A stretch of 64,000 bases of DNA. It comes from Neolecta irregularis DAH-3. Taxonomy: Eukaryota. The stretch covers positions 1 to 64,000 of the forward strand of contig LXFE01000211.1 of the NCBI GenBank assembly GCA_001929475.1. Reading direction: 5' to 3'. The notes beneath the pieces are model-generated. The model saw nothing but the letters and a program-made list of their open reading frames with translations. It did not search any database and had not been told where the DNA came from. How positions within the stretch are numbered: the first letter of the stretch is position 1; each line of letters opens with the position of its first letter. Positions 1 through 64,000 of the stretch are shown one piece after another. Made by a program: the position numbers and the translations under genes.

Positions 1-2665
1 GACATCAAGGGCGCCAAAGCAAAAGACTCTACGAGCATAAGTAATATCCAATAAAAAGGGAGTACGCTAGAAACAACATGTCAGTTTATATGTAGATTTA
101 TACGTGGGAGGCTAGTGGAAGAATTGGATCTCCAGTCTTTTAAAGAAAATGTAATTAGTCTTGCCATGTATCAATGTTCCAAACCGCAAAAGAGATGTCA
201 AACCGTCCCCAAATATTTGAAAAGGGTCCGAGACATTTTTTCAGTGGAGTTCACTTTTGATTATCTCTGAGGAGGAGGGTATGGAGCAATAGTATTGTAA
301 CAATGAGATGTTTGAGTAAGCACGGCAATACCTTTGTAAGGTGAGACTGTAAGAACATAGGTTCTTACAAGGCATGTGGTGATGCTTAGGGTTAGTTGTG
401 TTCCCACACTTCTCATACCGAATTGACATTTGATCTCTATGGTGCTGCTTGTAGCATATATTTTACATATACCAGTTCTTGAGTTGTGTTCCAATGTGCT
501 CGAGTCATCTGGTTGGTTGAATGGCGGTTTAAAGAAATTACTGATATGGGATTGCAATTTTGTAAAATTTGGTGAGGGTCTGCAAAACGCGCCCTAAGCT
601 TTCTCTGAGAGTGCTTTTTCAAGATTAAAAAAATCGATAATATCGATTGTTTGTATATAGGACACCCAAAGAGGGCCACGCCTACGACCACTTCACGTAT
701 GTGTTATTCACAAAATGTAAAATACGCGAAACGTAAAGGGAAATATCCAGCGCCTGCATACCAACTCAAAGCTTTGCTAATGGGTACCCACCCAGGTGCC
801 TGTTATCTCGATATTCGAAGCACTGGCTCCTTATGGTGTCACGAGAGAAGCAGAAGAGACGAGAAGTAGAATATACTCCTAGTTCTATGGCATGGGATTG
901 GTTTGGTCTCATTCTTGCTTGTATCTCTTTAGCAGTATCCCAGAGGAAAAAGTCAATCAGGATAGCATTATTAATATACCCAAGCCTTACAATCTCCTGA
1001 CGAATCTTTTCAACACATCAAATTGATGTGCCGCAATGCTGGATCTCGTATGGATGACAAGACTCTATCACAATTTGGTTTTTGATCCGCTCTACAACTG
1101 AGGTGAACCGTGAATAACAAATACAATACAAGATGTGGAGTGTTCGAGCTACCCTATGGACTCACTGCCTCGACGTTAAGTACCCTACCGATAGTCTGCG
1201 ATCATTGTGATATGATCTATGTCACAGAAGGATCCATACGACTCGCCGTTGAAACAAGCCCATATATCTGCCTATTTGAGTGTGTTTACAAAATTTCAAT
1301 ACTAATAAGAATATTTACATGGATGAAATGCATGTCCGATTCTCAAACCCATATTCATCTCTAAAGCAAGGAAGCTCCTTCTCAAGGCTTTCGATGAATG
1401 ATATCGCAGACCCATTTGCTAATTTGAGAAAATTCACAAACAATCCATTGTATCTCTTTGGAATTAGCAATGGTAGTGAATCTTAGATCACACTATGACT
1501 GACCCAGCTTGCTGCAGGCATTCCACCTGTTCTTTCCTTCCAGTTAGTTAGGGCAACCATGGTTCTTACAGCATGGGAGTGGGCTCTGTTGAGTCTGTTC
1601 TAAATATTCTTTGCTTGCTGCATTTAACAGACAGACAATACAACGTGGCAATCGCCACTTGATATTCTCTCAGCTAATTCATTGAATACTAAGTCGGGTA
1701 TCATGGGAATCCTGTAGGCAAGTGCACTGGACGACGTAATTAAGGTGGTTTCTAAATTGGGTAAGGTGTGCTGTCCCTCTTAACCTCACAAGCTCACGCG
1801 TTTGGAATTCCTCGGCGATAATTTGCTGTGGAATTGATGCTCCCGGAATTTCCGATTAACATAAAGACAAGAGGCTGATGCCAAGGTTCAAGGGGGATTC
1901 CCTGGAAATCCCTGGCAAGGACGGGCAGGGATGCCAGTGCCCATGCTCCTGACCTGCAGCGTGCCTCGCATTGGACGAGGCCGTAGAGAAGCAGGGTGCC
2001 TCAAGGAGGCTGTCTCCCAAGGCGGGTTGCTCCTGCCTTAGGGGCAGATGTGCCACAGAGGAAGGGTGGAGCCCTCTGTGATGTGCACTGTTTGGACTGT
2101 GCCCGGGCCGCGTGGGTACAGAAGACCAGGCAGACGAGCTGCCAAGATTGGCGGGCGCTTGCCGATCATGGCGATCGCATCGTGAGCAGCGGCGTCGAAT
2201 GCCTCTGCCTGCCGCTGTCTCGCCAGCGGGCAAACAGCGCAAGGAGGCAAGGAGGCAGGCGCAAGGAGGCGATGGGGGCAGACGCAAGTTGCGGGATCTG
2301 CAGTGTGGCAGGAGCGGGAACAACGCAATCGATAAGCGCGATAGGCGCACCTGCCGCACCCCCTGCCCCTCCTGCTTTGCCCGCCCCGCAATTCGCACCA
2401 GACACCGCCCTCGCCGGCTTGTTGCAACCGCGGGTGCACCAGCAGCATTTCGCAGCTAAACCCTTTATTTCGCAGGCCTATCCGGGTGCCGGGCGGCCGG
2501 AGCTGGCCAGAGCCGCAGAGGAAATGCTGGTTTCGTCAGCGGCACTCCAAGAGAAGATCGGCCGTAACTGGACAGAAGCAAGACCCGGCGCCGGTCCCCG
2601 CCAATTATAAGACCACGTTGACGGCCCCCTCTGCCCCTCGCCCCTTTCGCGCCCATACTACTGAC

Positions 2666-3792
2666 ATGACCTCGGCGCCTGTTCTCGCCCCAGAAGACTT
2701 GCTCGACCAGTGGATCGATACCTTCTACTTTGTCTCCGTTGTCGGCGTCGGTGCATACGGCTATGTCTACCAGGTCTGGGACGAATTCACTCGCAGCCAG
2801 TACGCCATTAAGGTCCTTCTCGGAAACAACGGCGATCTCGAACTGCAGAAACGCGAATTGCAGCTGCACACTCTCGTTTCCAGGCATCGCAATATCGTCC
2901 CTCTCCACGGTTATTTCTGCAGATTCAGCTGCTATTTTCTCGTCATGGACTTCTTCACGGCCGGCGATCTCTTCAATGCCATCACTGTAGACGATCGCTA
3001 TAAGCAAGAGTACGAAGTCAAAACCGTCTTCTCGCAGATCCTCGATGCCGTCGAACACTGCCACCACAACGGCGTCTACCACCGCGACCTCAAGCCAGAA
3101 AACATTCTCATCAGTGAGAGCGGTCTTGATATCTACCTTGGCGATTTCGGTTTGGCCACACAAGAAAGCGAGGCTTCCGAGTACGGGTGTGGAAGTACAT
3201 TCTACATGTCTCCAGGTATGATCTCCCCTTCCTGTTCTTCGTTCCAACTATCAAAGAAGCTCTTAGTTCAAAGTGCCGACAGGGTTCACGATATTCTACC
3301 GCTGCTAACGATATTTGGTCTCTTGGTGTCATTCTCGTCAACATAGTCTGCGCCAGGAACCCCTGGAAATTAGCCTCCTTAGAAGACGACACTTACCTGG
3401 CTTATCGGCTAAAGGGCGCTAGACTTGAAGACTACCTCGAGATTTCGGAAGAACTCGGCGACATCCTCGATCAGGTTTTTGAACTGGATCCAAAAAAACG
3501 AATATCAATTCAAGAACTGAAAAGCAAGATCATGTCTTGTGAGTGCCTCAGAAATCACCTACACATACCAACATTACCCCTGAGAGCAATGGACATGCCA
3601 TCAACACCCGTCGCATCAAGCCCAGGCTGCCAAAGTCCAGAATTTTCAGTAGTATCCCTAAACACAATAATGTCCAACTGCAGTTCTGGCATTTTCACAA
3701 CTTTACAAACCGCTCCTACAAGTCCAGACCTACGCACAGACGTCTCTACAAACCTTATTTGCTCAAACAAAATACATTCATCAGTATTTTGA
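2666..3792 (+). CDS. ran1: Ran1/Pat1 (SKS1/VHS1)-family Ser/Thr protein kinase, 2 exons (intron 3216-3256)
   Basis: GVGAYGYV, YAIK, HRDLKPEN, DFGLAT, YGCGSTFYMSPE, NDIWSLGVIL and RNPWK motifs are typical of the Ran1/Pat1 subfamily; a GT-AG intron joins ORFs 2486-3346 and 3187-3792. Confidence 0.88.
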
Positions 3793-4007
3793 TTCCAGTT
3801 CATTGGAAAAAATTGGGTTGATTAGACTGGCGCTTCATGTTTATCATTTGTTCATCGTGTGAATAAGTTTCTTTGGGTAATGACAGGTGATCGGGACCGT
3901 TGTTTATAGGCTGTTTATAATGCATTGTATAAAGACTATACAAATATGTTCCCTCTCGCCTTTTGCGTTTATTTGCTCAATAAAGAGAAATTAATTCAAT
4001 TAATGGA

Positions 4008-6085
4008 TTATCCTTCGGCTTGTCCATCATTGCTTGCATTAGCTTTATGTTTGGGAATGAATGTGAATCCGTCAGGAGTCGGTCCAAGAAACATTTCACT
4101 GATTTTGACCCAATCAGCTGAATTTGTACTAGCTAGTAACTGTTCCATCTCATTTCGCGGACACCATCTCGAGACGCGGTCTTGTAGTCGAGGCGGTAGA
4201 ATTTCCAGTATTCCAACAGGAACGTATCGATGCAAGAAAGATTGAGCTTCGCAAATGAATCGACGAGTAGTGTTTAATCCATATTCGTCAGAGCCCCAAT
4301 ATTCAAGCCCATAGTTGCAGAACTTCTTCATCATTTCGAGACGTTCAGAAGATGTTTTATCTAGATGCTGTCGAGATTCAATCTCTTCGAAAATCCATCT
4401 GTCGTTAGTTTGGCTTGTCGCTAAATACTTGCGGTTTAATAAGAGCCCCTCTGGCAATCATTGTTGTATCTACTCCACAATGATCAATGGCATAATACCA
4501 GTCTTCATATGAATAGCAATCACCGTTTCCAATAAATGCCGTTCGTTGCCTTTGGCCAACTTCTTCTTCAATCCCTTTTTCCAGAAGATCATTTTCGATT
4601 TCCTGTTTAATATTTTTAACGATGGAAGCGCATTCAGAAATATAATTCCAATCAGCCGCTCGTGAATATCGTTGTTGCCTAGATCGTCCGTGCAGAGTGA
4701 TCGCACTGAGTTGGACATCTCTAACCAGTCTCGCGACGAGCTTGGATGCAGTTGGATGATTATCCTTTGTTCCCATTCGCAACTTTGCTGTGATAGGGGT
4801 TGTTCCCGAGACTACCGTCATTCCTCGAAGAAGCTTTATCAATCGTCCAGGAGCATCCAGAAGAGCAGATCCAGCACCAATTCGATAGATCAGATCAATC
4901 GGACACCCGCAATTGAGATCAATAAAGTCGATACTATCACAATAACTCGAAAGAATCTCCGTAGCTTTTGCCGCTTGCCATGGACGAGGTGCACTGATTT
5001 GTACACCAAAAAGACCCTGCCGTCCTGATCTTGAAGGTTCCCGTTCAGACGCATGTGCCCTTGGCAATGCCCATTCATTCATGTTTCCCTGTATAAGTGG
5101 CATCGAGACCCCCATTTCTGAAACAGTCACTTCGGCGCCAAAGTCTCGACATAACCGTCGAAACGGTATATTTCCAACCGTAGTCAACGGAGCAAGTAAT
5201 TTGGCACCGGACCAATCGATCTAAAATAAACACATAATTAAAAAACGACATCTACCTTACGTTTCTCGCCTGGTTTAATAACAGTGTCGACGTTCCCTGT
5301 TTTGTTATCTTCATTTCCTCCAGTCTCATCTACATTCATTTTATCATTCAGACTCTGAAGAAAACTTTTCGAAAGGGGAAGAGAAACTTGTTTTGTTCGA
5401 AGATCTTTCATAAAATCTTTCGAAACAGTATTAATCTCAGTCTTCGGATCTTTATCCTATTACCAATCAGTGATCCCTCGTCAAGATTATTAATAAATTA
5501 ATAATCTCTTTTTGCATACCATGGCAATGCCACGATGGCTTTTAAGCCATCTACATTTCCAACCACTTTTACAAAAACCAGTAGCTTGATAAACTGCACA
5601 TGTATCGCCAATATCAGGGGGTTTGCTGTCCAAATACTCTTGTAAATCGTGCGAAAATTTACATCTGATAAGGTAAACAGACCAAAGTGATATCTAGTAA
5701 TCGTACGTTTCTTGAAAGGGACATGGATTTCCAGTTCCATCGCTTCGGCTGACATGAGGGCATAATCTAATGGTCTCTTGAACTTTGTTCATATGTCGAG
5801 CCTTGTTCATGCCCCGTTTCCGTTTTGTTGAATTTTCAATTGTCGGAGGATTTGTGTCATCACCTCGAGAGTCCTTTTCTAGGTCAATTGAATTCTGAAC
5901 ATCGGTTTGTGATTCGAGAACGTCTTCACGCTTTGGTCCAATTTGTTCTGAGGGGGTTGTTGGAGTCGTCGCCAGAGTAAGGGCATATCTGTTATTAGAT
6001 GATATCCTTATATGTAGAGTGAGTACTCGGGCTTCACTGCGCAAAAACCTCGGGAGTCTCGCGGTTTGTTGAACGTTGCTGCCAT
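4008..6085 (-). CDS. DUS3: tRNA-dihydrouridine(47) synthase with CCCH zinc fingers, 6 exons
   Basis: First exon [25 protein letters not shown] region (LCPH..CPFQETCKFSHD); [58 protein letters not shown] and C-terminal FIPKHKANA. Confidence 0.93.
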
Positions 6086-6554
6086 TGGAAATGTTTTCGG
6101 TAGTGGTGAACCCGGTAAAAGTTCTCAACATGAACATTATACATAATTTTGGATTATCATTCTTTCGAATCAATGCACTAAGATAGGGCATCATACAAAC
6201 AACAGCAAGCCGTACAAATGAATGACAAAACTTTAGTGAAGGAATGTATGCGAAACTCAAAACACACCGTCTCCAAAAATTCCCGAGAGCATCCAGAGCA
6301 TCCAGAGCACAAAGAACAGCACCAACAAAAAAATGGAAAAGAAGGAAACGGAGCCGGAAAGAAAGGAAAAATAAAGAGGGGATGAAGACTCACCCGCCTT
6401 TTCCGCTTGCAAGCAATAAAGACTTCCCCAAGGAAACACAAAACTACAGCCATCCAACCGAATCCCAATATTAGAGAAAAAGAGAAACCCTCCAACAGAA
6501 CTACTATTTTATAATCCACCACTGCATCTTGCCGATTAGGGATACCGACTACGT

Positions 6555-8931
<2,377 letters not shown>

Positions 8932-10075
8932 GGTCGCGGGAATAACTACAAGATGTAACGAATGGGAAGCTGCGGAATTCGAAAGCGTGCGCAAAGAGCT
9001 GGGAGCGCTTTCTGTTTTCAAGCTGGAACCCCTGACCGCTGGTCTGTCTCTGTGCCCAAATACAGGCTAGCGCTGAATAGCGTTGCGCCAAAGATGAATT
9101 CCTTCAAAAGAGCAGTTTCGGGCAATTACAGCAATTGACAGGCAGCAGACATGCGCAGAGATGAAGAAGTAGAATGGAAACGAAAAGAGAGGAATAGACG
9201 AGGCGAGGAGTGCAGGAGAACAAAGTTTGGAGTTTTGCAACGCGTCGCGTCGCCAGGCGGGATGTCTCACGCTCACCTTGCCACTTTTTGCCTTTTAATC
9301 TCTCGTGTTTTGTTTCTTTTCACCCTTTTATTTGCTGTTTGACTCCAGGAAATAGAGCGCAGCAGCTTCGTCTTGCTCGAAGACATGCAGAGCTGGTAAA
9401 TATTCTTTTCGTCAAGCGTGCTGTAACATACGCCATGCGGTAGAGCAGGAGTGTATCCCATAGCACATCGTTTCCAAAGATGTCATTGCGGCAGATATAT
9501 GGAGAACGTGTTCAAACAACAGGACACGCATGCACAGTTCACTCGCATAATCCGCAATCAGTAGCAACATTTTTATCTCGTCGTAAAAATCAGTGAATCC
9601 CAAGAAGAAAGGTAGTAAATCCTACAAGTACCAGAGAGTTCCTGTGGTGCCCTAACGGCCACTGAGACTGGCACGTCGATGAAACTGAGCCAATCCAAGT
9701 AAGGCGGGTTTTATGAATCTATAGCCCCAAGGCTAACTACACTATTTGGAAAATACAAAGATATCATTTCAGTGGCCCGAACTGGAGTTTAAATGCTTGT
9801 CAAACCAATAATGCGTATCCTCGCTGCTCGAATAGTAATAAACATCTGCTGAGTGTGTATATTCATAGGTGCTTTCAAATCGAATTAGCCATGTGCTACT
9901 CCAGGTCAGAATGACGAGATATGTTCCAAAACACCCAAGCATTCCAAAAGCCAGACTAAGGACTATGGTCCGATGATTCAGAACATCATCCAGTCAAGTC
10001 GCTTATCTGCCGACCTCGGATCTCAATTAAGCATTATAGCCGTGTCATGTGCCACTCGTTCCTTGTCTCTCCATC

Positions 10076-12734
10076 ATGACTATAACTCAACCCGACGAAT
10101 CCCCTCCAGGACGTATTTTCAGCCATAATCTTGATTCGCCTTCACTGCCGAGTCAAAGAAACGAGGCAAGTATGAATCTAGACCACCCATTTTATGATTA
10201 CAACACTGAAAAGACGATGCATGAGGCATGGCGAACCTTGGCATATTTTTGGCTGATATTGCAGCTCGATTCAAAATATTGGGCACAGACACCAGGAGGA
10301 CGTCCTAGTGACTCTGCAGCTTTGCTGGGAAAGAGCACCGTTGACGCAGAACCCCAGATGCCCAATTTCAAAGATTTTAACCCTAATGTCTCGAATGCAC
10401 TTTATCATCGTAACTATCTATGCGACAATCGTAACTAATAACAGATGGTACTGTTATCACGGCAGAGCTAGAGGAAATATACACTAGTGTACAAAAATGT
10501 CTCGATTTGCGAAACAAATACATCCAAGTGTCACATCAACGACCTTTTGATAACCCAAAAGATGACATAGGGAACTGGAATATTTATCCGCCCCCTCCGG
10601 AACCCGCATGGAGACCCGATGGCAAGATTAAACATGAAAATTCATACAACTTGACAACAGAATTCAACATGGACGAGTGTGAAATTCCAGGAGAGTATGA
10701 GATGAAGGTTGTGCTTGAGAACGGAATCTACCAGGTTTATCTTGGTATGAAGCATACAAAAATCTAGCTAATATGCAGATGGCGAACCTATTGTTAAAGT
10801 TCCCACTATCAAGGAATATTATCTCGATCTCGATGAGATACAAGCTATCAGTTCTGATGGTCCAGCAAAAAGTTTTGCATTTCGACGATTGCAATACCTC
10901 GAGAGTCGTTGGAATTTATATATTTTGCTGAATGAATACCAAGAATTGGCTGATTCCAAGGTACTGTCTGTATTACGTTTTTTTAATATTTAGCGAGTAC
11001 CTCATCGTGATTTTTATAATGTTCGAAAGGTCGATACTCACGTCCATCATTCGGCATGCATGAACCAGAAACATCTCTTACGGTTCATTAAAAGTAAGCT
11101 GAAGAAACAGCCAGATGTATCTAAGTCAAACGTGGACATGACTGATGTTAGGAACTTGTCCTTCGAAGAGATGGGAAATATTTGACTCTGGCAGAGGTTT
11201 TCAAGTCTTTGAACTTGACAGCATATGATCTCAGCATTGATACCCTGGACATGCATGTGCGAACAATTATTAAACAATATCCTGACTTCGTAGGCTCATA
11301 AAGACTCGTTTCACCGCTTTGACAAGTTTAATCTCAAGTACAACCCTATTGGGGAATCCCGTCTTCGCACAATCTTTTTGAAGACTGATAATGATATTGA
11401 AGGAAGATATCTCGCAGAACTGACAAAAGGTGCAAGGTCTTCTTGGGACCATACTCATAGACAGAGGTCATCTCCGATGTGGAACAGAGCAAGTATCAAA
11501 TGGCGGAATACCGTATCTCAATCTACGGCCGTTCAAAGGGTGAATGGGACAAACTAGCCAGTTGGATCGTCGACAATAAGCTTTTCTCGCCAAATATACG
11601 ATGGCTCATTCAGATTCCTCGCTTATATAATCTGTATAAAGAGTCTGGCATTGTTGAAACGTTTGATGACATTATTAAGAGTAAGTCTCAGCTTATGGCT
11701 CACTCATAGTCTAACTGTCTAGATCTATTTCAACCTTTGTTCGAGGTCTCACAGGACCCATCGACGCACCCTAAACTCCATGTCTTTTTACAGCGAGTGA
11801 TCGGATTTGATTCCGTTGACGATGAATCAAAAGCCGAGAAACGACTATACAGAAAATTTCCAATTCCGAAAGAATGGAATACAACTCAGAACCCACCATA
11901 TTCCTACTGGATCTACTATTTGTTCGCAAATATGACCTCTTTGAATACTATTCGGAAGCAACGCGGATTCAATACATTTGTTCTGCGACCACATGCGGGG
12001 GAGGCTGGTGATACTGATCATTTGGCAGCAGCCTATCTAACATGTCATTCGATATCTCACGGCATCCTTCTTCGAAAAGTCCCATTTTTGCAATATTTGT
12101 TCTATCTGCAAGAAATTCCGATTGCAATGAGTCCGTTGAGCAATAACGCTCTCTTTCTTTCTTATGAACGAAATCCATTTCCAAGTTTCTTTAGAAGAGG
12201 ATTGAATGTTAGTCTTAGTACTGATGATCCGTTACAATTTGCATTCACCAAGGAACCTTTAATTGAGGAGTACAGCGTCGCTGCGCAGGTATTCATAACG
12301 TCGGGATATGTAGCTCACATTAGATTTACAAATTATCTGCTGTTGATATGTGTGAACTTGCCAAGAATTCGGTACTGCAATCGGGCTTCGAGGGTGCCAT
12401 GAAAGCTCGTTGGCTCGGCGATTCATTCGCCGAAAGAGGAGTGCGTGGCAACGATGTCCAAAAGACGAACATTCCCGACGTACGTATGAAATTCCGTTAT
12501 GATACATGGGTCGAAGAGATTGGAATGATTTTGAAATACGCTAATGGCGGCCGGAGCTTCGCGACTAGCATGGAAGCAAGCGTTATCGAGGATGCATCAG
12601 AAAGTCTCAGGGGATTGACTACCGCAATAGAGAATTGGAGCTTTCCTGGAATAAGCATTATTCACGAGCGTAGTTGCCGTCAACAAAAACTCACTGGCGA
12701 CAATGAGAGTGTTAGGTCGGGGCGAGAACCCTGA
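10076..12734 (+). CDS. AMD1: AMP deaminase, about 10 exons
   Basis: [73 protein letters not shown]. Confidence 0.96.
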
Positions 12735-12922
12735 TACAAGATTCGAATTGGATATAGAATTAGAGGAAGTTCTATATTTACAATTGGAAATAGAAATTAT
12801 TACATACTTCTTGTATGTTTTTAGTAATGATTATGTTTGTAAGTGGTACAGTCCCCAATCTTTTATTGTTCAATGGAGTCGGTTCGCCCTTCTTCTCACT
12901 CCAGCTTACATTTGAACACATC

Positions 12923-13618
12923 ATGGCTGGATATAGCCATTTTGGCCCTCCAGCCGACTATACATTGCCCTTAGCACTTCCATCACCATCTCCTTCTCAG
13001 CATAAAGTGTCTTTTGCAAATACTCTGCAAGTTCGAAGTGTCAGCCGATACATCTCAACTCTTCATGTAGAAAGTCAGATTCTTGCCAGGATGACAGAAC
13101 TCGAGCAACTTCTTGACAGATTAAACTGGAGATCACGCTCTGCTCAATCTACTGCTCCCTTTCAAGTACAGTGTCCAGCGGGTACATACCGTGGATCTGA
13201 ATATGAGTTTTGGGACCAATGGGAATTCTATCAACATGCTGCAAATGAGATTGATGAAATGGAACGGGAAACAGATATGGAATGGCTCGACTTGAGAGAA
13301 CGCCTAGAACGAGTGAGAAGTGGAGAAGAAGAAGTGGACGAAGATTTTTGGGAGTACTATCAAAATAACGGGGTATATGCGCCATATCCAGCGAAACAAT
13401 CAACTCCTTTTCTAGTCGATGCAAACTTGGGGATTATTGTCGACTTTCAGGGTGTCTTTGGAAATGCACAATGCATAGTCGAACAAGGTGGTCCATCTGC
13501 AGGGTATACTTATTCAACGGGTCACTTCATGAATGGGCCGTTGTCACCTATTGTAGCACCCAGTGAAAATTCAACACTTCAGCAATATCAATATGGTCAA
13601 ATAAGTCAAACTTACTGA
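12923..13618 (+). CDS. Hypothetical protein, single exon, about 231 aa
   Basis: Long open frame from ATG 12923 with protein-like composition (Pro-rich N-terminus, acidic helical core); no family recognised. Confidence 0.55.
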   Translation: MAGYSHFGPPADYTLPLALPSPSPSQHKVSFANTLQVRSVSRYISTLHVESQILARMTELEQLLDRLNWRSRSAQSTAPFQVQCPAGTYRGSEYEFWDQWEFYQHAANEIDEMERETDMEWLDLRERLERVRSGEEEVDEDFWEYYQNNGVYAPYPAKQSTPFLVDANLGIIVDFQGVFGNAQCIVEQGGPSAGYTYSTGHFMNGPLSPIVAPSENSTLQQYQYGQISQTY

Positions 13619-13801
13619 ATTGTCTGTTTCTGGTATCTAACTTGGGTTATCATTCAGATATTCTTTCTCGACGACTTCTAGGTTTTGTATGAAAAGATTC
13701 CAAAGTAATATCTTACCTCTCTTTCCATTGCATTGATTACTGATATTATGAGTTGCAATGCATTTTTTCTCTGTTGATTCGTAAGACGAGAATATCATTA
13801 A

Positions 13802-14194
13802 TCATTTCTTCATGAACGCTTCACTAAACCAATCCCGCAGCTGTAACTGAGCCATGTACTGTGAAACATCGTTCATATCGTCAGCTTTTCTCCAGCCGTT
13901 CACTGTAGTTGACGTATCTCCAATCGAGATTACTTTCACAAATTGCCAGCGTAACATCTAATAGTATTAGCAATGGCACAATTTCAGTAGTATGATTAAA
14001 ATTTTGAAAAAATAGACCTTAGTTCTTTTGATATATTCCTCGACGTTCGGTTTGTTCCCATTAATATAAATAAGACCCGGTTTTCTTGGCTTTAACAATC
14101 CCGCTACAGAAAGTTCCTGAACCCATGAACTGAGCGCAAGAAGCTTCTTTTTTGAATATATATGGTGGAAATAAATCAATGCATGATGAAACAT
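13802..14194 (-). CDS. Small DUF1115 (RWDD2/Prp3 C-terminal-like) domain protein, 2 exons
   Basis: LIYFHHIYSKKK...L.VAGLLKPRKPGLIYING...VEEYIKRTK|MLRWQ resembles the DUF1115 pattern (HHI..K / G...PG.I..EG / LRWQ); GT-AG intron, second exon ends WFSEAFMKK*. Confidence 0.7.
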
Positions 14195-14229
14195 GGCATA
14201 GGTGTACTTTTACTTAACGTCAACTCCTC

Positions 14230-16581
14230 ATGAGATGCACCTACCTTTTCCTTCTCCCACTTTTCGCACAATCCCTTGACCTTTCCCTACTGAAGTCGCA
14301 AACACAGGACCTCTTCTTTCACTCTTACGATTCTTACATCACCCATTCATATCCCAAAGATGAACTCAACCCTTTGACCTGTACCGGTCGTGGACCCAGT
14401 AGCAATGATGAGGATTACGCAACAAATGACGTGTGTGGTGACTACCTATTGACGTTGGTTGATGCATTGGATACATTAGCGGTACATGGATTGTCGGCAT
14501 TATGAGTCTGAAGTATAGATAATTGATCCTCCGCGCTTTCAAGAGGCTGTATACTTGGTCATTCGGGACCTCGATTTTGACAAGGACGTCAAAATACAGG
14601 TATTCGAGGGGACGATTCGGATCTTGGGTGGGTTGCTATCGGCGCATGCATATGCGAAAATTTTAATACCTGAGTATAAGGATGAGTTGATCATTCTTGC
14701 AATAGACTTTGCAGATCGTCTCTTGCCAGCATTTAATACACCCACAGGAATTCCGCACACTCGAGTCAATCTTAAATATGGTATGGCAAGGGTCGTGTTA
14801 AGCGAAACCTGTTCAGCGGCGGCTGGAAGTCTGATACTTGAGTTTGGCGAATTGAGCCGTGTTACAGGAAACCCCAAATATGAGGTTATCTGGTCTAGTT
14901 ATTTATCGCTTGACATCTAGAAACTAGCAAAAAAGGCGTTCTTTGCGATTTGGGACCGCAGGTCTGATATCAATTTGGTAGGAATTACAATCAATCCTCT
15001 GAACGGAGATTGGACAACAACTGCGACAGGCGTTGGTGCCGGAGTGGATTCGTTTTATGAGTATGCTTTGAAGGCATATATTGTGTTCGGTGATCCTGAC
15101 TACTATTCTGTTTGGACGATTTCTCTTCAATCGATACAGAAGCACATTATTGACCCTCAAATGGGATTCTATAAGTTCGTGGATGTCCGCAATGGGGAAT
15201 TGGCAACTGGTTTTATTGATAGTCTTTCAGCATTTTTCCCTGGCTTGCTTGTTCTGGATGGTCATATCAACCTAGCAGAACAAGGGTGGGAAGTATATGC
15301 TGCATTGTGGAAAAAATTCGGAGGCATACCTGAACGTTGGAATTTTGCAGACCGCAATATAGAACATTCGGGGTATCCACTTCGCCCGGAATTCATCGAG
15401 AGCACGTATTATCTTTACCAGGTATGACTTTCCATTTCTATGCTTATAGTAAGGCCACAAAAGATCCCAAATATTTGTATTTCGGTGAACGAATCTTGCA
15501 CGATTTAATAAATCGACGAGTAGAATGTGGAGTGGCGGGTGTCCAAGATCTTCTTAAAAACGAATTGGACGATCACATGGATTCCTACTTCCTTGGGGAG
15601 ACTTTGAAATATCTCTACCTCCTCTTTGATGCAGGTAAATGGACACAATTGACCTTGCTGAGATCAGAAAACCCCCTAAATAAAGATGATCGTGTAATTT
15701 TTACAACTGAAGGTCACCCCATTTGGCCTCGAAATAGTGATTATATTTCATATACTGTTTCCTGTCCTGTGTATAACAATCATCTTCGATATCCTCGTGA
15801 AGAAATGGTCTGGTACGTCATTGACGTTCCTCATGATTATATTCATGTTAATTCTGTATGCCCTGTCTTTCTCGACCAAGTAAGAATCAATCCAGCATAA
15901 ACAACTCTACATTAACTAATAAGGGTTTTCGTTTAACCTTTAGTGGGACCAAAGCTCCTGATAGTATTCAAACTAGAAATATAAAAGTTGTCATCGCTGC
16001 TTCTCTAGACGGTCAAACTATCGAGTTGAAGAATAGAAAGGGAAAATTGTATCTCACAAAAAGTATATCTTTGTTTCCTATTTCGACTGATAGCTTCAGT
16101 TGGAGACAATGTTGTTCCAAAAGATCACTCAGTATGGCTTCTACAAAGTCATTACTACCAGGAAAATATCCTCTCATTCAGTGAATCGAATTTTATCACG
16201 CTAACTGCAGAGAATATGTTCTACATCTGTACTGCATCAAGCACTCAGACCTTTCCAAGTGGCTCATTTCCTCTTCTGGTGTTCAATAACACAGCATGTT
16301 CGCCCCTTCCATACGACTTGATAAGGGATCATATTGTCGTCGTTAATCGGGGAGAATGCGATTTCTCTGTGAAGAGCAACAATGTCCTTGGTGCACGAAT
16401 GATTATTGTTACTGATCGAAATGATGTCTCGGGTAGAATAATTCCGCAGGTAGATCAAGGCAGGGTCCCATTAGTTCTATGCGGCGTTTTAGGGGATCTC
16501 GGCAATGTTATAGATATTGGTAGCAGGAAGAAAGCAATGTACGTAAAGGGACAGGAAGTTTGGAATCTGGTTGCCGAGTAA
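14230..16581 (+). CDS. MNL1: GH47 EDEM/Htm1-like alpha-1,2-mannosidase with C-terminal PA domain, about 8 exons
   Basis: Signal peptide; YPKDELNPLTC, LVDALDTLA, VFEGTIRILGGLLSAH, GVDSFYEY, YPLRPEFIESTY, ETLKYLYLLF, FTTEGHP; PA-like VVVNRGECDFSVK. Confidence 0.92.
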
Positions 16582-17285
16582 AGTTTTGATTTGACTCATG
16601 TTACCGATCCTATCGTAGTTCCAGTCCAGTATCTATATGCACTGCTGATCCTCTAATCTGCTCAAAAACACCATGAGATGTTTATATAGAATGAAACCTA
16701 CGAACGGAATTATGAGAAATGGGAGGAGGCTCCAAGGGTGTGAATTTGTACATCTCTGCTGTATCGGTACGACTAATACGCTAGTGTAGTCAAATCGCAC
16801 AAAAATCCCTTGGCCTTACATCTCAGGCAAATTATGAAACAAAGACAAGCAAAACTATTGATTTACGCAGAAAGGTTCATTATTTCATCTTCAATCACAT
16901 GTTAGTAACAAGGAAAAAGGCTGTAGACATTCTGTTAAATCGTATGAAGCGTCCTATTTATGAATCGAAAAGAACTGTAAGCACCAAAATTTAGTGGTTC
17001 CCCGAACGTTACGAGTTGTTTCCCTTCTATTTGCATACTTTTTATAGGTTGACACCATTTTAGGGCAGCATTTTCGAATAACCAATTACAGGTGATTGTT
17101 CTAAATCCTGAAAAGCGCCGTGTTCAATGGGATCATTATAATACTGCCTGTGTTGTTTCATAGTTATCGCGGTAACCCGGGTTGTTCAACAAGTATATTG
17201 AGGTGAGGCTTATAAAACTACGTCATGTGAAAGTAGGGCTTATAGAGCAGGTGGGACCTTGTGTGACTTCGAATTTCTCCTAACC

Positions 17286-18401
17286 ATGTTACACTCTCAG
17301 TCAGCTGGTGAGCGCCCACGAAGAAGCTCAGCCTCTACTCGAATTTGTACCATAATTGCGGGTGCCTTGGCAGGCTTGCTGCTCTTAAGTTTATTTGGGA
17401 CTAGCTTGGTCTCTCAGACTTACATGGAACACGTACGATGTGTGCTGAGTACTGTTTTAAATGGGAAGGCAATGAATAAAGAATACATTCCAGGAAATTC
17501 ATATGATGGGAACCAGTTATTCGTCGTCAAAGGCGGTCGAATCGCAGTCAAAGGCCAGTACGACATCACCAATAGACGAGGGATCCAAATCGAACACCGG
17601 GGAAATGTCAATGTCATTGAAGCAGATGTCGATAATGTAGAAGTTGAGTTCTCCATTTCGGTTAGCGAAGAGGATCTCAAGAAGCAGATTCACATCTCGG
17701 CAGAAAACGACAACGAATTGATTACCATAACCTTACCGGCATGAATCGAAAGCCTGCGCTCTGTACTGATGATATAGCAAGTCTGGAAAAAACATTGTAG
17801 CATCACGACTATAACTAGTATTCGCATTCCGAAAGGGAAGATTCTTGATGCGGTCGATATTGATTTACCTATCTTTGACATACTTTTCGACGATGTCAAC
17901 GCTGAAATCAAAGAGTTGGGAATCAGAGCTGCCGAAGGAGACGTGGCTTTTGATTCCAAAAACCTTGAGACTGACCATATCGGAATTGACGTGAATGTCG
18001 GTACTATCCGGGGTAATTATAAGACTTCGCGGCTTTCAGCATCCACGAGGGTTGGAGACATTGATCTGAATCTTGAAGTTTTCGGCAAGGATGCAGAGAT
18101 CAAGACCAGTGTTGCCACTGGAAGTTCTCATCTTCACGTCTCAAAATCTCATGACACGAGGAATATCAAGTCGAAGCATGTCGCCTACAATGGGTCTATC
18201 ACCTTATATTACCCTAAAACCTGGGAAGGCAAAGTTCGTGCACAAACAAATGTCGGACGAGTCAGTTTCAGTGATCAGATTCAAGTCACTAAACAAAAGA
18301 GCGATGTGGTAAAGGATGATAAAGAAGGTCTGAAGGGCAATGGACAAAGCTTATTGCATGTCCAAACAGACGTAGGCGAAATTGTAGTTGACCTGGAGTG
18401 A
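17286..18401 (+). CDS. Type II membrane protein with DUF4097/adhesin-like beta-repeat ectodomain, 2 exons
   Basis: N-terminal TM helix (ICTIIAGALAGLLLLSLFG), then repeated beta-strand units ending in G-x-I/V (TRVGDI, TNVGRV, TDVGEI); GC-AG intron 17739-17777. Confidence 0.7.
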
Positions 18402-18562
18402 TTGTTATTATATATCAATGTACTGTAACCCAAAGTTCTAAATGGGAGTTATTGGTTGATCTTAGTCTGGAAATCGCTATTAACCAAAGCGGCTCTGCTA
18501 TCACGATCGTTTGTACGCCACGCCGATCGTGTGACTCACATCCACCGTAAACTCACTTCGAC

Positions 18563-20783
18563 ATGATCAATCGGATAACTACCCGCTCTTCTCTCCGGAG
18601 TAACTACCTCCTCAGGCGGGATATATCCGCACATTCGCCCAAGGCTGGAACTTTTTTGTATGTTTGAGGGAACATTACCTGTTGTTTATACATAGACCTC
18701 GGCCGAATCCGGCACCATCCTTCAATCCCAGACCGCTCACTGAGGAGCCAAAGGTGCCTCTATATCCGCTCAGAAAATTCCAGCAGCTTGAATTTGATGA
18801 TTCGTATGATTCAAGTGTGAATTACGTCTTATGCTAAGCTTCGTCGGATTATCAGGTGGCCAAATCTTCCACGAAATGATGCTTCGGCAAGGAGTCAAGC
18901 ATATCTGTATGTTGTCTGATGTCCCAATGCCTCCCTGAAGAGATAGTTGGCTATCCAGGTGGCGCTATTCTGCCCGTGTTCGATGCGATTTATAACTCGA
19001 AACATTTTGATTTTATTTTACCCCGCCATGAACAGGGCGCCGGCCATATGGCTGAAGGCTATGCTAGAGCTTCCGGAAAACCTGGTGTTGTACTTGTAAC
19101 TTCTGGACCGGGTGCTACCAATGTCGTTACTCCAATGCAAGACGCTCTCAGTGACGGGACCCCTATTGTCGTATTCTGTGGTCAAGTACCCACTAGCGCA
19201 ATCGGTACAGATGCCTTTCAAGAAGCTGATGTCATCGGCATCTCAAGAGCTTGTACCAAATGGAACGTCATGGTGAAAGATATCGCAGAGCTTCCTCGAC
19301 GAATCAATGAGGCTTTCGAGATTGCTACGTCTGGAAGACCTGGTCCAGTTTTGGTGGATCTACCAAAAGATATCACTGCTGGGATTCTTAGACACCCAAT
19401 TCCGACTCGTTCAGCTATCCCATCTTATCCAGGATCGATAGCTGCTCGAGTGCAACAAGCCTATCTTGCTATTCACTTGAGGAAAGTCGCAAAGCTAATT
19501 GAAATTTCCAAAAAACCGGTTATTTATGCTGGTCAGGGGATGCTCTCCCGTCCTGAAGGTCCTAAATTACTACATCAACTGTCCGAGCAGGCGCAAATTC
19601 CGGTCACAACGACTCTACAAGGGTTGGGGGCGTTCGATGAACTTGACGAGAAAAGTTTACATATGCTTGGAATGCACGGCTCAGCATATGCTAATCTGGC
19701 CATGCAAGAAGCTGATTTGATCCTTGCTCTTGGCGCACGGTTTGATGACCGAGTAACAGGAAACTTGACAAGTATGTTCACCGTCAGAAAATCAAGATTT
19801 TGATGTGCAGAATTTGCACCCCAAGCTCGTGCTGCTGCTCTTGAGAATCGTGGTGGAATCGTGCATTTTGAGATCATGCCGAAAAACATCAATAAAGTGG
19901 TCGAAGCTACCGAAGCAATCGAAGGAGATGTTATTGAAAATCTCTCTTTTCTTCTTCCACTGGTTAAGCAAATACCCGAGAGAAAAGCTTGGTTCGATCA
20001 AATTAGAGCCTGGAAAAAAGAATTCCCATTTACTTACGATCCGGCAACCGATGTGCAAAGGATAAAGCCTCAAAGCGTCATCGAAGAGCTTTCCAGACAA
20101 ACAGAGAATATCAAAGAAAATGTTTTAATAACTACTGGAGTCGGACAACATCAGTACCTTGCATGGCTAGAAATGAGTTAATTTTATAGAATGTGGGCCG
20201 CTCAGCACTACCGATGGCGATATCCACGCACGATGATAACCAGTGGCGGGTTAGGAACCATGGGGTATGGCCTTCCGTCGGCTATTGGCGCAAAAGTCGC
20301 TCGCCCTGACGCCATTGTTGTGGACATTGATGGAGATGCAAGTTTTAGTATGACTGCTATGGAACTTGTACGTCTATTTCATTAATACTTACTGATCAGT
20401 CAGCAAACAGCCTCTCAGTTCAACATCAAAGTAAAAGTTCTTGTCTTGAATAATGAGTTTCAGGGCATGGTGCAACAGTGGCAAGATCTCTTTTATGAAC
20501 AAAGATACAGTCATACGCGACAAGTCAATCCTGATTTTATCAAATTAGCCGAAAGCATGGGTGTCAAAGGTATCCGTCTTGAAAGACCGGAAGACTTGGA
20601 AAGTAAGATGAAAGAGTTCCTCGAATATAATGATGGTCCAATCCTCATGGAAGCGGTCGTCCATCGCGGAGAGCATGTATATCCCATGGTTCCAGCGGGC
20701 AGAGCTCTTCATGAATTTGTTGTTCACGGCATGCCTATGACTTGAATGCTTTCTAACTGTAAGGAAGTCTAAAACAAAAGTGA
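18563..20783 (+). CDS. ILV2: Acetolactate synthase catalytic subunit, mitochondrial precursor, about 8 exons
   Basis: [70 protein letters not shown]. Confidence 0.97.
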
Positions 20784-21007
20784 TTGGGTCGCGTTGAACA
20801 TTGAGGGACTTAAATACCTTGAAAATACGGGATACTTTGGCACGAAAGGTGTGACTATTTTGCGACGAATGTATCTTGCAGGTGTTTATTTTGTGTAATA
20901 TTTTGATGGTTGAAAGAGCGATATATCCGAGGCCCCCCTTAACATGAACTGGAGAAGTCTTCCTAAACCTTTGCATTTAACAAACTCAATATTTTTCCTC
21001 TACTACG

Positions 21008-22823
21008 ATGGCTGAAGATACTGTCCCTTTCGTCTCTTCCCTTGCAGACATTTACAGCCATGACATCCTCAAAGCTCAAGAATATCGGTGGAATTCAGTG
21101 ATACAAAAGTTCGTGGAACTATACAGCAAAGAACCAGATTTCCTCGTTCGCTCCCCTGGTCGCGTGAACCTTATAGTATGATCAAGTTGTATACTTTGTT
21201 ACTGATAAGGAAAGGGGGAACATATAGATTACAGCGATTTTGGTGTGCTTCCTATGGCGATTAGTGCGATACGTTTCATGATTCGGAAGTTTACATTTAG
21301 TTCCCGACATTTTGATTGCATTCAAAGTTGAAAAATCAAGCGATCAGATCCAACTTCACAATACGAATCCGCGATTCAAACATTGCCAATGGGATGTCTT
21401 GTCCCATGACATCGACGCGGACAAGCTCGAATGGAGTAATTACATTAAAGCTGGTTTTGTTAAAGCAATGAATGGCGGATCCAGCGTAGGGATGAAGTGC
21501 CTAGTCGACGGATCTATTCCAACTGGTGCTGGATTGAGTTCTTCGGCTGCAGTTATTTGTTCTTCTGCACTCAGTTGTTTGATCGCCAATGGAGAACGTA
21601 AAATTGACAAAAGACGTTTGGTAGATATGGCTATTGTAGCAGAAAAACTTGTGGGAGTTAATACTGGCGGGTATACTGCGGCCGGGCTGACGAACGATGG
21701 AAGCTGACTTTCAGGATGGACCAAAGTGCCAGTGTATTTGGAGATATTGGTTCAGCATTGTACATCTCTTTCTTAATGACTCTTGATTGACCAGCAGATA
21801 TATTGAATTTTATCCAAGTTTAAAAGTCCAGACGGTCACATTTCCAGCTACGCAGCCCGAGAGTATCATTACCGGTGTCTTGTCCTTCTGAGATGTAGTG
21901 GTTTTCGTTATTGCCAACACTCTTGTCAATGCAGATAAACATGATACTGCCCCTACTAACTATAACCTTCGCGTCGTAGAAACGACTTTAGCCGCCCAGA
22001 TCCTTGGATGCTCCTTAAAGCTAGGAACTCTGCATTCTCGAAATGGATTTGGCGGTACCCTACGCGAGATTTTCGACCGATTCTTTTATAATAACGACGA
22101 ACCTCATATCGAAGAGATACGGAAGCTGGAAATCATGTGCGAGAAGGTGAAGGAAATATTCCCGCAGACTGACGGATACACCCACGAAGAGGCAGCACGT
22201 ATGCTTAGAGTCAGCAAGGAGGAACTGATAGAGAAATACATGACCAAGTTTCCTAGTGTGTTCATTTTAATCTACTTGAGATGATTACTAATTTGTGTAG
22301 TCCGAGCAGAAAGTTTCCAGCTCCGCAACAGGGCGCTTCATGTCTTTTCAGAAGCTCGTCGAGTCCTTCAGTTCAAAGCTTTGCTTTTAACTCGTCCGAA
22401 TGAAAACAAACACGAATTGGTTAAACAGCTTGGCAAAGTCATGAATGAGAGCCAGGACAGTTGCCGTAATCTCTACAATTGTTCTTGTCCTGAAATCGAC
22501 GAAATTATAAGTATCGCTAGAAAGAATGGAGCTGTTGGGTCGAGGCTGACAGGTATTACCCTTTGTGTAGATATTTTATTCACATTTCAGGCGCAGGATG
22601 GGGAGGTTGCACTGTATCGTTACTCCCTAAAAATCGCCTGGAAGAGTTCACAGCTTCTCTTGTTGAAGGATACTATAGGAAGAGGTTTCCAGGCCTTACA
22701 AATGAACAGCTGAAAGATGCTTTCGTTCCAACGCAACCAGGAAAAGGAAGTGCTGTTTTCCAAGTCTGCAAGTATGACTCTGGAAAGTCGTCGGGAACTG
22801 GGATTTTCTATAATATGCAATAA
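21008..22823 (+). CDS. GAL1: Galactokinase, 8 exons
   Basis: RSPGRVNLIGEHIDY, PTGAGLSSSAA, GGMDQ, YNLRVVE, RALHVFSEARRV, GSRLTGAGWGGCTV. Confidence 0.95.
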
Positions 22824-23088
22824 CAATCCGGTGTTGCCTCCTCTGAAATTTTGAAGATGGCGTGGTTCTTTGTGATTAAGCCACCATAATTTATCGACAT
22901 ACTTTCTAACGAGCTCCGATCGATACATGGGTCTATTTTTGATATAGGTCCTTCAGCTATCTGGATATATATTTAAGCGCTATGAAAGTGCGATTCACGC
23001 TTGATCATGTGAATGGCTTAGAATCATGAGAGAGGCAAGGTTTGCCAAAAACATTTCAACCATCTGCAAACCACCACACCGAACCTTT

Positions 23089-24177
23089 ATGTCATCAAAC
23101 ATGTCAGCCTCTGATGTCCGTCTTTACTTTGGACCAAACCTCCCACGAGATAGTAACTGGGACTATCTTGCCAGTGGGCTGATATCGTCTAGCCGAACGA
23201 ACCGATGTTGAGCGCCTTTTCAAGGGATACGGCGATGTTCGAGAAGTTAAGCTCATGTCTGGCTATGGTTTTGTCGAATTCTCTGATCCGCGAGATGCAA
23301 AGGATGCCGTAAATGGTTTGTCTCCTTGCACACATTCCTTCTGAAATCTTTTAGATTTCAGTATGGCTTTGGATAGCACCGACGCACTAATGTCTCTAGG
23401 AGATGGAAAGGAATTTCGAGGTGAGAGGTTAGTGTTTCACTTTCTTGCTCCCAGTTGACTTTTGCAGAATAAACGTTGAATTTGCTCGAGCTTCTCGACG
23501 ACGAGAATATGACGAGCGAGGCCCGCCTAGAGAACGCGAGAGTCGATTTCCCAGGCCCCGGCGAACTGGGAATCGTGTCCTTATAGAAGGGCTATCTCCA
23601 GAAACAAGCTGGCAGGCAAGTTTCAGGGTGGGTCTTTTATCTAACAAGCTAGGACTTGAAGGACTTCATGCGTGAGGCAGGCGAAGTTACCTTCTCTGAT
23701 GTCCCTCGTGATCGTGATGGGCGAGGGTAATTTAGATTTGCCTGTCTACAACTCTACTAACTTTCTTCAGTGTTGTTGAGTATGATACTGCTGATGATAT
23801 GAAGAAGGCTATTGAAACTCTCCACGGAAAGGAGTGCAAGGGCATTGTCATTAGTGTCAAGGAAGATCCGGTATGTGACATTCTATATCAAGGTCTCGTA
23901 TCTAACATAATTCTAGAATCCGCTGGATGACCCGCCGTTTAGCTCTAGAGTTCAACGAGAGGACCGATTTGGCGGCGGCCGAGGAGGTTATTCTCGAGAC
24001 CGCTCTCCTCGACGCGACTATGGCCGGCGAGACTATGACCGAGGAAGCTATCGACGAGAAGAGCATTCTTCTCGACGGGACGATTCGTATTCTGCTCGCC
24101 GAGATGAGTACCCTCCTTCCCGAAGAGACGATGGATACTCTGACGACAGAGGTCGACGAGAGGATTACCGAAGCTAA
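23089..24177 (+). CDS. srp2: SR-family pre-mRNA splicing factor (RRM + pseudo-RRM + RS/RD tail), 8 exons
   Basis: RRM1 with GYGFVEF; pseudo-RRM with SWQDLKD across a GC-AG intron; Arg/Asp/Ser-rich tail; includes a 6-nt micro-exon. Confidence 0.88.
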
Positions 24178-25366
24178 GCTTCAATTTTGGTCAAGTCTGG
24201 TGAATGCTCTTGAAACTACGAGCTCCCCTCTGACGATCCATAACAATATAGTTTCCTGTCTCCCTGTGTTACTTCCCATTTGTATCCTGCTGGCTTAATT
24301 CCTGAATCGATACTGTGCTATTTCTTCGGTCCGCGGTAGTGATGGCCTCACACGTACGACTTCAACGTGGCTCAACTTTATCCGTTAGATTCCTTGGAGC
24401 TATGTCCGAGATTTCGCCTTGTTTCCTTATTTTTTGACTTTTGTGAGATCAGACTGGCTGTCGCTACACTTTTGATCTTGCTCGATTAACGTGCGACTGC
24501 AGTTGCATCAGACGATTTCGCTTTCCGCGGTCCTTCAACGGGAAAAAGTCCCAGTGTAAACCTCCTCGCTCGATCTACTCCTTCCTCTGTTTTTTTCTGC
24601 TGTTGGTCGTTGTTGGTCTGACTATCCCCTCGTTGGTGATTGGCAATTTTCGATTGGTAGCACCTAGCGTCTCTCACAAGCCTGAATTCGAATCAAGACA
24701 CATCGCTGTAAATGATCTTGGAGAAACCCTTATCGGTAGCTGTGTGAACCTGGGTTTGAGATTTGTGACTTTGAAGGGAAGAGCTTCCATTTTGCTCAAT
24801 CAGTTCAACGAAACTGGTTACTTCAGTGATCCCGGTCAATTTAAATTCAGCGCCAATCCGCCAACGAACGCTATTAATGCGTTTGGGCTCTTCTCTAACG
24901 AAGGGTGTTCTTCTATCTAGATGCTTCTGACTGTCAAAGCATGGTAGTTTAACCGGACAGCGATTTGTAGAATCCAACTGGTATGCTTGCATTAATACAT
25001 CAACCAAGGCCATGCAAATGTGGTGGGATAGTACAAACAGGTTGAGCTGTGCTATCATAGTTCTGTGGACTTATTAGTGCGATTGTTCCTACTGAACAGC
25101 AATTTGGAGATCATGTGCGACTTTATAAGGTAATATTCAATATCTGGAATTCTTTGTATCCTTACAACCATAGAAATTATTTCCAACTAGGTCTCTGACT
25201 CCAATGAAATGGCCCTATACTCATACCCGGTCATTTCCTATCGTGGAGATCCTCGAATTTGATAACGCTCTGTTTGTCAGCCACAACCCCAATTTCCCTG
25301 TTGACGCCAACAAACATATCCGCCTGTTGACACCAACAAGCGCGTTCCCGCAGACACTATTGTCTG

Positions 25367-27069
25367 ATGACATCAGATCTTCAGGTAATATATAATACGG
25401 AAACGGGATCGGCTCCGCACTATCGTACATATCAGAAACGATGGATCGGGCTAGTCGTTATCTCATTGCTGAATGTGATTGCATCATGGGGGTATGCTTA
25501 TTTTCCCCGACCAAGACATTCTACTGATTGCAAGCTGGGTTACATATGCACCCATATCTTCGAAAGTTGTCGAATACTTTGATTTTTCATCGAGCACGCC
25601 GGTAAATTGGTTGTCGACTGTTGTATTGTTTTCATTCAGTGTTTCTACACCTGTTGCGATCTTGATTTTTGATAAATTCGGAGTAAAAATTGGGGCATTT
25701 GTCTCTGTCAAATGATGATAACCAATAGCTAATTGTTGGTGCAGCGTGTCTTTTATTCGGGAACTGGATAAGATATATTGGTGTGGAAACTTAGAATTTA
25801 ACATAGCACTAAGCTTTTAGGCATTAGACTCACAGAAGGGCAGTATGGACTTTCTCTTCTTGGACAGGCAACTCTCTTCCAATGGCACTTGATTAAAAAT
25901 GAAAGATCTTTATTGGATTTGGGCAAGCGTTCTGTCTCATTATCCCTCCGCACTATTCCGACATCTGGTTCGCTGCCGGTTTTCGTGTCATCAGTACCGG
26001 TGTTATGACTCTATCAAATATCATTGGCATCGCCATCGTAAGGATCCTTTAAGTAGCTAAAACTTTACCGATAGTGTCAACTTATCAACCCCGCCCTCAC
26101 CACAGAGGCTTCCAGAGTTCCTGACATGGTACCTCTGTAGCGCTGTCCTTTTTGCTGATCCCCACAGATTCTATATATTGCGATTATTTCCACACCAGTG
26201 TGCATCTCAGCGTTGGCTATCGCATCGAAACCGCCCACACCGCCTAGTCCGTCTGGAGAAACGGAGAAATTTCCATTATGCGAAGGACTTCTTAGTCTTC
26301 TCAAGAATCTGGACTTTCTCTGCATATTTATTAGCTTTGCTATTTTTGTCGGATTTTTTAATGCTTTCACTTCACTTATTGAACAGGTCTCGCTATTTGT
26401 GTAAAGTTGTCTAATGATCAGATCATGGCTCCATACGGATGGTCCGATAGTCAGGCAGGAATCGCTGGTGCAACTCTCACCGTCGTAGGCCTATTGAGGT
26501 TTCCAAGAATTTACCAAATCACTGACGTACAGCGCTATTCTTTTCTCATTTTTTCTTGACAAATCACAACGATATTTACAAAGTATACGAACAATAGTAC
26601 CAGTTGTTTCCCTCAGTTTTTTATCGTTTATTTTCGTCATTCACTTCAATTCTTCTTTTGCGGTTGTTGCTGTTATGTGTGGTGTATTAGGAGCCAGCGC
26701 ATTCTCCCTGTTGCCACTTGCTCTTGAAGTTAAATGCCTTTAAAGATTTCATTGCTCAAGTCATAGTTGGCTGTTGAATGTACCCACCCGGTATCGCCGC
26801 AACTCTCCACAGGTATTTTATGGATCAGTGGACAAGTAAGTCGTTAGTTTGCCACCGTTATTGATGTTCAGTTATTTGGAGCAATCTTTCTGGTCACCAT
26901 GAATGCATTGAGATATCCTTCAAATGAAGGCGATCCGAAGGGTAATTATCTAAGAGCTTTGATCTTCCAAGGTACGTTATCGATGGCTGCCGTTCCCCTT
27001 AGTTGGGTTATTGGCCGGTTTGGCCAGCGTGTGAACCGGAGATTGGTTATAGATAAAACCAATGCCTAG
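25367..27069 (+). CDS. MFS transporter, FLVCR/SLC49-like, about 11 exons (start may lie further upstream)
   Basis: YRTYQKRWIGL, VNWLS, GNWIRY, LGQIFIGFGQ, WF...R, KPPTPPSPS, LELAVECTHPV motifs and multiple TM segments. Confidence 0.85.
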
Positions 27070-27222
27070 TCAGGATTATACCGGAGTCTTTTGAACCACA
27101 ACTCCCATATGTACTTTTAGGCGTACCATTCGCCTATAGCCGCGTAATCGGTTGGCTTTTAAACATGTTTATACTGAATGATTATACTCGGTCCGCCGAC
27201 TTGACGGTAGAGAATTTTCAAA

Positions 27223-27462
27223 GCACTGCAGGGCTCCTTTGCCTAACGCATGCACACCCTCGCCCGCCTTTCCCGCGCCCTCACTCTCACGGCCGTGCCC
27301 ATCACGATCCACCTCGCCTGCTGCGACGCCCTCATCATCCCGGGCGGCGAGAGCACCGCGATCACCCTCCTCGCTCGCTACGCTCACCTCCTCCAGACCA
27401 TCCGCCACTCCGTCCGGAGAGGGCAGCACCGGGATACAGGGCCGGCGGGACAAGGTCTCTGA
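27223..27462 (+). pseudogene. SNO1: PDX2/SNO1 (PLP synthase glutaminase subunit) 5' fragment, disabled
   Basis: Reads ALQGSFA*RMH...CDALIIPGGESTAITLLAR: the ALQG and IIPGGEST motifs of Pdx2, with an in-frame TAA and no catalytic Cys/His-Glu region downstream. Confidence 0.75.
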
Positions 27463-27512
27463 GGCGCGGCTGTAGTAGGCGATGAGATGTTGAATGACCC
27501 TGCTCCTGCTGT

Positions 27513-27835
27513 AAGTGTTGGAGCTCGAGTACAATAAGATCAGGTTATATTTCCTTAATCTAAGCTTGTAGGCGTGTGAGCTTAGACTAAGATATGGGAG
27601 CATAGCCTTTGTATACATTTCGGTCTAATGTCCCTTATTTCTTTATCCGCCACCTATTGTATTGGTATGGGTATATCCAGGTAATATCCGGGTGTACCCT
27701 TCCTTACATCTGCTGCTTCCCCCACATATGTCATCTTGCTGTGCTGGCACGATCCCGCAGACAAGCATGTCCTTGCTGCCACCAGCCGCTACATCGCATG
27801 TGCCCCCACAAAGGGTACTGCCGCCCGCATCAACA
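27513..27835 (+). repeat. Diverged copy of the aquaglyceroporin upstream region and 5' end (copy 1)
   Basis: Aligns by eye to 33977-34100 + 34674-34820, including AAGTGTTG-AGCTCG, ATAAGAYCAGGTTATATTTCCT and the TAATCTAAG...CTTAGAYTA inverted repeat. Confidence 0.75.
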
Positions 27836-28621
27836 CCAAACGCGCGCCTGAATTTGAATTTGAGGAAAAGCCACAAATTTGGCGCCCCCCAAACGCACCC
27901 TTAATGAAGATGCTGTTTTCCATTATATACATTATTCCTGGAAATACCAGCCCAGTAGATCATGAAACGATATCTCGACTAAATCACCAAAGCAAATGAA
28001 ACTAGTGCGTTTAACTAAAGAAACGTTGGATGTTATTAATGTGTATGAGCATTTGTTCACTCTCGTGAAACCATAGTCTGTGAACTTAAAAATTAACCAA
28101 ATGACAAACATGGTTCCTTTTGGAAGAATGCCAACGTTGCAAGCTCATTAGCGAGATAATGGGATTTTGAGAATTTTGATGGACTATTAAGCTTCGTTTG
28201 CGAGGTCGCTAGATAACCCAGCCTGGAATTCAGGAGTATATATTGTGTAACTATGCATAAACATCGAGGTTTGAATTGACATAAAATTCATGATAATCAG
28301 ATGAAATTTACGAAATAGCATGCCCTTTCGAAATGCCCAAGTAGAAATGTCAAAGTGCAACTGGAAATTGGCAAACTGGGCGATGAAGTACCCTTCATAA
28401 TTCCACAGGACTGAGAAGAAATAATAACTCAACCGAGCAACGGTCTTGAACTCCCACAAATTCGTCGTTTTATCGGAATAGACAAAGCTCCGAGAAATCC
28501 TTCATAACTAGAAATTGTCGCGTTGTCTATGTGAATCTGGTTCAACAATTTAATTCTTTTCCTTTTGACACCGACTCACTCGGGCATTGTAACTAAATAC
28601 AGACAACGGCTGGGGTGAACA

Positions 28622-31600
28622 ATGTGGCTGGTATCCCAATGTGGCTGGGATCCAGCGACTTTTTTAGATCTCAAGATCAAACTGCACACCAACTCAGCAG
28701 TTTTATCTACGCCTTGGCGCCCGTTGCTGCACCATATGCTGCAGAAGCGTATTACGCTCCAGGAGTTCCTCCAGCTGCTGCAGGAGTCCTACAATGTGTC
28801 TGGAAAATTTCAAGGAACTGCTATAAGCACTGCAATTGCAGCATCATGGGGAGCGTCGATTCTCATCTTCTTACTCTTTTGCTTCTTGAGACCGCGCCAT
28901 AATGTGGTGTATGCTCCTAAGCTCAAGTGCGCTTCCCAGACATTAAAGCCTCAGACATTGACGATCTTATGGGCTCGAAGACAACGAAGAGAAAGCTCCT
29001 CCAAAGGCAGGTACTGGGTTCTTCGACTGGGTCAAACCGGTCTGGTCGTACCAGGAGGATGATCTCTACCACAAAATTGGCGTGGACTCCCTTGTCTTTC
29101 TCCGGTTTCACAGAATGATGAGGATAACTTTCTTCCTATTTGCGGCTCTAGGATGTTTTGTTGTGATCCCTATGAATATCGGCATAAATTTGGGAACAGC
29201 CGTGGGTAGGTCTAAGCGCAACAAAGAGTAATTTTTCCACTAGCCTGTTATGGGATGAGGGCTGATGAAGTAGTCCGTTATCTCTTTGCTCTATCCAGAC
29301 AGTTTCAGGGAATCTCCTGTGGATTTATATTTTATTTGCCTGGCTTTTCATTGCGCTCTTTCTGTGGATTCTCTATGTCAATTATCAAGGAATAATCAGG
29401 CTGAGAACAAAGTATTTTCAGTCCAGTGAATATCAAAATTCTTTACACAGTCGAACACTGCTTGTATACGACATACCACAGGATTTACGAAGCGATGAAG
29501 GTATCATGCGAATCGCTCATGATTACAGTTATGGTCTCGAATTTGTTCAAGCTCAAATTGGAAGAAACGTCAATGATATTCCAGAACTGATTGCTCGACA
29601 CAAAGATGCTATACAGAAGGAGGAGAAAATATTAGCGAAATACCTAAAGAGTATTATCTGTACCATTGCGCAAGCTTAAACATTAGATCCCAACCGACTC
29701 CCCGCAGTGAGACCTACATGTTGCCCAAAAGGTCGCAACGAACATGTCGACGCCATTGACTATTATATGGAGCGAATCCAAGTCCTTGAACAGAAAATCG
29801 AGCTCGAGCGACGTACAATCGATAAGCAGTCTTCGGTATCATATGGTTTCATCTCATATCCCACTATTTCAGATGCTCATGCAGTTGCCAAGGCAAACCG
29901 AAATAAGCATCCCAAAGGAATGACTATAAAGTTATCTCCACGGCCTGAGGATATAATTTGGGATAACATCAAGTAATATACTACTAACCTTAATATATTA
30001 ATTGATAGAAAACCAAAAAGACTTAGAAACCGCAACCGAGCAATCAGTTTTGCGTTTTTCGTCATTCTCTGTCTGGTCTGGCAGATACCCAATTCCCTAA
30101 TATCAACCTTTATTGCTAATCTTTATCTCCTTGGTTCGGTTCGTTTTGTTTTATATGCTTGTACTGATTTCTAGATTTGGCCTGCCTTCCAGACACAGCT
30201 GAATCGTCATCGTAACTTTTGGGCGACTGTGCAGGGTATCGCGAGCCCTGCTCTCGTAGCAACATTTTTCTTGATACTACCGACAATTATGAGACGAATT
30301 ACCAGAAGGGAAGGAATTTTGTCCAAAAGCTCGAGGGAACGTCATGTTGTGCATAAATTATACATCTTTCTGTGAGTACATATCATAGTATACAAGCTTA
30401 CAATACAGGACTTTGAACAATTTTATAATATTCACGATCCTTGGGATGCTTTGGAATTTCGTCGTTCAGATGATTAAGATCACGCGAGATCAACATATTC
30501 CCTTCTTTGAAGCTGTCAAAGATTTTCATCTAATCGACAATCTAGCCTTTTCATTCATGCAAGTCTCGGGCTTCTGGATAACTTATATTATTCAAAGGTC
30601 AGCAAATGTTGTCAGATGTACCGTCTAATATTTTAGAAACCTTAGTTCCTTGTTCGATTTATGCCAACTGGTAAACTTGCTGTGGCTTTCTGTCAAGCCT
30701 CACATCATGACCCTTACGCCGAGAGAAAAGATAGAATTGAGCAGACCCCCAGTGTTTGATTTTGCATCATATTACAATTACGTATTTGCTCTCCCAGATA
30801 TACCCTCTAACATCATTCGTAGTCACTCTTCTATACTACAGTCAGTATATGCTATGCGCTAATACAGCCTCTTATACTGCCGTTCGCGTTGGTCTATTTC
30901 TCCATTGCTTGCATGACATATAAATATTGTCTTATGTATATCTTTAGCACAAAAGTGGAAACAGGCGGTGGTTTTTGGCGAGTATGGTCCATAATTAAAC
31001 TTCTTCTGATTTTATAGGTTTTGTTCAACCGCATAATATTTGCTTTATGTCTTATGGTAGCCATTTATTTCGCGGTTATATGGGTAGGCTTACTCGTAAT
31101 ATATTCGCTAAATTTGCAGAACCAATACGATTTCCTACATGCTGCGTTCATTTTACCTTTGGGTGTCATCATCATTATATTTAAAATCTATTGTCTACGA
31201 ACCTTTGATCCTCTCTTGGATTTTTATCTTACCGGTCAAAAAAGACCCGGCGACAGTGGATATACACTCCCAGTTGCCAAATCAGGCTCAGACGACCGGC
31301 GAAATCGTCTACAGAAAAGATTTGGCCATCCGGCACTTAGCGAAAGGCTTTGGACTCCAATGGTTGCTTCGAATGCTCGAGCAGTATTGCCGCATGTTTA
31401 CAGAGGGCGTGTTAGTGACATCGAAGACAATGAAAATTTTATGTCTGGCCGAAAAGGAGGAATAGATGGAAAATTCGAATTAGTTGAGGAGCGTAACATG
31501 GATTTCCAAGCATTTCACAACCGTGAGGATTTTGGCGCAGTGAATTCGGATTATACAACGACTGAGCCCCCAAGTCGAACTGGAACGCCTTTCAATGAAA

Positions 31601-31938
31601 CACTCTATGGTGGATTTCGAGATATGAGCCCTCATCCTGATTACTTGCATCCGAGTCGGGGCGGTACCCCCTTTGAAGGAACACCTCGGTCAGGTATATC
31701 TCAGCAAGACGACACATATTTCGCGCGTGGATTTCCACAGCATGACAGAGCCAACACCACGGGTAGCGAGGGGTTTTATCCTCAACAAAACTTTTCGTCT
31801 TCTGGACTTGATGTCGTATATCAGACTCAGACAGGTCACTCTGACCTTACTCACCTTCTTAACGAAAATATGCCAAGGCCACAAAATCGAGAGGGGGATA
31901 GGAGAAACAATCAATATCGCAGACACAGGCAACGCTGA
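28622..31938 (+). CDS. CSC1/RSN1 (OSCA/TMEM63) family calcium-permeable stress-gated channel, about 11 exons; start uncertain (28622 or 28736)
   Basis: LFCFLRPRHNVVYAPKLK, GVDSLVFLRF, SLHSRTLL, VDAIDYY, SPRPEDIIWDN, PVFDFASYYNY, ETGGGFW, FGHPAL. Confidence 0.88.
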
Positions 31939-32093
31939 GCAGATTTTTGATAAAGATGTAATACGTATATCACTGGATAATATAGAGGCTAGGCACAAGG
32001 TATGCTATGGAACTGAATGGGACAATGATTCTGTTGTTGTAAACTGTTATACATGTGTAATAAATATACAACGAATAAGCTTTTTGCTTCAGC

Positions 32094-33199
32094 TTAAAGC
32101 TCGCCCTCAGACTTCTCTTCGTCTTTATCAGGAAGAACGAGCGTATTACTGCGAGATATCCGATCCCTTGAAGATCTATGATTGGCTACGTCACGGCCAT
32201 TTGAAATTCCGTTGTAATGAGAAATATCATTATTCTCTACTGTTCGTGGCCGTTTGTTCATGTCTGAATTGTCTTGATTTGGTGGCCTCGGACTGGCAAT
32301 ATACTTTTGCTCAACATTTTTGATGGGTAAACTTTCATATAGGTCAGCCATTACATGACAAGCTTCTGCTCATCAGTTAGTTGACTTAGAATGATTCACC
32401 ACCTCTGATATCGTCCAGGTCTGCAGCCATTACCTCCCACCACTTCTGATTCCCCTGATAATCGACAGGAATACTTGTATGTTTCGATGCAAAATAGAAG
32501 GCAGCAGCCGCGACGGTATTCGGACGATACATCACACACAACATCGTTCGTACACTTTATGTCATTGATCACTGCTTGCCCAAATTTCGAATACTCACCT
32601 ATCATTCAAGAAAGCCCAAGCACTCCTAGCGACTTCTTTCGGCACATTCAATTCTTTCACGTATTTTATCACGATATCATACGGATGAGTAATCGTGAGA
32701 TCGAAACACACAGATTCTAAAACGAGTTCTTCCGTGTATGCTATCACTTCCTTCCACCTCCAGTATTCTGTCGATTCGTCAGTAACTTCGAGGGTTGGAT
32801 TTTTTTGGGCGACACGGACGCAGGATATTACAAAATCTCGAGTTTTTCGTCCTGTTTCTTCAACTTTCGTTGCGAGAAATAAACACGTAGCACCGATTTC
32901 CTATAGATCAAAAATTTAGAAATATACGGCCCTACGTAGCAGTGATACTCTTTAAGCGAATACCGCATATAAAATCTGTGAAGGAACACCGTTGCGGTTG
33001 CCAATGTCATCTGAGGTCTACGATAATTCAGTAAATTCCTTTCCAGTCGCTGATACAAATGAAGCGGAATTCCCACTTGCAGTATGAAATTACAACCTTT
33101 CCCGCGTTCTAGACGTTCTTGTTCGACAGTGTACCGGTGTTTCGAGATCGAAGGGGTATTCTGCAGTTCTTCCTTTCGGAAATACCACCGATTCACCAT
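32094..33199 (-). CDS. pch1: Cyclin T/K family transcriptional cyclin, 5 exons
   Basis: WYFRKEELQNTPS, ERGKGCNFILQVG, PQMTLATATVFLHRFYMRYS, FLATKVEE, AWAFLNDS. Confidence 0.88.
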
Positions 33200-33976
33200 A
33201 TCCAGGGAGTTCCAAAGATGATCTATAGTGCTATACGGACAAGCTATTGATGATTAATTAATTAGTGAAGATGGCATGGACAAGTTGTCGATGGGTGTTT
33301 AGATCGAATTTATCGTATGAAACCAGCCTCCTACCCACAACTGAAACATTCGGCTAAGACCTATCTGGAAATATATGAATATATCCACTACATAAAAGTA
33401 TTCAGCGTCATGGATTCCTCGTCTGTATTGTTGGGTTACGTCGAACCATTGTCTTCTACCAACATAACTTCCCATGTTTTCTTGGGATCAGTCTCATGCC
33501 AATCAGTGTGTCGTACTCTTGGACTACTTCCCACACTATGGTCACTAACATAGCAAGACCTGCATCGCCTCAGTTTAGATATCACATTATCGCCCACAGT
33601 CCTTATCTTTCATCTTCAACTGGGTCCACGCCCCTTACAGTCCCTGAGTTCATCAACCAGTCGGAAAGAGGGAGAGCCTCATCCTATGGCAGTCGTTTAC
33701 CCTGGAGTATCCTCAGTCATCGGGAGTATGCAGATGCCTGAGGAGTCGCTAGGTAGCTTTCAGGGGTTGATGATTACCTGTTTCCCTTTTGGTCTCAAAA
33801 CAAGTTCAAAGCCAATTTCACTCGGTTAATTGCACCTATTCTCGCAATCTCTGACTCTACGAAAGAAGCTAAAAACTAAAAAAGGGAATTTAGTGCTTCC
33901 AAAAGAGCAGAATGGACTGTCGGTTTCTCTTTGCTGCTAAAATTCCACGTTACTTCCTCGTTGTCAGCTCTTCGCC

Positions 33977-34100
33977 AAGTGTTGAAGCTCGGTCACAAAT
34001 AAGACCAGGTTATATTTCCTAATCTAAGATAAGTGGACCATAGAGCTTAGATTAAATATGTCCTCTTTCTGCCTTCATATACTTCTAATCTAATTGCCCG
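33977..34100 (+). repeat. Copy 2 (left part) of the duplicated segment, interrupted by the MITE at 34101 and resuming at about 34674
   Basis: Matches 27513-27635; contains the perfect inverted repeat TAATCTAAG...CTTAGATTA. Confidence 0.75.
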
Positions 34101-34673
34101 TAAGCTGGGCGGCGTACGATGCGACACCACCCTCCTTCCGACACCTTGCCGAAAAAAATATAAATTCCCAAAACCTAAATTTCTCCAAAACCACTGATTA
34201 AAAATGGAAACTAATGAGCAAATGGTACAATTAGATATCACAGATTTAGAAAATGCAAGATTTAATTATAAAAATGTATATGGAATCCTGTGTTTCAGTT
34301 TCACCCAACGTCTCACAAATCACCACACAAGCCATGAAATTTACATAAATTTACATCAATACAAGAACAATTCCTTGTTCAATTGATCCTTGAGCTGGAT
34401 ATGCAAGGACATCCTCTATCTCATGCACAAATTTGAGAAATAGAAGCTTGAATTGTTACTATAAACTGGTGACAGGATTCCATATACAGCTGTAGCTGCT
34501 TTTTTATAATTAAATCTTGCATTTTCTAAATCTGTGATATCTAATTGTACCATTTGCTCATTAGTTTCCATTTTTAATCTGTGGTGTTGGAGAAATTTAG
34601 GTTTTGGGAATTTATATATTTTCGGCAAGGTGTCGGAAGGAGGGGGGTGTCGCATCGTACGCCGCCCAGCTTA
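34101..34673. mobile_element. Non-autonomous MITE/foldback element with about 190-200 bp terminal inverted repeats, flanked by TA
   Basis: 34101-34291 is the near-perfect reverse complement of 34472-34673 (ends TA|AGCTGGGCGGCGTACGATGCGACA ... TGTCGCATCGTACGCCGCCCAGCT|TA); about 180-bp spacer; no transposase. Confidence 0.88.
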
Positions 34674-34745
34674 TATTATTATATGCCACCGCTGCATTTG
34701 TAACATATACTCCGGGTATATCGTTACATCTTCTCTCTTAATACA

Positions 34746-35924
34746 ATGCCTCAACTTGATCATCCGAGCCTTCATGCCGAGCCTCCTCATAACGTTATGC
34801 CGCCTAAGTCGAATACCATAAGGCGACATTTGCCAGCAACGGTCGAGGGTGGAGCCACTTATTCTCTTATTAGTTACGAAACCCCAGACGTTCGAGCGCA
34901 CTCAATCTCGCACTGGCGCCTTCTACTCGAGCACAAGAGACCACGATGGTTTGCATGTTTATCGGAACTGACTGTTTCTAATACCAAAGGCTGCGGGAAA
35001 TGGTCGCTGAAGCATTTGGAGTATTCTCCTTCGTCTACTCAGGTGTAGGCGCCAACGCCTCATTCGCGGTTCAGGAGACTAATGAACCCGGCAAGATATT
35101 CACAATTGGGCTTGCATTTGCTCTGTCGCTTGCCTTTGCTGTTATTGTTGCCGGCCATGTCTCTGGGGGCCATTTCAATCCCGCTATTACTTTATCGTTT
35201 GCCATTTTTCGAAACTTTCCATGGAAGAAAGTCCCACGATATATTCTCGCACAGACTGTGGGTGCTTTTGTAGCTGCTGTTTTAGTTTTCGCACAATATC
35301 ATCAGAAGATTGTGGAATTTGAAAATAGAGTAAAGGCTTCTGGAGGATCCTTTGTCACATCATCTGGACCTGCAGGTAGAATCCAATTAAGAATAATTAT
35401 CTGATTTCATTCAGCCATCTTCTGTCCTATACCACAGCCTGACCAGACATTCGGCTATCTCTTAATGAACGAATATTTTGTAGTCACCATTCTCGTAGCC
35501 TCCCCTCGTTATTATCTTCCTAAAGGAACAGAGTATATCATTATGGGCCATAGTAGATCCTGCAAATCCTTTCGTTTCTCCTAGCAGCGTTCCATTCGCC
35601 CTTGGTTTGGTATATGCGCATCTTATTTGGTGCTTCGCCCCGCTCACTATTTGCACGTATACTGCAACTTCATAGATCTGACCGTCAAAGCTACCAATTT
35701 CGCACGAGATCTCGGGCCGCGCATGTTTACAGCCATTATTTACGGGAGGGAGGTTTTCACATATAAATCTTATGCATAGTACCTTTGACGTATCTGCAAA
35801 TTCTAATCTCGAGCATATCAGTTTTGGTGAATATTCCAGCGACCATCATAGGGGTTGGGATTTACGAATTGTTCTTCAAAGGTATTGTTCTTCTTGCGCA
35901 GAATTTAATTCTGCAGATAATTAG
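34746..35924 (+). CDS. Aquaglyceroporin (MIP family), 7 exons
   Basis: LREMVAEAFG, VSGGHFNPAIT, FPWKKVPRYILAQ; second box TNFARDLGPR with the Asp typical of glyceroporins. Confidence 0.9.
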
Positions 35925-35973
35925 AGCCATGGGAGCCATTAGACCAGGAGATTCGTTTTACTCAACAATTATC

Positions 35974-37562
35974 TCATATCTGCTTAATGACCTCCTCTCG
36001 ACCCATATTTGTTATTCTCAATTTGCTCCGGAAATCGTCCATTTCAACATATGCACCGCACAACCTGCGATTTCCCGTAAAGGCAGACCGTCCATGTAAT
36101 ACCCTCCAATTATTGAAAACTATGGAGATTAGTAATACAGATGGTGAAATGACATGCTCAGTGCTCGGCCTGGTCTTAGCTGTTCCCAAAACTCATTTTC
36201 CTTCATCGTCAGTACAGTGTCCCACTTCTTAATTGCATTATAGAATTCTTCAACGCTTTCACCCTCACCCCAGAAATTCATGGTTGACCGATCGTTATTG
36301 TTCCATCTAATTTGATACAAATCAGCGGTAGTAGGATCATGATTCAGCACTGGAAGTCCGTAATCTACACTAGGTTGGATGCAAACATTCTCATCTCCTG
36401 CACTGTGTGTCGGTATCCTAATTTTGGATAAAAGTTTGTAGGCATCTGGATGTTGTTCCCGTAAAACTTTGGCAGCTCGGAAGCCATCTACTAATAGGGA
36501 TTCTCCACCCCTGCCGTCGAACTCTAGAAGATGAAATATCTGTAAACCTGCGGGTTGCGTGAAGTACCTTTAACAGATTAGGGCCTGAATAGACTGAGAA
36601 ATACGTTGTGTCTGTATGTGCTTTCAAAGCCAATGTTGTGTAGGCTGTGTCCTTATGATCAAGATTGCTGGTAAAATCCCAGAACCCGCCATAATGGGTA
36701 GGTTTAACGAACGCTATCCTTTCAACTAGTTTTTGTGTAGCTTCTGGAGTCGATGGAACGCCATCAATGAAAGAAAAGCCGTATCCTTCCTAAAGTATCA
36801 CTGGGTGATACCAACCCATAAGATACGATATTAGCTGTCCACTTGGCGACACCAGCATCCGAGACCATTACTTCCTTATAATCAGCAGTAGGAGGAGATT
36901 CCATAATTTCGGATCCCCACAAGTGAAGACTAAGAAATCAGGCAAATAATGTTGCAAAATTTGTATACGGCCGAGTTTTCTTCTTCTCCAAACGAGGTCT
37001 ATATGAATGCCTATATAACCAGTCCCATGGGTATATGCTCGTATGCACATTTTTCTGCCCTGTATCTCTTAAATCGATCTCTCTGATGGAAGGCTTACAT
37101 TTTATCCGCAATCCTTCCTCTGAGTTTTCTATTTCCTGAGGCTTGATATCCAATGGAATCTTCTGGATCAATCAAAAGTCTACCATAGGAAATATACGCT
37201 AAAAGTATCGAGAAGCCTTTGCAGAGTCTGCTGGTGAAAACATTCGGAACATCGACAATGATCTCTTAACCAGATATGATGACTCGGGGTTAATCCCAAT
37301 TGAAGATACCAATATACAATGAACTTGTCCTTCCCTCCTCCCAAGGTATGTGCACATTTCGATCGTCTATCGATATTTGATGTAGTCTAGAAGGTCTTGC
37401 ATTTGACATAAAAGCAGACTTCAAAAATTAGTACTTTGTATAATGAAGTTCACCTGAGACAATGTGCGCTTTGCGGGATACTGGCTACCAGAAAGAAATG
37501 ACTTTTGATGGGGACTTAACGCAAGAGTCCTGATATTTTTCCCCGTTTGAAGTGAAAAACAT
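35974..37562 (-). CDS. Trimethyllysine dioxygenase (TMLHE/BBOX family, carnitine biosynthesis), about 9 exons
   Basis: HIWLRDHCRCSECFHQQTLQRL, THYGGFWDFT, AHTDTTYFTQPAGLQ, IRWNNNDR, FNNWRVLHGRSAFTGNRRLCGAY. Confidence 0.92.
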
Positions 37563-37706
37563 GGATGCAATGTTCGTACGTTTAGTCTCATCGATATTTT
37601 TTCTTTAAATACTTGCGGGTGGTGTATGGAAGGCTATCAGTATTGAGACAACCTCCGCAATTTATCTTCGACCAACCACTCTCTGCTCGTTTGGAGTCAA
37701 CAGAAG

Positions 37707-38940
37707 ATGTCGGATTTCTTAAGGAAGTATATCAGAGATCTGGCCATTGCTATCCCAACTACCTTTGCGATCTATGTGCTTATGAAGTACGCCGTAGCGG
37801 CTCTTGATCCTGACAGCCAAAAAAAGTCAGAGGCAAAGAATAAAAGTAAAGCTATCCTGAAACGTATCGCACAGTCGAGGAATGATTTGGCCTTGAATGA
37901 CTACGAAGAGATAGTAGCCGGGGAAGTAATCGTTCCGGAGGATATCAACATTAAGTTTAATGGCACGTGTGTTATCCATACAAGACTCATTTTTGAAGAT
38001 ATCGGAGGGCTCGACGATATTATCGACAGCTTGAAGGAGAGCGTCATATATCCGCTCATGTACCCACAACTTTTCAGAACTGCTTCAGGGCTTATTGGAT
38101 CACCGAAAGGAGTCCTGCTATATGGACCGCCTGGTATATGACCTGGTTACTCGCTCAGTGTATTCATGAATAGGTTGCGGGAAAACAATGCTTGCCAAAG
38201 CCCTCGCTGCAGAATCAGGAGCTACATTCATTAATATGCATGTGTCCACATTAACGGATAAATGGTTTGGGGAATCTAATAAACTTGTTTCCGCTTTGTT
38301 CTCTCTTGCAAAGAAGCTACAACCTACAATCATCTTCATCGATGAGATCGATAGTTTTCTACGCGAGCGATCAAAGAACGATTTCGAGGTGACTGGAATG
38401 ATGAAAGCAGAGTTTATGAGGTTCATTCACATCTCTTACGATTTACTTATAGGACAGTCTTTGGGACGGATTAATGACTGGGGATGATTTGCAGATCATG
38501 GTTCTTGGAGCTACAAATCGTCCCTATGATATCGATAAGGCTATCCTAAGACGAATGCCGAAGCAATTCTCTGTAAAGCTACCAGATATGGCTCAACGGA
38601 AGAGGATACTCGAATTGGTAAATATTCTTGTTCTCCGGGCTGAGATTAGATGCTTCGGAATTCTTTGCTTGAGGAAAGCTTCCCTCTTGACTCCCTCGTT
38701 ATGCGAACTACAGGTCTCTCTGGATCCGACATCAAAGAGATTGTTCGGAACGCAGCTATGGCTCCTCTCCGCGAATTTGTAAGGCAAAAAGGTGCTTCAA
38801 GAGAAGAACTTGCTAAGGCTGCTGCAGAAGGGATTGAACTTCGGCCTTTGGCGATCAATGACTTTCATGTCAATACGATAGTCAATGGAGTAGTGGATTC
38901 CGGCTATACATCGCCACCGCTGGTTGAGCAATGTGATTGA
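37707..38940 (+). CDS. MSP1: Msp1/ATAD1 membrane-anchored AAA ATPase, 5 exons
   Basis: N-terminal [75 protein letters not shown]. Confidence 0.95.
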
Positions 38941-39115
38941 CCCATGATTACATAGGCCTTGGTCGCATTTGTTGAGGTTGTTTTTGGCATTTTCATGCAA
39001 TGATATTATATGTAGAATACAAATAGGTAGAGGTTTGGTAGGTTTGCGTCAAGAGTGACCATCGGGCACACGTGTTGACATATTTGATTCCCGACGAAAC
39101 ATTCTGCTTTTGCTA

Positions 39116-40574
39116 ATGGAAGATTCAGGTAAAACAGAAGCTAGATCTAGCTGGACGGTATGCGTTCCGATCTGCTACAGTATCATATTGACTGGATCGA
39201 AGGGATTTTTGAAAACACTTTCCACATTCACTGGTGATCTTTCGCAACTCACAGCCCCATCTTTTATCCTTTCTGGAACAAGTCTCTTGGAATATAGCGC
39301 CTACTGGGTTTGTGACTGGAAAGTGATCATTCAAGTTTTAATATGAGAAAGGCCGAACATCCGAACCTCTTCGCTCAGGCTGCAAAGGAATCCGATGAAG
39401 AAAGGCGAGCTTTGGCTGTACTGAAGTGGTTCCTAGCGACCCTAAAGGGACAGTTTGCTGCTCGCAATGAAACTGTGTGTCATTATCATACCCATGCTAA
39501 GCCTTTTAGTCCGGGAGGTACTAAATTAACGTTCACTTAACCGATCTCAGAATGTTTAGTGAAAAGAAGCCATTGAACCCTGTCCTCGGCGAAATTTTTC
39601 ATGGATCGTGGGCAGCACATGGCGATGTTGGTGAGACTGTTCTCCTAGCCGAGCAGGTCTCTCATCATCCCCCGATTGCTGGTTTTTGCCACACACTGTC
39701 ATGAGAAATCTGACATCCAGCTTATAAAATCCAAAACAAGAAAGCTGGCGTCATTTATCGAGGATTCAACGGACAGAAAAGCGGATTCACCGGTCGAACT
39801 ATTAGCGTTAAGCAAGTGGGTCATGGGATCTATCATCTTGATCAACAGAAAGAAGATTACCTCATTACTTTTCCCAATCTCAGGCTTGAGGGACTTCTTT
39901 TTATGGCTCCATATGTCGAACTGAGCGGTTCATCATATATTGTTTCATCAACCGGGTATGTAGCTACCATTGACTATTCTGGTCGGGGTTGGCTTAGCGG
40001 CATCAAAAATTCGTTCACTGCTACATTGAGTAAAGAGTCGGGTGGTCTTAAGGGCGCAACTTTGCATACTATTAGCGGTGTCTGGACTGGGAGCTCGAAA
40101 ATCAGGAATGAAATGACCAAGAAGGAAACTCCTTTTTGGGATTCCTCAACTAATGCACCTCGACATTTGAATGTTGAGCCCCTCTTGGTAGAGTTTTCTA
40201 TGTATTTATTGTCTGACGTACTAGAAACAAGAAAGATATAATTCGCGACTGTTGTGGGAAAAAGTTGCGAAAGCACTTGCTGCAGGCGACTTTGATCTTG
40301 CAGGTTCTTGGAGTTTGTACGAAAGAAGCTGATTATATTTAAGGCAAGGAGAAGTCCGAGATTGAGAACTGGCAACGAAATCTGCGCAAAGAGGAGAGGG
40401 GGAGAAATGAGCCATGGGTACAGCGTTACTTCGAATGGGTTGAACTCGAGCCCATATCATCGAAATTGGTATGTCGATATTCACCTCCATTGTTCTGAAT
40501 ATTTCCAGTCGAAATTTCTACCGGCCAAGAATTCCGAAGAGAGTAGCTTCAGCAATGCCTGGATACCCAAGTAG
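39116..40574 (+). CDS. KES1: Oxysterol-binding protein, Kes1/Osh4-like, about 9 exons
   Basis: [65 protein letters not shown]. Confidence 0.92.
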
Positions 40575-40754
40575 AACGATAATTCGTAGATCGTCTTCTT
40601 GTCATATGCTAGTAATATTTAAATCCAAGACACTACTATCGTAGTATAACTTTCTTAGATAATCAAATTGTGTGGCGCCCCTATATGCCTATTCAGGAAT
40701 TTCTAGAGTGTTGCAACTCCTCCACCCCATTAATTGTGGCCACGATTCATAACG

Positions 40755-42988
40755 ATGGAAATTGCTAGCAGTTTAGTGAGAGCTGCTGAAGATGCCGTTG
40801 CAGAGAGAAAGATGAAGGTAAAGAATAAATTGGAATCGACAATGCTAACCAGGAAGACGGCTTTTATGCTGTTGAATAATGCAGCCGTAACACTACTCCA
40901 GGCAATGCAAGATTATGAATTCCAGGGAGAGAGTAGCTTCTGAACAGAAAACCGGGCTGAATTGCAGGATATTTGGCTGTTCATTCTTTTGCAAATGTTG
41001 CGAAACTCATTCCGCATCTTGCAAGTGTGGTTTCAACAATGGCAACCATAACAGAACGCTTGCAACCTCGTTCTTCGTCCCTTAGGGATCAACCAAAGCG
41101 ACCCTCCTCACCTACGTCGTCGATAAACGAGAATATTCCTAGCATACCTACCCCCTTGATCTTGCAGTCTTATTTATCAGCGTGTAATGAATTAGTTGCC
41201 ACGAACTCAAAATTGAAATCCCTTACTCCAAATGTTTCATTACAATCGCATAGAAGGTTGATTGAATTACGAGCATTATATCAGCTACAAATTGATCAAA
41301 TTGAGGGGAAAATGAAATCAGGGAGTGAATTATCCATAGCTCGGATCCGGTCTCCTGGCGATATCGCCAAAGTTATCGTTTCTATCTCTGCACGTCTACA
41401 ATCGGATGATTCTAAATCGAAGAAAGGTTGGTTGGAATATCTAGAGAACCTTACCGCGCACCTCATCGTCAAAAGCGCGAATGAATCAACTGAAGCCGGT
41501 GCCGAAGCTTTGCAAAAACTGATTTCAACAGCCGAGCTTCTGTTAACGAAATACAAAGATTATGAAGCAGGCGACAGCGTGTTGCGAGGAATTGAGCATT
41601 CATCTGTCACTCGATTAGTGTCGATGTGGGGTTCGGCCAGCCCATCAATCCTCAAAACGCGTACTACATTACGCTCAATTGTTCCTCCAAAAAAGCCAAA
41701 AAAACTCGCTGAAGTACAAGCAGATGAGCAAATTGAATGTTGGCTACTAAATCAAGCCTATGTTCAAAATAAGCATTTGTTGAGACAGAGTTATCTTGCA
41801 GAAGCAAAAAGACCAGAAGAGGTAGATCCTCAAGATCGAGCAAATAGAGCCCAAGCTCTTGTTGCGTCACTTACTATGGAAGCAAATATACCTTCGCCTC
41901 CAAGAACTCCTCTTCCTCCCGGCGGGTTGCAATCTTTGATCAATGCCCTGTTGACAAAACAACCGATGAGGTCCTCGTCAACGGTAGTTGCATCCCATTC
42001 ATCGGACGTCTGGTCACCGAGCAGTGGACCTTTGGCTAGTCATTCGAAGCCAACGTTATCTACTTCTCTTACCTCCGTGTCTCGAGACCAAAGTCCATTT
42101 TCTCATCCATCGCAGAATGGGACCCATCTTCAAAGAGAGATAGATGCAGATTTGATGTCTCTTACGGATAGCGTCGAACATACGCCTCCATCTAGTCATG
42201 ATTCGTTCGAATGGGCATCTGACGGAGAAGGCGACGAGTTGCGCGAATTAACGAGACAAACTGTTCAGAAAGTCATGGACGAAATGAAAAGGACGAAGGA
42301 AGATGTCTCGAGAAGAACTTCAACTGCACTTCAGGAGGCTCAGAGAGCACTTAACGAAACAAAGGATGCCGTCGAACCACTTGAAAGGGGACAAGTGGAG
42401 GATCCTTGTGGAACTTCAATCCCTTCTGAAGCACCCGATGAAGACGCAACGGAAATGGCCAAGATGAGCGAAATGAAAAAGACTGTGCTGTCGTTGGCGG
42501 ATGCTGCAACCAATCTAAATTCAGACTCAATTGAAGTCGTTGAACAAATTGGAGGCATTGAAGTACCGTCTGATTTTCCGCATGCCAAAGCCGAAGAACA
42601 ACACCCAGGTTCCTTTGAAACTATGAACCAGTGTTCTTCTCAATCGCAACCCTGTCTTCAAGGTACAGCGTCTCACAAACGTCCCGACTCACGAGGTTCC
42701 GTCGTTTCGCAAGCTCCATCCAACGAAAGTCATCGTGCGACTTTGGGTAGTTTAAACTTCCTGGACCAACGACAACTTCTCAATCGTTCATCAAGATCTC
42801 TTGCTCGGGATGACACTCTGCATACTCGACGATCTAGCCTTTCGACAGAAAATCATGATCTGCTGCTGTCCCAGGAGTTTCAATCTAGGAAGGAGTTCCC
42901 GCTGAATAAGTCGCAAAGACAACAGGCTCGACGGGTGAAGAACGGTGGGGCCCATTGGAGAGGCGGAAAAACTGGCGGTGGTATATAG
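40755..42988 (+). CDS. Hypothetical protein (about 720 aa): helical N-half with possible degenerate RasGEF-like segment, disordered C-half
   Basis: 671-codon exon plus short upstream exons (GT-AG intron 40933-40967 restores frame). Confidence 0.75.
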
Positions 42989-43119
42989 TGTTGCGAGGGT
43001 TTTGGCAACTCTAATGAATCGAATGAAAAAGTAGAAATATTTATTCTTAAGCAATTCAGAACTACATAGCTAATAACAGCAAATAACTTGGATATTCATC
43101 AGCGAACTCTGGGAATTTA

Positions 43120-45905
43120 TCAGTTAAAAGATTCGACTGTAGGAGAACACTCGATCCTCAATCGAAAAGAATGATACCCCATTCACACCCAAATCGTCTT
43201 GCAGTAACATTTCCGTGAGTATCTTCTCCCGACCAGGAGTATCCTGTCTTTTCCCACTGCACGATTAGCAATGAATATGAAACAAAGGGATACCAAGCTA
43301 CTACAAATAGAGCTCTAAGTGATCCATTATCAGAATAACCAGCAAGGATACTCATTGGCTCTCTTCCCTTCAAGCAAATTTTTCCTCTCCATTTTGCATG
43401 TAGGAGACCTGTCAGGTTCAAGGGACTTATATTTCCCGGGACATCCTCATCATAGTGAATAGCATCGACATATGACTTGCTTACTACAGGAGCACTGTCG
43501 ATTTCTGTCTCGAGGTTATGTGTAGCGAATCCCAGGGGACATTTCTCGAGCCGAGAAGGTTGAAAATCTTCATTGTTAGTTAGTGGAGAGTGTCCTAGTG
43601 CCCTTGTGGCGCTTCGTCGGCGATTCTTGTGGGGAGATGTATCTTCCTTTGAAGGAGAAATGCCATCTTCTTGGGTGATTTTTCTGCGCTTTTGTCTGTT
43701 TTGATGGGATTTCTGTTCACTTTCTGATCCAGCAGCGACATTCTGGATCAGATTTTGTGTGGACTGAAAATGGGATTGGTTTAGGGTTGTTTGAGGGACT
43801 CGTAAGCCTATTTGACGATGGTCGGTCGACTGTTGGACTTGAGTAGGTCCCTCTGTTCTTAGTGCTTGATCTGGGGAATCATGTCTTGGATTGGCTTGAA
43901 TTTCTGTTTTTGTAGTTACTGGACGATTGTCTGGCCTGTCTGAAAGCAGAAAAAAAGAGTTTATCGGTTTGGATACCACAAGAATTTGATTCCTTTGCCG
44001 GTGTCTCGAAGATTGCGGAGACGCTTGCCTCGGCTCATGCGATAACGGAGCGTTCGGATCTGGATATACAAAGGAAGCTGAAATTACTTCTGCCTCTCGC
44101 AGAGGAACTGAATGTTGTGGATTACGATTCTGCACATTATTCAATTTGGCCAATGTCCATGGATTGCTTAGCGAAGCACTGATTTCTTCATCTAAAAATC
44201 AAGATAGGTTTACGCGGGAGTGTTACCCTCTATTACATCTTCCTCTATCTCGATATGACCAATTATTGAATCTTCACTCTCTTCATCTGAATCGCTAGAG
44301 TTTTCCCCTTCAGCCATCGAAAATCTCCATGGGGTCTCAATAGGCTTTTTCGCGGGGCTACTTTTCGATGGCGTCGTTGCGCTTGTTAAAGCATGATATG
44401 CATTAAAGCTCTGGCGACGGTCGCTCTGGGGAGCTGTGCTTTCTGGATGAGGTGGCAGGGATTCTCTATGCAACGATGGATCAAAGATATTCAATGGGGA
44501 AGACGATGAACTTCTCCCGACAGAACATTGGATTCCTCGAGGGATTTTATTGTCATTTAATTCGAGTGAATAAGTAGAGTCGGGATTTATGTCTAACTGG
44601 CTTTCATCCTTCTTTCGGTTTAGATAGTTGTCGAACTCAGTACCCTGAGGGGTCTCTGCAGGGAGACTTTGCCTCGACTTTTGCCTAGGTGATATAACCG
44701 GGACCCTCTCTAAGACTCCGTAGACTGAAGCTAATAAATCTTCAAGCTTTGCAACAACTGTATCGAAATCGCGAAAAAGTACAGCATCTTTTGATGGTTC
44801 TAAGTTAGGATCATAAACTCCCTTGAGACAAACGATATTCAAGTAGTAGAAAGGGTCTGATAATTTTGTCGACTCACCGAGCGAATTCAAAATGTACTGC
44901 TTGACGAGTTTTGTGATTATTTTCAAATTGCCTCGCAAGCAGGTAGTTGGTCGATTATCAATGTATATAAAGTAACCTTTGCCATTTAGGAGGTGCACGT
45001 CTATCCTTAGTAAACTTGTGCCACCAGTGTATACTTTTTGATGGATCTGGCAAAAATGCTTCGATTCGTAAATCATTTGACAAGGCATCCTCGGACAGCT
45101 TGCTTTCGACCCATAGACAACTATTCGAAATCTCTTTTCCCAAAGTTTGGGAGATGGTGTCGGTTACTTGCTTCGTAGGCGCAACAACAGTATCGCGTAA
45201 TTTGCTTCCTCCCTTCACTTGCGACGAAAAACGTATTGACGGATTTACAATTGCATAGGTCGTTATGAGGTGTTTGATTTGAGCCGGAAGCTTTGTGGCT
45301 TGTTTCCTCGCGTTCTAGATCATTTGTATGCTGAGTCTGTTACTCCAGGTTACCTCTCGTCGAACTGGAAACAATGTAAAAATCTTCTTGATCGTGACCG
45401 TGGTCCCTCGAGCAGGAGATACATTCTTTTGACTACAAGTTATAGCTGAACGGATGATCAATGCATACGATATAATTTCTCCTTCTCTAGAGAAATAGTA
45501 AATAGTCCCAACTTTATCAGCATCAGTCTTTGTTGTTATGGACATTTCTCCCGCTATTGCAGCAATACTTGCCAGCGCTTCTCCCCTGAATCCGTATGTA
45601 CGAACCGACGGCAAGTCTTCGAAGCTCTCAAGTTTGCTAGTATAATATCTTTTTGCCATTGATCTTCGATCATCCACTGGTATCCCACGTCCATTATCTT
45701 TGACCGTGATTCCGTCCATTCCATTGTATTCTAAACTGATTGTTATGAAAGTGGAAGCCGCATCGACTGCGTTTCTAATCACGTAAGGCTTGTAATGCAC
45801 GGTAATTTACTCCACCAGTTCCTTCACGATATCTATTAGGCTTGTGATAACCTGTCCAGAGGAGATTGCTCTGACGCTTGCATCGTCAAGTTTTGTGATA
45901 GTCAT
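43120..45905 (-). CDS. MutL-family mismatch repair protein (Mlh2/hPMS1-like), about 7 exons; stop at 43120 or 43158 depending on last donor
   Basis: ISSGQVI..VKELVENAVDA, DNGRGI, TSKL, YGFRGEALAS, GTTV, LFPVR, YDPNLEPSKDAVLF, NPWTLAK. Confidence 0.88.
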
Positions 45906-46300
45906 TAGAATCGAATTCGTAGACTCACAGCCGCTATGTTGTCATGGTAAATAACCTTGGGACCGCGCGGCGCGTCCCCTCATATCGATTAGTATAGTAT
46001 GATATAATGTGTCGTGCATGTTATATAAGAATAATGAATTTCCAAAATTGTTAGACTATAATATAAGATAAGGCTCATTGAAATGCAATCAATTATAATC
46101 ACAAGGTCGTCGCACAAAACCTGAGGCATCCAAGGATGGGAAAGTCATGAAAAAAGTAAGCCACTTCGGGTTTCTATCTGAAGGATATTTCAGACAAATG
46201 TGTTTTACAATAAAGCAACACTGGCAATACGTATGTAAATACTAGTTCTTTTTTTCCTCTCTCATATGATATATAGTACGAATATCTCAAAATTCCAATC

Positions 46301-48864
46301 TCAATACACTTCCAAGACGTATCTTGAATCATCCTTCAGTTGTTCAATTATTTTCTTCGTATTGGGCACCTTCTCCGCTTTCATGGATTTCGAGTGCATA
46401 ATAACCGCGTCCTCGAGGACTTGGGTGACATCAGGTACAGGCCAAATGGGCCCACAGAGGTAGAAAGAGCCATTTTCGACAATGAATGCATCGACTATTT
46501 CAGGAAGAGTGTTACGCATGATGTCTTGTATATAAACTTTATGAGGTTGATCCCGACTGAAAGCTTTTCCGAGTAGAGTGATGATTCCCGCATTTTCATA
46601 GGCTTCGAATTCATCTCCATATCTATACGGTAAGCGAAGCAAACGCATTCTCGTCTCATACAAATATTCCTCTCTTTGATGTCGAGAACCGAGATATAAG
46701 AAAACCTTCCCAATTGCGATTCCTTGTTGCTTCTGCCATGCACGATGTTCAACGAAAGCTCTAAACGGTGCAAGACCAGTCCCGAGACCAGCCATCAAAA
46801 TAGGCTAATAATTAACCAACTTATTAAGTCTTGATTTGCCTGAGTGTGCAGTTCCGGTAACTTCATGACAGAGGGTTTAATACTGACAGTCACTCTCGAT
46901 CCAACCTGCAAGTTTGAGAGATATCTCGTACAATGACCAAAGCGGGTTCGCTCCCAAGGATCCTGCCAGTTGACCACGACAACTAATAAATGAACACTGG
47001 TAGGATGAACTTTCTGTGACGAAGCAATTGAATACTCTCTCCGCTTCAAAGGCGAAATCATCTTGATCAATTCCTGGAAGGGAGGCCGAGCTGATTCGAA
47101 TTCCCGAAGGATATCAACATACGTAACCATCTCGACATCCGAGCGATGTTTAAATAAAACGGCACCTTCTGCGCTCGCTAATATTGATAACTTGCGCTTT
47201 TCAGCCTCATCCGTTGCGTAATCAGCCAATTCTCTATAAAATCGTTTCAGAGGTTTTCCGAACAAGTCAATATTCTGCATCGCAACCTGAAGGGTTGTTC
47301 TTGATTCGAAAACTTCTGTATCATCGCGAGATGGGAGTTCGATTATTTCATTTCCTTTTAGTCCGTAGAATTCAAGAAAGTCACAAGCTTCAGTAGGATC
47401 GTTCTGTCCATGTATTCCAAGGGCTTCCCCAATTTCATAATTCATGCTAGTTCCCGAGATATCAAATTCGATATGAAAGATGTTCCGATCATACGATTTG
47501 GGTGTCAGTCGTTTATTTTCTTGAACTCGAACTACATAGGTGTGTTCCGCAAGATCAGGCCTAAGTTTTAGCTGATAATTGAATGCCTCCTTGAAGCATA
47601 ATGCTTGTGCAGCTGAGTTCCATGAGGACATAGTCGTCACAGGTTCTAGAGGTTCATACCCCATATTCGATAGCGACGTCCCCGGATCAATATCAGTGGG
47701 GAGCGTAGAGACAGAAGACGAAGTTGATACGTCCTCACTAGCAACCGAAGAAGTGAAACACCAGTGGACATCTCCAACTGTGCGGGAAGGAGAATGATCT
47801 TCCTCAACAATTTGACTGAGTTGAGAAACAGTCCACTTCATACAAGGCAAGTACTTGAAATCTCGAGCTCTTGGCAATGGGGAGAATCGATTAGAATCAT
47901 AGATGGCCGCGATTATGTCCTGATATAAAATAGAATGAAAGTAGTTATCAGAAACTTCTCCGGCCTTTGAAACTTGCCCGAGAACGTCGATTCTTTTCGC
48001 TGTAGATGGAATTGCTGTTAATAATTCATCTTCATAAAATGGCCGAAATACTCGGACATTAATGAGACCAACCGAATCGCTAGAATCAATGTATTCCCTT
48101 GCAACTCGATACTCTACCGATCCAAATACGACGAGAACTTTTGATACCAGAGGCGAGCCGTAATATTCAAAAGGTGCATAGTTCGTTCCAAATGCAAGGT
48201 TAACTTTATGTAGGATCACCTTGGAGGGTTCTTCAGGTGATTTGAATGAATTTGTGCGTAAATCTTCAAGGATTGATTTGTACGCAGTATATACAGACCC
48301 ACTGTCGAGGTAAATCCTTGTTTCCTTCGCCAGAATAAGTCCATCGTAGACATGGGCTGTGGGCCGGTACAAAGCTGATAACGTTGCAAAAATCGACATA
48401 TGCTGAACTTCTTCCGCAAACCGCGAAGTGACCAATCCAAGATTATTCTCCCTAGCAAATTCTAACGCTGGAATGTAGTTTATTTGTGGGTTCATCTCTA
48501 GGTCGAAATCGATCGCAGCTACGTTGAAAACCAACGGGCTTGTCATACCAGCAAGATTCTTAGAGAGAGTGGATCTCATGTAGTCCAATGACTGAACAGT
48601 TGAAATGATTGCTCTAGGTTGGCGGCAGCTTCCTGGAGTCTGACTGAATTCTCCAAGGATGATTGACGCAGCGCCTGCTCGACTTTGAAGACAAAATATT
48701 CGGCTCGAAAGTTCGGGTTGATCTCTAGATAGCTGGGCTAAATGGCGACCGATATATGGAATCGTGTCAGCATAGGAATAGACCGAATAGGAGAGAACAA
48801 ATGCGATTTGCTCAATTAAATCCTGGACAGTATATTCTGACAATTCTGATAGAGTGGAAGACAT
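46301..48864 (-). CDS. MET10: Sulfite reductase (NADPH) flavoprotein alpha subunit, 3 exons
   Basis: ENKRLTPKSYDRNIFHIEFD, KRREYSIASSQKVHP, MAGLGTGLAPFRAF, AFSRDQ, FYLCGP, terminal RYVLEVY. Confidence 0.95.
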
Positions 48865-49077
48865 GTGTGAGAATGTAAATAGTTATTTTCCATTTGGCAA
48901 CGTGTTAAGACAGTGTATTTATTGGATTGAGAATACGAGTGCAATTTAAAGGAGGGATGACGCAATCACGGGGAATTTCGCCGAAAGTCATGTTCCCTTC
49001 CTTACACACCAAATGCCAATCGTCTGTTAATAAAACTATTCAAACATCTGTATCTGGTTGAAAAGGTAGATTCATAT

Positions 49078-51131
49078 TCAATTTAATGTATGTTCATCAA
49101 GGACTGTGTCAATTAAGAGATCCCCGGAGACATCCAAAAACTTTCTTGTCCTCAACTCTGTTGGAAGATACTGTTCTTGATTAGTTTGCCGCTTATAAGA
49201 CAGGACTCAGGATACCTCCTGTTTGACTTTCCCGTTCAAGTAGTCAGGGTTATATTTGTACCCTTCTGAATAACCTAAACTTTTCATCAATTTTGTTGGC
49301 GCATTCCTGAGATGCCTAAACGATCAGATAATAGACAAAATTATGTGTACATTGGTATGGGAGCGCTTGCAGCGTCTGGCTCGTTACGTAGTGCTGATTG
49401 AGCTCTTCGGTAAGCCATATATGTTCGCGTAGATTTCGGTGCCTCGGCGAGATACACCGCACAATGAGCTACACAGGATTAACAAGTTGATCATGTAGAA
49501 AATATTCGACAACCTAAAATGATTTCTGCCTCGGGCATGCCAATTTGTGTTACAGCGGTATGTGCAGCAACAGCCAATGGGAGAGCATTGTTATCAGCCT
49601 GAGATCAGCCCTTCGGTGTACAAGTATCTTGCCATCCCGACATCTTCACTCGCAATCACTACCTTGGAAATCAACCTGGATTTATAGAAATATTGTGTAC
49701 CATCCTTCGTGCAACAAAAAGCGCATCACCACTTTCCAACATACGGGCCAGATAATATAACGCAGCATTGGCATCACTTCCCCTCACGCTATGCTCAGTA
49801 TTGGGAGAAACGAACTCATACGATTTGTGGAAAGCGCTGATTGTATCATAGTGCATATCTCCTGCTCTATCGTATACAAAATGAGTTCTTTTAAGAGCGT
49901 TCTTGAGTTCATTGGGCGTAATTCTGTTATTAGGATTAGATAGTGCACTTAATCCTGTCTCGAGTAAAGTAAGCCCGATCCGCCCTTCATAAGATTAGAC
50001 CACGATGGCGAGGATATATACCGTCTCCATCGGCAAATTCGGCTATGTGCTGAATCATTGCCTCATCGAGCCCAGATGGTCTCTCACTATTGGGAAAATA
50101 TATCGAGAGGGCTCGATCAAGGATTAGGATGATGTTGCTTGTGGATAGTTTCTTCAAGAAAAAGACTCGACATCTCGAAATTAATGCATTGTTCACTTTA
50201 AAGCTTGGGTTTCTATGGTCATAAACACCTATCCTTTCACATGGTAAATACTCAGTGGTTGCCCCTATTCTTCGAAAGTTAGCGTTGCCACAACACCAGC
50301 ATGTACAGAGTAATTATTCCTCGTTCAACGTACGGCACTAGTTTTTCATCGATATTGTATCTATAGGGGACTGCTCACGGAAGACATCTTGCTGAGCCTA
50401 AGCAATGAGCTACCACTTGAAATAATCAGAAGTGTACTTTATTAAATCTGTGAATCTCGTCCATAAAAATAACCGTTCTTTTACCGGTCAATTGCAACAA
50501 GTTCTTTGCATCTTCAAAAGCTTTCTTGCAATCATTCACACCATGGGTTGTAGCAGAGAGCTCTTTAAATTGCGCGCTTGTATTCTGAGCCACAATCTTT
50601 TGTGAGCATATACAAGGATGTTTTTCGGAAATACTCTAGCCAAGGTGGTCTTCCCACATCCTGAAGGGCCCCAGAGAATCATTGAAGGACATTGATCTGA
50701 CTCAATCAAATGTCTCAGAATTCCTTGTGGACCAACCAGCTCTTCCTGTCCAAAGTACTGGTCAAGTCTCGAAGGTCTTATTTTCTCAGGTAAGGGTTTT
50801 GCTTCTTCCAAAGCATCGATGCTCTTAAATTTCTTTACAGCCGACTCGTAATTACCTTGGATCTCATGCAACGGTGTAGAGGTAGACTGGAGGTTTCTGA
50901 CAGGCTGAGCTAGTCGTTTCTTAGAGGATACTGGCAGGAAAAATTCGGAAGTCTGTTGGCGTCATCTCTCTATTGAAGCAAGATCCTTACCTTTTGATTG
51001 CTTTCCTGAGAAGAGTGATGTGACGACTCTTCCCCTGATATGAAAGCATCTTTGCAATTATTGTCCAGGTGACGGTTTATAGAACTCTGTGGCACAAAAT
51101 TCTCACACACAGGGCAAACAACGGAACTCAT
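49078..51131 (-). CDS. MGS1: Mgs1/WRNIP1 DNA-dependent AAA+ ATPase with N-terminal UBZ finger, about 14 exons
   Basis: VCPVC...[79 protein letters not shown]. Confidence 0.94.
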
Positions 51132-51844
51132 CGCATTCCAATCCTTATTAATTGGAAATCCTACTCAAAACAGGCACGGACAGATCGACTGTGGTTGAAA
51201 TTGATTCGGAGAAGGGGTAATTGATTTACAGTCATCAAATGACGTTGAAGGCAATTGTATCACTTTTTCTTTCTTGAACAAAAGTTAAGTATAATTGTGG
51301 TCGAAGCCAGCAGATATATCCTGTTTGTTTTATATCTAGCATTCTTGTATAAAGAGTAAGAGATAGCATATATTTACAACGCTATGTAGTCTTCGCTAAG
51401 CAAAGACGCCTCTAATCGTTCAACTAACTGAAACTGAAATTAGATATCTAAAAAGTTCGCTCTATTATTGTGGTATTACAGAATCTTATAGATGATATCT
51501 TCAAGAGATTAAAACAATCATCATTGTTTCAATCCATACCTGGAGTTTACGACGAGATTTAACTTCCTAATAAAACGTTTACTTGATTGATTATATTGTG
51601 AAGGTTGAAAATGCGTTACCCCGATGGATTATTATGGCATGGAGTTTGACAGAATGATAGGTACACCGACTGCTTAAAAGATACAGGGAAAGTAAGAGAA
51701 GATTTCGCTTTATCTATTGCTTCTAGTATGTGGAAAAGTAAAGACACGAAAAAACCCCGAACAGAGATATATCTAATTCAAAACAATCGAAAACTCCAAT
51801 CAAATATACTGTATAGCTGGAAAGAGCTCTAATCCCCGGCCCTC

Positions 51845-53308
<1,464 letters not shown>

Positions 53309-53584
53309 AGCTGCAAATACAGACGGAAATAGCACAAGAGAGAAACTGCTTGGCGGTTAGAATAGAGTATATGTGTACAGTATACATTTGCGACAAGGGC
53401 AGTCATATAACTTGGGAGGCGGAGCCAAAGAACAAGCTTTAGAAGGAGGTGGACCGTGCTTAGGAAAATCCCGGAACGTACTTCCGAGGCATCCCGTAAG
53501 ACTGCCGACCCCTGACCTCACCACCATTCCGTTTGTCATTGGCCGCACGTCACATAGCATACATCCCATTAAGCCCCTTCAAAG

Positions 53585-54229
53585 ATGCTCGGTTCTCCTC
53601 TTGCTGCACCGCAGCCACGCAGACCTCGTCGAAGACGTGCAAGTAGCGTTGTCCCAACCCGCAAGACTCCTGCAGTAGACACGTATCCATCTAAAGCTCT
53701 CGTCTTTTCCTCCGCATATACCCAGCAAGACGATGCCCAGATCCCAAAAAGCCCGTCTCCAAAGGACCCTGAGCTCAGAATGATAGAGTTGTACAGTCCA
53801 TCAAAAAGCTGGCCTTCCCAGGATGTCCTTGAAGAACTCTGTAGAATCACTCGACCTCCGGCTTATTCAAACCGGCCGCGTCAGCGACAGTCATTTTTGA
53901 AGAGTCCTTGTCAATCAAGCCCATCTAGAAAAACCTCAGCAGTAGACCTGGCGGATCTGGTCAGTGCTGCTCACCTCGATCGCTGCCCAAATAGTCCTCA
54001 ACAGCAAGGATGGAGCATAACATTACGTAACATTTAGTTCTGGTCTAGCAGCTGATATGTAGCATCCCCCATATCTCGAAATCAAACCAAGAATCCATTC
54101 GGACGCGAGTGGCTCGAAACACCGGGGTTCTGCCAGGTCTCGGAAACAAGCGATGAAAACCGATGTTCTACGCCCACGGCATTTAAGAGATCTCAAAACA
54201 CAGGGATTTCTCTCCTTGGCGATGACTAA
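53585..54229 (+). CDS. Hypothetical Ser/Pro/Arg-rich protein, 2 exons
   Basis: 150-codon ORF joined by a GTAACA...CTGAT...TAG intron to an open second exon (PSPISRNQTKNPFGREW...). Confidence 0.55.
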
Positions 54230-54599
54230 ACATACACGTGAACTCGCAGATACGTGTTTCCCTCAGCTATCATAGTGTTGATTTTCATTCTCAACTTCGT
54301 TAATTCTTTTTGGTTCACTCTTCTTTGGACAGTGGGATTTTTCAGGTGGGTTGTGGTAATTCTGGATATGCTGTCAGGATGATACTTTTATTTTATTTTT
54401 CTATTTATTTTGGAAGGAAACCTATATAGTGAGTGGGAAGTGTTTATACATTGGAAAATTCGAGTATCTTCCATATAGAAACATTTTCAAGGATTACAAC
54501 AAAACTATAGCATCTGAAGTACAAAAAACTGGATCATCAAGAATAGTATACCACATCATCAGAAGCTCCAAAACACAAACTCATCAACTTCCACCCACT

Positions 54600-56449
54600 T
54601 TAGCCCTGCACTTGCATCGCGATATCATCACCGTTGTTTCGCCCGTCTTCCTGAGAAACCGCATGCGTAAAAGCAGCGTCATCTTCATCAATCATCATAT
54701 CAAAAATTCCAGAATCATCAGAATCCAATTGGGTTCCTCTACCTGGAAGAGGGACATATTCCTTAAGATCAGTTACAGAACTAGAATAACAGCATACATC
54801 CTCTGTGGCACGAGAATATATCTCACCAGAAAGATTACTAGGTCGATAAGCCTTGACTCGTCTTTGAGTTTTGAGATCCTTCCGGTTAGCTTAGACCCAA
54901 GCCCTTGGGATTAGTGAGAATATACCAAGGGATTTTCCACATATTCAGGATTCACCCTATAGAGACTATCATTCTTCTCTACTCGTCCAGCTCGAAAGTT
55001 TCTCTGTAATCCCTGATTCGCACTAGCCCTGAATTTTGGTTGTAGAGGATATCGCTTTGCCATCCAATCGAAGATTTCTTTCGGTAACATTCCCAAGGGT
55101 CGCTCCTGAACATTTTCACGAAGTGAAACCATCACCATTTCATCGTAACTGGGGAGCTCGTCAGCCCCTGATGTACTTCCATCTTCTGCAACTGCAGCAG
55201 GGGCAGGGACTGGAGTTCCGGGCATTGGTAGCTCAGCCATGATTCGCGCTCGAGCTGCTTCCTCTTCATCTTGTCGAGCCTGGGCTTCTGCTTTTTGGCG
55301 GTGCATGTCGTCGAGAATCTCAACGACATTTGGGGCGTAAAATTTCAGATCCGGGTACTGTCTTTCACAGAATAAGAGCAGCTCGACGAGATGGGACGAA
55401 GGAAGACAGGCTAGATAAGTTTTTTTCTAAATTCAACTGATTATCCTGTGAGGGTCGCATACCTGTTCTTCAGTGAGATCCTTTCCATTTGCTCCAGTGA
55501 CCAAAGGTTGTTGAGCCCGTTTACTCTCGCAAGTTGAGCAGAACCATTCTGTATCTTCTAAATCGATGATCATCTCGGGAATCGGTGGATCATGACAAAG
55601 TTGGTGGTAAGGCGAATCACAACCATCACAAAAGACGATTCTGTTCGATTTGGGAGAGTGCTCTCGTTGACAGACAATACATATATGAACGTTTCGTTGT
55701 AATTTCGTCCATTGATTGCCGCTTTTTCGACGAGCCGCTGCAAGATTAAATAAACAAAATGCGGAGCAAAGTTACTTCGTTCTTTAGCAGTGGGGTTGAA
55801 CTGGTTTGGTCTATGAATCTCTCGGCCCGATTTCGTTCGAGTTCCATCGATCGCAAGGTAGTCGAGTTCATCGTCGCTGTACTCCTATGCATTAGCGCGA
55901 TGTCTGTTTAAATTACGTACTTCTTCCTTTTTTTGTTTCTTCTTAGACGGTTGTTTGCTTCGACCTGTATTATTAGATTAATCTAAAAAGCGAAACCAAC
56001 GCTTTGAAATTCCTATAATTTGCAAGGTGGCACCTGTTGGTGAAGCTGAATTTTGAGGTGGCGGCATCATCGGAAGACCAGGATCCGTAGCGGGTATGAC
56101 CATATGATTCCCCATATGAACGTTTTGTAAATCTTGGATCGCATTCTGTGCAAAGCTTCGGACCGCAGCATCGATGTGCTGACCGGCCTTCCAAAGTCAG
56201 GTATAGGGACAACAAAATTCACATACCCAATGCCCATTCTAAAAGCAGTTAGAATATATGGAAATGCTAAAGAATACTCACTACTCCCTGTTCGCCTGGA
56301 TGCCCTTGTTGCTGAAGTTGCTGTCCGGGTTGACTGGTAGAGGAGGAGTAGAATATGTTTTGGGGCTGTTGCTGCTGATATTGGTTTGGGAGTCCATTTT
56401 GTTGGAAATTATATCTAGAGCCTGTATGGTTGTAGAAAGGATTTGACAT
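54600..56449 (-). CDS. PHD-finger chromatin protein (Phf1/Phf2-like) with C-terminal winged-helix/H15-like segment, about 9 exons
   Basis: CIVCQREHSPKSNRIVFCDGCDSPYHQLCHDPPI...WFCSTC; RTKSGREIHRP; downstream YLACLPSSHLVELLLFCE block. Confidence 0.82.
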
Positions 56450-57279
56450 GATGTTTGAGCTTCGGCGCGACTATGAGTCTGGCGTTTTGGCTGCGTACTG
56501 GCTTGGGAGGCAGATGGTGAGTTTGGTGGAGCTTTTGGTTGCCGAGGCTTGGCAATTCCGAAATTGTGACTTCATTTCATCTCATATCTTTCCGCCATGT
56601 TCATTTGAACTAATACGACTGGTTGTTCATTAAAAGAGAGGATTGGCCGTTAGAGCTTGGACCAGGAGTTTAACGGGATTATGTCTCGAGTCGTAGAACA
56701 AAATTGCATGTTTGAGAGACATTGTCGCAATATTGTGCGTGAGTTTATTAGAAACCGATAGATTCGCGAGGAAAGTTAAATGTCAGTTCTTTGATTCTTG
56801 TCAATGAGCAAAGCTTTAGCCGTTTGCAGATGCTGTCTGCGGAAGATCATTGGACCACAACTTGGATATTAGCCGTATTTCTTCGTCTCTAGATAACCCT
56901 TGCGCCCTAAGTACTTGCCCTTAACGTTCTTTTTCAGCAAGGTTAGCCTCAGGTTGCTAATACTTATTCGGCAAATACATGTACCACGGCATGAGCAATG
57001 AACCAAGTCTGCATACCTTTCTAGGTTTGCAGGTCATCAAGTTTTATTTAAAGATACCATATTGCTTACTGAGTGATTATTATCGACAAAGACTAAATTC
57101 TCATCGCTTGTGACTTTTTGAAGCGCCTTATTATTCCCTGGTCATCTGTTTGGTCCTAGACATACTGTCGCAGATTTTAGCCGCCACTGCCCGTCCAAGA
57201 CCACACTTGGGATCTGCTATTAAAGTACCTCCTGCCCCATTTTTCCTCATCTTATCATCTCAGCAATCCTCTATTAGTC

Positions 57280-58998
57280 ATGTCCTCTTCAACTGAATTT
57301 GTCGGTGCGATCGACCAAGGAACCACTAGCACGCGATTCCTCATATTCGATAAAACAGGTGTACCCGTAGCTAGCCATCAAATCGAGTTTGACCAAATTT
57401 ACCCCAAGCCAGGGTACATCTTTTTCATTCGCGCAACTTACATTTACAGATGGATGGAGCACGACCCCGTCGAAATTCTCGATACTGTCAAGACGTGTAT
57501 CTCGAAAGCTTGCGAGCAATTTATCAAAGCAGGTAAAAGGACACCTATTTAAGACAACACTCTTATTCGAAAGGAAATGAAATCTCGTTTATCAAGGCAA
57601 TCGGTATCACAAATCAACGAGAAACCACTGTTGTGTGGAATACAAAAACTGGAAAGCCACTTCATAACGCGATCGTCTGGTCTGATGCACGAACAACCCA
57701 TACAGTGGCCGTTCTCAAAGCCAAACCCGGTGCGGACCAAGTTCAAGAAAAGACCGGGTTACCCATCAGTACTTATTTTGCCGGCGTGAAACTTCGATGG
57801 CTATTGGATAATGTGAAGGAAGTCCAAGCTGCCGCAGATGAAGGCATCCTTGCTTTCGGGACAATCGATTCTTGGCTTCTCTATAACCTTACTGGTGGGC
57901 CCAACGGCGGTCTGCATATCACTGATTCGACGAATGGCAGTCGAACCATGTTTCTCAATATTAGAACGCTCGAATATGATCAAAGTTTGATTAAATTCTT
58001 CGGTGTTGAGAAAGTCAAGCTTCCTACTGTCGTCTCAAGTAGCGAAGTTTATGGAAGGATGCCAGATGGCGTTCTTAGAGGTGTTCCTATCGCTGGTTGT
58101 CTTGGCGATCAAAGTGCTGCACTGGTTGGACATTGTGCTTTCAAGCCGGGTGTTGCCAAGAACACATACGGTACTGGTTGTTTCTTACTGTAAGGATTTG
58201 ATTTTGAAAACGTGGCTCAACGTTTAGCTACAATACTGGAGAACAGCCGGTGATCTCGAAGAATGGATTGCTCACCACCGTTGCATATAGGTTCAAAGGT
58301 CAGAAACCTGTATATGCACTTGAAGGTACCCTTAAACTAATGGTCTATCGGTTCACATCCAGGGTCGATCGCTGTCGCCGGAAGTGCAGTTAAATGGCTC
58401 CGAGATGGTCTTGGCTTGATCAAAGAAGCTGGAGAAACTGGCGAATTGGCGGCCAAAGTCGAAGACTCCGCTGGTGTGGTCTTTGTAACCGCATTTTCAG
58501 GTCTTTTTGCTCCCTACTGGAAAGATGATGCTCGAGGAACGATTGTTGGAATCACACAATATACCAAAAAAGAGCACATTGTCCGCGCAACCCTTGAAGC
58601 CACATGCTTTCAGACAAAAGCAATTCTGGATGCTATGAACAAAGACTCTGGAAACCCGCTTACTGAATTGAAAGTTGATGGCGGTATGACGGACAATGAT
58701 GTGTGTATGCAGTTGCAGTCGGACATCTTGGGTATCGAGGTTGACCGACCGCAGATGAGAGAGGTCACTGCCCTGGGTATAGCGCACTAGGATACTATAT
58801 GTTGATATGCTAGGTTCTGCTATTGCAGCTGGGTTGGCAGTGGGTGTCTGGAAGTCCTTCGACGAACTAAAGGTGATAAATACCCAAGGACGAACCCGGT
58901 TTAAACCAAGTATCACTGAGGAAGCCCGAGCTTCTAGATTCAAATTGTGGGAAAGGGCTGTGGAGCGTGCTGTAGGATGGCAAGTTCCTCAAGAGTAA
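57280..58998 (+). CDS. GUT1: Glycerol kinase, 6 exons
   Basis: [54 protein letters not shown]. Confidence 0.97.
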
Positions 58999-59077
58999 AG
59001 TTGAAACAAGACTATGCCATATACTGATGCGCTTGTAAGATACCTGATACATATACCAATGAAAACCCTGTCTAAAT

Positions 59078-59946
59078 CTAAAAACAGAAATAACCAATCG
59101 CCCCAAGTAAAGACAACGCCATGCCAAACCACCACAATGTATCACGGTAGAAAACAGCAACCCTTTGTATAGCATCGATCTCGTCAACAACAAGACGAGG
59201 TACATGAGATCGTTTTCGCTGGGGGGTACAACTTTCACTAAATGGAGTTGTAGGTAACATCCTCGGCGGGCGATATGCTATGCAAATGTTTGCAAAAGAA
59301 TACGAAATAAGGAATACCAAGGTACATAGGCGGTAGAACTGCTCCATCCCAGTGAGCCAAGCTTAGCTTATACTCTCCATGATAATTGTCAATTGATGTC
59401 GACCATCTCTATACCAAGTCAAAGAAAAGTCGACGGGCCAGCAGACCATACCTTGAAAGTTTGCGTGGAGTTATACCTGGTATACGAGCCTTTACTAGCT
59501 ATGCATGGATCGGAGATAAGCTGTCTGCCATCGCATGGAAACGGTAAGAGTACTAACGATCCGTTCATTTCAAATGTATAGGTTCCATGCTGCCATTGGA
59601 TTATTCCCACTGGACAACTAGGCGTTGAACCTATTCAGTTTCAATACCCGGAGTGTTAATCGGGACAAACCGTTTGTAGAAATCCTATAGAAAGCAGACT
59701 CGAAATAGCTGTCTTCTGTAAAACTGATACTATATCCCCGAAGTCTTGGTTCATAAAGTTTCTCTTCTGAGGGCGAGTAGAAGTCCTTTACATCAGTCTC
59801 TCGGGCGCGGGCGATAAGTCGCCTACAGGGCCTGTCATTACTGCACGACTTTTGGTTGTCCAAGTTCCTGTTATTGAAGTAATATTGTCTGCTCTAGACA
59901 GGATGGAAAGTATCGAGAACGCAAAGATCATGTTGCGTAAGAACAT
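59078..59946 (-). CDS. ROT1: ER chaperone Rot1, 5 exons
   Basis: Signal peptide, GTWTTKSRAVMTGP|DFY, QWQHGTY, DGRQLISDPC, LAYRPPRMLPT, C-terminal TM (LWWFGMALSLLG). Confidence 0.92.
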
Positions 59947-61892
59947 TGGACCAAGAGCTGGTGAGGATGTTAATAGGTTGAACAAGGATTCATGCAATAG
60001 AAACCGGAAATAACTGCAGAGTTCGAAACTGCAATAAGAATCAGACAGAATTAGGAAACAGGGGAAGTAGATCGTAATTGATGGAAATGAGCACGATTTG
60101 ATGATACCAAACTCCATACCACGCGATTCCCGAGACGAGGTCAAGTTCAACGATGCAATTCGCTCGCCCCATTAGATAGAAGGAATAAGAAAATCGTGCT
60201 AGATAAGGCTAAACTTAAAGCTCACGAGGGATGTCCAGTGTGGCCACCCGCCTGCCCGTCGGCGACCTTCCGACCACACTGGGGATGTCTCACAAAGTCG
60301 TTATTGAAGGCCGAATCTAAAGTCTTAGAACGATTCTCAGATGTAGTCGTAATGCAGCATCTTATGAAACAGCGACATTGTAGATATTAGTTATGATTTG
60401 CAGTCCATATCACTGTATGCAAGGTCATAGTCAACTTTTTCCTCGGAGTAATGAAATTATGCAATCATAACAAGAGCAATTTCCTCAGTTCTCTCGTGTA
60501 ACATTTCCTTTTGTGGAAAATTACGTAGGTGGATATTTGAGGCTATTTGTGCCCACAAGTTGTCTAATCCCATGACTATCTCGTCTATATAGCCCTCAAA
60601 CTTAGATTGTCCCTCATTATTTTCCCTTTTGAACGGCTATGATTTACGGATCAGACAAGAGAATCCAGAAATCCTACTCATCGACGAAACAAACAAGACA
60701 AAAAACAAATCACAAGACCGATGAAATGTCTCATTGTAGCCCAATTATGCCAAACAGAAGATTAATAGGGGGCAGGTTTTTGAGCAGAAACCTCAATCAC
60801 TCAGTTTGTCAAAATGTCCTACAGGATATCTCGAATAAGATATAACGATCTGCTAGATGGGCCATATGGGTCATATGGATTGTTAGCGTATTGTAAAATC
60901 ATGTTTGATTAGTGTCAAAAATCAGCCAATAGAAATTCCGACAATTATATGTTGCATTTGAAATTGTCTACTAAATATCCTACCTAATTGACGCACGAGG
61001 TGACAGAATGATTACAAATTTGCAAATATGTTTTTCTTACAATGGTTTTCCATACTATATATTCTACTTTGAACTGCCTATCCAATTTAGTGTGTTATAA
61101 TAGCTCCCTTTACCAGCAGATAAGAGAATAGGGTGAGCGTGTTTTCAATGTGTAGGAAGAAATCTAATTAAATGATATCAGTCATTGATAAAACTATTGA
61201 ATCCACATCATTCATTAAGAATACAATTAACCTCAGAATCGGCTTCGAGTCTACTTGTGTCATAATTTTCACTGAATCATGATAAATTGCGCTGATAATA
61301 TTTCAGAGTGATCTATGAACCACCAATCATGTAGAAGGATCAATGTTACAGAGGAGAGGTGACTATGTGGCAGTGAGTCGTCACTTACAAGATGACGGCC
61401 ACCGTCCACATGATGCTAATTATATACAAGCGCCTAGTGCTTGGGCTATGCATCCCTCTTCCACCGGGATATGATTGTACCTCTCCTTCACACTATCCAG
61501 ACCTGCTCCAGGAGGGAGTCTCCGTTACAATCAATGCCTATAAATAAAAGTCAAATGAGACTAGTAGAACGACAAAGATGTCAAATGTGGATGTGCGATC
61601 GGTACTATCCGGTTCTTGGAGTGATGATGTACAGGTTTTGTGTCCCTCCATCACCTGATGACCATTGTACATATTAAGATTGAGAAAAGATATGAGGCAC
61701 ACTGGTGAGTGAATCGTCAGTTGTGTGGTGTTGGGAGGATTACGTGAAGCGAAAATGTGAATGCAACTGTGATTAACGTCTTCTATACAAGCAGTATGGA
61801 ATGAAAAAACGTACAATTGATGCCGAAAATGCTTGTCGTGCCACAATCAGTAGCAGCACAGAATATAGAAAGTCTGAATTATTGAGATATCA

Positions 61893-63251
61893 TTATTCCT
61901 TCAAATCAGCGTTCGCTAATGTCGTTCTTTTTGGTCCCATAGGAATTGCCTTGCGGATATTTGATCGGAGATCCAGAGCAGCATTGGCATTCGAGACCTA
62001 TAAATGATTAAACAAACGTCACAGAATGACAAGTCTTGCCTTGATTGCAAGATGGACCGGTTTACCCTCTTCAAGAACAACAAGACGAGTGAATTTATCC
62101 CCTAGGTCATTCGCACCAGAAAGTTTATTGTTATCATCAAGCGTCATACCCGCAAAGAGCGGTGTATTCAGAATGACACGAAAGACGGCATCTGTTCTCA
62201 TTACTAATAGCGTTAGTCGCGCTATCAAGTCCGGGGGTATGCCTAGACGTGAAGAAATAATCTCTTTTGTTTTAGGGTTTTCATGAATATTGATTTTGAG
62301 ACTCCCTAAACCGCGTTCCTTCCAGTTTTTGGTGTCATCGAGAATAAATAACTTTGCACGAACGCTAAACAGCGTTGTTTCGTCTTCTTCACCTGTTCGA
62401 ACTTGAAATTAGCCGGGACAGGTTTGTGAATGGATTACCTTTCTGTTCCTCGAGTGGCTTCGTTACCTGCATATATTGATCTGCGCTATTTGTCCGTGTA
62501 TCGTTTTCATTCTTCTGTAGTAACATATCACCAAATTGATCTTTACGTTCTTCATTCCCCTCATCATCTTCGATAGATTGATCTTCGTTCTCGGCATCTT
62601 TGTCGTCGCAAGTTGGTGAAGTTTCCCCCTCCTTCCGTCTCTTTTTCTGCGGGGACTTGAACTTGCGAAAGTTGGGCATATCTGTGCTTTTAAAGGCTCC
62701 AAACCCGCCAGAAGAGTTGGTGAAGGCATCTTTTTTCACTTCTTCATCCTTTTTTATGGCTGCAAAAGGGGAGGCTCCCATTGGTCTCGATACCGCACTG
62801 AAGGGTGAGACCCCCAATCCAGAGGTACGGAATGGCGAGGGACTTGATGTGACAGCAGGAACCACAGTCTAAATCACCAGATCAGAGAACTCTGTATAGA
62901 AAAGACGCATACAGGCTTCATATGCTGTTCTGGTTCTGGGGTTTCTTCTTTGGTATCATTTTGATCATCGGCTTCGTGTGAATATTCATTGTCATTCTTC
63001 TCTGTTGACTCGTCTTCTTCGCGAGATCTTTTCGCGGGTATTTTGACTTCATCCAGGTCCTCTGGCTTCTGGCCGTCTAAATTTGTCTCTCTCAGCTTCT
63101 GCTGCATTTTTCTTTCTTCACAGTCGGCATCGGGTAGATCTGTTTCTGTCTTTGCTTTTTCGACGCCTATAGTTTTGGAGCTTGTCACTGCAGGTGCAGA
63201 TTTCACAGTCCGTTCGAGCTGTGAGGACGGTTGTTCTGTATCTGAGGGCAT
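61893..63251 (-). CDS. YRB2: RanBD-domain nuclear transport factor (Yrb2/Hba1/RanBP3-like), 5 exons
   Basis: SPF/FG-like motifs, VRTGEEDETTLFSVRAKLF, WKERGLGSLKIN, SRLVMRTDAVFRVILN. Confidence 0.82.
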
Positions 63252-63443
63252 TGGAGATGGAGATCCTCTTTTGGGACAAGCGTGTAGTGTTTCGTGAATG
63301 GCGGACCTGGAACAGGCTCGACGCAATTACACAGCCCAACAAACAGGGCGGGTTGTCAATTTCGGGAACCACTAAATGCATCCACCAATCTTGGGTTGTT
63401 GAATGGCACATACAACGCAAACCAGAAACATCAATGCTGTGTT

Positions 63444-64000
63444 TTATTTCAGAAGCCGCGTGTTGAGACTCTCTGCCAGTTCCGCCAACTGTAGTCCTTT
63501 TCCAATAAGAACAAGCTTTCCCTGTTCCCCCGGCAGACATTGTCCCGCGGATTGCATGTCATACATGTCCCGTACGCCTTGAACAATCCATTGCTGGGCA
63601 TCTTCAGCAGCTACAACTCGCCCTTTCAGCCGGTGCACTTGAGTGACAAAGGGCGTCCCGGGGATAATATTCTCCCACAGAAGAACCTGGATCCATTCCA
63701 CAAGCTGCCTACGCCCTTGCAGTGATAGAGGCGGCAGCGGTAGCGCTACTGTGGATATTCTCTGCTCAGCGTTAACCCGCAATCCCTGAACTGGGGGATT
63801 CTCACGGCGTCAAGATGAGAAAACCCCCGGTCAACAAACGGCTCCATTGCGGTCTGCGAGTCGAAAGCATGCAGATTTAGTATAGATCTTAGATCGTCGA
63901 TGTGGCCTCGTACTGTGGGTATTGTTCTAGAAACGCCGTTAACCGCACATACCCGAGCTTTGATCTGCGAGAGCTGTGTTTCAGAGACTAAATCGATCTT
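63444..64000 (-). CDS. ZNG1: CobW/G3E zinc-chaperone GTPase, C-terminal part (runs off window)
   Basis: LLWE...VHRLKG...IVQGVRDMYD...KLVLIGKGL is the CobW_C domain pattern. Confidence 0.85.

Follow-up and report, generated by a model that had tools for sequence, protein, structure and literature searches.

Fungal introns are GT-AG in 98.7% of cases, which leaves about 1.3% that are not, according to the figures given in PMC7072748. A first-pass annotation of the DNA studied here had proposed 15 introns that begin with GC, which raises the question of whether so many GC donors are real and, if so, how this lineage recognizes its 5' splice sites. The reading that we favor, with a probability of roughly 80%, is that these are genuine U2-type GC-AG introns, that about 7-10% of the window's introns belong to this class compared to about 1% in other fungi, and that they reflect donor recognition through a minimal signal. 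The window is the whole stretch of DNA that was analyzed, namely 64 kb of one contig, and deposited Neolecta irregularis DAH-3 proteins are 99-100% identical to the products that it encodes. Our own ab initio gene finder predicted 120-127 introns in it. These introns are ultra-short (median 38 nt, IQR 36-41), and the gene models inspected in detail carry between 2 and 13 each.

Candidate GC-AG introns and their homology support

All 15 proposed intervals start with GC and end with AG on the strands claimed, are 34-44 nt long, and upon splicing yield the junction peptides that the first-pass annotation had given. We called a site verified when excising the exact interval produced a protein that was collinear with a solved structure, a Pfam profile or homologues from fungi, with no residues gained or lost. 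Eleven of the 15 are exact by this measure, and protein conservation thus indicates that removal of precisely these intervals is needed to restore the conserved proteins. At 8 of the 11 verified sites, a retained interval would shift the reading frame or introduce a stop codon into it. Three of the 15 intervals (10226, 37963 and 62204) are in frame and free of stops.

Several verified introns are placed by chains of known structure or by close homologues. In DUS3 (4399-4432, minus strand, 34 nt, phase 2, acc|GCAAGT...CTAACGACAG), the 22-residue stretch that spans the junction of the spliced model is collinear with six fungal DUS3 proteins, and all 80 metagenomic DUS3 loci from fungi carry the junction motif unbroken. 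The exons that flank the intron of a SNF1/MARK-like kinase (8009-8044, minus strand, 36 nt, phase 0, ctg|GCAAGA...TCTAG) abut on chain 3mn3_A (131-193 upstream, 194-242 downstream) and on chain 4red_A (142-204 and 205-255), and read-through meets an in-frame TAG. The SR-protein gene intron (23616-23652, plus strand, 37 nt, phase 0, cag|GCAAGT...CTAACAAGCTAG) splits SWQ|DLKD; its upstream exon corresponds to 8-30 and its downstream exon to 31-53 of chain 2m8d_B, the exons meet in the same way on 2o3d_A, 3beg_B and 7abg_A6, and no GT-AG alternative exists for this interval. Two plus-strand, phase 0 introns lie in one MFS transporter gene. At the former (25695-25728, 34 nt, ggg|GCATTT), the spliced model is gap-free across the junction against proteins P0287, P0289 and P0265. 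At the latter (25868-25905, 38 nt, cag|GCAACT), which our gene finder kept at a GC penalty of -8 nats, the junction GLSLLGQ|IFIGFGQAF aligns without gaps to GLTMFGQILIGFAQPF and like sequences.

Residue arithmetic places other junctions. For the TMLD/TauD-family gene (36120-36157, minus strand, 38 nt, phase 1, tga|GCATGT...CTAATCTCCATAG), the TauD profile matches 105-238 on the upstream exon and 243-267 on the downstream exon, and the three remaining residues plus the split codon account for the four profile positions in between. Read-through of the MSP1 interval (37963-37998, plus strand, 36 nt, phase 1, atg|GCACGT) would create an insert of exactly 12 residues relative to Msp1 chains 6pe0/6pdw, whereas the spliced form FN-D-IGGLDD matches FNDIGGLDD. 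The spliced MET10 model (46805-46839, minus strand, 35 nt, phase 0, cag|GCAAAT) is collinear with proteins from Savitreella, Saitoella and Tuber. In MGS1 (49599-49632, minus strand, 34 nt, phase 0, atg|GCAAGA...CTGATCTCAG), the gene model and profile arithmetic predict a 30-nt microexon (49633-49662, minus strand) that is flanked by the GC intron on one side and a GT intron of 38 nt on the other: MgsA_C profile positions 1-28 close a 94-residue exon, positions 39-67 open the downstream exon, and the 10 residues of the microexon supply positions 29-38. A 43-nt GT alternative would cost three of these 10 residues. Finally, YRB2 carries two introns on the minus strand. Splicing at 61998-62039 (42 nt, phase 0, aag|GCAAGA) gives the junction HLAIK|VSNANAA, which is gap-free against HFAIKLSNSNAA of P0254. 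Splicing at 62204-62242 (39 nt, phase 1, tag|GCATAC...GACTAACGCTATTAG) gives SSRL-V-MRTD, gap-free against SPRLVMRSD (P0254) and ARLVMRAE (P0253), and read-through there exceeds RanBP3 chains 2y8f_A and 2crf_A by 13 residues within the stretch that aligns.

Two further sites, both in unconserved sequence, are probable GC-AG introns on ab initio grounds. The one between the unconserved N-terminus and the start of the kinase domain (8791-8834, minus strand, 44 nt, phase 1, tcg|GCACAT...CTGACTCTCGCCAG) would shift the frame if read through. A single short GT-AG alternative exists for it, with a length of 95 nt, and the gene finder kept the site when GC was penalized by as much as -6 nats; the N-terminus is covered by no homologue. 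The other, in a DUF4097-like gene (17739-17777, plus strand, 39 nt, phase 0, ccg|GCATGA...CTGATGATATAG), meets an in-frame TGA at codon 2 on read-through, while splicing joins open reading frames of 179 and 207 codons. Every GT alternative to it is at least 117 nt long, the gene finder kept it at -8 nats, and the downstream frame has a weak DUF4097 match (E 0.0011).

The two remaining sites are candidate introns at which splicing is not forced. The interval in the N-terminal region of AMD1 (10226-10264, plus strand, 39 nt) was kept to -5 nats and precedes the part of the protein that TIGR01429 matches, and splicing is not forced there because the interval is in frame and lacks a stop. The interval at the extreme 3' end of ILV2 (20729-20763, plus strand, 35 nt) is not supported: it was never picked by the gene finder, the TPP_enzyme_C match stops 25 residues short of it, and the choice is between a read-through tail of five residues (GMPMT*) and a spliced tail of six (GSLKQK*). 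Both sites offer intron-like motifs only, and such motifs have a high chance background. The window holds 18 candidates with a G|GCA motif, only eight of which are proposed sites, and the rate per occurrence is similar to that of control dinucleotides.

Frequency and character of the GC donors

The first-pass annotation had counted 15 of about 150 introns, or about 10%. A count of 11-14 among 120-150 introns holds, but the share is better given as 7-10% than as a firm 10% because our own models contain 120-127 introns rather than about 150. Against the baseline of 1.3%, counts from 11/150 to 13/125 give a binomial P of at most 5e-6, and the rarity that is usual for U2-type GC-AG introns (about 1% of introns) is absent from this window. 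The 95% interval for 11/150 is 3.7-12.7%, which leaves room for a share closer to 4% across the genome.

This excess is beyond chance in the window. When all 16 donor dinucleotides carried an equal penalty, GC accounted for 9 of 98, 5 of 94 and 5 of 92 choices, and every other non-GT dinucleotide was picked at most twice. With alternatives to GT admitted singly, GC was picked 14 times, compared to 1-8 times (mean 5) for 14 controls. At a penalty of -5 nats, 11 of the GC sites were kept. Nor does base composition account for the excess, since the window is only 41-47% GC.

The GC donors had been described as weak and as sharing only +3A. It is correct that only 2 of the 15 read GCAAGT, but G is present at -1 in 13 and at +5 in 10 of the 15, and their flanks are closer to consensus than those of GT donors in the same window. 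Over seven flanking positions of CAG|G.AAGT, the mean number of matches is 4.27 across the 15 proposed sites and 4.55 across the verified 11 versus 3.03 for 111 GT donors, a set taken from our own gene finder that surely includes some false introns, which would dilute the GT consensus. The difference gives a Mann-Whitney p of about 6e-4, or 0.0016 against a stricter GT subset, whereas single flank positions at the 11 verified sites are not individually significant (p about 0.1). GT donors are degenerate, with little kept beyond GTA (+3A in 86, -1G in 59 and +5G in 41 of the 111). Furthermore, a YTRAY branch motif occurs 6-13 nt from the 3' end in 12 of the 15 GC-AG introns and is present in 71 of the 111 GT introns. 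In their length of 34-42 nt, too, the verified GC-AG introns resemble neighboring GT introns.

As a rule, the flanks of GC-AG introns compensate for the donor. The flank pattern seen here is this usual compensation, set against a very low baseline. The earlier proposal of relaxed recognition is upheld in one respect, in that C at +2 lies well above the norm of about 1% in the window and does so at sites where splicing is required to produce conserved proteins, but donors with GC do not stand out as weak within this genome.

Possible explanations for the excess of GC donors

On the favored reading, the 5' splice site in this lineage would be read through a minimal signal consisting of G-Y-A and the last exon base, within a tightly length-limited intron of about 38 nt. 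If U at +2 adds little to recognition, then T-to-C changes at this position would be only mildly harmful and could persist, chiefly where neighboring bases pair well with U1 and U6. An ordinary spliceosome accepts GC donors when the flanks compensate, and special machinery would be unnecessary. We infer that the ultra-short introns may be linked to the tolerance at +2.

One alternative to this reading is that boundaries were set wrongly, with the true introns starting at neighboring GT donors or the intervals being translated as part of the protein. Frame-keeping GT-AG alternatives do lie near most sites, three intervals (10226, 37963 and 62204) could be translated through, the ILV2 site is not forced, and the deposited annotation takes GT alternatives or retains the interval. 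At the 11 verified sites, though, homology refutes mis-set boundaries since any GT alternative or retention adds or removes residues where the GC model is exact, and at the SR-protein site there is no GT alternative to take. We regard this explanation as very improbable overall. The deposited models are themselves wrong at all four comparable GC sites, in three proteins. The MET10 model (P0001) lacks 22 conserved residues, and the DUS3 model (P0121) places its donor at a GT that lies 41 nt upstream of the GC, reading 10 residues out of frame. The YRB2 model (P0241) uses a 33-nt GT alternative at 61998 that adds ARL and retains the 13 residues of the intron at 62204. If the window is typical, such local errors would affect a large share of the public proteome of this species. 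Intron-evolution studies that trust the Neolecta annotation would inherit its errors; the Neolecta genome is named in the methods of PMC8476143.

It is also improbable, if somewhat less so, that the introns are real but the contig is an outlier in a genome whose share is near the usual 1-2%. Only a single 64-kb window was sampled, in which 12 of some 24-30 genes contain the sites. Finding at least 11 such introns among 125-150 at a true rate of 1.3% would nevertheless be the rare event calculated above (P at most 5e-6), and the sites are scattered from 4.4 kb to 62 kb over unrelated genes and both strands. We found nothing in favor of a conversion of GT to GC by sequence or assembly error or by strain polymorphism and give it almost no credence, since it would require at least 11 independent T-to-C hits exactly on +2 that favor donors with better flanks; T-to-C changes confined to such positions are not the pattern of error.

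A more serious, though still doubtful, alternative, suggested in the first-pass annotation, is a lineage-specific change in the U1 5' end, the U6 ACAGAGA box, U1C, Luc7 or Prp8 that actively makes +2 less selective for U over C. A GC-AG frequency 5-8 times the fungal norm at ordinary GC content would be consistent with such a change, and the degenerate GT donors fit a general shift in how 5' splice sites are read. Compensation at -1, +3 and +5, however, is what unchanged U1 and U6 would impose. The 64-kb window has no Rfam match of any kind and holds no snRNA genes. We consider it similarly unlikely that N. irregularis has at least 5% GC-AG introns genome-wide through a G-Y-A reading brought about, independently of base composition, by a change in U1, U6 or Prp8 that co-evolved with shrinkage of introns to about 38 nt.

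Should G-Y-A reading be true, this relative of fission yeast would have naturally relaxed U/C discrimination at +2 whatever its base composition. The combination of about 7-10% GC-AG introns with ultra-short introns and GT donors that carry almost no signal is unusual, and it would offer a natural system in a fission yeast relative for the role of +2 in 5' splice-site choice.

Comparison with known systems

Literature searches found no published report of a GC-AG excess in Neolecta. The main text of the genome paper (PMC5309816) does not contain "intron," "splic" or "GC-AG," and PMC7072748 does not contain "Neolecta," although supplementary tables of either may hold per-species counts.

The 5' motif of U12-type introns is (A/G)TATCCTT. 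Such introns resemble those described here in that the first dinucleotide can be other than GT, but none of the 15 donor hexamers carries a TATCCTT-like motif and a U12-type assignment was rejected.

High GC-AG shares are known from algae, with 56% of 241 junctions in Emiliania huxleyi (PMC4028052) and 14-17% in pelagophytes (bioRxiv 10.1101/2024.10.30.620910), and both papers explain these shares by genomes that are very rich in GC (65% in E. huxleyi). As in Neolecta, GC donors are common in these algae and ab initio models are mispredicted because predictors prefer GT. Unlike them, Neolecta is a fungus with ultra-short introns, and we rejected an excess driven by GC content since 0.411-0.473 in every 4-kb bin is far from a very GC-rich genome (about 65%).

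Species-level departures from the norm of about 1% are another point of likeness. Oikopleura dioica and Eurytemora affinis have frequent GA-AG introns, and Meyerozyma guilliermondii has 6.67% major non-canonical introns (PMC7072748 for all three species). In contrast to the GA donors of the two animals, no non-GT donor except GC exceeds the control level in the Neolecta window.

The closest match is the ordinary U2-type GC-AG intron of fungi, animals and plants, which shares the GC and AG ends, the branch motif and flanks better than those of GT donors. The introns of the window differ from it in their share of 7-10%, in their weak absolute consensus (GCAAGT in 2 of 15) and in their length of 34-44 nt. 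GC-AG introns are thus a known minor class, and what is unusual is that they reach about 7-10% in a fungus of ordinary GC content.

Homology across the GC-AG junctions

Neolecta irregularis is an early-diverging ascomycete of the Taphrinomycotina, and the 111 GT introns that we predicted in the window have a median length of 38 nt (interquartile range 36-41 nt). The first-pass annotation had proposed 15 GC-AG introns in 12 genes. On the proposed strand, all 15 intervals have GC as their first two bases and AG as their last two, and they span 34-44 nt; translation of their flanks reproduced the junction peptides quoted. Eleven of them are fixed exactly by homology, meaning that removal of precisely that interval gives a protein collinear with homologues, structures or profiles. 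Two more are probable, one candidate in AMD1 is not forced and another in ILV2 is unsupported. At all 11 verified sites, retention of the intron or use of any frame-keeping GT-AG alternative adds or deletes residues.

For the intron of a SNF1/MARK-like kinase (8009-8044, - strand), the upstream and downstream exons align to residues 131-193 and 194-242 of Snf1 (3mn3_A) and to residues 142-204 and 205-255 of AMPK (4red_A), such that the alignment runs to the last residue of the upstream exon and resumes at the first residue of the downstream exon. The exons of an SR-protein gene likewise abut at 23616-23652 (+), with the upstream exon ending at residue 30 of SRSF1 (2m8d_B; SWQ) and the downstream exon beginning at residue 31 (DLKD). 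Against 2o3d_A, 3beg_B and 7abg_A6 the two exons meet in the same way, and a search for a GT-AG alternative at this site revealed that none exists. In MSP1 (37963-37998, +), the stop-free read-through is exactly a 12-residue insert relative to Msp1 (6pe0), and once these residues are removed FNDIGGLDD matches FNDIGGLDD of that protein.

Searches of Pfam with single exons frequently gave no match (for example, those of SR and MFS and the downstream exons of DUS3 and the kinase). Profiles nevertheless define two junctions. The TMLD intron (36120-36157, -) separates positions 105-238 of the TauD profile from positions 243-267, with four residues to account for the four positions in between. At MGS1 (49599-49632, -), positions 1-28 of MgsA_C close a 94-residue exon and positions 39-67 open the downstream exon. 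Positions 29-38 correspond exactly to the ten residues of a 30-nt microexon (49633-49662, -), which has a 38-nt GT intron on one side and the 34-nt GC intron on the other.

The other verified junctions were placed by comparison with homologous proteins. The spliced model of MET10 (46805-46839, -) is collinear with proteins of Savitreella, Saitoella and Tuber. Of the two YRB2 introns, removal of 62204-62242 (-) yields SSRLVMRTD, which is gap-free against a Diversispora RanBD protein and a Tulasnella protein, and removal of 61998-62039 (-) yields HLAIKVSNANAA, which is gap-free against the Diversispora RanBD protein. When the YRB2 read-through was compared with 2y8f_A and 2crf_A, a 13-residue length difference appeared, and three alignments ended before the intron. 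The two introns of an MFS transporter (25695-25728 and 25868-25905, +) leave no gap at either junction against several homologues, and the spliced model aligns with one of these (P0287) over 221 residues with zero gaps. For DUS3 (4399-4432, -), the spliced reading at the junction resembles that of six other fungi. The KP|W motif at this position is uninterrupted in all 80 metagenomic fungal DUS3 loci recovered (75 by pattern and 5 by tblastn), none of which carries an intron there. This distribution suggests that the DUS3 GC-AG intron is either lineage-specific or was lost in all the fungi that these loci represent.

The remaining claimed sites lie where homology gives less guidance. An N-terminal intron of the kinase gene (8791-8834, -) and an intron of a DUF4097-like gene (17739-17777, +) both fall in unconserved sequence, where the shortest introns with a GT donor would span 95 and 117 nt, respectively, against the interquartile range of 36-41 nt. 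Read-through causes a frameshift or an in-frame TGA, and the two sites survive in our gene finder at penalties on GC donors of -6 and -8 nats, respectively; both are probably GC-AG introns. The AMD1 candidate (10226-10264, +) is in frame, contains no stop and sits in an unconserved N-terminus, and a comparison of this region with the PDB returned only chance matches. At the ILV2 candidate (20729-20763, +), splicing would do no more than give the protein a different short C-terminal tail, and the gene finder did not select this site in any run. A sixteenth candidate, also in AMD1 (10622-10660, +), is in-frame and was chosen only at -2 nats or milder. Here the read-through supplies 92 residues for 89 positions of the AMP-deaminase profile TIGR01429, whereas splicing would leave 79, and the better fit of the read-through indicates that this segment is probably coding.

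Controls against chance and the GC-AG share

The gene finder was self-trained and combined a 3-periodic Markov coding model with explicit intron candidates. The score of each candidate took in its branch motif, its length and matrices for the donor and the acceptor. It recovered 9 of the 15 claimed introns unprompted at their exact coordinates. When it was trained on GT-AG introns alone and all 16 donor dinucleotides were then permitted at equal penalty, GC was chosen at -2, -3 and -4 nats for 9 of 98, 5 of 94 and 5 of 92 introns, respectively, while every other non-GT dinucleotide was chosen at most twice, and not at all at -4 nats. Retraining with GT and GC allowed gave 24 genes and 125 introns (111 GT and 14 GC), and 13 of these 14 GC introns were claimed sites. 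Control runs that allowed GT plus one of the 14 other dinucleotides at a time gave 1-8 such "introns" (mean 5), so this lenient setting is noisy, yet GC stands out. As the GC penalty rose, 13 GC introns were left at -3 nats, 11 at -4 and -5, 7 at -6 and 3 at -8.

Simpler counts were less useful. A count of introns bridging open reading frames returned 340-700 matches for every dinucleotide and was uninformative. A scan for G|GCA...YTRAY...YAG gave 18 candidates, 8 of which were claimed sites, at per-occurrence rates similar to those of the controls. Because the scan does not discriminate, each junction was judged by homology, and motifs alone cannot rescue the candidates at AMD1 10226 or ILV2 20729.

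The gene models themselves are imperfect. Two converging genes, 40755-42988 (+) and 43062-45905 (-), were brought into overlap when the gene finder overextended one of them, and the 733-residue + strand gene was lost from the models through this strand conflict, which makes the intron total slightly too low. At -2 nats and all stricter penalties, the gene finder also failed to pick up the GC intron of TMLD. Elsewhere in the window, long open reading frames rich in Pro, Arg and His and of low complexity overlap on opposite strands (27057-27485, +, and 27169-27624, -), within the 24-28 kb bin that has the strongest AT skew of the window (-0.125). The 64-kb window gave no matches to Rfam families and no tRNAs.

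With 11 verified GC-AG introns (13 with the probable ones) and a denominator that these imperfect models leave approximate, either the 120-127 introns that we predicted or the roughly 150 of the first-pass annotation, the GC-AG share is 7.3-10.4% (95% interval 3.7-12.7% for 11/150). The earlier estimate of about 10% lies at the upper end of this range and is not firm. The share of non-GT-AG introns in fungi is given as 1.3% in PMC7072748, the text of which does not mention Neolecta, and against this baseline the binomial probability of the GC-AG count is at most 5e-6.

Donor strength and deposited gene models

The GC donors had been described as weak and as sharing only +3A. They are weak in absolute terms, with GCAAGT at only 2 of 15, as had been noted. 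GT donors in the window are weaker still and are little conserved beyond GTA, and their commonest hexamers, GTATGT and GTATGC, occur five times each. The claimed GC donors also share more than A at +3 (15/15, vs 86/111 GT donors), since G is present at -1 in 13/15 (vs 59/111) and at +5 in 10/15 (vs 41/111). Over the seven flanking positions of CAG|G.AAGT, the 15 claimed GC donors average 4.27 matches and the GT donors 3.03 (p = 6e-4), the GT set being our own predictions, which must include some false introns. The 11 verified donors average 4.55 of 7 (p = 6.5e-4; with a stricter selection of GT donors, p = 0.0016), and single donor positions are not significant at n = 11. Because the GC flanks are closer to the consensus than the GT flanks, the GC-AG introns here show the compensation that is usual for their class.

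Three long exons encode proteins 100%, 100% and 99% identical to Neolecta irregularis DAH-3 proteins deposited from a single contig. The deposited models are wrong at each of the four GC sites compared. The MET10 model (P0001) lacks 22 conserved residues at 46805-46839, and the DUS3 model (P0121) has 10 residues of wrong sequence in place of 14 at 4399-4432. The YRB2 model (P0241) retains 13 intron-encoded residues at 62204-62242 and adds ARL, a 3-residue insertion, at 61998-62039. These errors fit a predictor that barred GC donors, which may be a reason why the feature is unpublished. A search of main texts found no published report of frequent GC-AG introns in Neolecta or the Taphrinomycotina; the strings intron, splic and GC-AG are absent from the main text of the Neolecta genome paper (PMC5309816), and Neolecta is named once each in PMC8476143 and PMC10878826, neither of which mentions GC-AG. 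Separately, both our model and the deposited model of the MET10 homologue (46301-48864, -) lack about 200 mid-protein residues present in other fungi, and PF01558 and PF17147, matched in the MET10 of other fungi, are not among the matches of the Neolecta protein.

A possible basis for tolerated GC donors

Taken together, these results show that the GC-AG introns are real and ultra-short, with ordinary branch motifs in 12 of the 15 claimed introns and with compensated flanks. The first-pass observation was largely right and its interpretation partly so. The major spliceosome probably splices these introns. Where introns are only about 38 nt long and the donor signal is minimal, U at +2 may contribute little, and for this reason C at +2 would be tolerated; T-to-C changes could then persist at donors that pair well at -1, +3 and +5. 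Alternatively, such donors might stem from a change in U1, U6 or Prp8 specific to this lineage, which we consider unlikely.

Base composition does not account for the GC-AG excess. The GC content is 0.41-0.47 all along the window, whereas Emiliania huxleyi is given in PMC4028052 as having 56% GC-AG introns in a genome of 65% GC. Likewise, pelagophytes are described as having 14-17% GC-AG introns (bioRxiv 10.1101/2024.10.30.620910), but the base-composition explanation offered for them does not fit the Neolecta window.
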